Position numbers and translations under genes: made by a program
Notes under the pieces: model-generated
Told to the model about the DNA's origin: nothing
The model's input: only the letters and a program-made list of their open reading frames with translations
Databases searched by the model: none
IMG/VR virus record: IMGVR_UViG_3300032157_000006
Location: 1 to 64,000 of that record
DNA: 64,000 nt
Reading direction: 5' to 3' (one strand)
Origin: a virus
Shown here: positions 1-64,000 of the stretch, one piece after another
How positions within the stretch are numbered: position 1 is the first letter of the stretch
How the letters are laid out: every line of letters begins with the position of its first letter

Positions 1-530
1 GCGGCCAGAACGACCAAGCCCCCGAGCTGGAGGCGCTTCGCCAGTTCCGCGACCAGGCGATGATGTCGAACCCGGTCGGCCAGGCCATGGTCGCCGAGTA
101 CGAGGCGATCGCGCCCATCGTGGTGGAAGCGATCAGCCAGCGCCCGGATGCGATGTCGATCTTCGGCGCCATCAAGGGACAGTTCCTCGATCGTGCCGTG
201 ATGGCGATCCAGCAGGGCGACATGAACGAGGCATTCAAGGCTTACGCGGAAATGATGGCGTTCGTGACCCCGTTCGCTATCGAAGCGCAGATCGGCGCGG
301 GCGGAGATCCGGACGACCGGGTGCAGCCCGGCCAGGAGCAGATCGACGACTTCGGGGACATGGCGGCCATGGGAGCATACAATCCCGAAATGGCGGGGGC
401 CGCGACCGGGGGAATGGAGATGGACGACCCGATGATGGACGCCGGCATGCCGCAGGTTCCGGGCGGCGCGCCAGGCGGTGCCATGCCGCCGCCTGAGCCC
501 GCGATCGGGCAATTCGTGCGGAGGTACTGA
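1..530 (+). CDS. hypothetical protein, 3' part only (5' end upstream of window); probable virion-internal protein
   Basis: Frame of track ORF 60..530 stays open and GC3-rich back to nt 3 (GQNDQAPELEALRQFRDQAMMSNPV...). Met/Gly/Pro/Asp-rich C-terminus. Stop 528-530 lies 2 nt before the next ATG. Confidence 0.6.
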   Translation, partial: GQNDQAPELEALRQFRDQAMMSNPVGQAMVAEYEAIAPIVVEAISQRPDAMSIFGAIKGQFLDRAVMAIQQGDMNEAFKAYAEMMAFVTPFAIEAQIGAGGDPDDRVQPGQEQIDDFGDMAAMGAYNPEMAGAATGGMEMDDPMMDAGMPQVPGGAPGGAMPPPEPAIGQFVRRY

Positions 531-532
531 CC

Positions 533-1267
533 ATGGGCCTGTTCAGCGGTGGCGGACTCCTGAAGGCGGGTGCAGCGGCTGGCCTCGCCTACATGACGGG
601 CGGCACGAGCGCCGCGCTCATGGCCGGCGGAAGCTCATTACTGTCCGGCGCCGCCGCGAACAAGGGCAACGCGAAGGCGGCGCAGATCAACGAGGAACAG
701 CGCGACAAGGCGCGCACGGCGATCAACACCGGCGCCGACACCGCGACCGGCTACCTGACACCGCAACTCGAGGCCGGGCGTCAGGCTTTCGACACCGGCG
801 CGGACTACATGCGCACCGTGGTCGCGCGGGATCCGAACCAGCTCACGCCGCAGCAGAAAATCGACCTCGCCGACCGCGCGCGCGTGACGATGAGGGGCAT
901 CAACCCCGGCCTGCGCGGCAGCGGGCGCTTCACCACCGCGGCGATCAACGACGTTGTGAACCGCGGCAAGGCCGGGATGATCCAGACCAACCAGACGCGC
1001 TCGGACCAGGCCGGCGGCCAGCTTTTCAGCACCGGGGCGAATATGTCGCAAAGCGCCGCCGGGAACCTCGCCAACGTGGCTACCGGGCAGGCGAAGGACG
1101 TGGCCAACATCGAAACCGGCTACGGCACCAACGCCGGCAACGCGGCGGTCGCGCAGGGGCAGGTGAACGCCGACACGATCGGGGCCATCGGCAGCGTGTT
1201 CGCCGACGCCATGAAGCAGGGTCGCAACGGCCGCTACGACGAGTACCGGGCAGCGTCGACGCAATAA
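533..1267 (+). CDS. hypothetical protein with Gly/Ala-rich hydrophobic N-terminus (possible internal virion/ejection protein)
   Basis: 244-aa ORF with ATG at 533. N-terminus MGLFSGGGLLKAGAAAGLAYMTGG is glycine-zipper-like; the body is Gln/Asn/Gly/Ala-rich. TAATG stop/start overlap with the next gene at 1265-1269. Confidence 0.7.
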   Translation: MGLFSGGGLLKAGAAAGLAYMTGGTSAALMAGGSSLLSGAAANKGNAKAAQINEEQRDKARTAINTGADTATGYLTPQLEAGRQAFDTGADYMRTVVARDPNQLTPQQKIDLADRARVTMRGINPGLRGSGRFTTAAINDVVNRGKAGMIQTNQTRSDQAGGQLFSTGANMSQSAAGNLANVATGQAKDVANIETGYGTNAGNAAVAQGQVNADTIGAIGSVFADAMKQGRNGRYDEYRAASTQ

Positions 1268-2616
1268 TGGGCATCGAATTCGCGCGCAGGAACCCAGGCA
1301 TCGAGTCCTTCCAGACGGGAATGACCAATGCCGGGCGCCGCCGGGCGCTCGACGACGAGAACTACCGCCGGAACGTCGAATTCGGCAACGAGCAGGCCAC
1401 CGATGCTGCGCTGCGTCAAGGGATTGGCGCCTACTACGCCGACCAGCCGCAAGCGAACCAGCCCGCGCCGCCGGGCGTCTCGGCCGCCGCACAACCAGTC
1501 GCCACGCCAGCGCCCCCGCCAGCCCAGTTCTCGGCGCCGGCACCCACCAACGTCGCGGATGGGTTCGGAGATGCGCAGCGCCTGCCGCCAGACCAGCAAG
1601 GCGCGCCGGCACCGGCGGCCACCCCGACAGGCACCTTCGCCACGCCAGCGGTGCGCGCGGCGCCGCGCAACACCGCCTTCGGGAACGCCATGCGGACGCT
1701 TGCGCGCGCGCCGGGCGGAGGCCGGACCATGATGGCCATGCACCAGCAGGACCAGCAGGGCCAGCGCTCCGACGCCCAGGAAAACCGCCGGCTCCAGCAC
1801 GACGGGCAGGTCCTGTGGCTCAAAGCGATCGACGCTGGCGACCTGCGCATGGCGCAGCACATCGGCCAGCAGTACGGGCTCCAGCTCCCGCCGGACATCT
1901 ACACCAACCGCAAGTCCCTGACCGACGTGAAGGTGGCCACCAACACGGCCAAGAGCCTCGGGATCACCGACGACATGATGGCCGTCTCGTTCGTCGATGC
2001 CTACGTCGATGCGCGCCAGAAGGGCGCCGACGAGGGCACGGCCACGCGCGCAGCCACCGCGGCGGTCAAGTCTGGCGCCAGCGGGCCAGGCAAGGCGGTG
2101 CACTGGGCAGTGGACGACGCGCACCAGGTCACCGGGTTCGATGCGCGCGGCACCCCGATCAGGACCGGCGTGAAGGCGCGCCCGCTCAAGCACGAGATGG
2201 GCGGTGGCGGCGGTGCGGCGGATGGCGCAGGCGGCTCGAAACAGCAGCAGTTCGCCAAATGGCGGATCGACACCCTGGTCGCATCCGGGGTGCCGCTCCC
2301 GGAGGCGCAGAAGATGGTCGCTGGCGGCTCCGCGAACAAGCCTGTGACCGGCGCGCAGCGGCTCGCCGCGGCGAACAGGTTGCTCGGGTCGACCGACAGG
2401 ATGGGTCGGAAACTGTACCCGGACCTGAACGCGGCCTTGAAGGCGATCGACTCTGCGACCAGCGGCGCGGGCGGCCCGGCGCCAGCGGCACCGCAACCCG
2501 GCGCGGAAGCGCCCGCAGGCGCACCTGCACCTGCCGCACAGGCCAGCGGCGCGACACCGAAAAGGCTCAAGTTCAATACGTCCACCTTCGGCCTTGACCC
2601 CGTAACCGCTCAATGA
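1267..2616 (+). CDS. hypothetical Ala/Pro/Gly-rich protein (possible internal virion protein)
   Basis: Track ORF 478..2616 has an Arg/His-rich junk N-terminus. Protein-like sequence begins at ATG 1267 (MGIEFARRNPGIESFQ...), overlapping the preceding stop. The 3' end forms an ATGA overlap with the giant gene. Confidence 0.65.
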   Translation: MGIEFARRNPGIESFQTGMTNAGRRRALDDENYRRNVEFGNEQATDAALRQGIGAYYADQPQANQPAPPGVSAAAQPVATPAPPPAQFSAPAPTNVADGFGDAQRLPPDQQGAPAPAATPTGTFATPAVRAAPRNTAFGNAMRTLARAPGGGRTMMAMHQQDQQGQRSDAQENRRLQHDGQVLWLKAIDAGDLRMAQHIGQQYGLQLPPDIYTNRKSLTDVKVATNTAKSLGITDDMMAVSFVDAYVDARQKGADEGTATRAATAAVKSGASGPGKAVHWAVDDAHQVTGFDARGTPIRTGVKARPLKHEMGGGGGAADGAGGSKQQQFAKWRIDTLVASGVPLPEAQKMVAGGSANKPVTGAQRLAAANRLLGSTDRMGRKLYPDLNAALKAIDSATSGAGGPAPAAPQPGAEAPAGAPAPAAQASGATPKRLKFNTSTFGLDPVTAQ

Positions 2617-5600
2617 CGATCGAGGTCGAACTCCACGATGGCTCCATCGCGGAGTTTCCTGATGGGACCCCGACCGATGTGATGGCTCGGGCGGCTGGCA
2701 ACTATGCCGGCCTGATGGCGCCGCCGAAACCGCCTGCCGCACCGCGCACCGCCGCGCAAGCGCAGCCGGTGCCGGGCTCGAGCTTCGAGTCCGAGATGAC
2801 TGGCTCACCTGTTGAGCCACTGGCGCCGACCAGCGTGATGGAGTCGTTCGAGGCGCGCTCGGCGCCGCCGATGCCCGCCGCGGTGCCGCCTGCCAGGCAG
2901 TTCACCCAGGCGCAGGGGCGTATGGATGCGGAGCGCGTCGTGCGCAGCAAGTTCGACACGCAGCTCTCGCCGCAGGAAGAATTCACCTTCGCCGAGTGGA
3001 AGAAGAAGTATGCGCCAAACGATTCCGGCGAGGATTACGACCTGCGAGGGGCGTTCAAGTCCGGCATGAAGCCTAGCGCCGACGGCCATTGGTCGGACGA
3101 GTTCAAAAAGCCGAATCACCCGACGTTCTCGAATCAGTCACGCTACGCAGCATTCGGCGACCCTGGAGAGTGGGCGGGGGTATGGGACCCGAAAACGAGG
3201 ACCTACACGCCGCCTGTAGGTCCGGACGTTTTCACACCAGCGTCGGCCAAGAGGCCAGCGAACTGGCGCAACGACGTCGCCGACAGCGCCATGGGCCGCG
3301 AGCCAGCACCGGCCGCGCCGCGCGCGCCGACCACCGGCGAGATCATGGGGCAGCAGCCGCGCCTGGAAAAAGGATCGCCCACCACCTTCGCGACCGATGA
3401 GGGCGGGGTGTTCGTAGGCACCCAGGACGAGTTCACGAAGGAGCACGGCAAGAAAAGCGGCGTGCTCGATGACGCCGCGACCTACCCGGACCAGTGGAAG
3501 TACGGCGCCTCGGCCGACATCGCGGCGGCGGCGCGCTGGCTGTCCCAGGTGGACGCCGAGATCGCCCGTAACGACGCCATCGTTCAGACCCGCAGGGTTG
3601 CCCTGCCGAGGGCTTTAGCAGGCCAGCAAGGCGATGTGGCTCGCCCGGCGAACCAGGCCGACATCGACAAGGCAAACGCAGCGCTTCCGATCCTGCGCAA
3701 AGAGCGCGATCGTCTGGAGATGATCCGCTCTGGCGCGGACCTGTCGTTGAAGGAGTCCATGCCGAAGAACCCGTCGACCGTGAGCAAGGCGGTGGGCTCG
3801 ATCGGGCGCAGCGCGGTGCCAACGCTCGCTGGTGTAGCCGCCGGCATGGTGGCTGGTCCTGCGGCCGGATTCGCCGTAGGCATCGGACTTGGTGCGGCGC
3901 AACAAGGTTCCGGTACGTTCGCCGACGTGATCGAGGCCGGTCGGGATGCGAAAGAGCGCCTGGCCACCTTCGATGCGCAGCCGGACCGCAATGGCTACCT
4001 GCAAGCGATCCTGAGCGACCCGAGCGCACCGGAAACGGTGCTCAAGTCGGCCAAGCGGGTCGCCGAGACGGTGGATGACATCGGCGCTCGCCTGAAGGCC
4101 GGGATGCTCAGTTCGAGCGCGGCGCGCCAGATGACCGAGCGCGCCTACGGGTCGTTCAAGCGGGACATGGAATTCATCGCGCGCGGCGCGGACGCCGGTT
4201 ACGCGAACGTCTCGGCCGGGATCGACGCCATCGCCGAGGGTGTGGGCGAGGCGATCGGCTTGGGACCGCTTCTTCGCACCATGAAGATGACCGGGCTCGC
4301 CAAGTCCGGGTTCCTGCCGAGCTTTGCTGAGGCTGTGGTCGCGAACTACGGCCAGGAATACGCCACGCAGCTCATGCAGACGCTGAACGCGCACATGCGC
4401 GCCGACCCAAACGTGACCCTGAAGGACGCGCTCGAGCAGGCCCACGAGGCCGGCGTAGGCGGCGCGCTAATGGGCGGCGGCCTGCATGCACCGCTATATG
4501 CGGCCGGTAAGGCAGCGGAACGCGCCGCGGGCGGCCAGCAACCGGCACCGACAGGTCGCCCTGGTGGACCTCCGCCACCTCCACCGCCAGCGCCGGGCAC
4601 CACTGGGGACCTCGCGGCCACGCTGAAGGACAGCCGGCCGCTCGCGGAGATCCGCGCCGAGCAGGCGCGCGAGCAGACGCAGGCCATGGAGCCGCACGTC
4701 GAGCAGGCCGCTGGTGTTTCATCGCAGCAAGAAATGCTAGATGGCGAGGCGAAGGACGGTATCGCCGAGGCCGCCGGGATCCCGAAGCGCGGCGAGCAGG
4801 CGGTCATCACCTGGCCTGACGGCGAGGTCGCGCGCGGCACGATCCGCGACGTCTACCAGGTCCCGCACCCGAACAGCGGCGATACGATGTCGGGCGCCCA
4901 GGTGGAGCTGGAGAACGGTCAAATCATCGACGTCACCACCGCGGACGTGAAGATCGCGCCGGTGCCGGTGGGCTCTAACCTGCCGAAAGACCCGATCGTC
5001 GTGCAAAGCGCGAGCGACATGGAACAGGCCCGCAGGCGCATCGACGAGGAACGCTCCAACGAGCAGATCATCGCCGACAACGACCGCAAGGCGCATGTCG
5101 AGTGGAACGCGATTCCGATCACGCTCGAGACTGCCAAGGGCACCGAGCGGCGCGACGTGAAGAACACTCCGCCGAAATGGGTCGTTCCGCAGATGCCTCA
5201 CGACTACGGCCGCATCAAGGGCGTGAAGGGGGCTGATGGCGATGCTCTCGACATCGCGCTCGGCGACAAGTACGGCAGCCAGCAAATCTGGATCATCGAC
5301 CAGATCGACCCGGCCACCGGAAAATTCGACGAACACAAGGTCTTTGGAGCGTTCGGCAGCGCCGTCGATGCGGTGCGGTCGTACCGCGCATCGTTCGCCG
5401 ACGACACTGCGCCATCACGCATCGGCGCCATCACGCACATGCCGCTCGCGCAATTCAAAGAGGAGTTGAAAACTCGCGACTGGTCGAAGCCGGTCAAGTA
5501 CGTCGAGCCCGCGGCGCCTGTCGCACAGGAACCTGTCGAAACTCCCGAGCAGGAAAAACGCCGGCAGATCGACGAAGGATTCGCGGCAAATCGCGCGGTG

Positions 5601-8600
5601 CTCGGCAATTTCAAGAAGGGCGACCGCGTGCAGTTCATGCAGGGCGGCACGTTCACTCAGGACGACGGATCGAAGCGCGAAGGTCGGCTCGTCATAGGCA
5701 CGGTCCAGTCAATCCAGGACAAGGAGCAGGGAACCGTCAAGGTCATCGAGGATGGCGGTGGAGATTGGTCCGTTGCTGCGCGACATCTCATCAAAGGAGA
5801 GCCAAATGTTCCCACCGAAGAAAAGCCCGCCGTTCCAGAAACGGGCGGCACCACCACCGGACCAACCGGCGGCGGCTACGTCAAGCCGGAGCTACCCGGC
5901 GCCGAGCCCGGAAAAGAAGAAAAGCCCGCAGGGGATAGCGGCGTTCCACGCGAAGGCGAAGTAGGTGTCGAGCCTCCTGCGCCGCCAGTCGCACAACCTC
6001 CGGTTCAACCTCCTGCCCCGCCAGTGGCGCAGCCGCCGGCACCGCCCGTTGCGCCCACGAAAAAGGAACGCTTTGTAGTCGACGGGAAGGTGGAGACGGC
6101 CAGCGGCAGGATGATCCCGGCACCGCCCGCGCTGCGCATGGAGTCCGACCGCAAGCTCAACGTCGACCTGAAGAAACTCGAAGCGTGGCTGGTCGAACAG
6201 GCGATCGACGAGGCCAAGGCAATCGGTAACGACCTCGCCGTCACGATGTTCGGCGGCGCGCGCGGTCGCACGTTGTCGCAGTCCGACAAGGACGGCATGA
6301 ACGTGCTCCTGTTCGGTGAAGAATTCCCGGAATTCATCATCAAAAAAGAGCCTGTAGTCGAGAAGCAGCCCAAGGAACCGAAGAAGCCGAAGGAGAAGAA
6401 ACCTGAGCTGACCGCGAGCGAGAAGCTGCACGGCGAGATCCTGGACGCGCTCGAGAACAACGATCGCGATGCCATGGGCAAGCTGATCTACCAGGACACG
6501 CCGGTCACCGACGAGATGCGCCCGGAGATCGACCCAGGCGATCGTCTCGTGCGCCTCGTGGTCAAGACCGAGGCGAAAAAAGACGTCCAGACCCGCCTGA
6601 TGGACATCGGCTTCAAGGTGTCCGACCTCCAGGACGTCACCGCCGACGATGGCACCACGAAGAACAAGGTGCTGCGCATGTCGGCGATCTACCGTCCGTC
6701 CAAGGACAAGATCGGTGATTTCGGCGAGAAGATGGGCGGCAAGCGCGCCGATGCGCGCTATAACCCAATGGACGTCGACATTAAACTATCGGCTGATGTT
6801 GATGCCGCCAAGGCGGTCGAAAAGATCATCGCCGCCGTCGCGAAGGACCGCATCGTCACCGCCGAGATGCCGGGCCAATCGTTCGGCCAGTTCATGTTCA
6901 TGGAAGCGCTGTGGCACCGAGCCGAATCGCCGGCCGATTACATCGCCAGGATGATTGGCGGAGACAGCAAAGCCGACATCGCGCGCGTCTACGGCAACAA
7001 GCCCGAGCGCATCGTCGCGCTGGCGAAGCAATACGCCGATACGCTGCTCTCGGTGCAGAAGTTGGTCGAAGGCAAGCAGCGCGTCGATGAAACGGCTGAT
7101 GCGCTCAAGAATGGACTCGCCATATTGAGAGAGGATGGGGTGGTGACAGGAAACACCCCTCTCGGCGTTGAATTTGAATCGGTATGGGGAGAATCGCCAA
7201 CACGAGTTATTGGCAGAATTAAGCATAAATTCTCCACGAACGAGGACTCTACCGACCAGACCAACCGCGAGGTGAAGAAACCCGCCGACCCGGCGCCGCT
7301 CGCTGAGATCATCAGGAAGGGAAAGGATTGGAGACAGGGGAAGGTCGTCACCAAAGAGATGTTCGAGGCAGCGTTCGGCTTCCGCGGCGTCGACTTCGGC
7401 AACTGGATGACGGTGGACGAGCGCCAGGCCGGCCTGAACTATGCCTTCGACGCGCTCATGGACTTGACGGTGCTCACCGGCCTTCCGGCGAAGGCGATCG
7501 GCCTTGGCCGAACGCTCGGTTTCGGTATAGGTTCGCGCGGTGTTGGGAATCGCGGCGGCCGTCACGCTGCGGCGACCTACCATCCTGACAACCGCGTCAT
7601 CAACCTGACCAAGACGCACGGCAACGGCACGGTCTACCACGAGTGGATGCACGCACTCGAGGATTACCTGCGCAAGTACAGCAAGACCACAATCTACGGG
7701 ATAAATCACACCGACAAACTGCGCGAGGCGCTACGGCTGAAGTCGAATATTGCCGCCTTGGAGTCGCGCTTCCGCGCCAAGCTGTCCGAGGACGCATCCA
7801 CAGGACGCGACCGCAATGTGCCGCCGAAGGAGCGCGCACTCGCTTGGGCGAACAACAAAACGCCGCACTATGTCCATGGCTGGTGGACGGAGCACTACGG
7901 CATTCGGGCGCGAACTACGTTCAACGCCGATGCGCTGGAGATGGATGGCGGCAAGATCAAGTATTGGGCCGAGCCGCACGAGCTGGTGGCGCGCGCTTGG
8001 GAATCGTTCACCTACGACGAATCCAAGGGTAAGACACCCTACGGCGTTGGCCCTCACGTCGCCGACGGCTACTGGACGAAGAAGTCTGGCTACGACGGCA
8101 CGGCCTATCCGGCTGGTCCTGAGCGCGAGTACGTCGTCACAACTATGAAGCGCTTCCTCGAGGCGCTGAAGGTCGACGATACTGGCGCGATCACGATCAA
8201 GGAAGGCGCGATCGACGTCATCGACCGTCAGATTGAGGAAGCGAAAGCCGAACTCGCGCGCCTGGTCGAAAACGTCGACAAGATCATGGAGGAAATGGGG
8301 ATCCGCCAGCACCCGGAGCAAAAAGACGGGTCGATGACGGAATCCATGTTCTATCACATGCGCAGCGGCTGGTGGCCGAAGGACAAGCACGCCCTTCGCA
8401 CGTTCGTCGCCCAGGCGCACAAGAAGTCGACGAACGAGGTCGATGATCTGCTGCTTCGCCAAGGAGTCGAAGATTTCGAGGCTGCGATGGCGCGCTACGC
8501 CGGCCAGCTCATCCAGGACTGGAAGGGCAAAGGACTTGACGATCGCGCGATCTACGATCGCCTTTTCGAGATGTACAACACGCAGCCGCTGCTCGATGTT

Positions 8601-11600
8601 CGCACCTCGACCGTGGTGATGAACCAGCAATACTCGACGCCGCTGCCGATCGCCTACATCGCTGGCGTCATGGGTCACGTCGGGGAGAAAACCGTCGGCT
8701 ACGATCCGACCGCCGGCAACGGGCTCCTGGGCATCACGCTCAACCCGAAGCGCTTTATCGCGAACGAGCTGGACGACCGGCGCTACAAGAACCTGACGAT
8801 ACTCGAGACGCGCGCGCACCACGGCGATGCGCTGGAGACGCACGAGCGCAAGGTCTACAAGCCGCAGGAAGCCGACACCGTGCTGATGAACCCGCCATTC
8901 GGCCTGATGACCGATCCGCAGAAGGAGGATGGCTACACCATCAAGCGCATCGACCAGTGGATCGCGATGAGCAACCTCGACGCCATGGCCGACAAAGGCC
9001 GCGCGGTGCTGATCCTGGGCGCATCGCGCGATGCCGGAGTTATCAACCAGAACGAGCTGGATTTCTTCCACTGGCTCTGGATCAACTACAACGTGGTCGA
9101 CCATTTCGAGATCACCGGGAAGCTCTACGCGCGCCAAGGGGCGAGCTGGCCGATCCGGGTGCTCGTCATCGCCGGCCGTTCGCCCTCGAAACTTCCGCGC
9201 CCGGTTAGCGGCGCAGTGGACCGATTGGAGAGTCGCGATGACATTTGGGCCCGTGTCGAGAAAGCAAGAGACGCCGCCGCAACGCCAGTTGCCGGCGGGG
9301 TATCCAAGCGGGTGGTGGGTGCCGGAAAGACAGTCAGCCGCGATGGCGGTCAAGGGAAGCCCGGAGATGTCGGGGTCGGAGTATCACCAGGCGTTTCTGG
9401 AGAAACTGGTGGACGCGATGCAGGCGCAGGGGCAGGAATCGGCGCGCCAGTCGATACTGACGTTCCTGGAGCCGTTCAACCGGGAGAGCTACTTCCCGGA
9501 GGACGCGGACCTGGAGACGTGGGCGCGCAACCTGACGGGACTTCTGGCGTTCCCGCTGTCGAGCCCGGAAGCATCGGGACCGGCCGAACTGGAAGCGGCG
9601 CTCCAAGCGGTGAGCGCGCAGGAGGACCTGACGCTATCCGAGATCCTATCGGCGGGAGCGGCCTGACCGACCAGGACCTCGATGACATTTTCGGCGACGA
9701 CGCGCCGCGGGGTCCAAAAAAGCCGAAGGTCCGCACCAAGCGCAGCGGCCCGCGCGCCAAGGCGGCGGATCCTGCCAAGACAAACGCCGACGACGTAACC
9801 GAGGCTGGCGGGCCGATGGATCAGGTGAACGCCAACAGCGGCGACCTAGTTGGCGCGTTCGATGCGATCGACGCCATCTTGAACGGCCGCGCGACGGCGC
9901 CGAAGCCGTTCCCGCAAAAAAAAAGTGGAAGTTCCAGCCGCGCTCTGGTAGCAGCGCAGCATAAAACTGTCGAGAATCGTGTCGCCGACCAGGGCGAGTG
10001 GTGGGTCAGCGACCTGGTGGACGAGGTTCTGGTCGATGCCAAGCCGCTGCTCGATGCCGCACCGGATTCTGACGTCGTGTTCATGGGCAAGCAGGGACCG
10101 CAGATCGACGCGACCATCCTCCAGAAGCTGCGCCCGCACTTCGAGTTGATCTGGAAAGCGGTTTCCGAGAAAGCAAAAGCCGCGCGCGATGCGGCGATCG
10201 CATTCCGTGACCTCGTGGTAGAGAAGTGGGGCGCAAAGGTCCTTGCCTACGCCAAAGCCTTCATCGTCGAGAAGCTGCGCCAGGTGCAGGCCGTCGGCCA
10301 GAAGGGGCCGGTGAACAACGCGATCGAGAACGCCGATCAGGTGTTCTATCAGGGGCTGTCGCAGGGCAAAAACGAGGGGGTGATGATCCCCCGTTCGCAG
10401 CTCGAGCACTCCAAGCGCGCTCTCGCGGCGCTGGATTCTCGCCTACGAAACCAGTACCCGGACGGCATCGACCAGTTCGTGAAGGAGATGGTCGGATACG
10501 AGTCGATCGCGAAGATGCACGAGCACCTGTTCGGCTACCAGGTCGACGGGGTAGCTCTGCAACTGGACGCGATGATGACCGGGAAAGCCTTCATCGTTGG
10601 CGACGACACCGGCGTCGGCAAGGGTCGCCAGGCCGCGGCGCTGGTCGTGTGGGCGCAGAAGGAAGGCAAGATCCCGATCTTTATGACGGCGCAGGACAAT
10701 CTCTACAGCGACCTGTACCGTGACATGGAGGGCATCGGGTTCGACAAGCCGGAGTGGATCCAGCCATCGAACACGGAATGGAAGGTCACGAACGAGTACG
10801 ACGAGGAAATGTCGTCGCCGGGGCGCGGTGAGCTGACCGGCAACAAGCTCGCGGTGCAGATGCTGAAGAACATGGATGGACAGGCAAAGCCGAAAAAAGA
10901 ATCAAAGGTCCCGCCTGCCTCTGAACCATTGACGCCGGAAAATACAGCCGCCGCCATCTCGGAACTGGTGGAGAACGTGAAGGCTGCTGGTGAGCAGGAA
11001 AATATAGACGTCGACGTCTCAAAGGTTTTCCCGGTGAAGAAGCGCAAGGCGCTCTTTACCACCTACGCGCAGATGCAGGGTCCGGCAGGATCCACGCGCA
11101 GGGCCGTGATCGAGCGGCTGGTAAAGGCCGGGAAAGCGGTCCTGATCCTGGACGAATCGCACAAAGCGGCAGGGGAGTCAGGGGTCGGAAAGTGGCTGGT
11201 GAAGATGACCACCGACTACGCACCGCCGGTTGCATTCTTCTCGGCGACCTTCGCCAAGCGCGCTGACAGCCTCCCGATCTACATGCGCACGGACCTGCGC
11301 CATGTGGCGCCGACCGTGCCGGAGGTGATCGACACGATCGTCTCTGGCGGGCCGCAGATGCAGGTGACGATCTCGGAAATGCTGGTGGAAGCCGGCCAGA
11401 TGGTGCGCCGCGAGCGCAGCTACAACGGCATCGTTCCGAAGTTCGACATCGACGAGAACTCCGAGCCGGTCGATGCGCGCACCATGAACGAGGTGACCGA
11501 CCGGCTGCGGGCGATCCTCGCCGCCAACCGTGAGTTCAATGCCTGGGCGAAGCAGAACAAAAAGCAGTTCCAGGAACTCGTCCAAGGGCTGTTCCCGGAG

Positions 11601-14600
11601 AACGTGTGGTTGGCCAATATAGACGCGAAGGAGCTGGACAAGAACCTCGGCGCTTTCAATTTTGCAAGCACCGTCCACAACTACGTGAAACAGTTCCTGC
11701 TCGCCGTGAAGGCCGAGCGGATCGTGCAGCACGTGGTCAAGGGAATGAACGAGGAAAACCACGAGGGTACGCAGCAGAAGTTCGTGATCGGCCTGGAGAA
11801 CACGATGGAGGCCGCCCTCGACGATTTCACCGAGATGGAGTCCGTAAAATCAGGCGATTCCATGGCTGGATATTCATGGCGTTCCGTGCTCCAGCGTGCC
11901 GAACGCCGCGCGCGCACGGTGAGCCTCAAGATCGTCGGCACGAATAAACGCATCCGAGTGGTGCTGCCGCTGGAAATTATTCCCGGCCACGTGCAGGCGA
12001 GCTTCCGCAGGGCGCAGACGAAGATCGAAGCCTACGAGTCGGCGCTGCCGGCCAGCCCAATCGACTTCATTCGCTGGCAACTCGGAAAGCACTACGTCTA
12101 CAAGGAAGGCGGAAAGGTGCGTGTCGCGCTCACCCCGCCCAAGGATGCGTCCGGCGTGCGGCCGTTCACCACGAGCGAGATCACCGGGCGCGAGAACATC
12201 GTCGAGTACGACGATGAGGGGAACATGACCCTCGGCAAGCGCGATGATCCGTCCAAGCGCACCACGATCAACGAGTACCAGAACGGCGGCATCGACGCGG
12301 CCATCCTGAACATCTCCGGCACCACCGGGATTTCCATGCACCCGAACGCGAAGGTGAAAGACCAGCGCGTGCGTCACATGCTGATCGCGCAGCCGCTTGG
12401 CGACATCAATGAATTCAAGCAACTCTCCGGACGCATAAACCGTACCGGCCAGGTAGAGCTGCCGCTCTACACCTTCATCGGAACCGCGCTGCCGGCCGAG
12501 AAGCGTCCCCTGGCGGTGCTGCGCCGCAAGCTGCGTTCGCTGACCTCGAACACGAAGTCGGCCACTGAGTCGATGCAGGATCTTGACCTGACTGATTTCG
12601 TCAACCAGTACGGAGATGAAATCGTCACGCGCTGGCTGCGCGAGCATCCGGAGTACGTGGACATGCTCGCCATCAAGGAAATGCCGGAGAACACAACCCT
12701 GGCAGAAGCGGCTCTATCGGTGTCTGGAAAGATCGCCGTACTGGAGGTGGTCGACCAGGCGCAGTTCTACGATGAAATCGAGCACAACTACGCCGCCTAC
12801 ATCAAGGAGCTGACCGACAGCGGAGAAAACAAGCTGATCCGGCGTGCGCTGCCTCTGAAAGCCCAGGTCCTTGGAGAGAACGAACTGGGCGAGGGCGACC
12901 CTTCCGCCAGCTCACCGTTCCTCAAAGGCTCGTTCCTCCAGAAGCTGTCGGTGGTCACGCAAAACGAGGTGCCGACGAAGGAAAAGCTGCTCGCCGACAT
13001 CGCTGATTTCTACGAGAAGGCGCCTGCCAATACGCACGACGCGCTGGTGGCCGCGATCGAGGCCGAGCTGAAGGTTCCATACGACGAAGCGACCAGCCAG
13101 GTCAGCCGCCAGATTGACGACTACGAAAAGCAGCTCACCGAGCCTGACATCCCGGAGCTTGAGCGCCAAAAGGTCGACACCACACTTCAGACCATGAAGC
13201 AGAAGGCGGCCTCGTTCGCAGCGCGCAAGCAAAAGACGCTCACCGAGCTTCGCAACTACGTGCCAGGCAGGGTGATGATGATGCACATCGACGGCGAGGA
13301 TTACACCGCCGTCGTGACCAACCTGTCGCACCAGAGCCCAGGCGCCATCGGCCATGGCAATCCCTACGCGCCATCGCGCTTTCGCCTCTCTTTCGCGCTG
13401 AACGCGCCGCGCCCGCGGCTGAACCTCACGCTCGCGCGCATCGAAGCGTTCCAGGAGGGCGGCGCCAAGCTGCGCGGAGCCATGTTCGGCAACGTGCTCG
13501 GCGGCCAATACACTGAGCAGGCGCAGCGGCGCATGGAAGAAGCGTTCGATCCGACCAAAGCGAAGGCTGCGGGCGGGCGCGAGACGCGCTACATGGTGAT
13601 CGGAAACATCCCGTCCGGCTTCAACATGGTGCAAAACAAGGGTGAAATCGTCACCTTCACCTACGAGAGCGGCGATGAGAAGGCCGGCGTACTGCTGCCG
13701 CACAAGTTCAACCCGGCGAAGGACATCTCGGACTCGTTCCCGATAAAGGACATGAACGCGGGCGCCCAGTACCTGCTGGTGCCGCTCTATCGCGCGATCA
13801 AAGATGGGTTCCTCGAGGGCTACGCCGACTATGCCGAGTTCGTCAAAAAGGCGAAGGAAGATTTCATCGACCTGGAGTACAGCGGCGAGGATGCGTTCAA
13901 CATCCAGACCAACGGCCTCACCAACAATACCGGGGCCGTCACTCTGAAGGTCCGATCGCGCTCTACTGGCCTCGAGATCGAGATCGACAGCAAACTTGGC
14001 AAGAAGATCGCATCAGAAATGGTCGAGGACAAGCGCCTCCATGAGCTGATGGGAACCGAGTTTTCCAAGCGCAAGGGACAGGACTGGCAGGCGCGCGTCG
14101 ATCTGCAAAAGAACGATCTTCAGGAATTCCTACGCTACTTCGCCGGCAAATGGGGCCTGAACGTCCCGCTGCCGACGCGGGATCTGTACAAGCGGATCCG
14201 CGACACCATGGCGCGCCGAGATGAGGGCGAAATCAAGCTGATGGGCATGTCCGTGCCCACCGAACCGAAAGGAGTATCCGATGAGACTCGTAAAAAGGTT
14301 GACAACACTTCTGGCCGGCGCCTTCAGGCTCTGCGGCGCAGCGTCATGGTCGCGCTGCGTGACCGGAACGTCCCCGAAGGCATGTTCACGAAAGGTATTC
14401 TGCCTCGTGCCACTGCTGAAGGATTGAGGGAACTCGAGGACTTCCTCGGCATCACGGCGCTGCCGTTCAAGAACAACAACCCGGAAATCTTCGACTTCCA
14501 GGGCGCTACCCTGCGCTCAGACGGCGACGTGTTCTACATCAACGTAGACGCGCCGGTGCCGGCGGTTGCGCTCGCCGCCCACGAGGGGGTGCACCTCCTT

Positions 14601-17600
14601 CGCAACCGCGACGAGCGCCTGTATCAGCGCATGGTGACGCGGATCCGCCCGATGATGCAGGGGATGGACAAGTTCCGCGCCATGGTGACCGAGGGCCGCG
14701 GCGGCAAGGAAGCGTCCTGGGATCTCACCGAGGAGGAGCTGATCGCAGACATCCTTGCCGATGCGATGCTCGATCCCGTGTTCGCGGCCAAGCTCTACGG
14801 GCGCGACCCGACTCTGTTCCAGAGGATCTACTCCTACCTCATCAAGCTGCTCGACCAGCTCGGCCTGCACCTGAAAAAGCCGCGCTCGAGCCACAAGTAC
14901 GTGACCGACCTACAGGGCGCGCGCGACGTGCTTTCCAAGGTATTGAGCGAGCGCCGTGCCAACCCGCCAGTCGACGATGACACGGTGATCCGGTTCGACG
15001 CTGAGTTCACCGAGGCGATGCGCAAGGAAATCGGCAAGGACTTGGACGATGTGTTGAAGCTCATGCCGGCGCAGCCTGGCGGCATCAAGGTGATCGACAA
15101 GCAGGCCGGGCGCGAGGGGATGCTGCCGCTCAAGCGCTTCTTCTACAACCCGGTGAATGCCTTCCAGAAATTCCCGGTGATCGCCGCGCTCCAGCGCTTC
15201 GCGGTGCACATCGAAACCGATATGTCGAAGATCCAGCGCCGGTTCATGTCAGAATTCGAGGACCTGCGCAAGAAACTGTCGGACGAGCAGTGGGACGAGC
15301 TGGCTGGCGTCCTTTTCGTGGGCGATGCCGAGGCCGTGGAGTGGACTGAGGCCGATTTGCGCGAGCACGGCATCACCGACGACAAGGTGGTCACGGCCTA
15401 CAAGGAATTCCGCACCCTCATCACCAAGGTCGGGCGCCTGGTCGACATGCACCGGCGCTCGATGCTGCCTAAGTACCGCGCGCGTAAGCAGGCGCTGCTT
15501 GAGCGCATGCGCAGCTTGCGCAACATGACGGACCCGGAATTCCGTGCCCTGTACGGCCAGAGGACGAGGCTGCTGGCCAGCATTCGCGCGGGCGGCACCG
15601 CCACCATGAACGTCGAGCAGTTGCATGCCAGGCTCGATGCCGTGGAGATGCAGTTGAACGTCAAGCGCGAGGCGATGGACGAGTACCAGGACCTCCAGGA
15701 GCAGGTCGACCAGATCGACGCGATCTTGGCGCAGACCTCGATCCGGCGCCGGACCGGCTACGTCCCGCACAAGTTTTTCGGCACCTTCGCCATCTACCGG
15801 GCCCAGGAAGAAGAAGTCATCGACCCGGAGACGCTGGAAGTGGTGCGAGACGCCAATGGCGACCCGGTGACGCGGCCGATCAACGTGCTGGTGGCTGGCG
15901 AGCACGGCTTTTTCCCTACGCAGCAGGACGCGGTGGCGGCTGCGAAGAAGTACCTGGCCGACAATCCAGGCACCGAGCTGACCGTTCGCCCGGTCCAGTT
16001 CAAGTTTCCGAATTCATCGGCCACCACCCTGACCGATGCGTCCTACTGGCGCCTGCTCGGGCGCATGGGCAAGGAACTGGGCCTGCACGGGCAGGACCTG
16101 AAGGATGCCATGGAGGGCGTGGCGCGCCGCCGGTTCCGGCGCCGGATCGCCGGGTTCACCAAGATGCGGACGGGCGTGGAGGGCTTCAGCCGCGACCTCG
16201 AGCGCGTGATGCAGGCGCACTTGCAGGAGGCGAGCCGCTACGTCTACCTGGACAAGCTCAAGTACCGTGCGATCAACGACATGGAGAAGATGGGCCTGTC
16301 GCCCTTCAGGTCGACCAACCAGCAGTACCCGACCTTGGGGCCGATGGTGGAAGCGTTCCTGCGCGACATGAACGGCCAGAAATCGAGCGGCGAGGCCGCG
16401 GCCGACGAGGTGCTGGACAAGATGATGTCCTCGAAGTGGGGCTCGCCGGCCGTGATCGGCACCACCGCGGGCTCGGCCGCCGCATCGGCGCTGATGTTCG
16501 GGATCTCGACCAACCCGCTCCTTGGCCTGCTGGTAGGGTCCTACGTCGGGTATCGGTTCTACTCGTCTCTCAAGCACGGCGGGGAATTCAAGACGCGGGC
16601 GCTCACCGGCGACATGATGAGCGACATGGCGCACCTGAAGCTCGGGATGCTGCTGAACATCTCGTCGGCGATCGTGAACCTGACGCAGACGATGGTGAAC
16701 ACGCTGCCGGTGCTCAAGCCCAAGTACACGATGATCGGGTTCCAGAAGTTCGAGGCCGCCCTCAGATCCTATGTGCTCGGAAAGCCCAATTCCGACTGGC
16801 GGCTGCTCGAGCGCACGGATGCGGAATCCATCAACAAATTCGGCGAGCACAAGGGCGCCCGCGTGATTGGCACGGGCTCCGTGAAGAAGTTGTTCGACAT
16901 CCCGAAATCAAAGCTCGAGGGCCTGCGCTACCTGGAGAACGCAAAGCGCCTGGGCGCGTGGACGTCCATGCTCGCTTTCGATTCGGCAGAATCTCTCAAC
17001 CGAGGCGTGTCGTTCCTGGGCGGGTACTACCGGGCGAAGGACGAAGGCAAAACCCCCGGAGAATCCTTCCGCGAGGCCGAGAAGGTGATGCTGTTCACTC
17101 AGCACAACTACGGCAAATCGAACAAGCCGGAGATCATGCGCAACGTGTTTTTCCGCCTGCCGCTGCAATTCAAGAATTACGTCGCGCAGCAGATCGCCTT
17201 CACATTCGACATGGCGAGGAAGGCCGCAACCGGCCGCTCACTGTCGGAAGTGCCGTTCGACCGGGACGCGCTCGCCTACCACCTGACATCCCTGTTCCTG
17301 CTCACGGGCGCGATCGGCATGCCGCTCATCGGTGTGCTCGCCGCGATCATCAAGGGAATTTTCGACTACGACGTCATGGACGAGCTGAAGAAAAAGGCCC
17401 TGGAGATGCAGGCGCACGGGAAGCTCGCCGCATCAGCCGCGACCACCCTGGCGCGCGGCCTGCCAGCGGCTATCTTCGGCGAGGACCTGTCCGGTCGCGC
17501 TGGCATGGGCGAGCAGTTCCTGCCGTTCGACCCGTCCAACCCGTGGGGACCCTGGTTGGGCACGGTCAAGAACCAGATCGCGCTCGCCGAGATGCAGGCC

Positions 17601-18179
17601 GGGTTCATCGACCAGCTCCAGAACATCAGCCCGGCCGCCAAACCCTTCAAGGCGATGGAGGCCATGGCCAACGGCCTGCCGGCGCGCGACCTGATCCTGC
17701 GGCCCAAGACCTTCTTCGAGGCGCTGGCCGACGACCGGATCGACTGGACGAACCCGTGGAAGAACGGCTACACGGAGTACGACCAGACCATGATCTCCAA
17801 GCGCGACGTCATCCGCATGGGGATGGGCTCGACCCCGACCACGGTGTCGGAGCTGCGCGACGTCGAGAGGGTCGCGGTGCACGAGACGGACCAGCACAAG
17901 CGCAAGACCCGCCTGTACGTGAACCGGGTGATTGCTGCGGCGCGGCGCTACGAAAGCGACCCTGCCGAGCTGAACAAGGTCCTCGACAATGTTGCAGCGC
18001 AAATGGAGAAAGACGACTTCATGGTGTCGGCCAGTACCATGCAATCGTCCTACCGCAATGCCTTCACCCCGAGGGTGCTGCGGACCCTCAAATCGGTGCC
18101 GCGCGCTGTGAAACCTGGGATTGCGGGTATGATCGAGCCCTTGATGGACCGGCAAAAGCCAGAAGAAGCGAGGCCGTGA
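2613..18179 (+). CDS. giant multidomain 'polyvalent' protein (5,188 aa): PPase-like, two zincin HExxH modules, N6-adenine-type MTase, strawberry-notch-like helicase, C-terminal TM cluster
   Basis: Single open frame coupled at both ends (ATGA at 2613; TGATG at 18177-18181). Motifs read directly: DGDALD (5235), DFGEKMGGKRAD (6717), HEWMH (7638), DPTAGNG (8703), NPPF (8889), GVGKGRQ (10611), DESH (11151), QLSGRINRTGQ (12420), HEGVH (14580). Caveat: frame anomaly at about 9334-9666. Confidence 0.85.
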   Translation: MTIEVELHDGSIAEFPDGTPTDVMARAAGNYAGLMAPPKPPAAPRTAAQAQPVPGSSFESEMTGSPVEPLAPTSVMESFEARSAPPMPAAVPPARQFTQAQGRMDAERVVRSKFDTQLSPQEEFTFAEWKKKYAPNDSGEDYDLRGAFKSGMKPSADGHWSDEFKKPNHPTFSNQSRYAAFGDPGEWAGVWDPKTRTYTPPVGPDVFTPASAKRPANWRNDVADSAMGREPAPAAPRAPTTGEIMGQQPRLEKGSPTTFATDEGGVFVGTQDEFTKEHGKKSGVLDDAATYPDQWKYGASADIAAAARWLSQVDAEIARNDAIVQTRRVALPRALAGQQGDVARPANQADIDKANAALPILRKERDRLEMIRSGADLSLKESMPKNPSTVSKAVGSIGRSAVPTLAGVAAGMVAGPAAGFAVGIGLGAAQQGSGTFADVIEAGRDAKERLATFDAQPDRNGYLQAILSDPSAPETVLKSAKRVAETVDDIGARLKAGMLSSSAARQMTERAYGSFKRDMEFIARGADAGYANVSAGIDAIAEGVGEAIGLGPLLRTMKMTGLAKSGFLPSFAEAVVANYGQEYATQLMQTLNAHMRADPNVTLKDALEQAHEAGVGGALMGGGLHAPLYAAGKAAERAAGGQQPAPTGRPGGPPPPPPPAPGTTGDLAATLKDSRPLAEIRAEQAREQTQAMEPHVEQAAGVSSQQEMLDGEAKDGIAEAAGIPKRGEQAVITWPDGEVARGTIRDVYQVPHPNSGDTMSGAQVELENGQIIDVTTADVKIAPVPVGSNLPKDPIVVQSASDMEQARRRIDEERSNEQIIADNDRKAHVEWNAIPITLETAKGTERRDVKNTPPKWVVPQMPHDYGRIKGVKGADGDALDIALGDKYGSQQIWIIDQIDPATGKFDEHKVFGAFGSAVDAVRSYRASFADDTAPSRIGAITHMPLAQFKEELKTRDWSKPVKYVEPAAPVAQEPVETPEQEKRRQIDEGFAANRAVLGNFKKGDRVQFMQGGTFTQDDGSKREGRLVIGTVQSIQDKEQGTVKVIEDGGGDWSVAARHLIKGEPNVPTEEKPAVPETGGTTTGPTGGGYVKPELPGAEPGKEEKPAGDSGVPREGEVGVEPPAPPVAQPPVQPPAPPVAQPPAPPVAPTKKERFVVDGKVETASGRMIPAPPALRMESDRKLNVDLKKLEAWLVEQAIDEAKAIGNDLAVTMFGGARGRTLSQSDKDGMNVLLFGEEFPEFIIKKEPVVEKQPKEPKKPKEKKPELTASEKLHGEILDALENNDRDAMGKLIYQDTPVTDEMRPEIDPGDRLVRLVVKTEAKKDVQTRLMDIGFKVSDLQDVTADDGTTKNKVLRMSAIYRPSKDKIGDFGEKMGGKRADARYNPMDVDIKLSADVDAAKAVEKIIAAVAKDRIVTAEMPGQSFGQFMFMEALWHRAESPADYIARMIGGDSKADIARVYGNKPERIVALAKQYADTLLSVQKLVEGKQRVDETADALKNGLAILREDGVVTGNTPLGVEFESVWGESPTRVIGRIKHKFSTNEDSTDQTNREVKKPADPAPLAEIIRKGKDWRQGKVVTKEMFEAAFGFRGVDFGNWMTVDERQAGLNYAFDALMDLTVLTGLPAKAIGLGRTLGFGIGSRGVGNRGGRHAAATYHPDNRVINLTKTHGNGTVYHEWMHALEDYLRKYSKTTIYGINHTDKLREALRLKSNIAALESRFRAKLSEDASTGRDRNVPPKERALAWANNKTPHYVHGWWTEHYGIRARTTFNADALEMDGGKIKYWAEPHELVARAWESFTYDESKGKTPYGVGPHVADGYWTKKSGYDGTAYPAGPEREYVVTTMKRFLEALKVDDTGAITIKEGAIDVIDRQIEEAKAELARLVENVDKIMEEMGIRQHPEQKDGSMTESMFYHMRSGWWPKDKHALRTFVAQAHKKSTNEVDDLLLRQGVEDFEAAMARYAGQLIQDWKGKGLDDRAIYDRLFEMYNTQPLLDVRTSTVVMNQQYSTPLPIAYIAGVMGHVGEKTVGYDPTAGNGLLGITLNPKRFIANELDDRRYKNLTILETRAHHGDALETHERKVYKPQEADTVLMNPPFGLMTDPQKEDGYTIKRIDQWIAMSNLDAMADKGRAVLILGASRDAGVINQNELDFFHWLWINYNVVDHFEITGKLYARQGASWPIRVLVIAGRSPSKLPRPVSGAVDRLESRDDIWARVEKARDAAATPVAGGVSKRVVGAGKTVSRDGGQGKPGDVGVGVSPGVSGETGGRDAGAGAGIGAPVDTDVPGAVQPGELLPGGRGPGDVGAQPDGTSGVPAVEPGSIGTGRTGSGAPSGERAGGPDAIRDPIGGSGLTDQDLDDIFGDDAPRGPKKPKVRTKRSGPRAKAADPAKTNADDVTEAGGPMDQVNANSGDLVGAFDAIDAILNGRATAPKPFPQKKSGSSSRALVAAQHKTVENRVADQGEWWVSDLVDEVLVDAKPLLDAAPDSDVVFMGKQGPQIDATILQKLRPHFELIWKAVSEKAKAARDAAIAFRDLVVEKWGAKVLAYAKAFIVEKLRQVQAVGQKGPVNNAIENADQVFYQGLSQGKNEGVMIPRSQLEHSKRALAALDSRLRNQYPDGIDQFVKEMVGYESIAKMHEHLFGYQVDGVALQLDAMMTGKAFIVGDDTGVGKGRQAAALVVWAQKEGKIPIFMTAQDNLYSDLYRDMEGIGFDKPEWIQPSNTEWKVTNEYDEEMSSPGRGELTGNKLAVQMLKNMDGQAKPKKESKVPPASEPLTPENTAAAISELVENVKAAGEQENIDVDVSKVFPVKKRKALFTTYAQMQGPAGSTRRAVIERLVKAGKAVLILDESHKAAGESGVGKWLVKMTTDYAPPVAFFSATFAKRADSLPIYMRTDLRHVAPTVPEVIDTIVSGGPQMQVTISEMLVEAGQMVRRERSYNGIVPKFDIDENSEPVDARTMNEVTDRLRAILAANREFNAWAKQNKKQFQELVQGLFPENVWLANIDAKELDKNLGAFNFASTVHNYVKQFLLAVKAERIVQHVVKGMNEENHEGTQQKFVIGLENTMEAALDDFTEMESVKSGDSMAGYSWRSVLQRAERRARTVSLKIVGTNKRIRVVLPLEIIPGHVQASFRRAQTKIEAYESALPASPIDFIRWQLGKHYVYKEGGKVRVALTPPKDASGVRPFTTSEITGRENIVEYDDEGNMTLGKRDDPSKRTTINEYQNGGIDAAILNISGTTGISMHPNAKVKDQRVRHMLIAQPLGDINEFKQLSGRINRTGQVELPLYTFIGTALPAEKRPLAVLRRKLRSLTSNTKSATESMQDLDLTDFVNQYGDEIVTRWLREHPEYVDMLAIKEMPENTTLAEAALSVSGKIAVLEVVDQAQFYDEIEHNYAAYIKELTDSGENKLIRRALPLKAQVLGENELGEGDPSASSPFLKGSFLQKLSVVTQNEVPTKEKLLADIADFYEKAPANTHDALVAAIEAELKVPYDEATSQVSRQIDDYEKQLTEPDIPELERQKVDTTLQTMKQKAASFAARKQKTLTELRNYVPGRVMMMHIDGEDYTAVVTNLSHQSPGAIGHGNPYAPSRFRLSFALNAPRPRLNLTLARIEAFQEGGAKLRGAMFGNVLGGQYTEQAQRRMEEAFDPTKAKAAGGRETRYMVIGNIPSGFNMVQNKGEIVTFTYESGDEKAGVLLPHKFNPAKDISDSFPIKDMNAGAQYLLVPLYRAIKDGFLEGYADYAEFVKKAKEDFIDLEYSGEDAFNIQTNGLTNNTGAVTLKVRSRSTGLEIEIDSKLGKKIASEMVEDKRLHELMGTEFSKRKGQDWQARVDLQKNDLQEFLRYFAGKWGLNVPLPTRDLYKRIRDTMARRDEGEIKLMGMSVPTEPKGVSDETRKKVDNTSGRRLQALRRSVMVALRDRNVPEGMFTKGILPRATAEGLRELEDFLGITALPFKNNNPEIFDFQGATLRSDGDVFYINVDAPVPAVALAAHEGVHLLRNRDERLYQRMVTRIRPMMQGMDKFRAMVTEGRGGKEASWDLTEEELIADILADAMLDPVFAAKLYGRDPTLFQRIYSYLIKLLDQLGLHLKKPRSSHKYVTDLQGARDVLSKVLSERRANPPVDDDTVIRFDAEFTEAMRKEIGKDLDDVLKLMPAQPGGIKVIDKQAGREGMLPLKRFFYNPVNAFQKFPVIAALQRFAVHIETDMSKIQRRFMSEFEDLRKKLSDEQWDELAGVLFVGDAEAVEWTEADLREHGITDDKVVTAYKEFRTLITKVGRLVDMHRRSMLPKYRARKQALLERMRSLRNMTDPEFRALYGQRTRLLASIRAGGTATMNVEQLHARLDAVEMQLNVKREAMDEYQDLQEQVDQIDAILAQTSIRRRTGYVPHKFFGTFAIYRAQEEEVIDPETLEVVRDANGDPVTRPINVLVAGEHGFFPTQQDAVAAAKKYLADNPGTELTVRPVQFKFPNSSATTLTDASYWRLLGRMGKELGLHGQDLKDAMEGVARRRFRRRIAGFTKMRTGVEGFSRDLERVMQAHLQEASRYVYLDKLKYRAINDMEKMGLSPFRSTNQQYPTLGPMVEAFLRDMNGQKSSGEAAADEVLDKMMSSKWGSPAVIGTTAGSAAASALMFGISTNPLLGLLVGSYVGYRFYSSLKHGGEFKTRALTGDMMSDMAHLKLGMLLNISSAIVNLTQTMVNTLPVLKPKYTMIGFQKFEAALRSYVLGKPNSDWRLLERTDAESINKFGEHKGARVIGTGSVKKLFDIPKSKLEGLRYLENAKRLGAWTSMLAFDSAESLNRGVSFLGGYYRAKDEGKTPGESFREAEKVMLFTQHNYGKSNKPEIMRNVFFRLPLQFKNYVAQQIAFTFDMARKAATGRSLSEVPFDRDALAYHLTSLFLLTGAIGMPLIGVLAAIIKGIFDYDVMDELKKKALEMQAHGKLAASAATTLARGLPAAIFGEDLSGRAGMGEQFLPFDPSNPWGPWLGTVKNQIALAEMQAGFIDQLQNISPAAKPFKAMEAMANGLPARDLILRPKTFFEALADDRIDWTNPWKNGYTEYDQTMISKRDVIRMGMGSTPTTVSELRDVERVAVHETDQHKRKTRLYVNRVIAAARRYESDPAELNKVLDNVAAQMEKDDFMVSASTMQSSYRNAFTPRVLRTLKSVPRAVKPGIAGMIEPLMDRQKPEEARP
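5085..5400 (+). other. inorganic-pyrophosphatase-like segment of the giant protein
   Basis: IPITLETAKGTERRD...PHDYGRIKGVKGADGDALDIALGD...IWIIDQID..GKFDEHKVF follows the family-I PPase layout (YGxIPxT..DGDPxD..., then an acidic strand with DxK). DGDALDI deviates from the PPase signature D-[SGDN]-D-[PE]-[LIVMF]-D-[LIVMGAC] at one position. Confidence 0.35.
5973..6056 (+). repeat. in-frame proline-rich tandem repeat linker (PPAPPVAQ-type) inside the giant gene
   Basis: 28 codons read PPAPPVAQPPVQPPAPPVAQPPAPPVAP, an imperfect 8-codon unit repeated about 3.5 times. Confidence 0.8.
7330..8130 (+). other. zincin-like metallopeptidase module 1 of the giant protein (HEWMH)
   Basis: FGFRGVDFGNWM...GGRHAAATYHPDNRVINLTKTHGNGTVYHEWMHALEDYL, with HExxH at 7638-7652. 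Resembles the metallopeptidase modules described for phage/plasmid polyvalent proteins. Confidence 0.55.
8620..9200 (+). other. N6-adenine-type DNA methyltransferase domain of the giant protein
   Basis: SAM-binding motif I VGYDPTAGNGLLG (8703-8723), followed about 60 aa later by catalytic motif IV VLMNPPFG (8889-8900). Confidence 0.7.
9334..9666 (+). CDS. candidate embedded +1-frame ORF encoding a very acidic ~100-110 aa protein (or evidence of a frameshifted or split giant gene)
   Basis: Frame +1 relative to the giant ORF reads (MAVKGSPE)MSGSEYHQAFLEKLVDAMQAQGQESARQSILTFLEPFNRESYFPEDADLETWARNL... By hand count about 85% of its codons end in G/C, against about 40% for the giant frame, which here reads Gly/Pro/Arg-rich. 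Its TGA (9664-9666) overlaps an in-frame CTG of the giant frame (CTGA). Confidence 0.4.
   Translation, partial: SAAMAVKGSPEMSGSEYHQAFLEKLVDAMQAQGQESARQSILTFLEPFNRESYFPEDADLETWARNLTGLLAFPLSSPEASGPAELEAALQAVSAQEDLTLSEILSAGAA
10470..12560 (+). other. strawberry-notch/SNF2-like superfamily-2 helicase domain of the giant protein
   Basis: Walker A FIVGDDTGVGKGRQAA (10611-10628), DExH box LILDESHKAAG (11151-11162) and motif VI QLSGRINRTGQ (12420-12452). GVGKGRQ is characteristic of strawberry-notch-type helicases, which are often fused to MTases. Confidence 0.75.
14400..14800 (+). other. second HExxH zincin-like segment of the giant protein (HEGVH)
   Basis: DVFYINVDAPVPAVALAAHEGVHLLRNRDERLYQ, with HExxH at 14580-14594; downstream acidic residues (EEELIADILADAMLD). 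Confidence 0.4.
16436..17370 (+). other. cluster of predicted transmembrane helices near the C-terminus of the giant protein
   Basis: Hydrophobic runs: AVIGTTAGSAAASALMFGISTNPLLGLLVGSYVGY, LKLGMLLNISSAIVNLTQTMVNTLPVL, LGAWTSMLAFDSA, LTSLFLLTGAIGMPLIGVLAAIIKGIF. A possible PLxRFG-like motif is RLPLQFKNY (about 17150-17176). Confidence 0.5.
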
Positions 18180-18676
18180 TGGATCTCGAACTGCGTCTTG
18201 AGCGTGAAATTCCCGACGGCGATAACGACACGATCGGGTTGCTCTACCAGGAGCCTGCTCACGAGCTGCTGTGCTACATGCTCGAGGATCCGGTGCGCCA
18301 GCCAGCCGACTGGGTGTTTTCGGGGAACGTGAAGGATCCGCTACCGTGGAAGATCCCCGGAAGCACGGCAATACCTGGCGGCCGGTTCGAGATCATCATC
18401 ACACGATCAAAACGCCTGTCGGACCGCGCCGGCCACGACGTACTCACCCCGATGCTTTGCAAGGTGCCTGGATTCGACGGCATCAGGATCCACAAGGGGA
18501 ACAAGCCCGAGGACACCGAGGGGTGCCTGCTGCCCGGCATGAAGGTCGACGCCGATCGCGACATGGTGCTTTCGTCCGGTGTCGCCTACGACATCCTGTT
18601 CGACAAGATCAGGGCTGCGCGCGAAGCGGGTGACCGCGTGTGGATCACCATCGTCAACCCGTCAAAAGGAGATTGA
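18179..18676 (+). CDS. DUF5675-like protein (L,D-transpeptidase-like HxGN...GC motif)
   Basis: Only the last 165 aa of track ORF 16436..18676 are protein-like (MDLELRLEREIPDGDNDTIGLLY...IRIHKGNKPEDTEGCLLPG...). ATG 18179 overlaps the giant gene's TGA. Family assignment is from memory of the DUF5675 pattern. Confidence 0.6.
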   Translation: MDLELRLEREIPDGDNDTIGLLYQEPAHELLCYMLEDPVRQPADWVFSGNVKDPLPWKIPGSTAIPGGRFEIIITRSKRLSDRAGHDVLTPMLCKVPGFDGIRIHKGNKPEDTEGCLLPGMKVDADRDMVLSSGVAYDILFDKIRAAREAGDRVWITIVNPSKGD

Positions 18677-18677
18677 A

Positions 18678-19067
18678 ATGAAAAAGGCAATCGCACTGAT
18701 CGCATTCATGTGCCTGACCGGCTTCGGTTCGATCGGCGGCTGCGGCACGGCGCCGGTATCCCAGGAAACCGCCGAGCAGGCCGTATTCACCGTCAAGGCC
18801 ACCTACGCGACCGCGCTGAAGGTCGCCGTCACCTACAAGCGCCTGCCGCGCTGCGGATCGCCCGGCGCCCTGTCGCTTTGCTCGGAGCCGGCCGTCATCG
18901 CCAAGCTCCAGACCGCCGACAACGCCGCGTTCGCCGCGATCAAGGCGATGGACGATACGGTCAAGTCCAAGGGGTTCGCCGACAACGCCGTCAGCCAGGC
19001 CATCATCTCGGCCAAGGGGGCGATCGCCGGATTCGTCGGGGTCACCTCGACATTGATCGTCAACTAG
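18678..19067 (+). CDS. putative lipoprotein
   Basis: MKKAIALIAFMCLTGFGSIGG|CGTAP: signal peptide plus lipobox-like SIGGC. ATG lies 1 nt after the upstream stop; GGAG at 18668-18671 lies 6 nt upstream of the ATG. Confidence 0.7.
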   Translation: MKKAIALIAFMCLTGFGSIGGCGTAPVSQETAEQAVFTVKATYATALKVAVTYKRLPRCGSPGALSLCSEPAVIAKLQTADNAAFAAIKAMDDTVKSKGFADNAVSQAIISAKGAIAGFVGVTSTLIVN

Positions 19068-19077
19068 GGAGACAACC

Positions 19078-19293
19078 ATGGGAATCATCGAAATCGCAAC
19101 GCTCGCCTTCAAGGTCATCGAGTACGCCAACGAGGCGGCGAAGGCAGGCAAGGACCTGGTGGAGTTCACCGGGACCGCCAAGGAGATGTTCGACAAGATG
19201 CGCGCCGAGGGCCGTGGCCCGACGCCGGAAGAAACCGCCATGATCGACGCGAAGATCGCCGAGCTGCGCTCGGAACTACACGCTCCGGACTAG
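19078..19293 (+). CDS. small hypothetical protein (71 aa, helical/charged)
   Basis: ATG preceded by AGGGAGA. GC3-rich. Its stop TAG shares the palindrome CTAG with the stop of the convergent gene. Confidence 0.6.
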   Translation: MGIIEIATLAFKVIEYANEAAKAGKDLVEFTGTAKEMFDKMRAEGRGPTPEETAMIDAKIAELRSELHAPD

Positions 19294-19544
19294 CCGGCCG
19301 CCTTGGCAGGGCCCTTGAAGATGACCTTCATGGGCACCTGCCCGTTGAACCCGCGGCGGAACAGGGTGTACTCGGCGAGCCCGCGCTGGACGAGCGCCTG
19401 TATCGTCACCCTGCTGTAGTACGGCTTGGAGTTGATCGACCAGTCCGGGTGAGCCCAGGATCCGTCGTCCAGCTTCTCCATCGGGTGCTCGCGCAGGGCG
19501 TTGAGCGCCGCAACCATCTTTTTGGTCAGCGCGTCGTTCTTCAC
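19290..19544 (-). CDS. small hypothetical protein, possible winged-helix
   Basis: Protein-like part begins VKNDALTKKMVAALNALREHP... GTG 19544-19542 forms a GTGA overlap with the upstream stop; the track's longer N-terminus is Arg-rich junk. Alternative ATG at 19517. Confidence 0.55.
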   Translation of the reverse strand: MKNDALTKKMVAALNALREHPMEKLDDGSWAHPDWSINSKPYYSRVTIQALVQRGLAEYTLFRRGFNGQVPMKVIFKGPAKAAG

Positions 19545-20197
19545 CTGATCTCCAGTATCTCGGCGCTGGTGATGAACCCGGCGCGCAGCGCGTCGGTGCC
19601 TTTGATCGTGGCGCAGTCGGCCACCTTGCGCGCCTCGTGCCCTGCGCACTGGAACACCGCTACGCCGTCCTGGCGCACAAGGCGCAGGTCGTATAGGTAG
19701 AGCATGCCGCGCGGATCATCGTTGCCAAGGCCGCGCTCGAGAAGGGCTGCGTCCTTCACCCGCGGGCGCATCCAGTTGAACATCTCCCCGCGCCATCGGT
19801 TCGCCACCGACCCTTGCATATCGCGCGCCCACCCGCCAGAGAAGGTCGGGGTGTGGATGGCGAGGTAGGTACGGCCTGGGTCGGCGCCATTGGCGAACAC
19901 GCGCTCCACGCCGCCTAGGAACGCGATCACGCAGGCGGAGCTGCACTGGCCTGACACGGCCGTCTTGAACCGGCGCTCCGTGAATAGCTCGCCCAGGCGC
20001 ATTGCGGTCCAGATGTCACCGCCCGAGGAGGTGAGGACCACGGTGTCGATTCTCGGGTTTGCAGGCAGGACATCTCGCATCCTGGCCAGCTCGCTACCGT
20101 CGATGCCTCCGGTCAGGTACATGAGGTTGCCTGCTACGCGCACGTCCATCGCCGCGGCGCCGGTAGCGAACAATAGAAGAAGCGTGAGCGCCCTCAC
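19541..20197 (-). CDS. secreted ClpP/NfeD-fold protein (COG3904-like periplasmic protein)
   Basis: GTG 20197 (GTGA overlap with the upstream small ORF) gives a signal peptide (M)RALTLLLLFATGAAA|MDV. Core TVVLTSSGGDIWTAMRLGELF...CSSACVIAFLGG matches the ClpP-fold SxGG...SAC pattern of COG3904-type proteins. Confidence 0.65.
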   Translation of the reverse strand: MRALTLLLLFATGAAAMDVRVAGNLMYLTGGIDGSELARMRDVLPANPRIDTVVLTSSGGDIWTAMRLGELFTERRFKTAVSGQCSSACVIAFLGGVERVFANGADPGRTYLAIHTPTFSGGWARDMQGSVANRWRGEMFNWMRPRVKDAALLERGLGNDDPRGMLYLYDLRLVRQDGVAVFQCAGHEARKVADCATIKGTDALRAGFITSAEILEIR

Positions 20198-20292
20198 ATT
20201 TCGTCCTCTATAGGCTCGATGAAGTCCTTCAGCACATACCATACCCTATGCGCGGATCCGCCCCAGTACGGGTATTCGACAAAATATGTCAT
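20194..20292 (-). CDS. possible very small ORF (32 aa, MTYFVEYPYWGGSAHRVWYVLKDFIEPIEDEM)
   Basis: Fills the gap between two genes. Its stop is coupled (GTGA) to the next start. Local GC is lower and the start is uncertain. Confidence 0.3.
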   Translation of the reverse strand: MTYFVEYPYWGGSAHRVWYVLKDFIEPIEDEM

Positions 20293-20321
20293 CCATCGAA
20301 AACCATCTCCGTAGTCGATTA

Positions 20322-20780
20322 TCACCGCTGCAACGACTCCAGCTCGTTGCGCATCCGCGTAATCCGCTCGACCACGTTCGCATTCCATGATCGCGCCGCC
20401 GGGTGGGGACCGATGATGAGGTTGAACGGAGGGTAGGTGTGTTCCTGGTCCGCGCAAATCTTCATCATGGCCTCGGATGCGACCTTTCCGAAGGCGAGCA
20501 CGACATCCGGTGCCAACTCGATGATAGCGGTCCGGATGTGCGGGATGTCTGCCGGGAACTTGGATGATGACTCGCCACCGATCTTTGGGGACGCTTCCTC
20601 CCAAACGATCTCGCCGATGCGCTCGCCAAACACCTGCTTGAGCACCTTGCCAGAGCGGCACCCGGCAAAAAGAAGTCTCGCGATCATATTGCGGCGCCAC
20701 TCCGGCTTGCGCTGGAGGGTGGCGCGCAGGACCTCGGGGTTTTTGACCCATTGGTTCTGCATGATTGCCAGAACCTTCAT
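20322..20780 (-). CDS. hypothetical protein, possibly uracil-DNA-glycosylase-superfamily fold
   Basis: 152 aa MKVLAIMQNQW...DVVLAFGKVA...IIGPHPAARSW. The order (beta-strand start, hhhhhG..A, C-terminal HP[AS]) resembles the UDG-superfamily layout, but the canonical motif A is absent. ATGA overlap at 20777-20780. Confidence 0.5.
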   Translation of the reverse strand: MKVLAIMQNQWVKNPEVLRATLQRKPEWRRNMIARLLFAGCRSGKVLKQVFGERIGEIVWEEASPKIGGESSSKFPADIPHIRTAIIELAPDVVLAFGKVASEAMMKICADQEHTYPPFNLIIGPHPAARSWNANVVERITRMRNELESLQR

Positions 20781-20923
20781 TTCCGCTTCCGCACCGGCCG
20801 GGCTGCTTTCTTGGCTGCGTCGACCACAGCGAGCAGCACCGGGCGTTCGGAGTTGCGCGTGACATTGGAATAGGCGCGTCTACGCAGGATGCGGGCGAAG
20901 CGGGCTAGGGGCGAGAGCTTCAT
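20777..20923 (-). CDS. small basic hypothetical protein (48 aa)
   Basis: MKLSPLARFARILRRRAYSNVTRNSERPVLLAVVDAAKKAARPVRKRK. GC3 periodicity supports this frame at 20881-20940. ATGA overlaps at both ends (20920-20923 and 20777-20780). Confidence 0.5.
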   Translation of the reverse strand: MKLSPLARFARILRRRAYSNVTRNSERPVLLAVVDAAKKAARPVRKRK

Positions 20924-21087
20924 GCGCGGCGATTTGAGACACGGCGAAGGGTTGCTGCTGCTGCCCGCCATGCACCGCGCACGGTGTTGCCGATGCCGAG
21001 AAGCTCCTCCCGGTCGGTTATGTGGAACGACAGATAGGTGCGGCCTGAATAGCCTTGGCAAACCGCCTTCGGACGGATAGCCAGCAC
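20920..21087 (-). CDS. small hypothetical protein (start uncertain: GTG 21087 or CTG 21135)
   Basis: GC3 periodicity favours this frame over 21001-21130 (…VLAIRPKAVCQGYSGRTYLSFHITDREELLGIGNTVRGAW…). Its stop overlaps the next ATG. A CTG at 21135-21133 forms a CTGA overlap with the upstream stop. Confidence 0.4.
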   Translation of the reverse strand: MLAIRPKAVCQGYSGRTYLSFHITDREELLGIGNTVRGAWRAAAATLRRVSNRRA

Positions 21088-21131
21088 ACGCTCCCTTGGC
21101 GTTTGCTTCGCCGCGTTCAGGGTAGTGGCTT

Positions 21132-21551
21132 TCAGGCGTGCGCCTCGATTTGGTGAGTGACCGGATCGGCCGCAAAACTCCACGTCAGGACGATGGAGCA
21201 GAACGCCAGTGGAGTCTTGCAGGCGAATACGACCTGATCTTCGTTTTCCTCGATGATCTTTTCCGGGTAGATCGCAACAGGGCTGTATCCCATCGCCGCT
21301 AGGCGTGCCTGCTCTACTGGCGTGAACCACGCCATCAACCCGGCCAGAGTGCGACAGGCGCAGCCTGCGTGCCAGCCATTCGGTATCTTCTTCAGCCAGT
21401 CCAAGCCGAAGGCGGCAAGCACGTCCGGTTGCAACGGTCGGGCGCTGTCATGGTCAATCCAGTGCTTCGACAAACCAGGACGCCAAGGGCCGCGCCCATC
21501 AGCGGCCTGCACGCGATAGACCTTCGCCGTGTCCAGATCAGGAGGGTTCAT
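21132..21551 (-). CDS. hypothetical protein (139 aa)
   Basis: MNPPDLDTAKVYRVQAADGRGPWRPGLSKHWIDHD... The ATG at 21551 lies 4 nt outside the IS left inverted repeat. The track's extra 18 N-terminal aa would be read from IS sequence. Confidence 0.65.
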   Translation of the reverse strand: MNPPDLDTAKVYRVQAADGRGPWRPGLSKHWIDHDSARPLQPDVLAAFGLDWLKKIPNGWHAGCACRTLAGLMAWFTPVEQARLAAMGYSPVAIYPEKIIEENEDQVVFACKTPLAFCSIVLTWSFAADPVTHQIEAHA

Positions 21552-21554
21552 TCT

Positions 21555-21578
21555 TTGGGATTTATATACATGACTCCC
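21555..21578. repeat. IS left terminal inverted repeat
   Basis: TTGGGATTTATATACATGACTCCC; exact reverse complement at 23297-23320. Confidence 0.9.
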
Positions 21579-21682
21579 TCCTTGATTATTAACGGTTTTC
21601 TCCATAGCTAAAATAGTACTTTACTCCCTTGCCGTTCTGTGCCTATAATGCAGTTGTAGGCCAACCACTTAGGAGAGAAAAC

Positions 21683-22003
21683 ATGGATATAATCCGGACA
21701 AAAAATGAACCGAAACGCGATGCAGATGGGTTTCGGCTTCGCGCTCCGAAACGAAAAGCTTGGCACATCGCCCAGGTTGTGAAGGCCGGGAATGGTTGGC
21801 TGGTGACACGCAACAGCGCCACGCTTGCCAGTACCGACTACGAGAACATTGCGCGAGAAATCGCGGACGCTTTGAACAAGAACCACGCATACCCCAAACT
21901 CGTCGCCGCGTTGCGCGGAATGCTCGCTGTCCAAACCACTAGCACCATCACTGAATTTGAGTCGAACGCCCGCGCCACCCTGAGCGAACTTGGAGAACTC
22001 TGA
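21683..22003 (+). CDS. IS passenger ORF 1, hypothetical (106 aa)
   Basis: ATG 21683 is preceded by AGGAGAG with a 5-nt spacer. MDIIRTKNEPKRDADGFRLRAPKRKAWHIAQV...HAYPKLVAALRGMLAV...ARATLSELGEL. Shares a motif with the next ORF. Confidence 0.65.
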   Translation: MDIIRTKNEPKRDADGFRLRAPKRKAWHIAQVVKAGNGWLVTRNSATLASTDYENIAREIADALNKNHAYPKLVAALRGMLAVQTTSTITEFESNARATLSELGEL

Positions 22004-22006
22004 GTC

Positions 22007-22264
22007 ATGGACCTGACGCCAAGAACAGACGACCAACTCCTGAGCCCGGCGGAGGCCGGTCAACGTGACGGACATTTTGTCTCCGCCGAGTTCGCTAGAG
22101 AGGTTGAGCGTGAAACACACAAACTGCCAACCCTGATTGCGGCGCTCAAGGTAATCGCCACCGCGCGCACAAAGCATCTGCGCTCGTTTCAGATGCAGGA
22201 GTGCATCAACGAGCAGAAGCAGCTTGCGCGCAATGCGCTCGCTGACATCGGGGAGGGTTGGTAG
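22007..22264 (+). CDS. IS passenger ORF 2, hypothetical (85 aa), paralogue-like to ORF 1
   Basis: MDLTPRTDDQLL...THKLPTLIAALKVIATART...ARNALADIGEGW. The H-x-x-P-x-L-[VI]-AAL ... AR-x-x-L-x-[ED]-[LI]-GE pattern is shared with 21683..22003. Confidence 0.6.
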   Translation: MDLTPRTDDQLLSPAEAGQRDGHFVSAEFAREVERETHKLPTLIAALKVIATARTKHLRSFQMQECINEQKQLARNALADIGEGW

Positions 22265-22267
22265 ATC

Positions 22268-23188
22268 ATGGACGACCACACCACCATCAGCACGTTCCAG
22301 CTTTTCAAGATGTTCCCCGACAACGACTCGGCCCGCGTCTACCTCGAGGCGCGGCTGTGGCCCTCCGGCCCGCGCTGCCCGGTATGCGCTGGCCTTGACC
22401 GCATCACCACGCGGAAGGACGGTTACTACCGCTGCAACAAGTGCGCGGAGGACTTCACCGTCCGCACTGGCACGGTCATGGAGCGCAGCCACGTCCCTCT
22501 GCACAAGTGGCTCTATGCCATGTACCTGCTCGTCACGGCCCGCAAGGGCATCAGCAGCCTGCAACTGTCGAAGGAAATCGGCATCACGCAAAAGTCGGCA
22601 TGGTTCGTCCTCGGACGGCTGCGCGAGGCTTGCGGCTCTGACTTCAAGAGCCTGTCTGGCATCATCGAAGTGGACGAAACCTACATCGGCGGGAAAGAGT
22701 CCGCGAAACACGCCAGCAAGCGGCTCAAGCAAGGGCGCGGCGCTGTGGGAAAGTCCGCCGTCCTCGGGATGCGTGAGCGCGGCGGTCGCACCGTCGCCAT
22801 GCCTCTGGAGGACGTTAATACGGCCAACCTGCATCGCGCGATCCACACCCACGTAGAACCCGGCAGCATGATCCACAGCGACGAACACGCGGGCTACCGT
22901 GGCCTTGGCGGGCTGTTCTTTGGGCGCGAGACGGTCAACCACAGCGCAGGCGAATACGTCCGCGATGGCGTCCACACGAACAGCATCGAATCCGTGTGGG
23001 CGGTCCTGAAGCGCGGGCTGCACGGCGTCTACCACCACGCCAGCGACAAGCACCTTGGCCGCTACGTCAACGAGTTCACCTTCCGGCTGAACGAGGGCAA
23101 CGTGAAGCGCCACACCTTCCAGCGGTTGAATAGCCTGATCGCCGCCACGGCCAAGCGCCGCATCACGTACAAGGAACTGACCGCATGA
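22268..23188 (+). CDS. IS1595-family (ISXO2-like) DDE transposase
   Basis: 306 aa. N-terminal zinc ribbon CPVCAG...YRCNKC, then HTH-like KGISSLQLSKEIGITQKSAWF, then EVDETYIGG...IHSDEHAGY...NSIESVWAVLKRG, typical of Zn_Tnp_IS1595 plus DDE_Tnp_IS1595. Confidence 0.9.
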   Translation: MDDHTTISTFQLFKMFPDNDSARVYLEARLWPSGPRCPVCAGLDRITTRKDGYYRCNKCAEDFTVRTGTVMERSHVPLHKWLYAMYLLVTARKGISSLQLSKEIGITQKSAWFVLGRLREACGSDFKSLSGIIEVDETYIGGKESAKHASKRLKQGRGAVGKSAVLGMRERGGRTVAMPLEDVNTANLHRAIHTHVEPGSMIHSDEHAGYRGLGGLFFGRETVNHSAGEYVRDGVHTNSIESVWAVLKRGLHGVYHHASDKHLGRYVNEFTFRLNEGNVKRHTFQRLNSLIAATAKRRITYKELTA

Positions 23189-23313
23189 AGCCGCCCAAGG
23201 AACTGGACCGGATCGTGGACAAGGTGCTGGCGTACAAAGTGCCTGCCCGCTCGAAGAAGGCGAAGAAGCGCCAGCGCAAACGCAGAAAGGTTCAACGGGA
23301 GTCATGTATATAA
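23185..23313 (+). CDS. possible small basic ORF at the IS right end (42 aa)
   Basis: ATGA overlap with the transposase stop. MKPPKELDRIVDKVLAYKVPARSKKAKKRQRKRRKVQRESCI, running into the right IR. Too short for the ORF track. Confidence 0.3.
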   Translation: MKPPKELDRIVDKVLAYKVPARSKKAKKRQRKRRKVQRESCI

Positions 23314-23320
23314 ATCCCAA
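23297..23320. repeat. IS right terminal inverted repeat
   Basis: GGGAGTCATGTATATAAATCCCAA = reverse complement of 21555-21578. Confidence 0.9.
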
Positions 23321-23416
23321 TACGATTAACTTCCGCGTCTGTAATGGGCGTCTTTCTCAGAGCATCAATGGCGTAGCGATCTTCCATAGATGGTGTGTAA
23401 TGGTCAGATTTTTGCT

Positions 23417-24088
23417 TCACGCGAACAGCCGTTCCTGGCGCTGGGCGTTCTCGATTCGAGTGCAGGCGATGTCGAAGTATTTAGGCTCTATCTCAATGCC
23501 GATGAATGGTGAACCAAGATCGGCGCAAACAGCGCCGGTTGTTCCGCTACCCATGAAAGGGTCCAGAACTGTCGCTCCTGGCTCAATGCAACGGTCAACG
23601 AGCCATCTCCACGCGCGAAACGGCTTTGGACAAGGGTGGCCGTTATCCTCTGCCGATTCGGTCAGCACCATGCCGGTAGCCAACGCTCCCTTACCGCGAT
23701 TTTTATACCAACCATAGAAGAAAATAGGATGGCACGTCTGAAAGCCGAATTTCCCAATACGGGATGACGCCACGGCGTAGAAGCAGCCGACTTCATCAGG
23801 CTGCGGGTAGGCGCATACGCAGCGTGTGCCAGGGGTGACAGCGACAGTTTTAGCCAACTCGATGCACAGCTTGACTGCGGGCACGCATACGGTGCTGATG
23901 TATTCCGGGGTGTCTTGCCATTCGCCGCAATAATCAGCTTTTTTGTAATCTCGTAACTGACCGCCATGCCCTCCTTCCACGCCATAAGGCGGGTCGGTAA
24001 TCACGGCGTCCACTGGTCCGAGCGTCGGCAGTACCTCCAGGCAGTCGCCTAGGTACAGAGTTGCATTTCCGATGACTTCTTTTCTCAT
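23417..24088 (-). CDS. DNA methyltransferase, beta-class N6-adenine/N4-cytosine type (DPPY)
   Basis: 223 aa. Catalytic VITDPPYG is near the N-terminus and SAM motif VLDPFMGSGTTG near the C-terminus (N6_N4_Mtase order). No adjacent restriction gene. Confidence 0.9.
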   Translation of the reverse strand: MRKEVIGNATLYLGDCLEVLPTLGPVDAVITDPPYGVEGGHGGQLRDYKKADYCGEWQDTPEYISTVCVPAVKLCIELAKTVAVTPGTRCVCAYPQPDEVGCFYAVASSRIGKFGFQTCHPIFFYGWYKNRGKGALATGMVLTESAEDNGHPCPKPFRAWRWLVDRCIEPGATVLDPFMGSGTTGAVCADLGSPFIGIEIEPKYFDIACTRIENAQRQERLFA

Positions 24089-24393
24089 GGAATCTTGGCG
24101 CTGCTATCTACCGATACGCTCCACGGCTCGGAACGCAGCCACTCGCCGCAGGCCGCCTCCGTGGGAATGCCTTCGTCCCACAGTCCCTTGTCGTGGACGG
24201 CGCACCATATCTCGCTCGCGCCCAAGCCCCCGCGCTCTGCAAGTCGCAAGATGGTCTGTCCGTGATTGCGTTCTGCGCGATGGGCGAACTTCTCCATCCA
24301 GTCCCACGGCACCCACTGAGGCGCGTGAGGTTTCGGGTCCCTGTAATTCCACAGGACGGGGAACTTGTTCTCGGCGCGGCTTTCGGCTCTCAT
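24085..24393 (-). CDS. hypothetical protein (102 aa, Trp-rich)
   Basis: ATG 24393 shares 1 nt with the upstream stop; ATGA overlap with the MTase start at 24085-24088. GC3-rich. Confidence 0.65.
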   Translation of the reverse strand: MRAESRAENKFPVLWNYRDPKPHAPQWVPWDWMEKFAHRAERNHGQTILRLAERGGLGASEIWCAVHDKGLWDEGIPTEAACGEWLRSEPWSVSVDSSAKIP

Positions 24394-25688
24394 CAGACTT
24401 TCGCCGTTCCGTCAGCACTGCCAAGTTTAGGGATGCGACACCATTCTTTGATCGGAAGCACGGCTTTGTGAATCCACCCCTGCCCTGGCATCCAAATCGC
24501 CGTTCCTGGGGTGTTTTGAGAATCTAGAATTCCATACCATCCTCGGTCTTCCGGTGGGGTACTGGCAGAAATCCATCGCGGCTGAATGTCTGCTAGAGTC
24601 GCGTGCCCCAAGACGAATTCCTTAACCATCTTCACGGTGAAGGTATCGAACTCCATAATTGCAATATCCTGCGGGTTCATCACGGCTTCATGGATAGCTA
24701 GTAATTCCGCGCGAGCGGCGTCCCTGACCCGGTCTGCATCTTGCGCCCACCGCAATTTCTCAAGATCGTCAGTAGCAATCATGGTCCAACCGTCTTGATG
24801 CGAAACGCAACCCCCGCACTCTTTGGCAGCTTTCCACCATGCGTCAATACTGTCTTTTTGCGTAGTTTTCACAGCATCTACTCCTTCCTGAAAAGCGACG
24901 AGTCGCGCAGCGTCTCTTGCTTGATCCATGCGAACACGGTCTGCGTCATCCACATTTTCTGCCACATCGGTCATCAAGAACCCACGAACAGCAGTTGGCG
25001 CGATCTGTTCTGTGAGTGCTGCTACCGCGTCACGAAGCAGAATTTCCTTGCTCCCCATCTGCTGCTCACCGCGCACGGCTTCGTGCTTGGCAATCTCCGC
25101 TTTAAGCCTAAAAATCAACTTCGTGTCTCCCATTGCGGATGGCGGCGTAGAGTAGAGAGGTTTCCATCCTGGACGCTGAATACGACTTAATTCGACAACC
25201 CCGAAATCTTCATGCCACCACGCAACCGGACAGGCAGATGATTCCGCCAAAGTGGCATGATTTTTGGCGGGTTCGGTAGAGGACGGTGCAGCAGTGGCCG
25301 CGCTGGTCTTGAGGGCGCGTTTGAGTCCGCGAATGCCGCGCACCAGATATTCTTTTATATCGTCAACCTCGCGCGCACCTTCCGTTCCGCCTTCGGCGCG
25401 AGTTCTTGCGAACAGCAATTCGCGTGTCTCAACAAAAAGCGCAGCCTCTTCCAGCGCCACGTTCCTGTCTCCCGTTTCCGACACTGGCGCAGTTGGCTTA
25501 CGCAGGGCGTGGATCAGGCCGCTGATAATCATGCGGGCGTTGGTATAGGCCGTCTCCAGGTTGGCAATGTGCGTCTCGTTATCGCCGGGGAGTTTTACCA
25601 GCGATTGAAGATCGTCTCTCGAAGGCAGCGCCTGAGCCTTGTCGATCAGGTCTTGGCGGTACTGTGGGGCATCGGTGCGCTGAGTCAT
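24393..25688 (-). CDS. hypothetical protein with C-terminal DUF551-like module
   Basis: 431 aa. The C-terminus PRWISASTPPEDRGWYGILDSQNTPGTAIWMPGQGWIHKAVLPIKEWCRIP resembles the phage DUF551 pattern (W-x-S...P...W...W-x-P). Lower-GC, helical N-terminal two thirds. Confidence 0.7.
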   Translation of the reverse strand: MTQRTDAPQYRQDLIDKAQALPSRDDLQSLVKLPGDNETHIANLETAYTNARMIISGLIHALRKPTAPVSETGDRNVALEEAALFVETRELLFARTRAEGGTEGAREVDDIKEYLVRGIRGLKRALKTSAATAAPSSTEPAKNHATLAESSACPVAWWHEDFGVVELSRIQRPGWKPLYSTPPSAMGDTKLIFRLKAEIAKHEAVRGEQQMGSKEILLRDAVAALTEQIAPTAVRGFLMTDVAENVDDADRVRMDQARDAARLVAFQEGVDAVKTTQKDSIDAWWKAAKECGGCVSHQDGWTMIATDDLEKLRWAQDADRVRDAARAELLAIHEAVMNPQDIAIMEFDTFTVKMVKEFVLGHATLADIQPRWISASTPPEDRGWYGILDSQNTPGTAIWMPGQGWIHKAVLPIKEWCRIPKLGSADGTAKV

Positions 25689-25936
25689 GCGTCTGCTCCT
25701 AGTTGATCGTCAATCTGTGTGTCCATCTGCGCCGCGCTCCTCGGCTGTGCTGTCAGGTAGCGCAGCGCCGCCTTCGTGTCTTTCTCACACACCTTATGAA
25801 CCTTGACCTTCTGACCTGGGCCAGTCTTGACCTCAGCGAAGAACAGCGGGCGCGCTTTCCATGAACCACCCTTTCCGACCAGCGGGCGGTTGCAGTTCCA
25901 ACACAAAACGCGACGATGGCTGTGGGGAGAGTTCAT
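25685..25936 (-). CDS. small hypothetical protein with a CxxC (83 aa)
   Basis: ATG 25936 forms an ATGA overlap with the HNH gene stop. MNSPHSHRRVLCWNCNRPLVGKGG...KVHKVCEKD. Confidence 0.55.
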   Translation of the reverse strand: MNSPHSHRRVLCWNCNRPLVGKGGSWKARPLFFAEVKTGPGQKVKVHKVCEKDTKAALRYLTAQPRSAAQMDTQIDDQLGADA

Positions 25937-26385
25937 GCTGCCGCCCTCCGGTTGTTGCCGCCCTTCCAAGCACGGCCTTTAGCTCGCATGTCGTCCATGT
26001 TTTCTTGGTGCGTGCCGACGCGCAGATGCTTCGGGTTAGTGCAGATTGGGTTGTCGCAGGTGTGCATCACGCTCATTCCATCCGGTATCTGGCCGTGGTG
26101 CAGTTCGTAGGAGTAGCGATGGGCAAAAACGGCCTTGTGCTGGTGCCTAAAGCGCCCATAGCCGTCCCAGCGGGTATGCCCAGCCCAATCCCAGCACTTG
26201 TCGCCTTCGCGCTTCACGACTTTGCTCCAGAACATCGCTTCTCGACGGCCTGGATTACAGGCGCGGATATGAGAACCCATGAAGCAGGCTTGGCCCTCAC
26301 GACCACAATGAGGGCAGGCGATTACCTTCTGGAGCGCCTTGTATTCGCCGCCAGGATTGGTCGTTAGACCGCGCGTGTTAGGCAT
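25933..26385 (-). CDS. HNH homing endonuclease
   Basis: AHRYSYELHHGQIPDGMSVMHTCDNPICTNPKHLRVGTHQENMDD is the classic HNH_3 signature. An N-terminal CPHC...C zinc motif is also present. Confidence 0.9.
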   Translation of the reverse strand: MPNTRGLTTNPGGEYKALQKVIACPHCGREGQACFMGSHIRACNPGRREAMFWSKVVKREGDKCWDWAGHTRWDGYGRFRHQHKAVFAHRYSYELHHGQIPDGMSVMHTCDNPICTNPKHLRVGTHQENMDDMRAKGRAWKGGNNRRAAA

Positions 26386-26412
26386 TGGAATCCATCGTGC
26401 TCGCGCCGCTTT

Positions 26413-26619
26413 TCATGTACCGATCCTTTCGCACCGCGCGCATTTCGTGACGCGCCCACTCATTAGTTGGCTCGCCTTCGCGTAGAACTTACTGTTCCCG
26501 CACGAGCATCCACAACGGTAGCGCGGGCCGCGGTTCTTATTTGTACTCTTTTCAAGCACGGTCAGTTGGCCGTATCGTTCGCCGTGCTCAAGCTGGACTG
26601 GTGGCGCCGTGTAGGCCAC
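26413..26619 (-). CDS. small zinc-ribbon protein (68 aa)
   Basis: In-frame GTG at 26619, 1 nt after the upstream stop. ...GERYGQLTVLEKSTNKNRGPRYRCGCSCGNSKFYAKASQLMSGRVTKCARCE (CxC, CxxC). Pattern common next to phage HNH/AP2-type genes. Confidence 0.55.
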   Translation of the reverse strand: MAYTAPPVQLEHGERYGQLTVLEKSTNKNRGPRYRCGCSCGNSKFYAKASQLMSGRVTKCARCERIGT

Positions 26620-26620
26620 A

Positions 26621-27244
26621 TCAATCCGGCCACTTTGTCGTGGACGGATCCTGCGCGCTCCACCGGCCAGCGGTAGCCATCGCATCGACCACCTTGGCAG
26701 GTCCGCAGCCGTGCGAATCGGCCAGGCGCACCCATTCCCTGATCGCGGCGGGCGCGGCGCGATCAGGTTGGCGCAGGACGAACACTTCCTCGCCTTTTTG
26801 CAGCGCCTTGAAGTAGCACTGGCTGAATTCGAGCGCCGAGAGCAGCGTGTCGATCGTGCGCAGCGCCGTCGCGGTGTCGATCACCACCTCGGGTTGCTGG
26901 CGGAACCAGAGCGCCTTGCCGATCGCGCCCTGGATGGTCATCTCGCCCATCGGTAGAGGATCGTTGGCAGCGACGGCCGTGTAGCCGTCCTCGAATGCCT
27001 TGGCCGGCGAGTAGCTGAAATAGCCGTCGTCGTATTGAACGAGATACCCGCCCACCTCGGCCTTCTTCTCGCGGATCCATGCGGCGCCGGCCTCGAACAA
27101 CCCGTGGGGGGCAATGTCTAGCCGAGCGCCATGGTCGATCGCCACGATCTTCGCGGCAGCGACGATCTTGTGGCACTTGTAGCGCGGCAGCGCCACGGTG
27201 AAATCGCGGTCGTCCGGATCGTTCGCTGGCTTGTCATTGGTCAT
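26621..27244 (-). CDS. hypothetical protein (207 aa)
   Basis: ATG 27244 forms an ATGA overlap with the rusA stop. MTNDKPANDPDDRDFTVALPRYKCHKIVAAAKIVAI... GC3-rich. Confidence 0.7.
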   Translation of the reverse strand: MTNDKPANDPDDRDFTVALPRYKCHKIVAAAKIVAIDHGARLDIAPHGLFEAGAAWIREKKAEVGGYLVQYDDGYFSYSPAKAFEDGYTAVAANDPLPMGEMTIQGAIGKALWFRQQPEVVIDTATALRTIDTLLSALEFSQCYFKALQKGEEVFVLRQPDRAAPAAIREWVRLADSHGCGPAKVVDAMATAGRWSAQDPSTTKWPD

Positions 27245-27660
27245 GCCGTCTCTCCTTTGTCGATGGTGGTCACCTTCACGCGGCACTGGCCGCCGAAGAA
27301 TTTGTCGTCGCGGATGATTGGGCCGCGGCGGACGTACAGCTCGTCGATCTCGCTATCGTCGTTGAACATGCCGGCGATGCGCAGGGCGTCCAGGAGGCCC
27401 TTCATGCGATTGTCCAGGTCGTTGCGCGCCTTGGTCGGGAACGACAGCTCAACGTCCACGCGCAGAGGCGGTTGTATGCACGCGATTTGCGATTTGGTCA
27501 GCCTGCGAAGCTCGTAGTACACGATGCGCCGGTACACGGTGACGTCGCGGCCGAGGAACTTGCCCCATTTCGCGCGCCCCTTTTCCTTGGTGCCCATCAC
27601 GTAGTAGTGGTTCACGGTCGGCGCCATCGGCAGGTACACCCACTGGCCGGCGAGCGTCAT
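27241..27660 (-). CDS. rusA: RusA-family Holliday junction resolvase
   Basis: MTLAGQWVYLPMAPTVNHYY...KARNDLDNRMKGLLDALRIAGMFNDDSEIDEL matches the RusA catalytic Asp pattern. Alternative GTG start at 27726 abuts the upstream stop. Confidence 0.85.
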   Translation of the reverse strand: MTLAGQWVYLPMAPTVNHYYVMGTKEKGRAKWGKFLGRDVTVYRRIVYYELRRLTKSQIACIQPPLRVDVELSFPTKARNDLDNRMKGLLDALRIAGMFNDDSEIDELYVRRGPIIRDDKFFGGQCRVKVTTIDKGETA

Positions 27661-27725
27661 GCCTGGCTCATCGACCAGGCAGAACGTCTTTCGCAGGCCG
27701 TCAGCCACGTTTCCGTTGCCAGCCA

Positions 27726-27986
27726 CTACGTCGGCACCCCGGCCTGGAACGGCACTTTCTCGAACCAGCCGGCCTTGATGGTCACTTTGCGCGCCGCAGC
27801 AAGTTTTCGCACGGTCCTGTGGTGAGCTTCCGGGATGGATCCGTGCTGGTCGTAGCGCGACACGCACGTCTTGGTGACGCCGAGGGCGTCGGCGAACTCG
27901 GTGGTCGTCATGGCCAGCAGGTGCTGACGGATAAAGAGGGCCGGGGTGATGCGCCTGGCCATGAATACTTTCTTCTTTCCAGCCAT
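27726..27986 (-). CDS. helix-turn-helix DNA-binding protein (first gene of the leftward operon; Cro/regulator candidate)
   Basis: 86 aa. MTTTEFADALGVTKTCVSRYDQHGSIP is a clear HTH. Sits immediately next to the divergent promoter-like region. Confidence 0.75.
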   Translation of the reverse strand: MAGKKKVFMARRITPALFIRQHLLAMTTTEFADALGVTKTCVSRYDQHGSIPEAHHRTVRKLAAARKVTIKAGWFEKVPFQAGVPT

Positions 27987-28008
27987 TGTTACCCCTTACG
28001 TGAACAAG

Positions 28009-28046
28009 TTGACGCGCATCCTAAAGTATGGAATCATTTCCGTCAA
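28009..28046. promoter_or_regulatory. candidate overlapping back-to-back promoters (switch region)
   Basis: Plus strand: TTGACG (28009-14), 17 bp, TGgAATCAT (-10 at 28032-37). Minus strand: TTGACG (28046-41), 17 bp, TAGGAT (28023-18). The two -35 boxes form an imperfect inverted repeat GTTGACG/CGTCAAt. AT-richer than the surroundings. Confidence 0.35.
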
Positions 28047-28052
28047 TCCCTT

Positions 28053-28301
28053 ATGCCAAACACGTTGATGAGCAAGATGCTCGGCTACTTCACTATCGAC
28101 CTGACCACCGTTAAGGTGTTCGTGGCGGTGCTGGTGGCGCTCTTTCTGATCGAGTGTTTGGCGCTGGTGATGGCGCTCGTGCAGCACTACGACCGCGAGG
28201 CGCGCGCGGTGTATGCCGGGCACCTTGTTGCAAAGAGCGGTCTGCTGATGATCGCGATACTGATTCTGTATTCGTCCTGCCTGGAGGTGCATGTCCAATG
28301 A
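28053..28301 (+). CDS. small membrane protein (2 predicted TM helices)
   Basis: MPNTLMSKMLGYFTIDLTTVKVFVAVLVALFLIECLALVMALV...SGLLMIAILILYSSCL. Alternative ATGs at 28068 and 28077. ATGA overlap with the next gene. Confidence 0.6.
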   Translation: MPNTLMSKMLGYFTIDLTTVKVFVAVLVALFLIECLALVMALVQHYDREARAVYAGHLVAKSGLLMIAILILYSSCLEVHVQ

Positions 28302-28846
28302 GTAAGCCGACAACCGACCTGGAGATGTCCGATGGCGTTGCGCGAAAAATGTTCCCCGACCGGCCGACAGAAGAAGTCGTCACGGAAATCGTCAACGCGA
28401 ACCCGGCCAAGCACGGCATCACGGTCGAGGAAAGGAAGCGCCGGGCGCTCGAGGCCGCGCGAGCCCAATCTGCTGATGACGAAGCGTTCTTTGCTGAAGG
28501 GAGCGCAGTGGTCGAGCCAGGAACTACGGGACCTGATCGTGATGCGCTACCGCCGACAGGAGCTGGCGCTGACCCTGCTCGCACGGATGGACGAGAGCCC
28601 GACCTTTCAAGCGCTGGACGAGGATCACCTGCTCCGGAGCGTGATCGCGAAGGTGCGGGAACTGCTGGCGCCGCCGATGCTGTCAATCCTGACGCCGGAG
28701 TACAAACAGGCGCAGAGGGAAAAGAATCTTCGGGTGAGCAAAATGATCGACAACCTTGCGATCATGCCTTCCCCGACGACGCCGACGCAGGAACCGTCTG
28801 CACAAAATGCGGGCTCGTCACCTTCGAGCAGTGGGTGAACTCGTGA
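28298..28846 (+). CDS. hypothetical protein with a disordered middle (182 aa); overlaps an embedded +1-frame ORF
   Basis: The frame is GC3-rich at its 5' end (28298 to about 28480) and 3' end (about 28770-28846) but not in the middle. Its stop is coupled to the next start (GTGA at 28843-28846). C-terminus: ...TVCTKCGLVTFEQWVNS. Confidence 0.55.
   Translation: MSKPTTDLEMSDGVARKMFPDRPTEEVVTEIVNANPAKHGITVEERKRRALEAARAQSADDEAFFAEGSAVVEPGTTGPDRDALPPTGAGADPARTDGREPDLSSAGRGSPAPERDREGAGTAGAADAVNPDAGVQTGAEGKESSGEQNDRQPCDHAFPDDADAGTVCTKCGLVTFEQWVNS
28476..28838 (+). CDS. embedded +1-frame ORF, hypothetical helical protein (120 aa)
   Basis: MTKRSLLKGAQWSSQELRDLIVMRYRRQELALTLLARMDESPTFQALDEDHLLRSVIAKVRELLAPPMLSILTPEYKQAQ... 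Nearly all codons end in G/C over 28500-28770, whereas the longer frame there reads Gly/Pro/Asp/Arg-rich. Confidence 0.55.
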   Translation: MTKRSLLKGAQWSSQELRDLIVMRYRRQELALTLLARMDESPTFQALDEDHLLRSVIAKVRELLAPPMLSILTPEYKQAQREKNLRVSKMIDNLAIMPSPTTPTQEPSAQNAGSSPSSSG

Positions 28847-29022
28847 GCATCTTCGAGATTGCCACCGGCCGAGAGGATTACAACAACCGCTTTGTCGTCC
28901 TGCGTATCCTGATTCTGAACTGCGGCGTCGAGCTGGTGCACACGAGGATGTCTGGCTGGCTCGTCGCCGCCATCGCCGGATGGAGCCGGTGGGTCTGGTA
29001 TTTCCAGGAGCCACGCAGATGA
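28843..29022 (+). CDS. small hypothetical protein (59 aa, hydrophobic Trp-rich C-terminus)
   Basis: GTG 28843 overlaps the upstream TGA. GC3-rich. VSIFEIATGREDYNNRFVVLRILILNCGVELVHTRMSGWLVAAIAGWSRWVWYF. Confidence 0.55.
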   Translation: MSIFEIATGREDYNNRFVVLRILILNCGVELVHTRMSGWLVAAIAGWSRWVWYFQEPRR

Positions 29023-29252
29023 GCATCCCAGGCCAGCGCGGCAAGTACGTGAAGGGCCTGCCGGGCGAGAAGGTTCGCATCGAGGGCGTGACCATCGGCA
29101 AGGAGACTGCGGCTGCGATCATGGTGACCATCAACGGCACCGATCACTGGTTCCCGCTCTCCCAAGTGCACGAGTTGCACCGATCGAAGGACAAGGGCGG
29201 CGACGTCATCGTCATCAGCCAGTGGATCGCTGAGAAGAAGGGCCTGCGTTGA
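29019..29252 (+). CDS. small hypothetical protein (77 aa)
   Basis: ATGA overlap at 29019-29022. MSIPGQRGKYVKGLPGEKVRIEGVTIGKETAAAIMVTINGTDHWFPLSQV... Confidence 0.65.
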   Translation: MSIPGQRGKYVKGLPGEKVRIEGVTIGKETAAAIMVTINGTDHWFPLSQVHELHRSKDKGGDVIVISQWIAEKKGLR

Positions 29253-29482
29253 GAGCGTGGTGGCGCAAGTGGTCGCTGGTGCAGCGCGAGCGTCTTGCGC
29301 GCCTGTGCTACGGATGGGCCCTGAAACTCGGCGGCCCTGCCGAGGCCGAACGCTCGCGCGAGCATTTTCGCAAAGTGCCGACTCCACTTGAAGCAGAGGT
29401 CCGTGCGAAAGATCAGCGCGAATTGCTGGACCGCATCGCCAAGGCGAAACAGAGCGGCGCGCGCGGACACGATCCGTTCTGA
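29249..29482 (+). CDS. small hypothetical protein (77 aa)
   Basis: TTG start in a TTGA overlap (29249-29252). Its stop shares 1 nt with the next ATG. Confidence 0.55.
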   Translation: MRAWWRKWSLVQRERLARLCYGWALKLGGPAEAERSREHFRKVPTPLEAEVRAKDQRELLDRIAKAKQSGARGHDPF

Positions 29483-30279
29483 TGATTACCATCCGCCCAT
29501 CGTCCCTGTCCATGTGGCCGGATTGTCAGCGCCGGCAGGCCGCGCGCATTTTCCAGCGCGAGATCGCGGACGCCGGGTACAAGCTGCGCGAGCTTGGCCG
29601 CTCCGTGGGCGCCAGCGTTGGCACCGCGACCCATGCGGCCGTGGCGAACGCGATGGGCGAGAAGATGTTCCACGGCACCCTGCCGCCTGATTCACAGGCC
29701 GAGGATGCCGGGATGGCGGCGTTGAAGGAGTCGATCGAGCGCGAGCAGGTCATGTGGGACGCCACCACGCCGAACCTGAACACAGCGCAAAAGCAGGTGC
29801 GCCGGCAGTACAAGGTGTACCGCCTGACGCTGGCTGAAACGCTTATCCCGCTTGCGATCGAGCGCCGGATCGAGATTCCGACGCGGCGCGGGAACATCCT
29901 GTCCGGGCAGATCGACCTGACCGACGAAGGGGTGCGGGACCTGAAAACCGGCACCACCGCGCGCGGCAACATGGCCCAGTACGGGGCGTATGCGATGCTG
30001 CGGCGCGCCGAGAATGGCGATGTCGATCACATCATCGAGGATTTCGTGCGCCGGGTGCCTGTGGATAAGCCGCAGCCGAACCCGGAGGAAATTCGCTACG
30101 ATGTCGAGCTGTCGCAGCGCGTGGCCGCGCGCATCATCAACCAGGTCGAGGACGCGCACGACCAGTTCATGGCGAGCGGGGACGCCGAGACGTTCCTCGC
30201 CAACCCGAATTCGATGCTGTGCATGGAGCGCTGGTGCCCGGCGTACAAGACCGACTTTTGCCACGAGTGGCGGCAATAA
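29482..30279 (+). CDS. PD-(D/E)XK nuclease, Cas4/RecB-exonuclease-like
   Basis: GQIDLTDEGVRDLKTG (D...D-x-K), QYGAYAML (QxxxY), plus one N-terminal Cys (WPDCQ) and three C-terminal Cys (CMERWCPAYKTDFC), consistent with a Cas4-type Fe-S cluster. Confidence 0.8.
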   Translation: MITIRPSSLSMWPDCQRRQAARIFQREIADAGYKLRELGRSVGASVGTATHAAVANAMGEKMFHGTLPPDSQAEDAGMAALKESIEREQVMWDATTPNLNTAQKQVRRQYKVYRLTLAETLIPLAIERRIEIPTRRGNILSGQIDLTDEGVRDLKTGTTARGNMAQYGAYAMLRRAENGDVDHIIEDFVRRVPVDKPQPNPEEIRYDVELSQRVAARIINQVEDAHDQFMASGDAETFLANPNSMLCMERWCPAYKTDFCHEWRQ

Positions 30280-30292
30280 CCAAGGAGAAATC

Positions 30293-30748
30293 ATGCAACA
30301 AAAGCTGACCGAAATGATCGACGCGCTGGTGACGGAAAAGACGTTCTCTCTGGCTGGCGTCCAGGCAATCGAAGCCCTGCGCGCGAAGGCGGACGGGCTG
30401 GAGAAGATGGTGGAGAGCGTCACCAAGGAGCGCGATTCCTATTCCACGCAACGCGACCTGGCGAACAAAGCGGCGAATGAAAAAACCGCCGTCATCGAAG
30501 GTTGGATGAAGCGCGAGACGGATATTGTTACTCGCGAAAAGACCATGACCGCCAAGGATCAGGAAGCCGCTGTCAGCAAGGCGCGCGCCGACACGTTCGC
30601 CGAGTGTTTCGGCATGGTGTTCCGCAACATCGAGGTCCGGCGCGAAATGTTTGGCACGGCTCCGAACCCGCCGAGCGCGAACCCGAACTACTACCCGTCC
30701 GGACCGAACACGCCGGTCAACGAAACGGTCACGACCAAGACCGGCTGA
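30293..30748 (+). CDS. hypothetical coiled-coil protein (151 aa)
   Basis: ATG 30293 preceded by AAGGAGA. MQQKLTEMIDALVTEKTFSLAGVQAIEALRAKADGLEKMVESV... Confidence 0.7.
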   Translation: MQQKLTEMIDALVTEKTFSLAGVQAIEALRAKADGLEKMVESVTKERDSYSTQRDLANKAANEKTAVIEGWMKRETDIVTREKTMTAKDQEAAVSKARADTFAECFGMVFRNIEVRREMFGTAPNPPSANPNYYPSGPNTPVNETVTTKTG

Positions 30749-30750
30749 CC

Positions 30751-31095
30751 ATGGAATCACGGAAAGAAGAAGTAGCGATCCTCGGCGGCGAGGCTTTCTT
30801 CGACAAGGAGATCGCGCCGAAGCTGCTCGAGGTGGCCAAGCTGTGCGAGGCCGCCGGCCTTGCCTTCGCCTCCATCGTGGAATTCGACCTGGAGGAACAC
30901 AACACCGCGATCACCGTGGCGCCGATGCCTGCGGGCGCGGGAGCGGCCATGCGGATCGCCGGGTACGGCATGCAGTGCCAGGGCAACGTCGACGAACTCA
31001 TCATGGCGCTGCAAAAAGACGGCCAGAAGCACGGGCACAATTCCGTCGTGCTGGCCACGCTCACCGCGCACGAGTCGGGGATACAAAAGCACTGA
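30751..31095 (+). CDS. hypothetical protein (114 aa)
   Basis: ATG 30751 lies 2 nt after the upstream stop. MESRKEEVAILGGEAFFDKEIAPKLLEVAKLCEAAGLAF... Confidence 0.7.
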   Translation: MESRKEEVAILGGEAFFDKEIAPKLLEVAKLCEAAGLAFASIVEFDLEEHNTAITVAPMPAGAGAAMRIAGYGMQCQGNVDELIMALQKDGQKHGHNSVVLATLTAHESGIQKH

Positions 31096-31295
31096 TGGCC
31101 GAGGCGCTACCGTGGGACGAGGGCACCGTCTGGCTGAAAGGCACCGACAAGGACGGCGGCGTGACCTACACCGAGCATCGGTGCTGGCACGTCAGGAACT
31201 TTCTGAAGGGCGTGTTCGCCGCGGCGGTAAAGAACGGCGGCACGATGGAGCAAATAACTGAAGCAGAATTCCAGAACGCAACAAAAAGGAGATGA
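31095..31295 (+). CDS. small hypothetical protein (66 aa)
   Basis: ATG shares 1 nt with the upstream TGA; ATGA overlap with the next gene. MAEALPWDEGTVWLKGTDKDGGVTYTEHRCWHVRNF... Confidence 0.6.
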   Translation: MAEALPWDEGTVWLKGTDKDGGVTYTEHRCWHVRNFLKGVFAAAVKNGGTMEQITEAEFQNATKRR

Positions 31296-32563
31296 CGATG
31301 GCGGGTGAACAGCAGCAGGGGCAGGCGCGTCGTGAACAAGCGCTGATGGAAGGTGATCCGATGCGCGCAACGCTCGATGTGGGCGGCATGGACGGTGGGA
31401 TGCCGATGGGCGCTGGCGTTGCGCCTGGGTTCGAGATGGTGGGTGCGCGCCACAGCCAGCACACCGGCGCGGACATCATCACCGCGCAGCGCGTTCCCGT
31501 GCCGAGGAACCGCGCGCGCATCATCGTCGCGCTCAAGGCGCTCGCGGCTGCGGCCGGGACCAACTACGTCTACGGCTGGAAGGTGAAGGACAAGAGGAAC
31601 AACCGCGAGCAGTGGATCCAGGGGCCGACGATCAAGCTCGCCAACGATCTCGCGCGCGAGTACGGCAACTGCATGGTGAACGTGCGCGTGGTCGACCTTG
31701 GCACAGCTTGGATGATGTACGGCCGGTTCGTGGACCTTGAAACCGGGTTCACCACCGAGCGCGCCTTCCAGCAGCGCAAGGGGCAAGACACCGGCATGGC
31801 CGACGGCGGGCGCGCGACCGACATCGTGTTCCAGATCGGGCAATCCAAGTGCATCCGCAACGTGATCGTGAACGCGCTCCAGACCTACGCCGACATGATG
31901 GTGGAGGAGGCCACCGGCGCGCTGCTTAACCAGATCGGCAAGGAGCCGGAGAAGGCGCGCGCGTGGATCATCCGCAAGATGGCCGACAAGAACGTCGACC
32001 AGAAGCGGGTGGAAGCCATCTACGGGCGCACCGCGGAACACTGGACCACGCCCGACATGGTGAAAATCTACACCGAGATGCAGTCCATCATCGACGGCAT
32101 GATGACGGCCGACGAGGTGTATCCTGCACCCGGCGCCGATCAGCCCGAGGAAAAGAAACCCGACCCGGTGAAAAAGACCGCGAAGGGGAAAACCGACAAT
32201 GCACCGCCGCCTCCCCAGGCCGGCAGCTCGCAAGCAGCGGATGTCAAAGGGCCGGGCAACACGCCCGATGCGCCGCTGGCTACGGGTGGGGGGGATGGCG
32301 GTGCCCCCGATTCGTCGAACGGCGGGTGCCCGGTAATCGACGAGCACGGGCAGGTGCTTGGCCACAGCAGCGACCAGAACCTGAAGAAAGGCGACCCGCT
32401 GATTCTGAACAAGGTCGAGTACGTCATCGACAACGTGAAGCTGCGCGACGAGGGCGGGCCCGTGTACAACGTGAAGGCGCTCGAGCCCGGCGGGACGGTT
32501 TCGCCAAAGACGACGCCGCCGCAGACCCCGCCGCGCAAGTCGCTGTTCCGCAAGCAGAGCTGA
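31292..32563 (+). CDS. hypothetical protein; candidate single-strand annealing/recombination protein with a long disordered C-terminus
   Basis: 423 aa, lying between a nuclease and an SMC-like ATPase. The core ...IQGPTIKLANDLAREYGN...DIVFQIGQSKCIRNVIVNALQ loosely resembles the conserved C-terminal helix of Erf/RecT/Rad52-type annealases. Weak, memory-based. Confidence 0.4.
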   Translation: MTMAGEQQQGQARREQALMEGDPMRATLDVGGMDGGMPMGAGVAPGFEMVGARHSQHTGADIITAQRVPVPRNRARIIVALKALAAAAGTNYVYGWKVKDKRNNREQWIQGPTIKLANDLAREYGNCMVNVRVVDLGTAWMMYGRFVDLETGFTTERAFQQRKGQDTGMADGGRATDIVFQIGQSKCIRNVIVNALQTYADMMVEEATGALLNQIGKEPEKARAWIIRKMADKNVDQKRVEAIYGRTAEHWTTPDMVKIYTEMQSIIDGMMTADEVYPAPGADQPEEKKPDPVKKTAKGKTDNAPPPPQAGSSQAADVKGPGNTPDAPLATGGGDGGAPDSSNGGCPVIDEHGQVLGHSSDQNLKKGDPLILNKVEYVIDNVKLRDEGGPVYNVKALEPGGTVSPKTTPPQTPPRKSLFRKQS

Positions 32564-32566
32564 CCC

Positions 32567-34273
32567 ATGGACATCAAGATTCGTGGCTACCGTGGAATCG
32601 AGCGGGCCGATCTCAGGCTCGCGCCCATCGCGCTGCTCGTCGGCCTGAATTTCGCCGGCAAGTCGAGCATCTGCCAGGCGGTTGCAGCCGCCCTTATTGG
32701 AAACGCATCGCCATTCTTTCGCGCATCCAGACCTGACAAGTCTCTCCTGACCAAGACCGACGCGAAGCAGCTCGTGCGCGGCGGCATGGACAAGGGCTCG
32801 GTCGAGGTGTCGTTCGACGGCAAGGTGATTGCCTCGGCCAACTGGCCTGCGACCACCGCCGCCGGCACGGGCGAAGCGGCCTGCTCGAAGTACGCGACCG
32901 GCCTCATCAACCCGATGGAGCTGGACGACGCCGAGAGGCAAAAACTGTTCAGCGACATGCTGAAGGCAACGCCGGACGATGCCGACCTGATGGCCGCGCT
33001 CACCGATGCGCAGCTCTCCGGACAGGTCGCGACCGACGTGAAGAAATCGCTCGCGTTGAACGGGTGGGACGTCGCCTACAAGACCTTCAAGGACGAGGGC
33101 GCGCGCCTGAAGGGTGGGTGGGAAGCGGCGAGCGGCACCGCGTTCGGCAAGCTGAAAGCCACCGACTGGGTGCCCGAGGGCTGGCGCGAGGAACTGGGCA
33201 ACACATCGCTCGAAGCGATCGGGACGCAGTGCACCCAGGCCCAAGCGAAGGTCGAGGCCGCGGTTGGGGCCCTGGCCGTCGATGCGGCCGGGATCAATGA
33301 CCTTCAGCACCAGGTCGACCTGATCCCCGATGCCGAGGCAAAGCTCGCGACCGCGCGCGGCGCGTTGGACAAGGCCACCGAGCAGGATGCTGCGGCGCGC
33401 AAAGAATCGGACTCGATCATCGTTCCGGTGGCGTTACCGTGTCCGCATTGCGGCGGGATGCTGGACGTGATGGGGACGCAGACGGTGGGCGGCCTGCCCA
33501 GGCTGGAACCGGCGCAACTTGGCGCTGCCGAGATCCTTGGGCTCGCCGAGAAGAAGAAAACGGCGTCCGAGCGGGTCAAGATCACTGCCGCCTCGCTGGC
33601 CAAGGCGACCGAGGCACACCAGAAGGCCAAATCCGCCTACGAGGCCGTCAAGGACGCGCCTGCGCGCTTGAAAGCGGCCAAGGCGCGCACCGGGACCCAG
33701 GACGCGGTGGACACGGCCAGGGACTTCCTGAGCGGCCTGAACAGGGACAAGGACCGGATCACGGCCAAGCTCACCGCGGACCGCCTGGGCCGCCAGATCG
33801 CCACCAACCAGGTGCTGGTGGACATCCTCGCCCCCGACGGCCTGCGCCGGCAGAAGCTGGCGCGCGCGCTCGCCGAGTTCAACAAAGCCACCCTCGCGCC
33901 ATTGTGCGCCGCAGCAGGATACCCGTCCGTCACGTTCGATGCCGAGCTGGAAGTCCTGTACGGCGGCCGGCGCTACTTCCTCCTCTCAGCGTCCGAGCAG
34001 TACCGGGTGCGCGCCGTGCTCCAGGTGGCCATGGCGAAGAAGGACGGCTCGCAGGTGGTCATCCTCGATGGCGCCGACATCCTCGACGCTGACGGCAGGG
34101 ACGGCCTTTTCTCGATGCTCTCCGGGATCGACGACCTTGGAATCCTCGTCGCCATGACCCTCTCCCCCGGCGACCCGGCGCCCAACCTGGCCGAGCTGGA
34201 GATGGGCTGCACCTACATGGTCGAGGGCGGGATCGCGCGAGCGCTCGCGGTGCCGGAGGTGGCGGCGGCGTAG
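32567..34273 (+). CDS. Rad50/SbcC/RecN-like SMC-type ABC ATPase with a central CxxC
   Basis: Walker A LLVGLNFAGKSS (32642-32668); long Ala/Lys/Glu coiled-coil with CPHC at 33440-33451 (aa 292-295 of 568); C-terminal LLSASEQYRV signature-like motif and Walker B VVILDGADILD (about 34055-34078). Confidence 0.75.
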   Translation: MDIKIRGYRGIERADLRLAPIALLVGLNFAGKSSICQAVAAALIGNASPFFRASRPDKSLLTKTDAKQLVRGGMDKGSVEVSFDGKVIASANWPATTAAGTGEAACSKYATGLINPMELDDAERQKLFSDMLKATPDDADLMAALTDAQLSGQVATDVKKSLALNGWDVAYKTFKDEGARLKGGWEAASGTAFGKLKATDWVPEGWREELGNTSLEAIGTQCTQAQAKVEAAVGALAVDAAGINDLQHQVDLIPDAEAKLATARGALDKATEQDAAARKESDSIIVPVALPCPHCGGMLDVMGTQTVGGLPRLEPAQLGAAEILGLAEKKKTASERVKITAASLAKATEAHQKAKSAYEAVKDAPARLKAAKARTGTQDAVDTARDFLSGLNRDKDRITAKLTADRLGRQIATNQVLVDILAPDGLRRQKLARALAEFNKATLAPLCAAAGYPSVTFDAELEVLYGGRRYFLLSASEQYRVRAVLQVAMAKKDGSQVVILDGADILDADGRDGLFSMLSGIDDLGILVAMTLSPGDPAPNLAELEMGCTYMVEGGIARALAVPEVAAA

Positions 34274-34279
34274 CGGCCA

Positions 34280-34696
34280 GTGTCAGCGCTCACACCAGCC
34301 GCAGCGCGCAGTGCCGCCGACCTGTTCGGCGACACGCGCGAGTGGCTGACAAAGATTTACAAAAAGCGGCTCGCCGTCAATGTCCTCGTGCGCGGCAACC
34401 CTTCACAGTTCAGCGACGAGTTCATCGACTGGCTGGAGGCCAACTGGGAGATATGGCTTGCGTTCGAGCGCGAGGCGAGCAGGATCTGGAAGCGCGGGCG
34501 CAAGCACTACTCGGCGCGCACGATCGGGGAGTGGCTGCGGCACGAGACGGCGGCGCGCGAGGGGCCGAACGAGCACGGGTTCAAGGTCAACAACAACGTG
34601 TTCCCGGATCTCGCGCGCCTCTACGAGCTGGTGCACCCCGACCGCGGCGGGTTCTTCGAGCGCAGGGTCAATCCGCTATCGAAGCGGTCCGGCTAG
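34280..34696 (+). CDS. hypothetical protein (138 aa)
   Basis: GTG start 6 nt after the upstream stop. ...FIDWLEANWEIWLAFEREASRIWKRGRKHYSARTIGEWLRHE... GC3-rich. Confidence 0.65.
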   Translation: MSALTPAAARSAADLFGDTREWLTKIYKKRLAVNVLVRGNPSQFSDEFIDWLEANWEIWLAFEREASRIWKRGRKHYSARTIGEWLRHETAAREGPNEHGFKVNNNVFPDLARLYELVHPDRGGFFERRVNPLSKRSG

Positions 34697-34764
34697 GTGT
34701 CCCAAGCCGTCCCATGCCGTGCTAGGATGTCTAGCACTAGACACAACGTATCTAGGGGGGTTAG
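34691..34764. promoter_or_regulatory. CTAG-rich palindromic intergenic element (operator/origin-like)
   Basis: Five CTAG tetranucleotides within about 65 bp; hairpin/palindrome GTGCTAG-gatgt-CTAGCAC (34719-34737); tandem GTCCCA[AT]GCC x2 (34699-34718). Lies directly upstream of the replication-organiser-like gene. Confidence 0.35.
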
Positions 34765-35595
34765 GTGAGTGAGTCCTACACGAAACTGATGTCGAGCATC
34801 GTGCACAGCACCGTCTGGTCGGAGTCGCTTGCAACGAAGGTGGTCTGGATCACCATGCTCGCACTTTCGGACCGCCTTGGCTACGTCGGAGCTTCCGTGC
34901 CCGGCCTGGCCAAGACGGCCGGAGTCACGCTCGACGAATGCGAAGAAGCGCTGCGCCGCCTGCATGCGCCGGATCCCCACAGCAGGACTAAGGAGTTCGA
35001 TGGCCGCCGGGTCGAAACGACCGAACGCGGGTGGTTCATCCTCAACTACCAGGCGCACCGTGACCGCATGGATTCCGAATCAATACGCGAGTCGAAGCGC
35101 AATTGGTGGACGCGCAATCGCGGCAAGGATTCCCTAGAACCAACTAGACGCGGCTCGACACAAGCAGCACCAGCACCAGCACCAAAGGCATTAAAGTCAA
35201 AAGAAAAACCCATCCCCCCGTCGGAGGGTGAGTACATTCCAAAACCCGGCGTCAAAGCATGGGCAGAGCAAAAAGGGTACGGCCCGACCTTCGACCTGCA
35301 CCTCGAACATTTCCGCGACTACATCGCACAGCCGAAAAACAGGAAGCGGTACGTCAACCTAGATGCAGCTTTCAGATCGTGCCTTCGAGCTGACTGGGGC
35401 GGGATCCGCGCGCAATTGGATCGCTCAATGCGTGTGGGCGGAGGCCGTCCGGCCGGGCATCCCACCCAGGAAAAAAAGTGCGCGCGCGGATCCGCATGCC
35501 TATCCCCTGGTCCGTTGGGAGGGTTCACGCGGATGGCGATAGGCGATGTTTGCAATCCGTGCCGAGAGGCTTACATGGCAGGGAAATGGAAATGA
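34765..35595 (+). CDS. putative replication initiation/organiser protein (N-terminal winged-helix type)
   Basis: GTG start after GGGGGTTAGG. The N-terminus YTKLMSSIVHSTVWSESLATKVVWITMLALSDRLGYVGASVPGLAKTAGVTLDECEEALRRLHAPDPHS...GWFILNY matches a pattern seen in phage replisome-organiser-like proteins. Assignment from memory. Confidence 0.5.
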   Translation: MSESYTKLMSSIVHSTVWSESLATKVVWITMLALSDRLGYVGASVPGLAKTAGVTLDECEEALRRLHAPDPHSRTKEFDGRRVETTERGWFILNYQAHRDRMDSESIRESKRNWWTRNRGKDSLEPTRRGSTQAAPAPAPKALKSKEKPIPPSEGEYIPKPGVKAWAEQKGYGPTFDLHLEHFRDYIAQPKNRKRYVNLDAAFRSCLRADWGGIRAQLDRSMRVGGGRPAGHPTQEKKCARGSACLSPGPLGGFTRMAIGDVCNPCREAYMAGKWK

Positions 35596-35936
35596 CCGTG
35601 CGCCCCACCAAATTCAATTTTGAGTTCCAGATGCGCCTGCCTGGCCGCGAGCACCTGGTCGAGATATTCAGGGACGCGGCCACCGGCGTGATGATGAAGG
35701 TGAAGATGAAGATCCCGGTGGGCAGGTTCACCGTCCCGACGCGCAGCTACTACCTGGAGTCGGCGCCCGCGGTCGAGTACGACACGATCGAGCGGCTGCT
35801 CATCTCCTCTCGGCGTGACCTGCTCGAAGCGCGAGTCGCCGCACCTGCACCTGCTTCCGCAGAAGCGCCGAGCGCAGGGCAATCACCAGTGCCGCCCATT
35901 TTGGGATCCCCTTTACCCGGCGGCGCCAGCGACTGA
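35586..35936 (+). CDS. hypothetical protein (116 aa), last gene of the rightward block
   Basis: ATG 35586 (or 35592, ATGA overlap). MEMTVRPTKFNFEFQMRLPGREHLVEIFRDAATGVMMKVKMKIPVGRF... Its 3' 137 nt overlap the convergent HTH gene. Confidence 0.55.
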   Translation: MEMTVRPTKFNFEFQMRLPGREHLVEIFRDAATGVMMKVKMKIPVGRFTVPTRSYYLESAPAVEYDTIERLLISSRRDLLEARVAAPAPASAEAPSAGQSPVPPILGSPLPGGASD

Positions 35937-36027
35937 CGATCTGCGGGTTGATGCCGACGAGGCGCGCGAACGCGGCCTTGGATAGATTCTGGCGCTCCAG
36001 TTGGAACTCGAAAGTTTTCCAGTTCAC
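35800..36027 (-). CDS. small HTH DNA-binding protein
   Basis: GTG start in a GTGA overlap. NLSKAAFARLVGINPQIVSRWRRRVKGIP is a clear HTH. Terminal gene of the leftward early block. Confidence 0.7.
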   Translation of the reverse strand: MNWKTFEFQLERQNLSKAAFARLVGINPQIVSRWRRRVKGIPKWAALVIALRSALLRKQVQVRRLALRAGHAERR

Positions 36028-36332
36028 AGGTCGCCTTGCTTGGCGAGCGCCTTAACGGCTTCTTCCATGATTCGTTGAGCGGTTGGGCGGGCGCGGCCGG
36101 CGTACATGCTCCAGGCCGTGATGCGCTCGGCGACCGTGCCTGAGCCGGTGCCGGATGCCAGCAGCTCCAGGGTCTTGAGGGAAATCCCTTCGCAAGCGTT
36201 GAAAGATGCGACGAGGCGATCCGCGAGCCCGGCGTGCATGGTGGTGAACGCGGCGTCCAGCTCGATGACGCGCTCGATGCGGCCCTCGCCGTGCAGGATG
36301 CCGATGCTGTACTTGGTCTTGATGAGTTTCAA
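36024..36332 (-). CDS. hypothetical protein (102 aa)
   Basis: TTG start in a TTGA overlap. (M)KLIKTKYSIGILHGEGRIERVIELDAAFTTMHAGLADRLV... Confidence 0.6.
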   Translation of the reverse strand: MKLIKTKYSIGILHGEGRIERVIELDAAFTTMHAGLADRLVASFNACEGISLKTLELLASGTGSGTVAERITAWSMYAGRARPTAQRIMEEAVKALAKQGDL

Positions 36333-36553
36333 TGTGGCTCCGGTAGTTTGCTTGGAGGTGGAAGCGCGCCGAACACATTTTTCAGTTCGGCCTTGATGTC
36401 GTCGAGCGTCGGGCCGTACATGATGATGATGTCGTCGTGGCCACCGAACCGCGCCAGCGCCTTCAGGATCGGCTGGCCTTTCTTCAGGAGATCTATGTTG
36501 TTGTCGTCGAGCCCGAGGATGATCTTCCCGTCTGTGGTCTTAGCGATCAGCAT
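36329..36553 (-). CDS. hypothetical protein (74 aa)
   Basis: ATG 36553 shares 1 nt with the upstream stop. MLIAKTTDGKIILGLDDNNIDLLKKGQPILKALARFGGHDDIIIMYGPTLDD. The track's N-terminal extension is Arg/Pro junk. Confidence 0.65.
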   Translation of the reverse strand: MLIAKTTDGKIILGLDDNNIDLLKKGQPILKALARFGGHDDIIIMYGPTLDDIKAELKNVFGALPPPSKLPEPH

Positions 36554-36939
36554 CACTTCCTCCCGGTTCTGCGCTTGAAAGCACGGTCGCGCTTCGCGTT
36601 CATCGCCTGCTGGCGCGCGAGGACATCGTACAGGCCGCCGAAGGTGCATTCGTAGTAGCTGCGCTTGCCCTTCAGCTTGACGCGGATCGTCTCCAGAGCC
36701 GTGTCGATGTGCATGTGCACGGGCCGCTTGTCGCGGTGCGGCTGCTTGCCCTTCAGGTGGCGAACAGAACCGCGCACCACTTTCGCGAGCATGCTGGACG
36801 GCACGATGATGTCCGTCCCGCGTCCAGGCTTCCCGCCGAAACCCAAAGGGCGGGCGCGAGTGTGCTCGATGCCGCCGTCAGCGGTGAAAGTGCTGATGAC
36901 CTGGTAGCAGCGATCTCTGTAGTTGACGAGTCTGCTCAT
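36553..36939 (-). CDS. hypothetical basic protein (128 aa)
   Basis: ATG 36939 in an ATGA overlap. MSRLVNYRDRCYQVISTFTADGGIEHTRARPLGFGGKPGRGTDIIVP... Confidence 0.65.
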   Translation of the reverse strand: MSRLVNYRDRCYQVISTFTADGGIEHTRARPLGFGGKPGRGTDIIVPSSMLAKVVRGSVRHLKGKQPHRDKRPVHMHIDTALETIRVKLKGKRSYYECTFGGLYDVLARQQAMNAKRDRAFKRRTGRK

Positions 36940-37217
36940 GGTGCCATGTGCCTCGCGTGGGTGTAGCCGATGAACTTGCCGTTGTCGTGGTTCAGCTCGT
37001 CCCACTGGCCCATAGAGTCCTTGTAGATGACGCGATAGCCGGGGTGGCGCTCGTTCAGTTCCTGCACCACGTTCTCGGCATCGTTGGTGACGGATTTGCC
37101 GCCAGCATCGAGGTCCCTGATCCAGACGATCTTACCCGCGTGGTCGATCTTAACCTGCTCGTACAGGCTCCTTGGCACGTTGATGCTCCTTGGTTGAAAG
37201 CGTAGGACGCGGCTCAT
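36936..37217 (-). CDS. hypothetical protein (93 aa)
   Basis: ATGA overlaps at both ends. MSRVLRFQPRSINVPRSLYEQVKIDHAGKIVWIRDLDAGGKSVTNDAENVV... Confidence 0.65.
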   Translation of the reverse strand: MSRVLRFQPRSINVPRSLYEQVKIDHAGKIVWIRDLDAGGKSVTNDAENVVQELNERHPGYRVIYKDSMGQWDELNHDNGKFIGYTHARHMAP

Positions 37218-37513
37218 TCTTCACCGCCGCATTCGGCGCACACCTGCTCGCCGTTGTGGTTGTCGCTGTCGCACATTTCGCTCGACTCGCACCACCATCC
37301 ACAGGTGGCGCAGAGGAATATCTCCCCGTGCGTCTCAAGCCAGATTCCGATGTCGCCATCGTCCACGCCGACGAGGGCGGCCAGCTTCGGGTCGTCGGCG
37401 ACGTTCTGCTCGTGCGCCGTTCCGCAGGTGCCGCACAGTTGGGATGCGAGTTCCTGCACGGCGGTCAGTTGTTCGGGTGTCGGTTCAGTTTTAGATGTCA
37501 CCGGATACTCCAC
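37214..37513 (-). CDS. Cys-rich acidic small protein (three CxxC pairs)
   Basis: GTG start. ...QLCGTCGTAHEQ...FLCATCGWWCESSEMCDSDNHNGEQVCAECGGEE. Zinc-ribbon-like. Confidence 0.6.
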   Translation of the reverse strand: MEYPVTSKTEPTPEQLTAVQELASQLCGTCGTAHEQNVADDPKLAALVGVDDGDIGIWLETHGEIFLCATCGWWCESSEMCDSDNHNGEQVCAECGGEE

Positions 37514-37703
37514 AAAGGTTGCAGTGAATGGGGATTTCGTGGTCGCTGTCGTCGTAGCCGTGGCTCCATTGGTGGCGGCAGGTGTATTGCTCGAATGTCA
37601 TCCAGTGCTCGTCGCTCTGGACGTAGGCCCACACGTCTGCCGCGCGGGCGCTTGGGTGCTCGGCGCGGATCGCGAGGTAGGCGGTGGCTTGGAATAGGTC
37701 CAT
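37491..37703 (-). CDS. hypothetical protein (70 aa)
   Basis: ATG 37703 shares 1 nt with the upstream stop. MDLFQATAYLAIRAEHPSARAADVWAYVQSDEHWMTFEQYTCRHQW...HCNLCG. Confidence 0.6.
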   Translation of the reverse strand: MDLFQATAYLAIRAEHPSARAADVWAYVQSDEHWMTFEQYTCRHQWSHGYDDSDHEIPIHCNLCGVSGDI

Positions 37704-38017
37704 CAGATGATGCTTGCCAGCGCGATGAGGTCGGACTTCATGCGCGTGTCGAGCATGTCCCACTGCTCTGTGGTCAGCTTGAAGCGTTCGAGCGCGCGAT
37801 TGGCGCGCGATACATGCTCGATGCTGTCCGGGTCGGCGCAGTAGCTGCCGGTTTCCTCGCCGTAGTGGTAGCTGTCATCGTCGTCGGCCCACGCTTGCGA
37901 AACGCGCGGGTGCCCGAGGGTTGGATGCGCGTCCTTGATGGTGATGTTGCCGTGCTCGCTGCTGCGCTCGTCGATCCGCCAGCCAGTCATGGAAACCTTC
38001 GTGTAGCTGCGGCCCAT
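37703..38017 (-). CDS. hypothetical acidic protein (104 aa)
   Basis: ATG 38017. MGRSYTKVSMTGWRIDERSSEHGNITIKDAHPTLGHPRVSQAWADDDDSYHYGEE... Confidence 0.6.
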   Translation of the reverse strand: MGRSYTKVSMTGWRIDERSSEHGNITIKDAHPTLGHPRVSQAWADDDDSYHYGEETGSYCADPDSIEHVSRANRALERFKLTTEQWDMLDTRMKSDLIALASII

Positions 38018-38018
38018 G

Positions 38019-38228
38019 TCATACCCCCTTGTTGTTCTCGAAGTAGAGCGCGGCCTTGGCCTCGTCCAGCAGGATGCGCAGGTTCGGCCATTGGATCATC
38101 GCGCCGTCAATCCCCGAGTAGTGAGAATCTGGATCAAACGGGCCGAATTCGTCCGGGTCGTTCTTGGTCTGCATCGCCTCGATGTCCGCGACGAGCGAGC
38201 GCAGGATTTCGGTGGGCGTTCTCATCAT
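38019..38228 (-). CDS. hypothetical acidic protein (69 aa)
   Basis: ATG 38228 in an ATGA overlap (the track start GTG 38234 is also possible). MMRTPTEILRSLVADIEAMQTKNDPDEFGPFDPDSHY... Confidence 0.6.
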   Translation of the reverse strand: MMRTPTEILRSLVADIEAMQTKNDPDEFGPFDPDSHYSGIDGAMIQWPNLRILLDEAKAALYFENNKGV

Positions 38229-38479
38229 GCCCACCTAACGGCGCGGTCGGTGAAGTCGTGCGCGACCTTGCCGACAAAATAATCCTTCGTGCAGTTAACG
38301 ATATGGAACCCGGCGGCGAGGTACAGCTTTCCGTCGCAGTCCAGAATCGTCCACACCCTGTCGGCTGGCTGGCCGCGCGCCTGTTCCCAGTTCCATACGA
38401 GATCGCCGCTGCCGCTGTCCTGCGGCGGCTCGATAGGCTGATAGCGGCGCTCGAATACGTCGAAGGTCATCGCTCTCAT
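38225..38479 (-). CDS. hypothetical protein (84 aa)
   Basis: ATG 38479 in an ATGA overlap. MRAMTFDVFERRYQPIEPPQDSGSGDLVWNWEQARGQPADRVWTILDCDGKLYL... Confidence 0.6.
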   Translation of the reverse strand: MRAMTFDVFERRYQPIEPPQDSGSGDLVWNWEQARGQPADRVWTILDCDGKLYLAAGFHIVNCTKDYFVGKVAHDFTDRAVRWA

Positions 38480-38781
38480 GCTGGCGCCTTCGCGTCGAAG
38501 ATTTCCTTCGGGTGGTTGTCCGGGTAGGCTGGCGCGCGGTCCCACACCCTACCGTTATAGGAGACGTAGCCGACGACCTTTTTGCCGTCGGTGATCTTGC
38601 CGCCTGTCCAGTTGCCAGCGCCGAGGCCGTTGCGCGCGATGTAGGCGCGGCATGCGTCCGCAGCGTCGGCCAGCGTGGCTACATTGATCCGTACCGCGCG
38701 GCCACGATCAAGAGGTTCCTCCCAGTACCCGCCGCGAACATCAGGATTGGGTGCGTGGCTGAGTTTCACTTGCATGGTCAT
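38476..38781 (-). CDS. hypothetical protein (101 aa)
   Basis: ATG 38781 in an ATGA overlap. MTMQVKLSHAPNPDVRGGYWEEPLDRGRAVRINVATLADAADACRAYIARNGLGAGNW... Confidence 0.6.
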   Translation of the reverse strand: MTMQVKLSHAPNPDVRGGYWEEPLDRGRAVRINVATLADAADACRAYIARNGLGAGNWTGGKITDGKKVVGYVSYNGRVWDRAPAYPDNHPKEIFDAKAPA

Positions 38782-39242
38782 GCCCTCCGGTAGTCGTTGA
38801 GGATGGCGCGCGCTTCGTGCCACACGCCGACGAGGTACAGCACCCATTTCGGGATGCTGTTGAGTTGACGCTGCGAATCGCGGCCCGCCTGTTCCCACTG
38901 GGCGGCGCGCTTCGATGCGGTGCCGAGGTCGAGGGCTTGCTGCGCCGACAGGTCGCGCCAATGGACGACCTGCGCTTGCAGTACGCCGATTTCCCTATTC
39001 CGCTCGCGCGCCCATGTCCATTCTTGGGTGTTGTTTTGGGTGAGGCGATCCGCGTACACGCGGAATGTGTGCGCGTCCGCTTTCGGCGTAGCCCACCCCT
39101 TGCGCGGGCCTGAGAACAAGACGCGCAGCCGCCAACCTTCGCGGTTCCAGCTATCGCGCAAGCATTTCAGCGCGGCGCGGCCCTGCCTGTTGTTCGGGAT
39201 GCGCGCCAACAGGCGGCATGCGTTTTCGGTTTTGGTGGTCAT
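38778..39242 (-). CDS. hypothetical protein (154 aa)
   Basis: ATG 39242 in an ATGA overlap. MTTKTENACRLLARIPNNRQGRAALKCLRDSWNREGWRLRVLFSGPRKGW... Confidence 0.6.
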   Translation of the reverse strand: MTTKTENACRLLARIPNNRQGRAALKCLRDSWNREGWRLRVLFSGPRKGWATPKADAHTFRVYADRLTQNNTQEWTWARERNREIGVLQAQVVHWRDLSAQQALDLGTASKRAAQWEQAGRDSQRQLNSIPKWVLYLVGVWHEARAILNDYRRA

Positions 39243-39556
39243 ACTTGATCCTTCGCGCGCGTCGAGGTTTCGGGGATGCCGGAGCGCATCAGGCTTGCCC
39301 ACTCCTTGACCGCAGCCGCCGCGCCAAGATAATCGCGCGCCTTGAATTTCTTGCCCGTCAGCTTCTCGGCCATTTTCATCATGTCGCGCGGGCCTACTCC
39401 GCGAGTCGGGCGAAGGCCGCAGGTCGCGTACATCTTCAATCCACTGGCGAGGTAGTAGGCGCGGACTACCGCAATGGCATCCGGCCCTGAGTACATGCTG
39501 CCGCCGTCAGAATGTTCGATGCTGCTCGGGGCTGGCTGTTTGGTGGCCGTGGTCAT
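39239..39556 (-). CDS. hypothetical protein (105 aa)
   Basis: ATGA overlaps at both ends. MTTATKQPAPSSIEHSDGGSMYSGPDAIAVVRAYYLASGLKMYATCGLRPTRG... Confidence 0.6.
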   Translation of the reverse strand: MTTATKQPAPSSIEHSDGGSMYSGPDAIAVVRAYYLASGLKMYATCGLRPTRGVGPRDMMKMAEKLTGKKFKARDYLGAAAAVKEWASLMRSGIPETSTRAKDQV

Positions 39557-39945
39557 GCGGCCCTCCGCAGTTCGCGGTTGTGGGATTCCACATGCGCGCG
39601 CGCGAGGATCGCATCGCGGTCGTCGGAGTCAAGCCACGCGACTACCGCTTTGGCGTGTTGCCACATTCCGATAGTGCCGCGCGCCGAGTCTGCGGCATCG
39701 TTCACTTGTTTGGCCGTGAAGTAGGCGGGAAAGGCGAGTACCGGGATAGCCCAGTCGCAATCTTCCTCATACCAACCCGGCTTGCCGCAGAACGGAGTGA
39801 GGGCGCGCAGGGCGGCGGGCATTTGCTCGCGCTGGTCAGGGGCGACAAATACGCCGCCATGTGAAGGGGTCGAGCAGATGGCGAGCCCTGTACCAATCTC
39901 GCGCCAGTGGTCCGCGAGCCCCCAAGGTGTCATGGGTTTGAGCAT
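39553..39945 (-). CDS. hypothetical protein (130 aa), first gene of the leftward early block
   Basis: ATG 39945. MLKPMTPWGLADHWREIGTGLAICSTPSHGGVFVAPDQREQMPAALRALTPFCGKPGWYEEDCDW... Conserved-looking STPSHGG motif. Confidence 0.65.
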   Translation of the reverse strand: MLKPMTPWGLADHWREIGTGLAICSTPSHGGVFVAPDQREQMPAALRALTPFCGKPGWYEEDCDWAIPVLAFPAYFTAKQVNDAADSARGTIGMWQHAKAVVAWLDSDDRDAILARAHVESHNRELRRAA

Positions 39946-40013
39946 GATGCCGAGCCTTTCTTACCTGTCCCTTCGCCGGGTGCCGCGCACCGCATGGCGG
40001 GGACAGGTGGCGG

Positions 40014-40067
40014 ATGATAGGCATGCCGAATCGGCATTGTCAACAGGTAAATGTAAACAGGTTGACA
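40014..40067. promoter_or_regulatory. candidate divergent promoter/operator region
   Basis: Inverted repeat TGTCAAC-N16-GTTGACA (40038-40044 / 40061-40067) places a TTGACA -35 box on each strand. Minus strand: 18-bp spacer, then TATCAT (40019-40014). Internal direct repeat AACAGGT x2. The plus-strand -10 is unclear (GAGAGT). Confidence 0.35.
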
Positions 40068-40202
40068 AAGGCCGGAAATAGGCGGAGAGTGCGAAGTAAG
40101 GGGCGACCCTCAGAAGGTCAGTGGCGAATCCGGAGTAGTACCGGGCGACTCGCACAGCACCTAGAGCGCCCCGAGTTTCACCACCACCACAGGAGAGCGA
40201 AG

Positions 40203-40445
40203 ATGCCACGCTACGCAACCGAATACGACGAGCAAGACGAGCAGGACTATTACGACGAATTCGCGGAACCTGGCGGGCGCAGCGCATTGCGCGCGGCGAC
40301 CAAAGGCAACCCGCGCAACCTGCCGTGCCCGACCTGTCGGCAACCCAACAGGCTCACGCCGAGGGACAAGGCGCTCGGGTATCAGTGCGACCAATGCGCC
40401 GACCATGCCGAGGGGCGCGGCTGCAACGGCGCGGGGGAATACTGA
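40203..40445 (+). CDS. small zinc-ribbon protein (80 aa), first gene of the rightward late block
   Basis: ATG preceded by CAGGAGAG. Acidic N-terminus, then CPTCRQPNRLTPRDKALGYQCDQC. Confidence 0.65.
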   Translation: MPRYATEYDEQDEQDYYDEFAEPGGRSALRAATKGNPRNLPCPTCRQPNRLTPRDKALGYQCDQCADHAEGRGCNGAGEY

Positions 40446-40446
40446 C

Positions 40447-40950
40447 ATGGCCGATGACTACTACGAGAACACCGCAGCAGCGATCATCGCATTCCGGTGC
40501 AGGATGGAAGCGAAGCTGCATGCGCTTGGCGCGGCGCTTCCGGCGCGCGAGCCATGGGACGATGAAATCACCTACAACAATTCGCTGCTTGAGCGCGTCG
40601 AGGAAATAGAGGAACGCGGCTATCCGCTGGACCCGCCGGGGTACGCGGCGCGGGTGCGCGAACTGGAAGCCGATGGCTTGACCACGAGCGATGCGCAGGG
40701 CGTGGCGGATGCCGAAATCCTGACACATGGCAGTTTCGCCAATGCCAAGCGCGCCAAGGTGGGGAGGAAGTTCGTCGAAGCTGGTGCGGCGAGCATCACG
40801 ATTGCGCTGTCAGGCGGGCGGATCGAAGTGCGCCACGGCACGGATGGCGTGGTGCTTGCCGAGTTGGACAAGGCGCCCTATGGAACGTGGGCGGCGATAT
40901 GGGCGAATCTGCGCGCGCTCGGGTTTGAAGGCATCGGCACGAAGGATTAG
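40447..40950 (+). CDS. hypothetical protein (167 aa)
   Basis: ATG 1 nt after the upstream stop. MADDYYENTAAAIIAFRCRMEAKLHALGAALPAREPWDDEITYNNSLLERVEEIEERGYPLD... Confidence 0.65.
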   Translation: MADDYYENTAAAIIAFRCRMEAKLHALGAALPAREPWDDEITYNNSLLERVEEIEERGYPLDPPGYAARVRELEADGLTTSDAQGVADAEILTHGSFANAKRAKVGRKFVEAGAASITIALSGGRIEVRHGTDGVVLAELDKAPYGTWAAIWANLRALGFEGIGTKD

Positions 40951-41149
40951 GATTCAGGTTCCGGCAGTGTCCGGCTATCGACACCACAATCACAGGGAGG
41001 GCGAGACGATGAAGTAGACCAAAAACACAGACCAGCAAATTCACATAGAGAGAGGAAGTACCGAGGCCGGGGCCGCACCAACGCTCCGGCCTCATTGCGT
41101 TGGGGGTGTAGGATGGCGACCTGCATAATCCGGGCGGGGTGGGGGCGGC

Positions 41150-41650
41150 ATGGGGTTGTTCGATCTGGAGGAGGATGCACCGCCCGCAGCCGCGCCAAAG
41201 CCAAAGGCAACAAGGCCAATTCACCACCAGGGCGAGTCCCGAGCATTGATCGCGGACCCGTTGGGCGTCGTGATTGCGACAGTGCTTGATGCCCATGCGC
41301 ACCGTCCGAGCCGACCGTTCAGGGGCAAGGAATTCAGGGATGCCGTGAGGAACCGGCTGTTGGTGGCCGGCTGGATCTGCCGGACGCGCTACAAAGTCGA
41401 GAGCCGGGGCACACCGGACGGGTATCGTGGAGTGCTTGACCTAGTGGCGCATCCACCACCGCCAAGGGGAGCCAAGGAGCTGCCGGACCCGGTATTGGTC
41501 GAGTTCGATAAGGTCAGCATCGAGCGAAAGACGATCGCGAAGCTGGCGAGGTACGAGGGACGCACGGCCGCCAAGCTGATCGTGCTCGCCCGCGGCACCG
41601 GACACCACGATCTGCCTACCGGAGTTGACGAGATTTTGACACTGGGCTAA
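41150..41650 (+). CDS. hypothetical protein (166 aa), possibly restriction-endonuclease-like fold
   Basis: ...GYRGVLDLVAHPPPP...DPVLVEFDKVSIERKTIAKL hints at a D...E-x-x-K type nuclease core, but this is weak. Preceded by a hairpin at 41063-41093. Confidence 0.5.
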   Translation: MGLFDLEEDAPPAAAPKPKATRPIHHQGESRALIADPLGVVIATVLDAHAHRPSRPFRGKEFRDAVRNRLLVAGWICRTRYKVESRGTPDGYRGVLDLVAHPPPPRGAKELPDPVLVEFDKVSIERKTIAKLARYEGRTAAKLIVLARGTGHHDLPTGVDEILTLG

Positions 41651-41679
41651 TCTCGGCCTGCTCACGCCATGGCGATAGG

Positions 41680-42423
41680 ATGGGGCGGGGGCAGGATTCT
41701 TTAAGTCCTGCGCGACGACACCGCGCATTACAAGAAAAACGAGGGGGCTGTCTGGAATTGGACACAAAGCACGAACAGGCCGAAAAAAAGGCCGACACAA
41801 GCCAGAGCGCACCGAACGCATTACCTGCAGTAGTAGGTGCGCGCCTGACCGAGAAGCAGCGTGAGTTCGCCGTCAATCTCGTCAAAGGGCTATCAGAATC
41901 AGACGCTTACCAAGCTGCTTTTCCTGATTGCAGAAGTCCGAGGGAGGCGAAAAATCGGGGCCGAAAATTGGCGCGCGTCCCCAAAGTGGCGGAATTCTGC
42001 GCTGCAATAAGGGATAAAACGCTTGATTTATCAGACATTTCCGTGCGGCAACTCAATCGCGAGATCGCCCGCATCGGCTTTTCCGACCTTCGCAAACTGT
42101 TTGATTCCAATGGGGAAATTCTTCCGCCGGAGCAATGGCCTGATGATGTGGCCGCTGCCGTAAGCAGCTACAAGGAGGAAGTGTCGCCAAACGGACAGCG
42201 CTTGAAGCGCGAGGTCAAGATGTGGGACAAGCCGGGGGCGCTGCGCCTGATCGCTGACCTGAAGGGGCTGACCAACGCCAAGCCGGACGCAACGCAGCGG
42301 GCGACCTTCACGTTCAATTTCGGCCTACCACCGGGCGCTCGGGTGCGTGGCAAGGCCGGGGGCCGGGTGATCGACCACGAGCCGCCGAAAGTGGCGAAAA
42401 CCCCACAGGAATCAGGCGCATGA
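41680..42423 (+). CDS. terS: terminase small subunit (Terminase_2-like)
   Basis: LTEKQREFAVNLVKGLSESDAYQAAFPDCRSPREAKNRGRKLARVPKVAEFCAAIRDK...KMWDKPGALRLIADLKGL matches the TerS HTH plus oligomerisation pattern. Start uncertain (ATG 41680 or TTG 41758 after GAGGGGG). Confidence 0.8.
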   Translation: MGRGQDSLSPARRHRALQEKRGGCLELDTKHEQAEKKADTSQSAPNALPAVVGARLTEKQREFAVNLVKGLSESDAYQAAFPDCRSPREAKNRGRKLARVPKVAEFCAAIRDKTLDLSDISVRQLNREIARIGFSDLRKLFDSNGEILPPEQWPDDVAAAVSSYKEEVSPNGQRLKREVKMWDKPGALRLIADLKGLTNAKPDATQRATFTFNFGLPPGARVRGKAGGRVIDHEPPKVAKTPQESGA

Positions 42424-42796
42424 ATGTGCAAGGGGTATTATGTCAACTAGCGCGCTCGCCCTTTCGTGGCGCTCGCGCAACGCTTTCCGGGCACCGCTCG
42501 GCCACCTGTTGGGATGGCAACACGCGCGCGAGGCACGGAATCGGCACGGTCTGCCCGCACGGATCGCTCGGCTGGTGCGTGATGTGCGCATGGCCCACGC
42601 GCGCGCCGCGCTCGCACGGGCAGGCAGGCGGGTGCGCAGGCGGGTACACGCGCGACGGGTCCCATCCGCGGCCGGGCACTGAAAGAGCCGTCTTTCACTC
42701 TCGGGTCCGTGCTCCGAAAAATGTCTCACCGTCCAGGGAAAAGACCCCCGGTGGGTCGTGTGCGAAAAAATTTTTGAAACCGTGGCGAATTTGAGC
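42424..42796. other. GC-rich apparently non-coding region with hairpins and short direct repeats (pac/regulatory/ncRNA candidate)
   Basis: Five mutually overlapping junk-like ORFs in the track. Hairpin 42453-42477; GCACGG at 42533, 42544, 42557 and 42614; tandem GCAGGCGGGT x2 (42624-42643); hairpin GACCC-ccggt-GGGTC (42744-42758), then A6T5. Confidence 0.4.
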
Positions 42797-43012
42797 ATGG
42801 ACCGACTGGTTGCCGTGATGACGCCGCTTCCGAGGATGGGCGACGGGAGGCTCGCTTTCGCGCTGATGCCCGGGACGATGTTCGAGGTCTACCGAGGCAA
42901 GGAGCGCGGGTTCCTGGTCGCTTGCGGGACCGACGATTTCGTCTGGTGCAGCAGCGCCGGTATCGTGGTCGGTGTTTCACGTGGAACAGGGGTGCCAGAT
43001 GACGTTCAGTGA
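42797..43012 (+). CDS. small hypothetical protein (71 aa)
   Basis: ATG 42797. MDRLVAVMTPLPRMGDGRLAFALMPGTMFEVYRGKERGFLVACGTDDFVWCSSAGIVVG... Confidence 0.5.
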   Translation: MDRLVAVMTPLPRMGDGRLAFALMPGTMFEVYRGKERGFLVACGTDDFVWCSSAGIVVGVSRGTGVPDDVQ

Positions 43013-43352
43013 CAGGACGCCGGTGTTTTTGGGGGCTGATTTCGGCTCGAATTCGCGCCAGGTCTTGACCATGGCGAGGCGGGAGGGCAAATCGTATCGC
43101 ATGGACCTGATGCTGCTCGTCCGGGACCATGCGATGGACGACATCGACCGGATGCTGCGGGGTTTTCATCGCCTGGACCGATGCGCGTTCGCCAACCTGG
43201 GTGAGCTGGAGGACGCTGCAAGGCGTGGGCAGGAGCGGGCCGAGCGACTGGCTGCGTTCGACGTGCGGCCGGATCCGGTGGCACCGAAGCCGGTCGTGGC
43301 GCGCGTGGCCGGCGCCGACATCAGGCGGTTTTTGCCGCGCCGGGCGGTCTGA
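42999..43352 (+). CDS. hypothetical protein (117 aa)
   Basis: ATG 42999. MTFSDRTPVFLGADFGSNSRQVLTMARREGKSYRMDLMLLVRDHAMDDIDRMLRGFHRLDR... Confidence 0.55.
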   Translation: MTFSDRTPVFLGADFGSNSRQVLTMARREGKSYRMDLMLLVRDHAMDDIDRMLRGFHRLDRCAFANLGELEDAARRGQERAERLAAFDVRPDPVAPKPVVARVAGADIRRFLPRRAV

Positions 43353-43558
43353 TGCTGCCATTCCAGCACCGGGTCGTGGGGGAAAAGGCGGACCTGGACC
43401 TGCGCCTGGAGCTTTTGAAGAAATTCCTCGAATCCAGCCGGTTCCTGCTGGTCGATCCGGCCGAGCGCCAGCGGTTGATGAAGCAGGCCGAGGTGATGAG
43501 CGAATATTCCGAGATCCTGGGTGAGCGGATCGCCCACTTCCAGCCGGTGCCGGGTTGA
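43352..43558 (+). CDS. small hypothetical protein (68 aa)
   Basis: ATG shares 1 nt with the upstream TGA. MLPFQHRVVGEKADLDLRLELLKKFLESSRFLLVDPAERQRLMKQAEVMSEYSEILGERI. Confidence 0.6.
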   Translation: MLPFQHRVVGEKADLDLRLELLKKFLESSRFLLVDPAERQRLMKQAEVMSEYSEILGERIAHFQPVPG

Positions 43559-43755
43559 GCACCGTCCCTGCGATAGACGGCCCAACCGAATCGCACAAGA
43601 CGGCGGCCTGGATGACCAGGCGCGATGCCGATGACCAGGCGCACGTCGTCCCCGATTTCGGCCCTGCGCACACGCTTTCGCTCGATTGCTGGTGCCATCC
43701 GGTGCTCGATCCCGATTACGTCGAGCCCGCCATTTCGCACAACGTCGCCCAGTGA
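43555..43755 (+). CDS. small hypothetical protein (66 aa)
   Basis: TTG start in a TTGA overlap. ...DDQAHVVPDFGPAHTLSLDCWCHPVLDPDYVEPAISHNVAQ. Confidence 0.5.
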   Translation: MSTVPAIDGPTESHKTAAWMTRRDADDQAHVVPDFGPAHTLSLDCWCHPVLDPDYVEPAISHNVAQ

Positions 43756-44006
43756 GCGCCCACAACGACTTCCCGGAGAGCGCCCTCACGCCCTGGTTTC
43801 CATTGCCCCACAATCCGAGCAGGCCGGGGGTGTACCGGACATCCCGCGAGGACATCTTGGTCCTTGGCAGCGCCTACTCGTACTGGAACGGCGAGCGGTG
43901 GGAGAATTTCAAGAACTGGGGCGCCTACCACGGCACCGTGGGTTTCGTCTGGCGCGGCCTGAACCACGAGCGCCGCATCCCGCTTGAAGGTGGCTCACTC
44001 GAATGA
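43752..44006 (+). CDS. small hypothetical protein (84 aa)
   Basis: GTGA overlap at 43752-43755 and ATGA overlap with terL. VSAHNDFPESALTPWFPLPHNPSRPGVYRTSREDILVLGSAYSYWNGERWENFKNWG... Confidence 0.55.
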   Translation: MSAHNDFPESALTPWFPLPHNPSRPGVYRTSREDILVLGSAYSYWNGERWENFKNWGAYHGTVGFVWRGLNHERRIPLEGGSLE

Positions 44007-45637
44007 GCGAGATCCTGGGCACCCGAGAACCAGATTACTCGGTCGGCTACACCGCCGAGCCCACCATCGCCGCCTTCCACCATTCGGACGCCTTCGTGCG
44101 CGGGATCCGCGGGCCCTACGGGTCCGGTAAATCCGTCGGCTGCGTGATCGAGATCATCCGGAGGGCTCAAGAGCAAAAACCCGACCGCTTCGGCAAGCGT
44201 AAAACCCGCTTTGCCGCCATCCGCAACACCTACGGCGAGCTGAAAACGACCACCATCAAGACCTGGCAGGAGTGGGTCCCGCAGGACGTCGCCCCCATCA
44301 AGTGGGACGAGCCCATCACCTGCCGGTGGATCTGCAAGCTGCCAGACGGCACGACCATGGACCTGGAGATGATCTTCCTCTCGGTCGACCGGCCGGCCCA
44401 CGTGAAGAAACTGAAGTCGCTCGACCTGACAGGGCTGTGGCTGAACGAGGCGAGCCTGCTCGAAAAGCTCGTCCTCGACGATGGCACCGCGCGCGTCGGC
44501 CGCTACCCGGCAAAGAAGGACGGCGCCGCCTTCACCTGGGCGGGGGTCATCATGGACACCAACGCCATGGACGACGATCATTGGTGGCACGACCTTGCGG
44601 AAGGGGTTACGGACCAGGACCGCCAGGCCGAGATCAACGCCACCCTCGAGGGCCTGAATGCTGCACTGCAAGAACTCGGCATGAAGCGCCCGCTGATGGA
44701 GTTCTTCGAGCAGCCGCCAGCCCTCATCGAAGCGCAGGGGTCATTCATGCCCAACCCGTTCGCCGAGAACGTGAGGAACCAGCCCATGGGCGCGGCCTAC
44801 TGGCTGATGCTGGCGAACGGCAAGTCGAAGGAATGGATCGAGATGTTCCTGCTCAACAAATACGGCAAGGTGATCGACGGCCTGCCCGTGTACCCGGAGT
44901 ACAACGAGCACCTGCACGGGCGATCGCTCGCCCTGCGCCCCATCCCCGGCCTGCCGATCACGATCGGCCTTGACTTCGGGTTGTCGCCCGCGGCGGCCTG
45001 CATCCAGGTGAGCGCGAAATCGCAGCTCCTCCTCCTCGGTGAGTGCGTGTCCGCCGAGCGCTCGATGGGCATCACGCAATTCATCGGCGATGCACTCAAA
45101 CCATACCTCGCCAATCGGTTCGGGTCGAACGACTCGCACGGCAACCCGTGGGAGTTCCGCCTGGTCGGGGATCCAGCCGGCGCGCAGCGCGGCCAGGGGG
45201 ACGAAAAGACCGTGTTCCAGATCGCGGCCGACCTCAACTTCCCGATCTCGCCGGCCAAGACCAACGCTTTTATTGCGCGCCGCGATGCGCTCGCCTGGTT
45301 CTTCAACCGGCTGGTCGAGGGCGCGCCCGCGTTCCTGGCCGATGAGTCCTGCCGGATGATAAAGAAGGGCCTGCGCGGTGGGTATCACTACCGGCGGATC
45401 CAGGTGTCCGGCGAGGCGCGCCACCAGAACGAGCCCTACAAAAACAAGTACAGCCACCCGGTCGAAGCCGCCCAGTACGCGGCGCTCGAGTACGTGGCGA
45501 TCGAGGCGCCCGCATCCGGGTTCAAGATGGTGCCAGAGTGGCAGCGAAAATTGGCCGCCAAGGTCGGCACTTCTGGCCGCCCGTGGAAAACGCGCGGCGG
45601 GTTTTACGGGGGTCGGGTACACTCCCGGCGCACATGA
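44003..45637 (+). CDS. terL: terminase large subunit
   Basis: 544 aa. Walker A IRGPYGSGKSVG, Walker B-like LDLTGLWLNEAS, C-terminal nuclease-like half. Sits directly upstream of the portal gene. Confidence 0.9.
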   Translation: MSEILGTREPDYSVGYTAEPTIAAFHHSDAFVRGIRGPYGSGKSVGCVIEIIRRAQEQKPDRFGKRKTRFAAIRNTYGELKTTTIKTWQEWVPQDVAPIKWDEPITCRWICKLPDGTTMDLEMIFLSVDRPAHVKKLKSLDLTGLWLNEASLLEKLVLDDGTARVGRYPAKKDGAAFTWAGVIMDTNAMDDDHWWHDLAEGVTDQDRQAEINATLEGLNAALQELGMKRPLMEFFEQPPALIEAQGSFMPNPFAENVRNQPMGAAYWLMLANGKSKEWIEMFLLNKYGKVIDGLPVYPEYNEHLHGRSLALRPIPGLPITIGLDFGLSPAAACIQVSAKSQLLLLGECVSAERSMGITQFIGDALKPYLANRFGSNDSHGNPWEFRLVGDPAGAQRGQGDEKTVFQIAADLNFPISPAKTNAFIARRDALAWFFNRLVEGAPAFLADESCRMIKKGLRGGYHYRRIQVSGEARHQNEPYKNKYSHPVEAAQYAALEYVAIEAPASGFKMVPEWQRKLAAKVGTSGRPWKTRGGFYGGRVHSRRT

Positions 45638-47811
45638 GCGCTGTGCTCGCATCCAGACCGATGCAGGATCATTTCCTGCCTTCACGCTTCAACGTGTCGG
45701 GATTGCCATCGCCTGATCCGAAGCACTGGAACGCCGACGATGCGGCCAAACTCATGCCCGGTTGCCACAACGCCGAGCTGATGAACCTCATGGTCGAGCG
45801 CTTCCTTCGTGCCGACTCTGCGCTTTCTGACTGGGCAGATGTCGCCAAGCAGTGCGTGGAATTCCTGGAAGGAAAGCAGTGGTCGGCGGCCGAGATCGCC
45901 GCCGCGGCCGAAGATGACCGCCCGCTCCTGACCTTGAACAAGCTCGCGCCGCTTGTTCGCCTGGTGCTCGGCTACCACAGGAACAACCGGCTGGATGCGC
46001 GCTACCTGCCTTCATCGGATGCCAACGCCTCGGAATCCATGGCGATGGTGCTCACCAAGGTCGTGAAATCCATCAACATCGGCCTGAAGATGCCCTACGT
46101 CGATACCGAGGTGTTCCTCGACGGCATCACGGGCGGGCGTGGCTTCTACGACTGGCGCCTGAACTTCCAGCACAACGATTTCGGCGAGATGGACTGCAAG
46201 GCCGAGGATCCGTTCACCGTTCGCATCGACGCCGACGCCGACACCTACGAGACGAAGGGCTGGAACTACGTTTTCAAGGCCCGGTGGGCGAACATCGACG
46301 AGATCGACCAGAGTTTCGGCGCGCACGTATCCGCCTTGGTGATGCCGCTCATCCGCTCAAACGGCTATCGCGGCGGCGTGCCGGCTGACGTGATGAACTA
46401 CATCGACGAGGTGACGCCGTGGCGCACCTTCGGCGGAAACCTGGACTCGCGCTTCACGGGCACGAACTCGGTGGAGAACTACATCTCCAACTCCATCGAC
46501 CCGTACCGCAAGAATATCCGCATGATCGAGTGCCAGCACAACGTCCGCGTGATGCAGCGGAACATAGTGGACCTGGAAACTGGCGATCGGCAACCGATCC
46601 CCACCAATTTCACGCAGGAAAAAGTCCAGAAGCTGATGGACTGGGCCGCCGAGCAATACTGGATTAAAGGTCAATCATCGCCGTTGCGAGTGGAGTGGCG
46701 TCCGACCAAGCGCGTTCGCTGGACGACGATGGTGGGCGACATCATCATCTACGACGGCTGGAGTCCCTACGAAACCTTCACTCTGATCCCGTTCTTCCCG
46801 TACTTTCGCCGCGGCAAGACGCGCGGCATGGTGGAGGACCTGATCGGCCCGCAGCGCGAAGTGAACCTTCGACGCTCCTCACAAATCGACATCCTCACCC
46901 GCGTAGCCCACTCGGGCTGGATGTGGCACAAGGATTCGATGGAGGAGCCGGAAAAAGAAAAGATGGAATCGCACGGCGGCGCCCCCGGCATCAACATCGA
47001 GTGGAAGGGCTCATCGGACATGAAGCCCGAGCGCATCGAGCCAGGCCAGATGCCATCTGCCATCAAGGACCTGGAGGTTTCGGCCACCCAGGACCTGAAG
47101 GAGATCGCCGGCATCAACGATTCGGCATTGGGCCAGATCGACCGGGTGCAATCTGGCCGAGCGATCGAAGCGCGCCAGAAGCAATCGGTGCTCGGCATCG
47201 AGATGTACATGGACAACGCGCGGCGCACTAAGGATATGTGCGCGGAGAAGCAGCTCGAGATGCTGCAAAACCACTATACCGAACCGCGCTTGATCCGCCA
47301 CATGGGTCCGGACGGTGGCTGGTCGACGATCGGCATCAACCAGAGGAACGCGGTTGGGGAAATCATCAACAACGTCACCGCCGGCAAGTACATCGTGGCC
47401 GTGGACGAGACGCCGATTTCCTCCACCTGGCTGAACGCGCAGTTCGAGGAGCTGATCTCGCTCGTGGAAAAAGGCATCATCCCGGCGGCCATGGTGCAAG
47501 ACATCATGGTGGATCTCTCAAGCGCGCCGCAAAAAGAACTCATCAAGACGCGCCTCAACGCTTTCCTCCAGGCACAGGGCATGATTACCGCGGACCAGCT
47601 CGCCGCGGCCGTGAATGCAGGCATACCCGTAGCACCCGAGGCGATCCCCCAGGCCGGCCCGGCAGGCGCCGGACCTGGGGGCGGCGGGGGCGAAAAGAAA
47701 CCCGGCGAGAAAAAGGAAACGCCGCAGGGCCATACCACGAACATCAATTTTGGCGGTGCGCAGCAGCCCATGTCGGGCGGCGGCGGTGCGCCAGCAGGAG
47801 TCGGACCCTAG
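45634..47811 (+). CDS. portal protein
   Basis: ATG 45634 in an ATGA overlap with terL (the track start 45538 lies inside terL). VEFLEGKQWSAAEIAAAAEDDRPLLTLNKLAPLVRLVLGYHRNNRLDARYLP is a typical portal N-terminal pattern. 725 aa with a Gly-rich tail. Confidence 0.85.
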   Translation: MSAVLASRPMQDHFLPSRFNVSGLPSPDPKHWNADDAAKLMPGCHNAELMNLMVERFLRADSALSDWADVAKQCVEFLEGKQWSAAEIAAAAEDDRPLLTLNKLAPLVRLVLGYHRNNRLDARYLPSSDANASESMAMVLTKVVKSINIGLKMPYVDTEVFLDGITGGRGFYDWRLNFQHNDFGEMDCKAEDPFTVRIDADADTYETKGWNYVFKARWANIDEIDQSFGAHVSALVMPLIRSNGYRGGVPADVMNYIDEVTPWRTFGGNLDSRFTGTNSVENYISNSIDPYRKNIRMIECQHNVRVMQRNIVDLETGDRQPIPTNFTQEKVQKLMDWAAEQYWIKGQSSPLRVEWRPTKRVRWTTMVGDIIIYDGWSPYETFTLIPFFPYFRRGKTRGMVEDLIGPQREVNLRRSSQIDILTRVAHSGWMWHKDSMEEPEKEKMESHGGAPGINIEWKGSSDMKPERIEPGQMPSAIKDLEVSATQDLKEIAGINDSALGQIDRVQSGRAIEARQKQSVLGIEMYMDNARRTKDMCAEKQLEMLQNHYTEPRLIRHMGPDGGWSTIGINQRNAVGEIINNVTAGKYIVAVDETPISSTWLNAQFEELISLVEKGIIPAAMVQDIMVDLSSAPQKELIKTRLNAFLQAQGMITADQLAAAVNAGIPVAPEAIPQAGPAGAGPGGGGGEKKPGEKKETPQGHTTNINFGGAQQPMSGGGGAPAGVGP

Positions 47812-47861
47812 AGGCGAGAGGGCAAACCCGCCACATTGAAATTCACTGATAGGAGATTGCC

Positions 47862-48614
47862 ATGGGACTCGGAATCGGACAAAGACTGATCGCAGCAGGA
47901 AAAGCAACCGTCGGGGTGATGGCGAAACTCATCCCGCCGATGGTGGGGCGCGAGGACATCGCCGACGCAATCGGCTATGTCGAAGGCGCCGTCGCGCCCT
48001 CGAGCGTCGTGCCGGATTTCATCGGCCAGAAATACTTCGACACCGTGACCAAGGTGTTCTACATCGCCTTCGGCACCGCTGCCGGCGAGTGGACGCCGCT
48101 TGGCGACGACACGCTTTCCTTGGCCGAACTGGCTGTCCTCGACGGCGCCACTGCGGCGAATGCGACCGCCGGCAAGGCGGCGATTCTCGGCACGGGCGGG
48201 GTGTTGCAAGCCGACGGAATCCAGATGTCTGCGCTCAGGTACGTGTCTGTCGCGCTCACCGCGGCGCTGCTCGACGGCGCCCTGGAGATCGTTGTCCAGG
48301 CGGGTGTCACCGGCGACCAGTACAAGGTCCGCGACATCATCCTGGAGGGCGGCGGCACGAACTTCGGCGCGGGCGGAGATCGCACCCTCACGCTGACCGA
48401 CGGCACGACTGTCTGGACGACCATCCCGAACGCGAGCCTGGAAACGCTGGCTGCGGCCGGCGCGCGGTGGGGCAGCACGGCGGTCCCGGCCACCACGACC
48501 AGTAACACCTCGAGCGCGGCCGGTGCTGCGATCGTGTTCAAGTACGCGGGCGGCACGACCGACCACACCACGGGCGCCACGCGCGCGACGGTGTGCCTGG
48601 AGAAAGTCACGTAA
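47862..48614 (+). CDS. hypothetical virion-module protein (250 aa)
   Basis: ATG preceded by TAGGAGA. Thr/Ala/Gly-rich, beta-rich-looking. Between portal and scaffold. Confidence 0.7.
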   Translation: MGLGIGQRLIAAGKATVGVMAKLIPPMVGREDIADAIGYVEGAVAPSSVVPDFIGQKYFDTVTKVFYIAFGTAAGEWTPLGDDTLSLAELAVLDGATAANATAGKAAILGTGGVLQADGIQMSALRYVSVALTAALLDGALEIVVQAGVTGDQYKVRDIILEGGGTNFGAGGDRTLTLTDGTTVWTTIPNASLETLAAAGARWGSTAVPATTTSNTSSAAGAAIVFKYAGGTTDHTTGATRATVCLEKVT

Positions 48615-48760
48615 TGAGTCAGGCGCAACGCGAAGAAAAGAAGCAGGCGCGGCTTGACGCTCAGTTCGAGCGTCAGGCTGCGGCCGAGTACCTGTACAGA
48701 AAGAAGCCGATCGCTGTATTCGTCGCGAACGCATTCGCGAAGAAAAAAAAGGGAGCCTGA
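48614..48760 (+). CDS. possible small basic ORF (48 aa)
   Basis: TAATG overlap. MSQAQREEKKQARLDAQFERQAAAEYLYRKKPIAVFVANAFAKKKKGA. Too short for the track. Confidence 0.4.
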   Translation: MSQAQREEKKQARLDAQFERQAAAEYLYRKKPIAVFVANAFAKKKKGA

Positions 48761-48762
48761 CC

Positions 48763-49143
48763 ATGGGCGCAAGCGTACCGTCCCACGTTGGCGAAGAAGT
48801 CGCCCGCGTGTACCTGCCGGTCGACATCGCGGACCTTTCGGCCGATGCGACCTACCATCTTCAATGCCCGTGCCTCGGGCGCTATACGGGCCTTCGCAGC
48901 GTGATCGACGACGTGGTTTCGACCGCCGACATCACCATCACGCCGTCCGTGAATGGCGTTGCCGTGCAAGGCGGCGCGCTCACGATCGCTACCGCGAACT
49001 CTGCCGCAGGCGACCGTGACGAGAACCGGCCCGGCGCTACCCCGCGGGTTGAGCCCGGCGATCTCATCGCCCTGGTGGTGGCAGGCGGCGGTGCCGGCGG
49101 CGCGCCGCGCGGGCACCTCATCGTCGAAATCACGCGGGACTGA
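48763..49143 (+). CDS. hypothetical head-module protein (126 aa)
   Basis: ATG preceded by AAAGGGAG. MGASVPSHVGEEVARVYLPVDIADLSADATYHLQCPCLGRYTGLRSVIDDVV... Confidence 0.65.
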   Translation: MGASVPSHVGEEVARVYLPVDIADLSADATYHLQCPCLGRYTGLRSVIDDVVSTADITITPSVNGVAVQGGALTIATANSAAGDRDENRPGATPRVEPGDLIALVVAGGGAGGAPRGHLIVEITRD

Positions 49144-49156
49144 AAAGGAGCATGCC

Positions 49157-49618
49157 ATGAACAAAACAGTCACCGTCACGATCACCCGCCCGAACACCAC
49201 GCCGACCTATACCGCTGGCGACGTCATCGGGCCAACCGCGGGCGCTTCGCACAAATTCGGCGTCGAGCAGTCCGGGAGCATCAAGGGCGCTATCCTGATC
49301 GACTCGGTGGCGCCGGCCACCAAGATCGAGGCGGATCTGTACCTTTTCGATTCCGATCCATCTGTAGCGGCCGACGACGCGGCGTTTGTTCCGACCGACG
49401 ACCAGATGAAGGCCCTGGTGGGCGTGATCTCGTTCACGGCCGCCGCCTTCAAGATGGCATATATCGACACCAACGGGCACTGCCAGGTCACCGGCTTGGA
49501 CATTGCGTACTTCGCGCCGGACCGCAAGCTCTACGGCGTTCTCGTGGCGCGCAACGGCTACGTGGCGGTCGCGAACTCGACGCTGACGATTCGCCTGACT
49601 GTGGACGACGGCGCGTGA
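49157..49618 (+). CDS. hypothetical head-module protein (153 aa)
   Basis: ATG 49157 preceded by AAAGGAG. MNKTVTVTITRPNTTPTYTAGDVIGPTAGASHKFGVEQSGSIKGAILIDSV... The track's longer N-terminus is junk. Confidence 0.7.
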   Translation: MNKTVTVTITRPNTTPTYTAGDVIGPTAGASHKFGVEQSGSIKGAILIDSVAPATKIEADLYLFDSDPSVAADDAAFVPTDDQMKALVGVISFTAAAFKMAYIDTNGHCQVTGLDIAYFAPDRKLYGVLVARNGYVAVANSTLTIRLTVDDGA

Positions 49619-50151
49619 GCGAAATCATCGTCAGCGACCGGATCGACGGCGGCGGGCACCGTCTCTCAGACGAACTCCTGCGCTCGCGGGTGCGCGGCTG
49701 GCTCGAGCGCAACGAGTCCCCAGGCATGGCGTTTTGGGTCGGCGCATATTCCGCGAGCGGCAAGTGGATCTTCTGCTCGTCGAACCACGACCGCTACCGG
49801 CCGACCGCAGAGCTGATGACCTACGCGCAGGACGTGTGCCGGCACCTCAACCGCCACGTCGCGGCCGATGGCGCCTGGCTCACCGGCTGGATCCGCGGCG
49901 GGAGGGAGTTTTACCTGCTGTGGAAGGACAAGGACGGCGACATCCAGATCCCGATCGAGGCGCAAAAGCCGTGGCTCGTCCTCCAGCGCTACACGCTCGA
50001 TGACTGGGAAAAGCATGCCACCGCTGCGCTCGGGGTCTGGAGCGAAGTGCACAAGAACATGGATTACGGTCCGGGCCAGCAGGTGCATCGCGCCCGCGGC
50101 CAGCAACCAACTCAGGGGCACGGGAAATTCGTGCCTCCGACGGCGCTGTGA
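49615..50151 (+). CDS. hypothetical protein (178 aa)
   Basis: GTG start in a GTGA overlap. (M)SEIIVSDRIDGGGHRLSDELLRSRVRGWLERNESPGMAFWVGAYSASGKWIF... Confidence 0.6.
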   Translation: MSEIIVSDRIDGGGHRLSDELLRSRVRGWLERNESPGMAFWVGAYSASGKWIFCSSNHDRYRPTAELMTYAQDVCRHLNRHVAADGAWLTGWIRGGREFYLLWKDKDGDIQIPIEAQKPWLVLQRYTLDDWEKHATAALGVWSEVHKNMDYGPGQQVHRARGQQPTQGHGKFVPPTAL

Positions 50152-50293
50152 GAAATCACGGCACCTCTGCTGCAAGACCCGTCGCCGGGGTTTCGGGCGT
50201 ATCGCGCGGGATGCGCGCGTGTTGGGCATCCAAAGCCGTCGCCGGGCATCGGGCGTTTCGGGACATCCAACCCAGTAAAAATAGGACGCAACC

Positions 50294-51493
50294 ATGACGA
50301 CCGCAACAACGCCAAACCAGGACGTCGCGAAAGCGGCAATCGACACGCAACAGACACCGGAGCTGAAGCCGGGCGAGGTGATGCCGGAGGTGGTGAACAT
50401 CCCATCTGCGCCCAACGCCTTTGCCGCGGACGATGCTGCGCTGACTGAGATGCTGGCCGCACAGGCCAAAATCGACGCGGATGCGAAAGCCAAGCAGGAG
50501 ACGGACGCGGCAGCGGGAACCACGCAACCGGCAGCAGGTCAGCCGGCGGCGGCAACACCGGCAGCAGCACCAGCAGGCCAGGACGCAGCAGCAGCAGCCT
50601 CGAAGAACACCGTGGAATCAGCGTTGATCGCTGTTCGCAGAAAAGCGAGCGCGCTCAATGCGGAGAACCTGGTGCTCAAGGGGCAGGTGCAGGCACTCAA
50701 AGGCATCGTCCAGCCAGTTGATGCGGCAGCGCCAGCGGATGGCGCGGCACCGGCAGCGGCAGAACCCAAGACATTCGAGGAAGCCTTCGCAGCGGTCGAC
50801 GCGGAATACGCGAATATCGCCGAGAAGGTGGACAACGGGGAACTGTCGATGAAGGAGGCCGAAGCCAAACGCGCGGAACTCAGGGGGCGTGAACGTGCGC
50901 TCAACGAGGAACGCAGCTTGCAAATCGCCGATCAGGCGACGACGCAGGCGGCAACGTCGTCGAACGACCTTGGGCTGCAAGAGCATGTGCACAAGCTCGT
51001 CGAGGACTTTCCGGTGGTGAATCGCCTGACCAAAGAGCAGCTTCAACCGTTCGAGGATCTGGCCTACGAAAAGGCCAAGATGGCGGGGAATCCAATTCCC
51101 ACCGGACCGATCGGAACGAAAAGGCTGCGCGAGGAAATGGCGGCTCTCGCCGAAGCGTTCTACGATCCAGCGGCAGCGGCTGCGCGAGCAGCCAAGAAAC
51201 CTGGGGCAGTAGCAGCACCTGGCAGTGGCGGTCAAGCTCAACCTTCGGGCGGCGCACAGCCCGGCACTGGAACCACTCCTTCCGCGCAGCAGCGGGAAGC
51301 GAAGCTCCACGTCGCCGGAAACATGCCGCCGGACATTGGGAACATGGGGGCGCCAGCGTCGGGCGGAGAAATCACGGACGCTCAAGGGGCGGCGATAGTT
51401 GCCAACCTGAAAGACGACGACCTGATCCGCTGGCTCGATGCGAATCCGAAGTTCAGAGACAAACAACTGGCCGGCGTTTTGCGGCCTCGATAG
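50294..51493 (+). CDS. putative scaffolding protein
   Basis: 399 aa, Ala/Glu/Lys/Gln-rich with long predicted helices, no Cys/Trp-rich core. Lies immediately upstream of the major capsid gene. Confidence 0.65.
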   Translation: MTTATTPNQDVAKAAIDTQQTPELKPGEVMPEVVNIPSAPNAFAADDAALTEMLAAQAKIDADAKAKQETDAAAGTTQPAAGQPAAATPAAAPAGQDAAAAASKNTVESALIAVRRKASALNAENLVLKGQVQALKGIVQPVDAAAPADGAAPAAAEPKTFEEAFAAVDAEYANIAEKVDNGELSMKEAEAKRAELRGRERALNEERSLQIADQATTQAATSSNDLGLQEHVHKLVEDFPVVNRLTKEQLQPFEDLAYEKAKMAGNPIPTGPIGTKRLREEMAALAEAFYDPAAAAARAAKKPGAVAAPGSGGQAQPSGGAQPGTGTTPSAQQREAKLHVAGNMPPDIGNMGAPASGGEITDAQGAAIVANLKDDDLIRWLDANPKFRDKQLAGVLRPR

Positions 51494-51517
51494 CCAACCC
51501 CAAGGAGAAAAACTGAA

Positions 51518-52633
51518 ATGCTTACCGACTTCGGGGCTCTGAGCGATCTTCAGAAGAAAATCTACTCGGCGCAGGTCACCAAGCAAGGCCGGGACGACAA
51601 CTTCTGGATGTCCAATGGATTCATGGGTAGCTCAACCGATGACTCCTCAAAGCCCATCCACAAAGTCACGGAACTGACGAAAACCGAACGCGGGACGGAG
51701 GCAGTCCTCCCCCTCGTCGGCGACATCGGCGGTGGCGTGGCGAACGACAATCAGCTCGAAGGGGCGGAGCAACCCCTTATCACGGATGCGCAAACGATTC
51801 GCATCGACCAATGGCGCAACGGCGTTCGCTCGAAAGGGCGCATGTCGGAGCAGGCCACGGTCCTTCGTTTCCGCGTCCAGGCGAAGGACGCCCTCGCGTT
51901 CTGGCTGGCCGACACCATCGACGAAATGCTGTTCCTCTGCGCCGCCGGGCGCGCGTTCACCGTCAACACCGACGGCTCGACGCGCTCCGGATCGCAGATG
52001 CCGTCGCTGGCGTTTGCCGCAGATGTGGCGGCAGCTTCGACGAACCGGCTGATGTATGCCGGTGCGGCGACGTCGGAAGCCACGATCACGGCGTCCGACA
52101 CGTTCACCTGGGATCTCGTGACCCAGGCGAAAGCCTTCGCCAAACGCAAGCGCATGCGCCCGATCCGCATGGGTGGGAAGTCCTACTACTGCCTGGTGCT
52201 ATCCACCGAGCAGTGCCGGGACCTGGAAAAGACGAGCGACTACAAGACGCTCACTGCCCAGGCCCTCCCCCGCGGCATCGACAACCCCCTGTTCTCCAAC
52301 GCGAAGAAAGTCATCAACGAGGTGGTGATCTACGACCACCAGAAGGTGTACAACACGCTCGGGCTCACGTCCGGGTCGCGGTGGGGTTCGGGCAGCACCA
52401 TCCACGGTGCACAGGCGATGCTTTTGGGCGCGCAAGCGCTCGGTTATGCCGCTCTGGATGACGGCACCCCCGGAATGGACGAGTCGGATAACACCGACTA
52501 CGGCAACCGGCCGGCGCTCGGCATCCATCGGATCATCGGCATGCTGAAGCCTCAGTTCAAGTCGAGGTACGATTCCAACAGTCGCGAGGACTACGGGATC
52601 GTCTCGATCAAGACTGCGGCGGCGGCGAGCTGA
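51518..52633 (+). CDS. major capsid protein (N4-gp56-type, HK97 fold)
   Basis: ATG preceded by AAGGAGA. NQLEGAEQPLITDAQTIRIDQWRNGVRSKGRMSEQATVLRFRVQAKDALAFWLADTIDEMLFLCAAG matches the N4-gp56-family capsid pattern as I remember it. Followed by a strong terminator. Confidence 0.85.
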   Translation: MLTDFGALSDLQKKIYSAQVTKQGRDDNFWMSNGFMGSSTDDSSKPIHKVTELTKTERGTEAVLPLVGDIGGGVANDNQLEGAEQPLITDAQTIRIDQWRNGVRSKGRMSEQATVLRFRVQAKDALAFWLADTIDEMLFLCAAGRAFTVNTDGSTRSGSQMPSLAFAADVAAASTNRLMYAGAATSEATITASDTFTWDLVTQAKAFAKRKRMRPIRMGGKSYYCLVLSTEQCRDLEKTSDYKTLTAQALPRGIDNPLFSNAKKVINEVVIYDHQKVYNTLGLTSGSRWGSGSTIHGAQAMLLGAQALGYAALDDGTPGMDESDNTDYGNRPALGIHRIIGMLKPQFKSRYDSNSREDYGIVSIKTAAAAS

Positions 52634-52643
52634 GGAGAATACG

Positions 52644-53342
52644 ATGCCCACTCCCCGTTACCGTTATCGTTTTCAGCTTCAAGACCGCAGCCTTGGCGAT
52701 TTCGCAGGCCCCCCGATCACGGGTGCCGGCGGCGTCGTGCGCGCGTGTGTCGCTGGATCGCCCCTTTGGGCGGCCCTCACCGACAAGAGCGGCGCGTCGA
52801 TCACGAACCCGGTTTCCCTCACGAGGGGAAGCGCCGAGTTCTACTCGGTCGAGGCAGCACTGGACCTGTTCATCCAGTGCCCGGACGGCCAGTTCGTCGA
52901 TCTGTGGTCGGTCGGCCCCGATGAGATGCACGAGGTTCCGGTCGATCGGAGCCGTCGGGATCAGGTGATGGTCATTCCGGTGCACATCACCAACTACGCG
53001 GCAGCGGTCGAAACCGCCACCGGGTTCACCGAGCCGTCGGAAGCGCTGTTTACTGCCGATGCAGTGTCGGTGAACGTGATCGCTCTGGATGCGACCGAAA
53101 CCCTGGATGTCGGAACGGCCACGGCCGCGTCCGGCGACCCGGACGGTTTCATCTCGGCGATCGACATCGGCGCTGCACTCGGCGTCGTGAAGGACAACGG
53201 AGCCCTGTTCTCATCGGGCGCCGCGCACATCAGCACCAGCAAGAGCATTGTGGTCACCACCACGGCCGGCTCGGACACGCTCGTTTGCTACGTGTTCCTG
53301 CCGTACACCTTGGTCAAGGTGAACGCGCCGACCCTGAACTAA
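52644..53342 (+). CDS. hypothetical virion protein (232 aa)
   Basis: ATG preceded by GAGGAG. Beta-rich Thr/Ala/Val composition. Last gene before the terminator. Confidence 0.7.
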   Translation: MPTPRYRYRFQLQDRSLGDFAGPPITGAGGVVRACVAGSPLWAALTDKSGASITNPVSLTRGSAEFYSVEAALDLFIQCPDGQFVDLWSVGPDEMHEVPVDRSRRDQVMVIPVHITNYAAAVETATGFTEPSEALFTADAVSVNVIALDATETLDVGTATAASGDPDGFISAIDIGAALGVVKDNGALFSSGAAHISTSKSIVVTTTAGSDTLVCYVFLPYTLVKVNAPTLN

Positions 53343-53376
53343 GGGGTGTTTTCGGCAAAGCTGTAAGCTGCAAGAA

Positions 53377-53402
53377 TCCCGCCCCTTCGGGGGCGGGGTT
53401 TT
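53377..53402 (+). terminator. rho-independent terminator after the capsid module
   Basis: CCCGCCCC (53378-85), loop TTCG, GGGGCGGG (53390-97), followed by TTTT (53399-53402). Confidence 0.85.
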
Positions 53403-53427
53403 CCACCAACCTGACGTGAGGGACGTG

Positions 53428-54000
53428 ATGGAACCGACCAAAAACGAAGTGAAGGCCAAGCCGATGTACGTGGTGTTCGACTCCCTGCAACGTGGCGACA
53501 AGCCGCGCCGGCACGACGTCATCACCAAGTTCTACCCGAAAGACGAATCCGGCTACCAGCCGGAGCCCGAGACGATCGGCTACGACCTGTTCGGCGACCG
53601 CGGCACCGCGATGCCGATCGAGCATGCGCTCAAATTCCTGGTCGACCCGGCATTCAAGGTGTGCAAGCCCGATGGCACCCGCATCATGCCGGTCCCGAAA
53701 ACCGACCTATCCAAGCCGATCACGAACCTGAAGGACGACGAAGTTGTCGTGAGCTACGGCGAGCTGTCGAAGGATGCCCTGTTCCGGCGCGTGAAGGTTC
53801 TGCCGGGCTCCGAGGACATCCGCGAGAACGCGAACCACATCGAACTGGTCGAGTTCATCGTCGCCTGGCGCAAGAGCCTGCGCGGCATGACGCAGGGCGA
53901 CAAGGACCTGGCCGTCAAGATGGCCACCGGCGAACTGGGCGGTGGCATGACCGGCGACCAGCTCGACTCGATGTTCGGCGACAAGAAGATCGCGGCCTGA
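53428..54000 (+). CDS. hypothetical protein (190 aa)
   Basis: ATG 53428 (the track GTG 53416 is also possible). MEPTKNEVKAKPMYVVFDSLQRGDKPRRHDVITKFYPKDESGYQPEPETIGYDLF... Confidence 0.65.
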   Translation: MEPTKNEVKAKPMYVVFDSLQRGDKPRRHDVITKFYPKDESGYQPEPETIGYDLFGDRGTAMPIEHALKFLVDPAFKVCKPDGTRIMPVPKTDLSKPITNLKDDEVVVSYGELSKDALFRRVKVLPGSEDIRENANHIELVEFIVAWRKSLRGMTQGDKDLAVKMATGELGGGMTGDQLDSMFGDKKIAA

Positions 54001-54017
54001 CGAAAAGGGGATAGATC

Positions 54018-54284
54018 GTGGCACTCGAGAAGCGCTTCGACACCATCCTGGACCTGCGCGGGAACGCCGTTGAAGGCGCGACCGTCGAGGTCAGGGAGTA
54101 TCCGGGCGGAGCGCTCGCCACGATCTATTCCGATTCCGGCGGCGTGACGCCGATCGAGAATCCGCAGTCGACCGACGAGAACGGGTACTTCGAGTATTAC
54201 GCGGCAAACGGGCGATATTCCTGGGTCATCACGACGAACCTGTCGACCAGGACCGTCAACGACGTTCAACATTACGGGCACTGA
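54018..54284 (+). CDS. small beta-sandwich-like hypothetical protein (88 aa)
   Basis: GTG after AAAGGGGA. ...GNAVEGATVEVREYPGGALATIYSDSGGVTPIENPQSTDENGYFEYYAANGRYSWVI resembles the carboxypeptidase-regulatory/prealbumin-like small domains common in tail modules. Confidence 0.6.
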   Translation: MALEKRFDTILDLRGNAVEGATVEVREYPGGALATIYSDSGGVTPIENPQSTDENGYFEYYAANGRYSWVITTNLSTRTVNDVQHYGH

Positions 54285-54298
54285 CAGGGAGATAGCAC

Positions 54299-54691
54299 AT
54301 GGACAGAATCCAACTTGCTGTCGATTCCTCGCCCGGATGGGTCGCGTTTATTTCAGGTGTATTTTCCTGGTTCTTTCAGGATGTGCCGATCGCCATGTTC
54401 GGGGTGCCGGCGTCCGTGGTGCTCGCCGGATTCGCAGGGGCGATGGCGATCATCTCTCTACTCCCGCCATTCGAGACGCGAAAGAAAATGTGGAGCACCG
54501 TCGCGATCTGTACGGCTGCGGCGGCGTATTTGACAAAGGTTGCTCTCAAGCTGAAGGGTTGGGACATGGAGTACGCGCTCGGTATGGCGTTCACTGTGGG
54601 TTTTGGGTTTCAGTGGGTGGGTCAGTTGCTTGTTCAGAACGGGGGAAAGCTCTTTGATGCCTTTCTTGCTCGCATTCGCGGAGGCCCCTAA
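54299..54691 (+). CDS. membrane protein, 3-4 TM (holin-like candidate)
   Basis: WVAFISGVFSWFF, IAMFGVPASVVLAGFAGAMAIISLL, MWSTVAICTAAAAYL, ALGMAFTVGFGFQWVGQLLV. ATG preceded by AGGGAGA. Confidence 0.6.
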   Translation: MDRIQLAVDSSPGWVAFISGVFSWFFQDVPIAMFGVPASVVLAGFAGAMAIISLLPPFETRKKMWSTVAICTAAAAYLTKVALKLKGWDMEYALGMAFTVGFGFQWVGQLLVQNGGKLFDAFLARIRGGP

Positions 54692-55032
54692 TGAACCTTG
54701 GAATCGAACTGCTTGACCTGTTTTGCATGATCTGCGGCGTCGTCATTGTCTACAAGAGCGCCCCCCACATCGAGATGATGCGCTGGCGCAGCAATCACAT
54801 CATCCGGTTCGCCTACTGGTCGCTTTGCGTTGGAGGCGCCTCGATGTTCTGCTCCGGGTTCTCCAATGAGCCTTGGCTGCGCACTATAGGCTGGTCGATG
54901 GTTGTCGCCGGCACCGCGCTGCTTTCGATGTTCGACAAACGCCGCCCGGTCGGCATCGAGTACGATGAACAGCGCAGGGACGCCACCACCGTTATGCGCT
55001 CTGGCGGCCATGGTCCAGAGGGCCAGCAATGA
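54691..55032 (+). CDS. membrane protein, about 3 TM (holin/antiholin-like candidate)
   Basis: TAATG overlap. LLDLFCMICGVVIVY, IIRFAYWSLCVGGASMFCSGF, TIGWSMVVAGTALLSMF; charged C-terminus. Confidence 0.6.
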   Translation: MNLGIELLDLFCMICGVVIVYKSAPHIEMMRWRSNHIIRFAYWSLCVGGASMFCSGFSNEPWLRTIGWSMVVAGTALLSMFDKRRPVGIEYDEQRRDATTVMRSGGHGPEGQQ

Positions 55033-55832
55033 CCACGCTCGAGGCCGCGCAAGGCGATACCGCGCCGCTGCCCGTCAGGCGGCTGACGTCGCGCCAGATC
55101 GCCGAGAAGGTGCTGGAGAAGATCGGCGCCTTCACGATCAACGATAGCGGCGCCGACCCGGTGGCTACCGAGCGGGTGCTCGAGTGGATGGAGATCGAGA
55201 TTGGGCACCTGTCAGGTGTGCACCGTCTCCAGTGGCTGATCCCCACCACGGTCGAGTTCGACCTCGAGGACGGCATCGCCGAGTACGTGCTCGCTGACGT
55301 GCTTGGGGACCAGTATCCTGCCCTTGGCATCGCCTACCCGATCGCGGCCTACGTCGGCACCGTCACGGATCCTGACGACGAGGATGAGGTGGTCAACTTC
55401 CGCGAAGTACCGATCGTGCGGCGCCTGACCTACGAGCAGCATTCCCAAAGGCAGGCATCGGGGGTGCCGGATGAAATCTACATCGACCGGCTGAACGAGA
55501 ACAAAAACCTGTTCGTCTACCCGGTCCAGAACGAATCGGTCAACGTGCGCGTGCGCCTGCTGCTCCAGACCTATCCGCGCTCCGTGATGGGCCAGGGCGC
55601 AGAGGACACGGCCGGGGACGTTGCGCACGGCTTCCCGGTCGAGTGGCAGAAGTGGCTCATCATGGCGGGCGCCGCGGCCGTCGGTAACGGCCCGGTGCGC
55701 AGGCTCGATGCGAACACGCTCAAGGGGATTCAGGTCGAAGCCGGCCAGGCGCTCGTTGAGCTGATGGGCGCTCAGAACAGGGAGAAAATCACGCACAAGC
55801 TGCGGCGCACACGCCGCTACGGGGGACCATAG
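55029..55832 (+). CDS. hypothetical virion protein (267 aa), possible head-tail adaptor
   Basis: ATGA overlap. Lies between the membrane proteins and the large tail proteins. Function guessed from position only. Confidence 0.5.
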   Translation: MTTLEAAQGDTAPLPVRRLTSRQIAEKVLEKIGAFTINDSGADPVATERVLEWMEIEIGHLSGVHRLQWLIPTTVEFDLEDGIAEYVLADVLGDQYPALGIAYPIAAYVGTVTDPDDEDEVVNFREVPIVRRLTYEQHSQRQASGVPDEIYIDRLNENKNLFVYPVQNESVNVRVRLLLQTYPRSVMGQGAEDTAGDVAHGFPVEWQKWLIMAGAAAVGNGPVRRLDANTLKGIQVEAGQALVELMGAQNREKITHKLRRTRRYGGP

Positions 55833-55834
55833 AA

Positions 55835-58657
55835 ATGGCGCGCACTGCGATCAACAGGTTCGAGCTTGCCAACGCGCTCTACAAAAACGGGGTCGTGTCG
55901 TTCTACACGGTCGCCGCTGGCGTCAAGACCTCGGTGCTCGCCACGCTGTATGCCTCGCCAACGCCATCAAACACAGCGCAGCTCGCCAACCCTCAGAAGC
56001 TGGATTCCAGGGGCAAACTGAAGCAACCCGTCTACGCCGATGTCCCGGTGATCGCGACGATCGAGGGCGTTTCTGTTCCGACCCACGACACCGGGGTCAT
56101 CAGCCCTGCGCCAATCTTTCGGGTAAACACGACCACCGGAGAACTCGAATACTCGTTCGATGGCGGAGTCTCATGGACATCGACAGGTAACCCGGCCGGG
56201 CAATTCCTGCCTGTTGCCGATGCGCAGAACACGGTAGACGCATCGAAGGGTGCGGGCCTGATTGGATTCACATACGCTCTCGGATACGCCGCAGGGACGA
56301 TAGGGAAATGGCTGAAAGACCTTGCGACATCGGCCGGAGCATCGTTCATTGGGTATATCCAATCCGGCGCAGGAGCGGTGGCGAGGACTCTAACGCAGCG
56401 GATCCAATCGCTTCCGTTGCGCAATGACTTCACGCTTGCGAGCGATTGGCGTTCCGCTGTTGCAGACATTGCAGATCCTCAACTCTCCCAAGAGCAAATC
56501 GAAAACCTCCAAGACGATCTAGGTGCAATTTCGTCATCTGTTGGAACGGATTCATTAGGCATTCCATTTACAGATCCCAGTGCGATAGTCGCGCCGAACG
56601 TCACGAACTTAGCGGACCCGGACGTAACAGACTCGCAGCTTCCCGCGACGGCCGATCACCTGCACCGGGTCTACAACTCAGGCGGCGGGGCGTTGAACGC
56701 CCAGAGCCCATCCACGCTCGGCACGTTCGCGGTGACGAAAAAATATAACGTCACTGCAGGGACCGAATACACGGTCAGCCTGCATAACGCGCCAGTAGAG
56801 TTTTTACTTTATTTTGTCAGCGGCGGCGAATTCCTCTGCTTTTACAACACCGATGAAAGTCATCACTCAAACCTGACGGCTGCGCAGTTTACCCGCGCTG
56901 CAGATGCACGCTCGGCGGTGTTCACGGTCCCCGCAGGCGCCGAGCGCGTGGCGTTTAACCTGCGCAATTCCGTCTTGTTCAGCAATACCGATCCGATGAC
57001 AGAAGAGGCGGTAGAGCAATGCCTGCTCAACGTCATGATAAACGAAGGTGCTACTGCGTTACCGTTTGCCCCATTTAATGATGGCACGCTCACTGCGACG
57101 TCAGACACCTTCGACCCAGAGCAAGAAAGTGTAATAGAGGTTGTGAAGCAGGGCGAGTTTTTCTACATTCGCGCAGATTGTCAGCTTTCAGAGGACAAGG
57201 ACGTAGTGTGGCGAGTGCGCGTCAACCATGCGGCGAGCTACAACGCCGTCAATTCGAAGACCGGGATTGTCGATTTCTACGGCATCCGGTTCATCGACAA
57301 GGACGATGAAGCGACCGTGTCGGCGTTCAACCAATCCATGGACGTTCACAACGTCGGCATGGATGAGTCATGCCCGATCAAGCTCAATTCGATGTTCCTT
57401 GCCGGGACTCATGGCGTCATCGGCTATAAGGCGACGGCGGTTGCACACGGCAAGGCAAACGAGGATGTCGGCTCGATTTGGGACGATGGAATTGATGAAT
57501 GGGTGCTTTACTACATAGATAGCGCGGATGCGGTGACGTTCGTCCGAAGGTATAGCGGAGCCTCGGATGAGTGGACTATCAGTACGCAAGACTTCGGCAG
57601 CGGCACGCTGACACACGTTTCTGGCGCGACCAATACGGGTGATGTGACCGTGACTGCATCGGCCCAGGCGCAGGTCATTCCCATTATTCGCGGCTACCTC
57701 GCCGAACTGCGTGTCGATGATGTGCCAATTTCGGATGATGGAACATACAAGGGTGAGCGCGTCACGCTCGGGGAAGTCTATTCGCTCCTTAACGCGGCGC
57801 TGCAACAGGATTACCTAATTGCCGAAGTTGGCGCGGCGTCGCCTGATCTAGACAATGCCGACATTGGCGAGCAGGTCAGGTTTTACTATGAATTCGAGTG
57901 GAACCTTTTCGGTGCGATGTCCATCAGGACCGCGCAGGGCGTGAAGGACAACTATCGCCGCGCTGCCAATATTGACTATTGGGGCGGGCTACAGTTGCAG
58001 CGGCTCTCCTTGGTTGGAGATGTCCCGTCAGGAATGCACGATGAAGTTCATCTGTATGTTCCTGAAATCGCCCCTGTTGACGGGTACGATTTAGAGGCGG
58101 TCGCGGACATAACATCGAATGCGGCGAATGTGGTGTTGCCGCGCACATCATGCGATGACCCTGATGATCCGGCCTCACATTTTTGCCTGATTGGCAAGGA
58201 CAGCGGAGGCGTAACACTGTCTGGTCATCTATTCGGCTACAGCAGAGAAGAAGGCAATGGCGTTCCGGCTACGCGCGCCGCGAAAGTGGATACCGTGCTG
58301 CTGTTCAGTGCTGCTGAAAAAATGTATCCATTCGCCGTGGATGGCGCGGCAGGCGATGCCGCCGAGGGCGATGTGGAGTCAGTCACCGCGTTCCGCGCGC
58401 CGTTTATGCCCACCGATGCCGACCTGACCGTTCCGGGTGTCGTGGTCACGATGAGCGGGGAAACCTACGTCTACATCACGGCGCACCAGACTTTGACACA
58501 AAAATCGGTTGCGATTCCGGACAAATATACCGGGAAAGCGGTGACCACGGTCAAGGGTCATGCAAATGTCACGGTGCACAGCACTTTCGTATCTGCTGCG
58601 GCAATTATTATTTCTGTGTCGAGCGGGTATGGTGATGTTGTGCTGAGACTAGGCTAA
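55835..58657 (+). CDS. large tail/receptor-binding-type structural protein (940 aa)
   Basis: ATG 2 nt after the upstream stop. Beta-rich Thr/Ser/Gly/Asn/Asp composition. GC is lower in 56400-58600 than in neighbouring genes. Confidence 0.65.
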   Translation: MARTAINRFELANALYKNGVVSFYTVAAGVKTSVLATLYASPTPSNTAQLANPQKLDSRGKLKQPVYADVPVIATIEGVSVPTHDTGVISPAPIFRVNTTTGELEYSFDGGVSWTSTGNPAGQFLPVADAQNTVDASKGAGLIGFTYALGYAAGTIGKWLKDLATSAGASFIGYIQSGAGAVARTLTQRIQSLPLRNDFTLASDWRSAVADIADPQLSQEQIENLQDDLGAISSSVGTDSLGIPFTDPSAIVAPNVTNLADPDVTDSQLPATADHLHRVYNSGGGALNAQSPSTLGTFAVTKKYNVTAGTEYTVSLHNAPVEFLLYFVSGGEFLCFYNTDESHHSNLTAAQFTRAADARSAVFTVPAGAERVAFNLRNSVLFSNTDPMTEEAVEQCLLNVMINEGATALPFAPFNDGTLTATSDTFDPEQESVIEVVKQGEFFYIRADCQLSEDKDVVWRVRVNHAASYNAVNSKTGIVDFYGIRFIDKDDEATVSAFNQSMDVHNVGMDESCPIKLNSMFLAGTHGVIGYKATAVAHGKANEDVGSIWDDGIDEWVLYYIDSADAVTFVRRYSGASDEWTISTQDFGSGTLTHVSGATNTGDVTVTASAQAQVIPIIRGYLAELRVDDVPISDDGTYKGERVTLGEVYSLLNAALQQDYLIAEVGAASPDLDNADIGEQVRFYYEFEWNLFGAMSIRTAQGVKDNYRRAANIDYWGGLQLQRLSLVGDVPSGMHDEVHLYVPEIAPVDGYDLEAVADITSNAANVVLPRTSCDDPDDPASHFCLIGKDSGGVTLSGHLFGYSREEGNGVPATRAAKVDTVLLFSAAEKMYPFAVDGAAGDAAEGDVESVTAFRAPFMPTDADLTVPGVVVTMSGETYVYITAHQTLTQKSVAIPDKYTGKAVTTVKGHANVTVHSTFVSAAAIIISVSSGYGDVVLRLG

Positions 58658-58684
58658 AAGAGCATCGAGAACAGGGGGACATGA

Positions 58685-60571
58685 ATGAGCGGGTTCCTGA
58701 TCGCAGAATTCGACCTCTGGCGCGCCGGATACGCTGGCGCATCGGTCGCGATATACGACGCCGGCACCAACGATCTCGCTGACGTGTTCTCAGACGATGC
58801 GCTGACTGTGCCTGCGGCCAACCCTCAGACATTGCTGTCGCTGACATCGAATGGTGTCGCCTACGGCAAGTTCGCTGTACCTCTGTATGTGGCCGATGCC
58901 TACGAGATGATCGTGAATTCGACCGATCAAACTGGCGTCATGCGCCCGCCGCTCGTCACCCTTGAAGATGAGGACGCGAGCGGCGCTACTGTGCGCCCGT
59001 CAGGTGGTTCTGAGGATATTCCGCTCGAGGACTTAGCCGCTCGTCAGATCAACGTGCTGAATCAAGGTGAGTTTTTGCCGGTAACGGATCCGGATTCTTC
59101 CAGCTCCACGAACAATGCCACACTGGTAGAGGCTATTGGCATCGCTGCCGCAGCGGGCGGTGGAGAGGTGATTACGCCGGCCGGCACGTTCCTGGTGACG
59201 TCATTCACGGTCCCGGCTGGCGTCCTGGTGCGCGGTCAGGGGCGCGACGCAACAGTGCTGCAAAGCAGCCTTGGCGACAAGGTGGTAACCGCGGAAGGAA
59301 GTCGCGCTGGATTGGCCGATCTCACCTTGGATGGACTCGGGCTGTACGAGGATTCGGTCGGCTTCTACGCGCTCGCGCAAGACGAAACCCGCCTCGAGAA
59401 CGTGCTCATCAAGAACTTTGAAACCGGCCTGCATTCTCAGGGCGGTGTGAGCGCCGGGTGGCGCAACCTGTCAATCGACAACTGCACCGATGGCGCGAAG
59501 CTGCATGGAGACGAGGACCTGTCGGATTCCGGTGACGGAGATGAATTCAGGCACAACCGCTGGTATGGCGGCATGGTCACCAACTGCGCCGGCATCGGCG
59601 TGGAGCTGAAATACGTCGACAAGAAGTGTTGGGACAACGCGATCTCCGTAGGATTCCAAGACAACACAGGCACGGCGCTCAAGATCGTCGGCGCGCGCGA
59701 CACTCGCATGGATGGATCATGGTTCGACGGCAACGGCGTCGACATCGACATGGCGGACGGCGACGACGTAACTCTTGCGCACGAGAACACCGTGGTTGGC
59801 TTCACGATGCGCGGCGGCATTATTACCGGGGACATGAACTTCACCGGGAAGTGCCAGGACGTCTTGTTCGACAAGGTGAATCTGGAGAGCGGAACCTACA
59901 CGCTCACCACGGTCGGAAACTCTATCGTTGCGCGCGACTGTCTGGAAGGCGCCGAAGTGGTGCTCGACGGGAACGACGCCACCCAGTTCCTGCGCTGCCG
60001 CACGACCCTCGGCGATTCCCCGACTTCCGTGGGCCTCACGACCGGATCGGCAGCGACCGAGGCATGGAGCTACGACCTGGCGCCAGGTGAGCGGGTGGTC
60101 CTGACAGCCGACGTCATCGCCAACGGCCGCAACGTCAACGATTACGCGGTCTACAAGATTTGCCAGGGTGTCCACCGGCCGGGCTCGACGCTGGCCTATG
60201 ACGGGCAGACCGTCAACTTCACGCTCGGCGACATTCTCACGGGGGCGACGTCCGGCGCGACAGCGAGAATCATTGCGGACTCAGACAGCGGTGCGACAGG
60301 CACGTTGACCCTCCGTGACATCGACGGTGAATTCGTCGATGACGAGGACATCGAGGACGAGTCCGGCGGCATCGCGATCGCCAACGGGGTGCTCGCGCAC
60401 CAGAACGCGGTCCTGCTTGGCTCGATCACCTCACTGGTTACGGCCGTGGAGTCTGACGCGACGTTCGCCGCTATCTTCGGTGTGACCGCCGGCAAGGCTC
60501 GGGTCCTCGTGACCGGAGCGAGCGCGAAGGAAGTCGAATGGGCGGTGGCCGTACAAGTCACGAGCGGGTAG
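58685..60571 (+). CDS. tailspike with right-handed beta-helix (pectate-lyase-like) domain
   Basis: NNATLVEAIGIAAAAGGGEVITPAGTFLVTSFTVPAGVLVRGQGRDATVLQ, followed by repeated ~22-25 aa N/G/D-rich coils (LENVLIKNFETGLH.., WRNLSIDNCTDGAKL.., MVTNCAGIGVEL..). Confidence 0.75.
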   Translation: MSGFLIAEFDLWRAGYAGASVAIYDAGTNDLADVFSDDALTVPAANPQTLLSLTSNGVAYGKFAVPLYVADAYEMIVNSTDQTGVMRPPLVTLEDEDASGATVRPSGGSEDIPLEDLAARQINVLNQGEFLPVTDPDSSSSTNNATLVEAIGIAAAAGGGEVITPAGTFLVTSFTVPAGVLVRGQGRDATVLQSSLGDKVVTAEGSRAGLADLTLDGLGLYEDSVGFYALAQDETRLENVLIKNFETGLHSQGGVSAGWRNLSIDNCTDGAKLHGDEDLSDSGDGDEFRHNRWYGGMVTNCAGIGVELKYVDKKCWDNAISVGFQDNTGTALKIVGARDTRMDGSWFDGNGVDIDMADGDDVTLAHENTVVGFTMRGGIITGDMNFTGKCQDVLFDKVNLESGTYTLTTVGNSIVARDCLEGAEVVLDGNDATQFLRCRTTLGDSPTSVGLTTGSAATEAWSYDLAPGERVVLTADVIANGRNVNDYAVYKICQGVHRPGSTLAYDGQTVNFTLGDILTGATSGATARIIADSDSGATGTLTLRDIDGEFVDDEDIEDESGGIAIANGVLAHQNAVLLGSITSLVTAVESDATFAAIFGVTAGKARVLVTGASAKEVEWAVAVQVTSG

Positions 60572-60574
60572 CCG

Positions 60575-61981
60575 ATGGCTGGCTCGTGGAAGAACATCGC
60601 CCTAAACTCGAAACTTTTCCTCAACGTCAAGGAAACCGCGCTTAGGAAGGGCGCGGCTGCGGCCGAGAACCTGTTCTTCAATGAAGCTGGCGGCCAGTCG
60701 CGCTTTCCTGGGCTCAGGTCGTTCGTTGCTCTGGCAGGTCAAGCGCCGACCTACCTGTGGGAGTGGGAAGGCGACCTGGTAGCTGTCAGCAATTCACGCA
60801 TCTACAGGATCGACCGCGCTGGCAACAAGACGGACGTGACCGGGGTTCCGCTCTCTGGCCAAGGACGGGCGATGTTCGACAAGACGGAAACCGAACTGCT
60901 AATGGCGCAGGGCGGCCAGATCCTGCGCTTGGGCGGGAACAAGACCGAGGTGCTGTCAGACGATGCTCCATTGAGCACCCACGTTGGATTCATCGACGGC
61001 TATGTGCTCGCGATCGAGCTGAACACTGGTCGCTTCCAGCATTCAGACCTTGACGCGCACCGGGTATGGGAACCGCTCGATACATTCGCCGCGTCAGGAA
61101 AGCCGGACAACCTGAACGCCATGCTCATCACGCCGTACCGGGAAATAATGATGACGGGCGTGGACTCGGTTGAGCAGTTCGAGCGCCTGACGCAAGGCTC
61201 CACACCGTTCTTCAGGAGGTGGGCCACCGGCGAGGGCGTCTATGCGCCCTACACGCTGGTCGCCGCGGACCAGGGCGTGTTCGGTCTGAACGCAGAGCGC
61301 GAGTACGTCCGTTTCACAGGGCAGACCTCGGAGCCTAAATCAGACGACATCGGCATGTCGCTCGAGACGATCGACGACTGGACGCTTGCGTGGGCACAGT
61401 CTATGAACCTGCTCGGGCAGAAATTCATCGTGCTCCAGGCTCCGTTCGCAACCAACGTCTACGGCACCAAGGGCGTCACCTTCCTGCACGACTACCGGCA
61501 AAAGCGCTGGTACAGCCTGTACGGGTGGGATACGCGCGCAGCAGTCCCCGCGCGCTGGCCAGGATGGTCCTACTACAAACTGTGGGGACGCCATTTCGTT
61601 GGTGGAAATGGAAAGGTCCTGGAACTCACCGAGGACACCTACCAGAATGACGGTGTGCAACAGCGCATGCTAGGGCGCACTGGGCACCTCGACGAATGGG
61701 GCGAGTGCCGCGTCGACAATGTGCGGATCCGCCTGAAGCGCGGTGAAGCGAAATCAGACGGCGAGGCCGCGAAATTCGGGCTGCGGTGCCTGAGAGACAA
61801 CAAGCACTGGACCAGGTGGATCTGGAAATCTCTCGGCGAATCAGGCGAGACGACCATGAGCCTTGAATTCGGCCCGATCGGATTCGGTCACACATTCCAG
61901 TTCGAGTGGCAGGTGACCGATAACGTGCCGATCGAGATTGTTTCAATGCAAGCGCAGGTTGGGGGCGCAGAGCAAAGCTGA
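60575..61981 (+). CDS. P22 gp10-like tail hub / packaged-DNA stabilisation protein
   Basis: 468 aa (P22 gp10 is about 472 aa). N-terminal ...GGQSRFPGLRSF...SNSRIYRIDRAGNKTDVTG parallels my memory of P22 gp10 SGYLRSFPGI...AVYRVCGGKLYK. Beta-propeller-like repeats. Confidence 0.6.
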   Translation: MAGSWKNIALNSKLFLNVKETALRKGAAAAENLFFNEAGGQSRFPGLRSFVALAGQAPTYLWEWEGDLVAVSNSRIYRIDRAGNKTDVTGVPLSGQGRAMFDKTETELLMAQGGQILRLGGNKTEVLSDDAPLSTHVGFIDGYVLAIELNTGRFQHSDLDAHRVWEPLDTFAASGKPDNLNAMLITPYREIMMTGVDSVEQFERLTQGSTPFFRRWATGEGVYAPYTLVAADQGVFGLNAEREYVRFTGQTSEPKSDDIGMSLETIDDWTLAWAQSMNLLGQKFIVLQAPFATNVYGTKGVTFLHDYRQKRWYSLYGWDTRAAVPARWPGWSYYKLWGRHFVGGNGKVLELTEDTYQNDGVQQRMLGRTGHLDEWGECRVDNVRIRLKRGEAKSDGEAAKFGLRCLRDNKHWTRWIWKSLGESGETTMSLEFGPIGFGHTFQFEWQVTDNVPIEIVSMQAQVGGAEQS

Positions 61982-64000
61982 TGGCAACACCGCAGCAAAT
62001 TGTATTCGAGCACCCGCCAAGACTGACAGGCGATCCAGCGCGCGACAACGCGATAGTGATCGACTACCTGTGGAAATACTTCAATGCGTCGATCACCAAT
62101 GGCGGCCTGTTGCAGACCTCCAGCCTTTCTACGGCGCTTCAGGACCAGTTTCCGACATTGCATGCGCTCGGGGTATTGCCGGGCACTGGGGCGAATCTTC
62201 TTCCGTACTTCACCGGAGAATCGGAATGGGCGCTCACGGCGTTCACTGACGATGCGCGCCAGTTCGTATCTAAGGACAGCGTAGCCGACATGGTTGCGTT
62301 CCTCGGGGTGTCGACGCTGACCATCGAGGAAATACAGGACATGATCGGTGGAGGCACGTTCATCCAGAACGGCACCGGAATCGCCTGGACCTACGACGAC
62401 GGCGCGAACACGTTTACCGCGAATGTCTCGATCACCCAGTACACCGACGAGATGGCGCAGGACGCTGTTGGCGGAATGGTGGATACCACCCTCGTCTACG
62501 TCGATGGTACTCCACTCCTGACTCGTGCCGCGCTTACCGGGGAAGTGACAGCAGCCCAAGGAAGCAATGCCACCACGGTCGCTGCATCGCATTCAGGGTC
62601 CACGCATGCCGCGGTGCAGGCTGCGGCGGAGGCGACGGCAGCCGCGGCGCTGGCCGGGCATGTCGCTGCCGCAGATCCGCATGTCGTCTACCTGCTTGCG
62701 GATGGAACGCGGGGCTTGAGCGCCAACTGGGACGCAGGCAGTTTCGAGATTCGAGCGCAGACGTTCCAAAGCGATGTGGCTACAGGAACGGCGCCCATCA
62801 TCGTCGCGAGCACCACCAAGGTCGCAAATCTGAACGCCGATTTACTGGATGACCAGTCAGGCGCGTTCTATCTGGACTCTGCCAATTTCACCGGCGCGAA
62901 CTGGACCGACCTGACGGACGGCGGCGATACGACGTTGCACACGCACACCAATATCACCGGGAATGCGGCGACGGTAACGGTAGCAGATGCTGGTGCGGAC
63001 ACGACGACCTGGCCTCTTTTGGCCGTCAATCAGACCGGCAGCGAGTCTCCGCGCACCGATGCTGGCCTCACGTATAACGCGAGTGCGAACGCACTCACCA
63101 CGACCACATTCATCGGCGCTCTCACTGGCAATGTGACCGGGAACGTCTCTGGAACAGCCGACACGGTGACGAACGCAACCCAAGCCGCAATTACCTCGGC
63201 CGCGAACTTGGCGACGGTGGGCACGATCACGAGCGGCACCTGGGACGGGACCGACGTAGCTGTGACGGCCGGCGGCACCGGCCGATCAACCAGCACCACC
63301 GCCTACGGGCTGATCGCGGCCGGCACCACGGCCACGGGGGCGCACCAGACGCTTGCAGCGGGCGCGACCACCGAGATCCTGGTGGGCGGCGGCGCCTCGG
63401 CGCTGCCGGTATGGACGACAGCGACGGGTACTGGCGCACCAGCAAGAGCTGGAAGCCCGACCTTTACCGGAACAGTGAACGTCGCAGCCCTGACGGCTTC
63501 CTCTACGGTCACGCTCTCTGGTACGGCTGCGAACATCGCCACGGGCTCGAATTTCATCAGCACCGGCGGTACGGATGCTGGCCTATCGTTCGACGGATCG
63601 AACAACGCGACTCTCTCGGGTGATTTGGCCGTAAATGGTGGCGATCTCACCACGTCACAAACCACTTTCAATCTACTCAACGCTACCGCGACCACGATCA
63701 ATTTCGGGTCGGCCGCGACGGTAATGAGAATTGGCGCCGCCGGCATGCGCTTGGGCCTCGGCGCAGCATCCGTTGACTACATCCGCACCTACCTCGGGGG
63801 CAGCTTCACGTCAGGCGGCGCGTCGACTTTCACGAATTTACTGCAAGTTGATGGGGCTCTGACCGCCGCCACCGGGGATACGTCGCATCAGTCAACGGTG
63901 AATATTGCGCCGGCCGGAATTCTGACTGGCGGCGGCGGTGAGGTTATCGCTGCGATTGCAACGCTCAGGCTTCAGGAACCTATCATCACTCTGAATGGCG
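61981..64000 (+). CDS. tail fibre protein, 3' end beyond the window
   Basis: ATG 61981 shares 1 nt with the upstream TGA. I translated 673 codons with no stop to the window edge. LLDDQSGAFYLDSANFTGANWTDLTDGGDTTLHTHTNITGNAATV and long Thr/Ala/Gly repeats are typical of fibres. Absent from the track because it has no stop. Confidence 0.8.
   Translation, partial: MATPQQIVFEHPPRLTGDPARDNAIVIDYLWKYFNASITNGGLLQTSSLSTALQDQFPTLHALGVLPGTGANLLPYFTGESEWALTAFTDDARQFVSKDSVADMVAFLGVSTLTIEEIQDMIGGGTFIQNGTGIAWTYDDGANTFTANVSITQYTDEMAQDAVGGMVDTTLVYVDGTPLLTRAALTGEVTAAQGSNATTVAASHSGSTHAAVQAAAEATAAAALAGHVAAADPHVVYLLADGTRGLSANWDAGSFEIRAQTFQSDVATGTAPIIVASTTKVANLNADLLDDQSGAFYLDSANFTGANWTDLTDGGDTTLHTHTNITGNAATVTVADAGADTTTWPLLAVNQTGSESPRTDAGLTYNASANALTTTTFIGALTGNVTGNVSGTADTVTNATQAAITSAANLATVGTITSGTWDGTDVAVTAGGTGRSTSTTAYGLIAAGTTATGAHQTLAAGATTEILVGGGASALPVWTTATGTGAPARAGSPTFTGTVNVAALTASSTVTLSGTAANIATGSNFISTGGTDAGLSFDGSNNATLSGDLAVNGGDLTTSQTTFNLLNATATTINFGSAATVMRIGAAGMRLGLGAASVDYIRTYLGGSFTSGGASTFTNLLQVDGALTAATGDTSHQSTVNIAPAGILTGGGGEVIAAIATLRLQEPIITLNG

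Follow-up and report, generated by a model that had tools for sequence, protein, structure and literature searches.

A single gene covering about a quarter of the sequence analysed appears to encode a polyvalent internal-virion (ejection) protein, in which a conserved chassis carries enzymatic cargo; this reading is considered likely. The window, that is the whole stretch of 64,000 nucleotides taken from IMG/VR record IMGVR_UViG_3300032157_000006, is the genome of a podovirus-like phage from a metagenome. The gene lies on the + strand at 2613..18179 (24% of the window) and specifies 5,188 codons, giving a 570 kDa protein with a pI of 6.3 and no cysteine. The giant is probably packed in the virion and injected with the DNA, as is suggested by synteny, by the mass spectrometry of relatives (PMC9144972) and by the absence of cysteine. 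Giant polyvalent proteins are already known as a class, and the protein described here is a further member, with a larger deposited relative in gp3 of the Bacteroides phage BS-TP4.

An uninterrupted gene at the end of the virion block

The giant ORF starts with ATG, has a single, terminal stop according to both the ORF listing and the translation, and continues uninterrupted for ~15.6 kb. From the base composition of the ORF itself, the chance of 5,188 codons without a stop is ~1e-66, and each of the remaining five frames across the same region contains 32-181 stops. GC3 is 0.64-0.94 in all 250-codon blocks, a coding bias that holds from end to end. The TGA of the 5' neighbour (2614-2616) creates an ATGA overlap with the start of the giant gene, and the ATG of the 3' neighbour at 18179 creates a TGATG overlap with its stop, placing the gene in a chain that overlaps at each junction (533-1267 / 1267-2616 / 2613-18179 / 18179-18676). 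The single long frame and the translational coupling to both neighbours described in the initial annotation are thus real, and all of the motifs it named lie in this frame where it had placed them. Profile searches likewise largely recovered its domains, with the InPase, the zincin-LPD1 module and the strawberry-notch ATPase above cut-off or otherwise matched.

It is very improbable that several adjacent genes were merged into one ORF by an artefact of assembly or frame. The gene comes from a single metagenomic contig, without a second copy, and its GC3 is lower in a low-complexity, Gly-rich stretch, as such an artefact might produce, but the small probability of a stop-free frame and the unbroken coding bias argue otherwise. 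So do independent relatives with comparably long, unbroken ORFs, including P0002 (4,581 aa), L132 (at least 4,344 aa), BS-TP4 gp3 (5,391 aa) and Bcep22 gp75 (4,602 aa), and the fact that both ends of the ORF match both ends of one P0002 ORF. The ORF is one genuine gene of a tailed, podovirus-like phage. Its product is a singleton in a 90%-identity clustering of ~15 billion proteins; a megablast search of 50,697 phage records with the ORF found no match, and the sole match among bacterial genomes (185,579 species) was one fragment of a metagenome-assembled genome.

The portal, the major capsid protein and a P22-gp10-like gene (Phage_stabilise) are all encoded in the window, and the giant gene follows them and closes the virion module; the relative L005 shows a collinear gene order as far as its own giant gene. 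The placement among virion genes that had been proposed is supported. The two genes directly upstream (533-1267, 244 aa, and 1267-2616, 449 aa, + strand) encode proteins without cysteine and are syntenic with the genes preceding the giant gene of L005. Their products are candidate co-ejected proteins on the basis of these sequence features; similarity searches with them found no relation to known ejection proteins. The coupled gene downstream (18179..18676, + strand) encodes a 165-aa protein that matches DUF5675 / phrog_1501 and has cysteines.

The lack of cysteine is complete (0/5,188 residues), compared with 0.97% across a rough set of 23 further ORF calls in the window, of which one or two may be spurious. 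Cysteine is also absent from Bcep22 gp75, LASTA gp01, Parlo 081, P0002 and L132, as well as from T7 gp15 (0/747) and T7 gp16 (0/1,318), in contrast to the 0.5-2% found in other T7 structural proteins. BS-TP4 gp3 has four cysteines and P1 DarB has nine, the latter indicating that their absence is not universal among injected proteins.

Modules of the giant protein

All of the features that follow are on the + strand. The N-terminal leader (aa 1-51, 2613..2765) is 46% identical to the N-terminus of P0002. It is followed by a conserved 85-aa domain (aa ~110-200, 2940..3212) with the pattern FDTxL..W..APNDSG.DYDLRGAFKAG...GHW.D.FKKPNHPTFS..S.Y. The conserved N-terminal motif that was originally noticed (YDLRGAFKSG at aa 142 and GHWSDEF... 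at aa 158) belongs to this domain, which is widespread, being found in 759 cluster representatives at E<1e-10, either as a stand-alone protein or within proteins of up to ~4.5 k aa. Neither Pfam nor PHROG scans matched the giant's copy, and in its homologs the domain is likewise without Pfam annotation. An AF2 model of the domain (pLDDT 85.5) found no Foldseek match in the PDB at E<=0.001, and its matches in BFVD were uncharacterised phage proteins only. The stand-alone genes sit on phage contigs, where their neighbours gave no functional clue. A further conserved domain (aa 337-634, 3621..4514) is common to P0001, P0002 and P0004 and contains the Gly/Ala hydrophobic segment, which was reported at 3813-3899 and is placed here at 3822-3899 (aa 404-429).

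The segment annotated as pyrophosphatase-like is an InPase domain (type-I pyrophosphatase-like, PF18823; aa 817-952, 5061..5468), which scores 108.7 bits against a cut-off of 26.8 (E 2.7e-31), covers profile positions 2-134 of 135 and retains an intact acidic DGDALD motif at aa 875-880. This region also has a solved-structure match, to the C-terminal domain of a portal protein (PDB 9b41). A Pfam search of aa 1-1000 found no SLT lytic transglycosylase. Two linkers are seen in the translation beyond this domain, one Pro-rich (PPAPPVAQPP..., aa 1121-1148, 5973..6056) and one K/E/P-rich (aa 1244-1265, 6342-6407). The former had been called a Pro-rich repeat; the linker is present, but TRF finds no tandem repeat in the DNA.

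The next elements, which were listed as separate items by the initial annotation, form a single module in alignments (aa 1369-1860, 6717..8192). It opens with the head motif DFGEKMGGKRAD at aa 1369 (6717-6752), as annotated, followed by the zincin, with FGFRGVDFGNW at aa 1588 and HEWMH at aa 1676 (7638-7652), and by LPD1 (aa 1783-1853, 7959-8171; PF18796, 30-32 bits against a cut-off of 27). Homology bears out the assignment of HEWMH to a zincin: HEW[WFM]HA is invariant across 5 aligned modules, a glutamate is conserved in the LPD1 part, and the module has a partial match to CLCA_X of NCBIfam (E 5e-28). That a DFGEKxGGxxKD motif heads the zincin-LPD1 module, as this alignment indicates, is a new point. 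A strict DNA pattern for DFGEK[IM]GGK gave 0 matches, and a looser DFGEK pattern, used in its place, did give matches. Searches with aa 1300-1560 against plasmids and with aa 1150-1580 against phages found essentially nothing, and a sequence search of the zincin regions against the PDB found no match.

The N6-adenine-type methyltransferase-like domain (aa 1945-2212, 8445..9248) is recognised by PHROG and by its motifs: DPTAGNG (motif I, aa 2031) and, 62 residues further on, NPPF (motif IV, aa 2093, 8889-8900), at the usual spacing of such motifs. The domain matches PHROG 6380 ('DNA methyltransferase', E 1.4e-7) and is 35% identical (E 4e-32) to a segment of BS-TP4 gp3 that passes the Pfam N6_Mtase model (23.8 bits against a cut-off of 20.4). 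Its own sequence remains below the Pfam cut-offs, with E 0.14 for N6_Mtase and 0.031 for MTS. The proposed N6-adenine methyltransferase identity is thus supported mostly indirectly, by the motifs, the PHROG match and the transitive link through BS-TP4 gp3. After a low-complexity Gly-rich linker (aa 2215-2400, 9255..9812; 20-23% Gly, GC3 down to 0.64) comes the strawberry-notch-type SWI2/SNF2 ATPase module (aa 2591-3702, 10383..13718). The strawberry-notch assignment holds well, with PF13872 (AAA_34) at 49.5 bits (cut-off 27), PF13871 (Helicase_C_4, aa 3188-3375) at 65.5 bits (cut-off 30.5), and intact motifs: Walker A GVGKGR at aa 2667, DESH at aa 2847 and motif VI GRINRTGQ at aa 3273. The ATPase region is 28% identical to BS-TP4 gp3 (E 2e-90); used as a query against viral contigs, it recovered no related loci. 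A sequence search of the PDB with the methyltransferase and ATPase regions found no solved-structure relative.

A second HExxH module (aa 3962-4119, 14496..14969) carries HEGVH at aa 3990 (14580-14594) and, in an alignment with P0090, a conserved EE ~50 aa downstream. HEGVH is also present in L132, and L133 has HEIIH inside the segment that aligns to aa 3976-5182. The second HEGVH module proposed earlier is therefore present and conserved, but it matches no family model in Pfam, PHROG or NCBIfam. Judged by these alignments, the conserved C-terminal part of the chassis begins at this module.

The C-terminal module proper (aa 4148-5185, 15054..18167) consists of a helical region, a small beta subdomain and a PLxRFG domain (aa 4682-5149, 16656-18059). 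The last of these matches NCBIfam NF032893 at 128.5 bits against a cut-off of 100, aligning to profile positions 206-661 of 681, with the N-terminal third of the model unmatched. PLQFKN at aa 4850 is a candidate for the local PLxRFG motif, in which P, L and F are kept and R and G are not. The cluster of C-terminal transmembrane helices that had been proposed is reduced to two hydrophobic segments (aa 4613-4645, 16449-16547, and aa 4888-4922, 17274-17378). Similarly, the ~600 aa described as coiled coil are modelled, at low confidence, as alpha-helical; only ~40 aa of them are picked up when heptads are crudely scanned for, and a 600-aa coiled coil was consequently rejected. The AF2 model of the 1,041-aa C-module is of low confidence (pLDDT 59.8, pTM 0.34), and its Foldseek matches to ABC transporters and SMC proteins (TM<0.1) were discarded as meaningless. 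Given this model and the lack of a fold match, it is the two hydrophobic segments only that suggest membrane insertion. An hhalign comparison of the C-module profile with the LPD38-type C-termini of Bcep22 gp75 and BS-TP4 gp3 found no relation, and homology between PLxRFG and LPD38 is accordingly not claimed.

Chassis, cargo and a proposed route into the cell

Comparison with relatives shows that the two ends of these proteins are conserved and that their centre is exchangeable. P0002 has a DarB-type centre but matches the giant over aa 1-51, over aa 361-968 and, at 52% identity, over aa 4148-5185. L133, complete at 2,755 aa, has neither methylase nor helicase, P0266 has PBECR1 in place of the giant's cargo, and the IMG/VR contig L132 has a layout similar to that of the giant, with InPase, MTase, Sbno, HEGVH and the C-module. 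These alignments show, as a new point, that the conserved N- and C-terminal parts are a chassis around a variable centre, which can be empty or hold either a DarB-type or an Sbno-type dyad. The N-terminal part of the chassis (~aa 1-970) comprises the leader, the 85-aa domain, the Gly/Ala hydrophobic domain and the InPase, and the C-terminal part (~aa 3960-5188) the HExxH module, the helical region and the PLxRFG domain with its two hydrophobic segments. The cargo between them is the DFGEK-zincin-LPD1 module, the N6-adenine-type methyltransferase-like domain and the strawberry-notch SNF2 ATPase, joined by the Pro-rich and Gly-rich linkers.

As a mechanism, it is proposed that the giant is packed in the capsid together with two proteins, both free of cysteine, whose genes lie directly upstream, and that, at infection, it would exit unfolded via the tail. 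The terminal modules may then contact or traverse the cell envelope. The methylase-translocase dyad could ride on the entering DNA and guard it against restriction, functionally like P1 DarB, and the InPase may take away pyrophosphate or a nucleotide signal. The zincins are predicted to cleave either the polyprotein, releasing working pieces, or host targets.

Methyltransferases, SNF2 ATPases and pyrophosphatases ordinarily act in the cytoplasm, which is consistent with the giant being an unpackaged multi-enzyme protein that is made late, serves DNA modification or anti-defence and acts in the producing cell. This is nevertheless improbable. The giant gene ends the virion block, with translational coupling to the genes on either side; the PLxRFG domain is common to the LASTA and Parlo giants, whose annotated neighbours are virion structural or virion-associated genes; and the complete lack of cysteine matches T7 gp15 and gp16 and not the other proteins of the window. 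Moreover, Bcep22-like giants, which occupy an equal genome position although homology is not demonstrable, are found in virions by mass spectrometry (PMC9144972). Judged slightly less probable still is a mainly structural role, as a tail, needle or tape-measure-like part whose enzyme-like domains are decayed or decorative. The nickname of NF032893, 'tail-700', the long helical C-terminal region of the low-confidence model and the label 'structural protein' given to relatives in some records would all suit such a role, but no tape-measure or fibre family was matched and the catalytic motifs are intact (DGDALD, DPTAGNG/NPPF, GVGKGR/DESH/GRINRTGQ and HExxH twice). That relatives swap other enzymes into an equal position further argues for selected activities and against a structural role.

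The ejection-protein reading can be extended, tentatively and with rather less confidence than the reading itself, to the notion that the giants of this lineage are a general protein-delivery chassis, the N-terminal end (85-aa and Gly/Ala hydrophobic domains) and the C-terminal end (HExxH, helical region and PLxRFG) forming an ejection and envelope-crossing machine into which recombination inserts any cargo cassette (none, DarB-type dyad, Sbno-type dyad, PBECR1 or zincin-LPD1). If so, the two unrelated methylase-translocase dyads found in one slot would exemplify non-orthologous replacement, proteins that pass a podovirus tail would be recognisable in sequence by their absence of cysteine, and the 85-aa domain would be a new envelope-acting module where other giants have a lytic transglycosylase. 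A chassis of this kind would also offer a route to engineered phages that deliver chosen enzymes into bacteria. Giant virion proteins account for about a quarter of these phage genomes, and their function is known by analogy with P1 DarB only. The class and its modules are marked by the 85-aa domain (no Pfam or PHROG match in scans), by DFGEKxGGxxKD as a head motif and by the lack of cysteine, simple features that are concrete aids to the annotation of metagenomic phage ORFs in their thousands.

Comparison with known systems

The giant combines at least two biochemically unrelated catalytic domains in one chain (InPase, zincin, methyltransferase-like domain and SNF2 ATPase), and the polyvalent-protein concept invoked in the initial annotation is supported by InPase and LPD1 matches above cut-off, the Sbno ATPase, the zincin and the phage gene setting. 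It resembles the polyvalent proteins of PMC5512222 in its InPase, LPD1, zincin metallopeptidase, adenine methylase-SNF2 dyad and phage structural-gene setting. Rare strawberry-notch-type ATPases are already recorded there in polyvalent proteins (Iyer, Burroughs, Anand, de Souza, Aravind 2017, PMC5512222), and the same authors predict virion packaging of the phage-type proteins and self-processing by their metallopeptidase domains. The giant differs from that class in several conserved parts for which the Pfam scans gave no family: the 85-aa N-terminal domain, the domain at aa 337-634, the module with HEGVH and the greater part of the 1,040-aa C-terminal module. The available part of PMC5512222 makes no mention of PLxRFG by name, and the word 'transmembrane' is absent from its main text.

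LASTA gp01 (4,433 aa) and the Parlo giant (3,764 aa) share with the giant a C-terminal PLxRFG domain (NF032893, 23-25% identity), zero cysteines and a gene that is last in the virion block, behind small cysteine-free genes. Only this C-terminal domain aligns, and two features of LASTA gp01, the SLT lytic transglycosylase at its N-terminus and its DarB-type methylase/helicase, are both absent from the window's giant. The LASTA and Parlo proteins are annotated as 'DarB-like antirestriction'. The example of the window's giant shows that such a 'DarB-like' label does not suit every giant. Bcep22 gp75 (4,602 aa) and JC1 gp69 (4,515 aa) of Lessievirus are alike in genome position, in taking up ~22-24% of the genome, in having zero cysteines and in their polyvalent build. 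They differ in showing no BLASTP similarity to the giant at E 1e-3 and in ending with LPD38 and not PLxRFG, and Bcep22 gp75 has SLT, a DarB-type dyad and LPD3. For JC1 gp69, whose gene ends the morphogenesis module, 51 peptides were recovered from CsCl-purified virions (PMC9144972).

The closest cargo is found in BS-TP4 gp3, a 5,391-aa 'hypothetical protein' whose gene adjoins that of the portal (27-35% identity). The size and domain order of the giant, which the initial annotation could not match to a described protein, are therefore not unique, as BS-TP4 gp3 has InPase, N6-MTase and Sbno in identical order and L132 is similar; a claim to record size was rejected, BS-TP4 gp3 being larger. BS-TP4 gp3 differs in its ddrB-ParB domain and LPD38 C-terminus, and in having neither the zincin-LPD1 module nor the PLxRFG chassis.

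The ejection proteins of T7 are gp14, gp15 and gp16, and those of P22 are gp7, gp20 and gp16. Similarly to these, the giant gene is the last and largest of a gene run that comes after tail and head-completion genes, and a P22-gp10-like gene is located two places upstream of this run. A search for sequence similarity between the giant and the T7 and P22 ejection proteins found none. Compared with T7 gp16, the giant is four times larger, has no transglycosylase domain and carries cytoplasmic enzymes.

P1 DarB is a 2,255-aa, head-packaged protein that protects DNA in cis against type I restriction. In this phage protein, too, an SF2 ATPase comes after an adenine methylase, a functional analogy (PMC5512222), and it has none of the giant's chassis. 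The suggestion that the giant extends the methylase-helicase pair of DarB is not borne out by descent, since DarB and the giant gave no phmmer match at E<=1 and no BLASTP match at 1e-2, whereas DarB matches Bcep22 gp75, LASTA gp01 and P0002 at E 1e-46 to 1e-56. These comparisons point to a further new conclusion, that the giant's methylase-ATPase dyad is of an Sbno-type lineage, distinct from that of P1 DarB and not homologous to it.

An uninterrupted frame and its place in the phage genome

The giant ORF (2613..18179, + strand, ATG start in the ORF listing) occupies 24% of the window and encodes a protein of 5,188 aa and 570 kDa. Its translation contains one stop, at the terminus, and the remaining five frames contain 32-181 stops across the same stretch. 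Given a per-codon stop probability of 0.029, calculated from the ORF's own base composition, 5,188 open codons would be expected by chance with a probability of ~1e-66. GC3 lies between 0.64 and 0.94 in all 250-codon blocks, the minimum falling in the Gly-rich linker. The initial annotation, which had proposed a single frame of this length, is thus borne out, and every motif that it quoted was found in place. Its proposal of translational coupling at both ends also holds, as the gene overlaps its upstream neighbor in ATGA (2613-2616) and its downstream neighbor in TGATG (18177-18181), forming a coupled chain of four genes (533-1267, 1267-2616, 2613-18179 and 18179-18676). The gene coupled to its 3' end (18179-18676, +) is a DUF5675/phrog_1501 gene. 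In window 1-6000, G+C is 0.66-0.69; this stretch comprises the upstream genes and the opening 3.4 kb of the giant gene, where the N-terminal chassis (chassis denoting the conserved terminal parts) is encoded. In window 6000-18179, which covers the cargo (the enzymatic center) and the C-terminal part, G+C is 0.60-0.63. Such a step fits a mosaic origin.

The window encodes a portal (45538-47811; phrog_156, E 1e-87), a major capsid protein (51518-52633; phrog_334, E 9e-71) and a "head closure" protein (60575-61981; phrog_578). On a related contig, the homolog of this last protein, with 62% identity, matches Pfam Phage_stabilise, the P22 gp10 family. No tRNAs were found in the window, and no DNA-level similarity to phage records was found; the portal shares only 29% identity with those of KPP25-like Pseudomonas podophages. 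The giant protein itself forms a singleton cluster. Collinearity with the syntenic contig L005 appears only when the right end of the window is joined to its left end, giving the order 58685-60571, 60575-61981, 62014 onward, 3-530, 533-1267, 1267-2616 and the giant gene. The giant gene thus closes the virion block, in agreement with its earlier placement among virion-type genes. An ORF from 62014 leaves the window at the right end and another enters at the left end (1-530), and by comparison with L005, window 1-530 and 62014-64000 are adjacent parts of one gene block. Because the window ends adjoin in this comparison and the source is a JGI/IMG contig of 66,127 bp, a circular or circularly permuted genome is probable.

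Several features lie outside the virion block. Bcep22-like phages carry lysis genes downstream of the giant gene, whereas none was identified there in the window. A gene at 20325-20780 (-) has a weak match, under the cut-off, to the uracil-DNA-glycosylase superfamily (E 1.4e-4). An IS1595-family insertion sequence (21555-23320) lies within the phage genome, bounded by perfect inverted repeats of 24 nt (21555-21578 and 23297-23320) that enclose a DDE_Tnp_IS1595 transposase (22268-23185, E 5e-45); it has no obvious target-site duplication, and the surrounding 20-26 kb region is lower in G+C (0.57-0.59). A phrog_3657 gene (31292-32563) adjoins a gene for a 568-aa protein with weak SbcC-like/AAA matches (32567-34273; phrog_77, E 2e-6), and the two, which lie in the genome's non-structural half, are a possible recombination or nuclease pair.

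Domain architecture

The protein begins with a leader (aa 1-51) that resembles the N-terminus of P0002, a related protein of 4,581 aa. The N-terminal motif previously described as conserved-looking proves to be part of a real domain of 85 aa (aa ~110-200, window 2940-3212; HMMER and alignment). Among 1.84 billion cluster representatives, scanned in full with HMMER, 759 proteins reached E<1e-10, and identity across ~85 residues was typically 50-70%. The domain recurs in hundreds of phage-like metagenomic proteins, standing alone (90-200 aa), in tandem or within proteins of up to ~4,500 aa; 23 columns are invariant in an alignment of 46 sequences. The giant's copy has no match in Pfam or PHROGs, and none of 189 word-indexed homologs carries a Pfam annotation for the domain; among the matches listed, one homolog carries the unrelated family PF00343. 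The AlphaFold model is confident (pLDDT 85.5) and has no fold match in the PDB; its matches in BFVD are all uncharacterised phage proteins. Genes for the stand-alone form lie on 42-50-kb phage contigs. In other giants, a lytic transglycosylase stands at the place of this domain.

A second conserved domain (aa 337-634), common to P0002 and the proteins P0001 and P0004, contains the Gly/Ala hydrophobic stretch (aa 404-429). The pyrophosphatase-like segment is identified as InPase (PF18823; aa 817-952, window 5061-5468, E 3e-31) with an acidic DGDALD motif. Through InPase, the giant is related in sequence to a single solved structure, the portal protein in PDB 9b41 chain L, of which this domain forms the C-terminal 130 residues, providing independent evidence that InPase domains ride inside capsids. 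The chain continues with a Pro-rich linker (aa 1121-1148) and a Lys/Glu/Pro-rich one (aa 1244-1265).

The head motif and the HEWMH zincin, both correctly recognized but listed as separate items, are parts of a single module with LPD1 (aa 1369-1860). Searching IMG/VR with a degenerate DNA pattern for DFGEKxGG gave matches in at least 120 contigs, loci L010-L129, all of them in frame. Nearly all continue to the 12-residue DFGEK[IL]GGA[RK]KD, the end residues of which lay outside the search pattern; the giant's own copy, DFGEKMGGKRAD (window 6717-6752), is divergent. Usually, 900-1,400 residues precede the motif in an ORF of 2,500-4,600 aa; otherwise it opens a stand-alone protein of ~676 aa. LPD1 (Pfam) follows ~450-525 residues past the motif in four examples and 414 in the giant, and the aligned core reads FGFRG[VG][ED]FGNW ... 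VINLTK ... HEW[WFM]H[AG] ... YW..E..AR.[FW]. DFGEK[IL]GGA[RK]KD is a start marker of a zincin-LPD1 module of ~500-650 aa. The zincin part partially matches NCBIfam CLCA_X (E 5e-28) and is 42-44% identical to Stx phage proteins, and the zincin-LPD1 unit is ~33% identical to "LPD1 domain-containing" plasmid proteins. A literature search found no mention of DFGEK[IL]GGA.

The next domain (aa 1945-2212), annotated as an N6-adenine methyltransferase, is methyltransferase-like: DPTAGNG (motif I) and NPPF (motif IV) are both present, PHROGs give a match at E 1e-7, and the domain is firmly linked (35% identity, E 4e-32) to a segment of the phage giant BS-TP4 gp3 that passes Pfam N6_Mtase, whereas its own Pfam matches are sub-threshold. 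Beyond a Gly-rich linker (aa 2215-2400), the strawberry-notch-type helicase is confirmed as an SNF2 ATPase (aa 2591-3702), with AAA_34 and Helicase_C_4 over cut-offs, Walker A, DESH and motif VI all intact, and 28% identity to BS-TP4 gp3 (E 2e-90). Such ATPases in polyvalent proteins were already noted by Iyer et al. (PMC5512222).

The second HExxH module (aa 3962-4119) is present as annotated, its HExxH and a downstream EE being kept in alignment with the related protein P0090, and is recognized by no family model. HEGVH recurs in a relative on contig L132, and HEIIH in that of L133, within a segment aligning to aa 3976-5182. The conserved C-terminal module (aa 4148-5185) has full-length relatives at 35-52% identity and two hydrophobic segments (aa 4613-4645 and aa 4888-4922), and its last 470 residues match NCBIfam PLxRFG (128.5 bits against a cut-off of 100), a name that the literature search returned in annotation tables only. 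The AlphaFold model is almost wholly helical at low confidence. A crude heptad scan of the C-terminal part marked only aa 4331-4368, leaving the claimed ~600-aa coiled coil unsupported. PLxRFG-type C-termini occur in the giant, P0002 and the giants of phages LASTA and Parlo, and LPD38-type C-termini in Bcep22 gp75, BS-TP4 gp3, L011 and L016; comparison of the two gave no link.

Conserved ends, exchanged center and absence of cysteine

P0002 shares aa 1-51 and aa 361-968 with the giant at 35% identity and aa 4148-5185 at 52% (E = 0), whereas its center differs: a methylase of the Eco57I type stands there with a ResIII/Helicase_C helicase, and the two match the antirestriction protein P1 DarB. 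The L132 relative (at least 4,344 aa) has InPase, NPPF methylase, strawberry-notch ATPase, HEGVH and the C module; that of L133, complete at 2,755 aa, combines the N part and C module with an HExxH module and has neither methylase nor helicase; and P0266 carries a PBECR1 nuclease domain. This central variation indicates that the ends are kept and the center exchanged. Judged by sequence, the same slot in different relatives is occupied by two unrelated putative methylase-translocase dyads. P1 DarB matches Bcep22 gp75, LASTA gp01 and P0002 at E 1e-46 to 1e-56 and has no sequence match at all to the giant; the idea that the giant extends the DarB pair therefore fails as homology.

The giant contains no cysteine (0/5,188), compared with an average of 0.97% in 23 other window ORFs (rough calls, of which one or two may be spurious); the other two forward frames of its DNA hold 221 and 109 TGY triplets. 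Bcep22 gp75 (0/4,602), LASTA gp01 (0/4,433), Parlo (0/3,764), P0002 (0/4,581) and the L132 protein (0/4,344) also lack cysteine, as do the two or three genes directly upstream of each giant gene, here 533-1267 and 1267-2616. This observation drew on window 2613-18179 and 533-2616 and on loci L002-L005, L132 and L134. The T7 ejection proteins gp15 (0/747) and gp16 (0/1,318) are cysteine-free, compared with 0.5-2% in other T7 structural proteins; P1 DarB, unlike the giant, has nine. We infer that the absence of cysteine marks proteins that have to exit a podovirus capsid in unfolded form and pass through the oxidising periplasm, and it is possibly a sequence signature of podovirus ejection proteins.

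A likely ejection protein and its relatives

The best-supported reading, and a likely one, is that the giant is a polyvalent ejection protein, based on the observed gene, its domains, intact catalytic motifs, virion-block position, mosaic build and lack of cysteine. The giant would be packaged along with the two upstream-encoded proteins and ejected through the tail, and its terminal modules may engage the envelope. The methylase-translocase dyad would protect entering DNA, as proposed for DarB-type dyads (PMC5512222). InPase might remove pyrophosphate or a nucleotide signal, in line with the role suggested by Iyer et al. (pyrophosphate removal or nucleotide-signal processing; PMC5512222), and the zincins may cut the polyprotein, as these authors proposed for metallopeptidase domains of polyvalent proteins (PMC5512222).

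Weighing against ejection are the absence of a lytic transglycosylase from the giant, neighbor genes without known relatives, the weak methyltransferase support and the low-confidence C-terminal model. A cytoplasmic enzyme would suit the catalytic domains and sits poorly with a gene closing the virion block; a purely structural part sits poorly with the intact catalytic motifs. That the ORF is an artefact might be suspected from its singleton status, and is opposed by the chance estimate and the GC3 bias.

Relative to the initial annotation, the analysis contributes the view of the protein as chassis and cargo, the result that it is not homologous to DarB, absence of cysteine as a signature, the wide spread of the 85-aa domain and the module headed by DFGEK. 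The class itself has already been documented by Iyer et al. 2017 (PMC5512222) and in work on Bcep22/JC1 (PMC9144972), and is visible in existing "DarB-like" and "PLxRFG" annotations. Bcep22-like phages have the same layout, with a protein of 4,500-4,600 aa encoded by ~22% of the genome at the end of the morphogenesis module, and purified JC1 virions contained the giant protein, with 51 unique peptides (PMC9144972). BS-TP4 gp3 (5,391 aa), deposited unannotated, is larger than the giant and has the same cargo order. The giant thus joins an established protein class.

Follow-up and report, generated by a model that had tools for sequence, protein, structure and literature searches.

A coding-frame switch inside a giant polyvalent-protein gene

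The locus raises a simple question: does the segment 9238-9666 of the window, by which we mean the whole 64,000-nucleotide stretch of DNA analysed here, encode one protein or two? The segment lies within a 15.5-kb open reading frame (ORF), referred to below as frame 0, whose codons begin at positions divisible by 3. A first-pass annotation had claimed that the coding signal jumps here into the +1 frame, and had offered three readings: an overprinted gene, two genes expressed by +1 shifting, or compensating indels or assembly errors. The frame-0 gene and its setting are made up as follows:

2613..18179, plus strand: giant polyvalent-protein ORF, frame 0, 5188 aa (ORF list)
9234..9257, plus strand: end of the methylase module, RDDIWARV, frame 0
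9261..9662, plus strand: Gly-rich hydrophilic interdomain linker, frame 0, 28% Gly by composition
9663..9698, plus strand: frame-0 acidic motif LTDQDLDDIFGD, beginning where the nested gene X ends
9843..9914, plus strand: second conserved frame-0 block DLVGAFDAIDAILNGRATAPKPFP, equivalent to LEGLGLE.LLDELD.ALNGKAP
44003-45637: TerL, marking the window as phage DNA
45538-47811: portal, likewise marking the window as phage DNA

Pfam matches in the 5188-aa protein comprise InPase, LPD1, AAA_34 and Helicase_C_4, the last two making up a strawberry-notch helicase that is preceded by an N6-adenine methylase region; homologues of the methylase region are 'N-6 DNA Methylase' and strawberry-notch proteins. 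The host gene can be identified as one for a polyvalent protein from its phage context and from a product that combines many effector domains, among them an LPD domain and a methylase-helicase dyad, and the segment in question does lie between the methylase and helicase domains, where it had initially been placed. The frame-0 motif D[DE][LI]W.R is kept in P0002, P0003 and L006-L022. The acidic motif LTDQDLDDIFGD occurs a single time in the window and reads GGLSDLDLDDIF or TDQDIDNIFG in relatives, and the block DLVGAFDAIDAILNGRATAPKPFP bounds the acidic segment that accompanies X, the same boundary being found in acidic+X fusions. A 10-nt direct repeat, GATGACATTT, at 9237 and 9681 was considered as an insertion scar and rejected; the repeat exists because of two conserved frame-0 motifs, DDIW and DDIF.

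The computed GC3 profile bears out the frame switch, and the factual statements of the first-pass annotation all stand. Over 9367-9663, the +1 frame has a GC3 of 0.84 and the giant frame one of 0.45, where hand estimates had given ~85% and ~40%, respectively. In sliding windows from ~9330 to 9660 the GC peak sits at position 1 of the giant codon (0.85-0.93), which is the wobble position of the +1 frame, and GC at giant position 3 drops to 0.33-0.55. The position-3 minimum of the entire 15.5-kb ORF (0.34) falls at 9363, and the contrast between position-1 and position-3 GC (z = 4.8) makes this the most extreme point of the giant ORF. Normal GC3 is back in the giant frame by about 9640-9670, at the end of the +1 ORF, just as the first-pass annotation had it, and its count of 16 Asp+Glu vs 4 Lys+Arg in the 99-aa +1 peptide was reproduced on recounting. 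A candidate second switch at 5658-6152 turned out to be a Pro/Ala-rich repeat linker of the ordinary kind, both other frames being interrupted by stops.

A nested ORF with its own start and stop

Within the overlap, the following +1-frame features can be recognised:

9226..9229, plus strand: Shine-Dalgarno (SD)-like GGAG, formed by frame-0 Leu-Glu (CTG GAG)
9238..9666, plus strand: nested gene X, +1 frame, 142 aa plus TGA, pI 4.4
9310..9324, plus strand: GWWVP, the most conserved motif of X in alignments
9664..9666, plus strand: X stop TGA, inside frame-0 CTG-ACC (Leu-Thr)

Two same-strand ORFs are open here, frame 0 (2613-18179) and +1 (9238-9666), and the ORF list confirms the TGA at 9664-9666 as the end of the latter. 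We consider it highly likely that 9238-9666 is a true dual-coding segment, holding a conserved nested gene that has a start of its own and a predicted product. In frame 0, a ribosome on the 5188-aa ORF would read a flexible Gly-rich linker joining the N6-methylase and strawberry-notch helicase modules, whereas in the +1 frame X would be translated separately by internal initiation (GGAG at 9226-9229, ATG at 9238, TGA at 9664-9666), giving a separate acidic protein of 142 aa in which a short WWVP beta-hairpin is predicted to precede a helical bundle.

The GGAG is separated by an 8-nt gap (9230-9237) from the nested ATG, which is formed from a frame-0 Asp codon, GAT, plus the next G; this rarer Asp codon is used at the site in 4/4 high-GC relatives. 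GGAG, GAGG or AGGA is present at -15..-5 of the nested ATG in 29/38 loci vs 139/2424 (5.7%) of control out-of-frame ATGs. Judged by sequence, then, the nested ORF has independent translation-initiation signals (SD + ATG). An ATG upstream of WWVP was found in nearly all lineages examined, with none picked out in L047, and a canonical SD is absent from the L006/L038 lineage. Bacteroides phages are not expected to use SD. No internal promoter was found near X.

A programmed +1 frameshift near 9230-9300 would instead produce a truncated methylase-X fusion ending at 9666 beside the full-length protein, and two products from one region would explain the upkeep of both frames. In the window the +1 frame does stay open upstream as far as 9031, and the upstream GGAG could in principle stimulate shifting, as an SD-like sequence does for the +1 shift of prfB. 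In relatives, however, upstream stops in the +1 frame allow such a shift no more than 0-10 codons. L003 has a TAA directly against the nested ATG, the low-GC clade has a stop 3 codons ahead of the first ATG and 9 ahead of the SD-preceded one, and in L001 and L002 stops and nested ATG are 6-10 codons apart. Nor is there a conserved shift-prone codon or stop context (CTT-TGG in some low-GC loci, TTA-TGG in others), Rfam finds no known RNA element in the region, and no in-frame methylase-X fusion occurs among 1.84 billion representative proteins. The near-universal ATG, kept in the high-GC clade by means of the rarer GAT, also speaks against shifting, which we regard as improbable. The absence of a conserved shift site, the stops just upstream of the nested ATG and a frame 0 that is selected open (see below) equally count against the initial reading of two genes by +1 shifting.

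At the downstream end the stop junction reads GGCCTGACC. The CTGA geometry to which the first-pass annotation drew attention is present in the window but is not conserved, with GTGA in one lineage (L006) and TAG in the low-GC clade, and on these grounds termination-reinitiation at the junction was rejected, the lack of conservation also telling against the initial reading of two genes by +1 shifting. A -1 frameshift from the end of X into frame 0 was also rejected, as inspection of the window and the low-GC clade revealed no X_XXY_YYZ heptamer near the stop. In lineages that bear the acidic motif, X terminates immediately ahead of it.

Recurrence of the two-frame layout

Further loci related to the window were recruited via the conserved frame-0 methylase motif. 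A shared layout, consisting of an open Gly-rich frame-0 linker between N6-methylase and strawberry-notch helicase with a +1 ORF of ~95-190 codons inside, was observed at >45 independent loci or assemblies from different projects, at GC contents from 36% to 70%. It is seen in L001, L002, L004, L006/7, L003 and L032-34, in 14 IMG/VR contigs (GC 36-67%), in 25 metagenome loci and in BS-TP4, a Bacteroides phage in culture. In BS-TP4, L019/L044 and L050-L052 the nested ORF is an analogue of X by position, and similarity to X could not be detected. Plasmid methylase-Sbno genes, which served as a negative control, have short linkers and no +1 ORF. The nested arrangement is a conserved hallmark of this phage giant-protein clade.

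Other searches were less productive. A narrow locus search with the X alignment returned only the already known MAG contig, blastn of the region against INPHARED phages and PLSDB plasmids gave nothing useful, and tblastn of X or X+acidic against annotated phages and plasmids gave no match. In a profile search of the 1.84 billion representative proteins, X appeared only as small ORFs or X+acidic proteins and never in frame within a methylase-helicase protein.

This recurrence bears directly on the idea that compensating indels or assembly errors in one genome have displaced X from a protein that truly holds it in frame. The +1 peptide does resemble a normal domain placed between frame-0 domains, but the identical layout, in which X ends at a stop, is found in >45 independent assemblies, giant proteins in the representative set have no in-frame version, and the window and L001 align without gaps, including across both supposed indel sites. 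We give this last of the initial readings virtually no credence. An ORF open by chance through high GC, or a constraint at the nucleic-acid level (RNA structure), appears to us exceedingly improbable as well. High-GC genomes do hold many long spurious ORFs, such as 16436-18676 in the window, an artefactual extension; the nested ORF, however, is still present at 36-45% GC, where stops abound in the neighbouring alternative frames, its product folds confidently in AlphaFold, X occurs as an ordinary stand-alone gene in bacteria, and substitutions carry the codon periodicity of the +1 frame.

Selection acts on both frames

Amino-acid-level selection acts on the X frame. Using the Nei-Gojobori method, dN/dS in the high-GC clade was 0.32-0.40 for the X frame and 0.07-0.34 for the frame-0 flanks, with an apparent frame-0 value of 1.1-2.4 in the overlap; the low-GC clade gave medians of 0.29 for the X frame, 1.8 for frame 0 in the overlap and 0.08 for the frame-0 flanks. 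When homologues are asked which frame is conserved, as the first-pass annotation had suggested, the answer is the +1 frame (dN/dS 0.29-0.40, with 1.1-2.4 when the overlap is read in frame 0). Most substitutions fall at the wobble position of X: differences between the window and L001 over 9367-9666 number 37, 15 and 16 at giant codon positions 1, 2 and 3, compared with 5, 3 and 12 in one flank and 5, 3 and 10 in the other. Purifying selection on the +1 frame, its conservation in every relative examined and the SD and ATG at 9238, exactly the start given in the first-pass annotation, together uphold the initial reading of an overprinted gene.

Frame 0 is selected to stay open, Gly-rich and hydrophilic. 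When X codons were resampled synonymously and frame-0 stops counted, 7-12 stops were expected in low-GC loci and none are present (P <= 2e-4), and 0/5000 resamples of L003 were stop-free in frame 0. For the window alone ~2 stops are expected and openness is non-significant (P = 0.115), so that the case for frame-0 openness rests on the relatives; the earlier argument that the giant frame could stay open by chance holds for the window taken by itself and fails across relatives. The reverse test, of +1 openness given the frame-0 peptide, gave P = 0.003-0.2. Composition adds to the picture: frame-0 Gly is 27% in the window vs 20% predicted from the X sequence and codon usage (P = 0.003), 26% vs 6% predicted in the same way in L013, and 26-28% observed vs 6-11% expected overall. 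In AT-rich phages X uses G-ending codons, and frame 0 therefore reads Gly.

These data also weigh on the possibility that frame 0 is untranslated across the overlap and that two functional genes exist, the helicase half having its own start (e.g. ATG 9816). Gene callers run on truncated contigs give X followed by a downstream gene ~120-190 nt later, and the bridge in the window could, as seen above, be open by chance. Yet there is no frame-0 stop in the overlap, and upstream ribosomes must therefore read through; frame 0 is open at 24/25 metagenome and 14/14 viral loci, its openness in low-GC relatives is highly non-random, and its composition is selected to be Gly-rich and hydrophilic. We find two separate genes very unlikely and retain the dual-coding reading.

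The X family and its bacterial versions

Homologues of X include P0001, P0018-P0022 and 121 more in databases, where all copies are named 'hypothetical protein'; P0016 and P0017 were discarded as spurious matches to repeat proteins. Residues W26, W27, P29, A37, V38, Y49, A52, G65 and Q128 are invariant. The AF2 model of X (pLDDT 82, pTM 0.73) predicts a disordered stretch at residues 1-24, then a WWVP...AV beta-hairpin and a helical bundle, and the X domain of P0046 is modelled at pLDDT 90-95. No family match was obtained in Pfam, PHROGs, NCBIfam or PADLOC, no fold match by Foldseek in PDB (searched twice) or BFVD (best E > 1), and no meaningful match of the X profile to PDB sequences. A literature search found no published description of X or of the nested gene.

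In bacteria, X and the acidic segment are found joined in frame, as X+acidic proteins (P0119, P0041) and as acidic+X proteins (P0046, P0031, P0066, P0082, P0018). These stand-alone derivatives are located in defence or integrative islands and retain relics of the phage dual-coding unit. In the AlphaFold model of an acidic+X fusion the acidic segment stays at low confidence (pLDDT 38-55) and is not docked onto X.

X as a putative partner of the giant protein

Because bacteria have repeatedly fused the two into one polypeptide, we infer that X works with the acidic DLDDIF segment of the giant protein. The giant protein is the probable partner of X, with this segment, which is coded right after the X stop, as the part that X most likely acts with; a role in the phage anti-defence programme is also probable.

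A more elaborate scenario, which we consider rather unlikely, would make X a dedicated partner subunit encoded inside its client's linker and later captured by bacteria as a decoy. X, translated from the same mRNA, would engage the giant protein's acidic DLDDIF segment as the latter emerges during synthesis, and would govern how the anti-defence machine folds, is packaged or acts. Bacteria and satellite-like islands would have captured fragments of the unit, small frame-joining duplications fusing X to the acidic segment, and the fusion could be deployed in defence islands as a decoy or dominant-negative anti-phage factor. As a corollary, the giant gene may derive from read-through of an intervening gene in another frame, whose DNA became linker.

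Comparison with known systems

In phage lambda, Rz1 is a small complete +1-frame gene inside the larger same-strand gene Rz, with its own start and stop, and the two products act together. X is likewise embedded complete in the +1 frame with its own start and stop. Its host, unlike Rz, is a polyvalent-protein gene of 15.5 kb, which overlaps X in an interdomain linker. Here it is the nested gene that gives the folded product, while the host frame is the selected Gly-rich spacer, and neither sequence nor fold relates X to Rz/Rz1.

In phiX174 (A/A*/B/K, D/E) two frames share one stretch of DNA, with an ordered product from one and a disordered or biased product from the other, and synonymous sites are constrained; the usual explanation for such overlaps in small viruses is genome compression, together with a de novo origin of the disordered partner. 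The X overlap also yields one ordered and one compositionally biased product. It differs in that the genome, at ~64 kb or more, is not obviously size-limited, and in that the ordered partner, X, is the nested one and also a normal gene elsewhere. Overprinted genes of small viruses are reviewed in PMC8227390. The locus suggests that ~430 bases can stably serve both a folded protein and a selected flexible linker at GC contents from 36% to 70%, and that the codon choice of one gene can follow the amino-acid needs of the other.

The dnaX tau/gamma, tail chaperone G/GT and prfB systems obtain two proteins per region via two frames. Unlike these, the X region has no conserved slippery site, stimulatory structure or shifty stop, and X has its own SD and ATG with in-frame stops directly upstream. 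A review of programmed frameshift pairs is given in PMC5009743. The small, strongly acidic X, phage-encoded at an anti-defence locus, also brings to mind another group of proteins, to which it is alike in composition only.

That group comprises Ocr and ArdA, acidic DNA-mimic anti-restriction proteins, the type of which the first-pass annotation had been reminded by the composition of the +1 product. X differs from them in lacking detected sequence or structural similarity (Foldseek against PDB and BFVD, best E > 1).

The studied example of a methylase-helicase polyvalent protein is DarB of P1. Polyvalent proteins with a DNA methylase-helicase dyad were described by Iyer et al. 2017 (PMC5512222), and the host gene resembles them in that it carries LPD1 and InPase, has a strawberry-notch SWI2/SNF2 ATPase after an N6-methylase, and is phage-borne and presumed anti-defence. 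A text search of PMC5512222 returned neither 'frameshift' nor 'overlapping'. The plasmid members examined, unlike the phage host gene, are without the long linker and the nested ORF.

X would add an unrecognised candidate component to phage polyvalent anti-defence proteins, and its link between phage giant proteins and bacterial defence-island genes offers an experimental handle on both. It is invisible to annotation because pipelines forbid long same-strand overlaps; in GenBank, only the giant CDS is annotated in both phage BS-TP4 and the MAG contig. The cultured BS-TP4, with its positional analogue, is one place where translation of such ORFs could be tested.

A second coding frame inside the giant ORF

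The coding signal of the giant ORF leaves its own frame within a short segment, where a nested ORF, here called X, lies in the +1 frame.

2613–18179, + strand: giant ORF (frame 0; codons start at positions divisible by 3), 5188 codons in the ORF list
9238–9666, + strand: X, +1-frame ORF inside the giant ORF, 142 amino acids by translation, ending at TGA 9664–9666
9663–9698, + strand: frame-0 acidic motif LTDQDLDDIFGD, starting exactly where X stops
ending at 9914, + strand: second conserved frame-0 block, ...AIDAILNGRATAPKPFP

Over most of the giant ORF, a sliding count gives G+C fractions of 0.64, 0.43 and 0.81 at codon positions 1, 2 and 3. Between ~9330 and 9660 the pattern is inverted, with position 1 (the +1 frame's wobble position) rising to 0.85–0.93 and position 3 falling to 0.33–0.55, and downstream of ~9660 the usual pattern is back. 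The jump to the +1 frame at 9238–9666 that the first-pass annotation had described by hand count is thus borne out in all its details: in the computed frame-specific GC3 profile the switch is the most extreme point along the entire giant ORF (z = 4.8), and over 9367–9663, the peptide originally read, GC3 is 0.84 in the +1 frame vs 0.45 in frame 0. The acidity noted for that peptide was confirmed by counting (16 Asp+Glu, 4 Lys+Arg). It is the sole property that X has in common with DNA-mimic proteins, and the first-pass suggestion that X could be such a mimic is a bare possibility.

The only other region of the giant ORF with a clear position-1 G+C win (0.87), 5658–6152, was rejected as a second nested gene, being a low-complexity Pro/Ala/Val/Gly-rich repeat linker (PPAPPVAQPP...) in which both alternative frames contain stops. 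A 746-codon +2-frame ORF (16436–18676) begins within the 3' part of the giant ORF; its overlapping part was rejected as coding (codon-position GC 0.88/0.58/0.43), and the gene there truly begins at ATG 18179, sharing one base with the giant stop (TGATG).

Recurrence of the two-frame layout

A homologue of the +1 peptide (P0001, 72% identical) lies on an unrelated Logan contig, L001, where both frames are open, as in the window. The two sequences align without gaps from 9159 to ~9745, and the distribution of their differences shows +1 to be the frame that evolution has handled as coding within the segment.

Window/L001 differences at giant codon positions 1, 2 and 3
Left flank, 9159–9237: 5, 3, 12
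Segment, 9367–9666: 37, 15, 16
Right flank, 9667–9745: 5, 3, 10

The layout is also present in L004, L006/L007 and L032–34, in a distant relative of 54% GC (L003), in a MAG contig (P0002/L002) annotated by NCBI as a single continuous frame-0 protein, and in 14/14 IMG/VR contigs of 36–67% GC, retrieved with the frame-0 methylase motif. It recurs in 25 further metagenome loci, 24 of them with frame 0 open. The sole stop, in L045, follows the nested ORF (~981 nt past the anchor at 279) and is likely an error or variant, since frame 0 is uninterrupted in the near-identical L044. Among cultured phages, Bacteroides phage BS-TP4 (L023, PQ571277.1) has the same layout: its GenBank record annotates the giant CDS only (1511–17686), in which the same linker holds an unannotated 119-codon +1 ORF (3333–3692) with no detectable similarity to X. 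In plasmid methylase–strawberry notch (Sbno) helicase genes (pND6-2, a Yersinia plasmid) the linker is short and holds no +1 ORF. Compensating indels or an assembly error, one of the readings first offered, are refuted by a layout that recurs in so many loci and aligns gaplessly with L001; judging by these comparisons, the nested ORF is neither an assembly error nor a product of chance.

Selection on both frames

By the Nei–Gojobori method, dN/dS in the high-GC clade is 0.32–0.40 for the X frame, 1.1–2.2 for frame 0 in the overlap and 0.07–0.34 for frame 0 in the flanks; the corresponding medians in the low-GC clade are 0.29, 1.8 and 0.08. The X synonymous rate in the latter clade (0.5–0.75) falls short of the flanking rates (mostly above 1.1), a lowering that wobble positions under a second constraint would predict. 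Frame-0 stops were also counted after synonymous resampling of X codons, with codon usage taken from the genome concerned.

Frame-0 openness after synonymous resampling of X
Window: P(stop-free) 0.115, ~2 stops expected
Low-GC loci: P(stop-free) <= 2e-4, 7–12 stops expected
L003: 0 of 5000 resamples stop-free, 8.9 stops expected
BS-TP4: 0 of 50000 resamples stop-free, 10 stops expected

The earlier suggestion that frame 0 stays open by chance is therefore fair for the window alone, but fails across the family. Frame-0 glycine reaches 26–28% in AT-rich relatives vs 6–11% expected from the X sequence (27% vs 20% in the window, P = 0.003), and the AT-rich relatives have half the expected share of frame-0 hydrophobic residues (13% vs 27–28%). 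Openness and residue bias together show frame 0 to be a selected flexible spacer, which codon choice in X serves. The calculations establish dual coding, selection on each frame and conservation; with both frames open and selected across relatives, an overprinted gene, as first proposed among other readings, is the right description.

The host gene

Pfam matches in the first half of the giant protein are InPase and LPD1, those in the second AAA_34 and Helicase_C_4 (strawberry notch). An N6-adenine methylase module common to hundreds of plasmid "strawberry notch" proteins has its C-terminal end directly upstream of X, and the window further encodes a large terminase, portal and head-closure protein. 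These features identify a phage "polyvalent protein" carrying the methylase–helicase dyad of Iyer et al. (PMC5512222), X being located in the linker joining the two halves.

A 10-nt direct repeat, GATGACATTT, flanks X in phase at 9237–9246 and 9681–9690 (444 nt spacing); the copies encode frame-0 DDIW and DDIF and are probably a coincidental product of these motifs, an insertion scar being disfavoured. About 250 nt past the X stop, an A9 homopolymer (9916–9924, within frame-0 PQKKSG) stands out in this 62%-GC genome; it is A9 in L001, A8 in L002 and absent from L004. Beyond it a stop is reached within 19 codons in the −1 frame and ~14 in the +1 frame, and the homopolymer could be a slippage site truncating the giant protein just past the acidic segment, the frame-0 stretch that begins where X ends.

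Translation start of X

In nearly all lineages the last upstream +1 stop is followed by an ATG ahead of the conserved WWVP motif; in L047 the script picked out none. In the window clade this ATG is formed by frame-0 Asp-Asp/Glu, with the rarer GAT codon for Asp in 4/4 sequences, and is preceded by GGAG(G) at 7–8 nt. In the AT-rich clade GGAG comes from frame-0 Trp-Ser(AGY), 5 nt before the ATG. Other Shine-Dalgarno variants are AAGGAGG (L019, L046), GGGAGG (L020), GGAGGAG (L022) and AAGGAG (L003). GGAG, GAGG or AGGA occurs at −15 to −5 in 29/38 loci vs 139/2424 (5.7%) control out-of-frame ATGs from the same loci. X is thus probably made by internal initiation and translated independently.

A +1 frameshift from the giant frame, also implied by the earlier reading of two genes joined by +1 shifting, would yield the same peptide, but is a minor possibility: stops just upstream of the nested ATG (a TAA directly adjoining it in L003; three codons ahead of the first ATG in the AT-rich clade) allow no conserved shift site to fit, none is visible near the start across lineages, and X never occurs in frame within a methylase–helicase protein among the 1.84 billion representative proteins searched by profile. 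An Rfam and promoter scan gave no match at the locus.

The X family

W26, W27, P29, A37, V38, Y49, A52, G65 and Q128 are invariant in the family alignment. AlphaFold2 (65-sequence alignment; pLDDT 82, pTM 0.73) models residues 1–24 as disordered, followed by a short hairpin with WWVP...AV and five main helices; the X domain of an AT-rich-type homologue scores 90–95. X had no match in PDB and BFVD by Foldseek, in PDB sequences by profile search, or in Pfam, PHROGs, NCBIfam and PADLOC, and 121/121 database homologues are named "hypothetical protein". The majority are on short contigs starting just upstream of X, which we attribute to gene callers reporting the nested ORF only where the giant ORF is truncated. 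Divergent nested ORFs (L018, L020–22, L003, several metagenome loci) are tied to X by weak but consistent profile matches and by a common W-x-P ... L-A/T-V ... aromatic-helix pattern; those of BS-TP4, L019/L044 and L050–52 are positional analogues only.

Bacterial fusions of X and the acidic segment

Some longer homologues in the databases are in-frame fusions of both parts, and either may come first: X first in P0119 and P0041, acidic segment first in P0046, P0031, P0033, P0066, P0107, P0082 and P0018. Four stand-alone in-frame fusions lie in bacterial defence or integrative islands.

L026: 10001–10663
L029: 5986–6645
L035: 1099–1764
L005: 695–1324

A divergent HTH_3 repressor gene is adjacent in 2/4 of these loci, next to the P0119 and P0018 genes. 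The P0119 island further holds an integrase, a Toprim/AAA_25 primase, a type I R-M system and a Shedu SduA_C gene; neighbours of P0046 are GmrSD, HNH and ZorA-like/OmpA genes (a Zorya-like pair), and P0041 neighbours a Dpd 7-deazaguanine cluster. In the fusion-gene DNA the linker frame across X is still almost open, a decayed X C-terminus persists in +1 under the P0046 N-terminus, and a methylase-end remnant (YGELWSRHVQ) with the native GGAG-ATG precedes P0119. Such relics of the phage two-frame unit suggest that the bacterial genes derive from pieces of phage giant genes, with X and the acidic segment probably brought into one frame by small duplications.

The fusions argue that the two act together. 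A physical interaction is conceivable, but AlphaFold leaves the acidic segment undocked on X in an acidic+X fusion (segment pLDDT 38–55). X is by extension probably a partner of the giant protein. One 192-aa metagenome protein of acidic+X order, P0139, passes partway along from X to the peptide of the Gly-rich linker frame, either as a frameshifted variant or through a sequencing error in a stand-alone copy.

Comparison with known nested genes

Lambda Rz/Rz1 is the textbook same-strand nested gene, and the overprinted genes of small phages are likewise nested; X resembles both in this respect. Small-phage overprinting is among the subjects of a review (PMC8227390). The words "frameshift" and "overlapping" were not found by a text search of the founding polyvalent-protein paper (PMC5512222), and our literature searches found no description of X. 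X differs from Rz/Rz1 and the small-phage overprints in four respects: its host frame serves as a selected linker within a multidomain gene of 15.5 kb, the nested product is the folded one, the layout holds steady between 36% and 70% GC, and derivatives appear to have been domesticated by bacteria.
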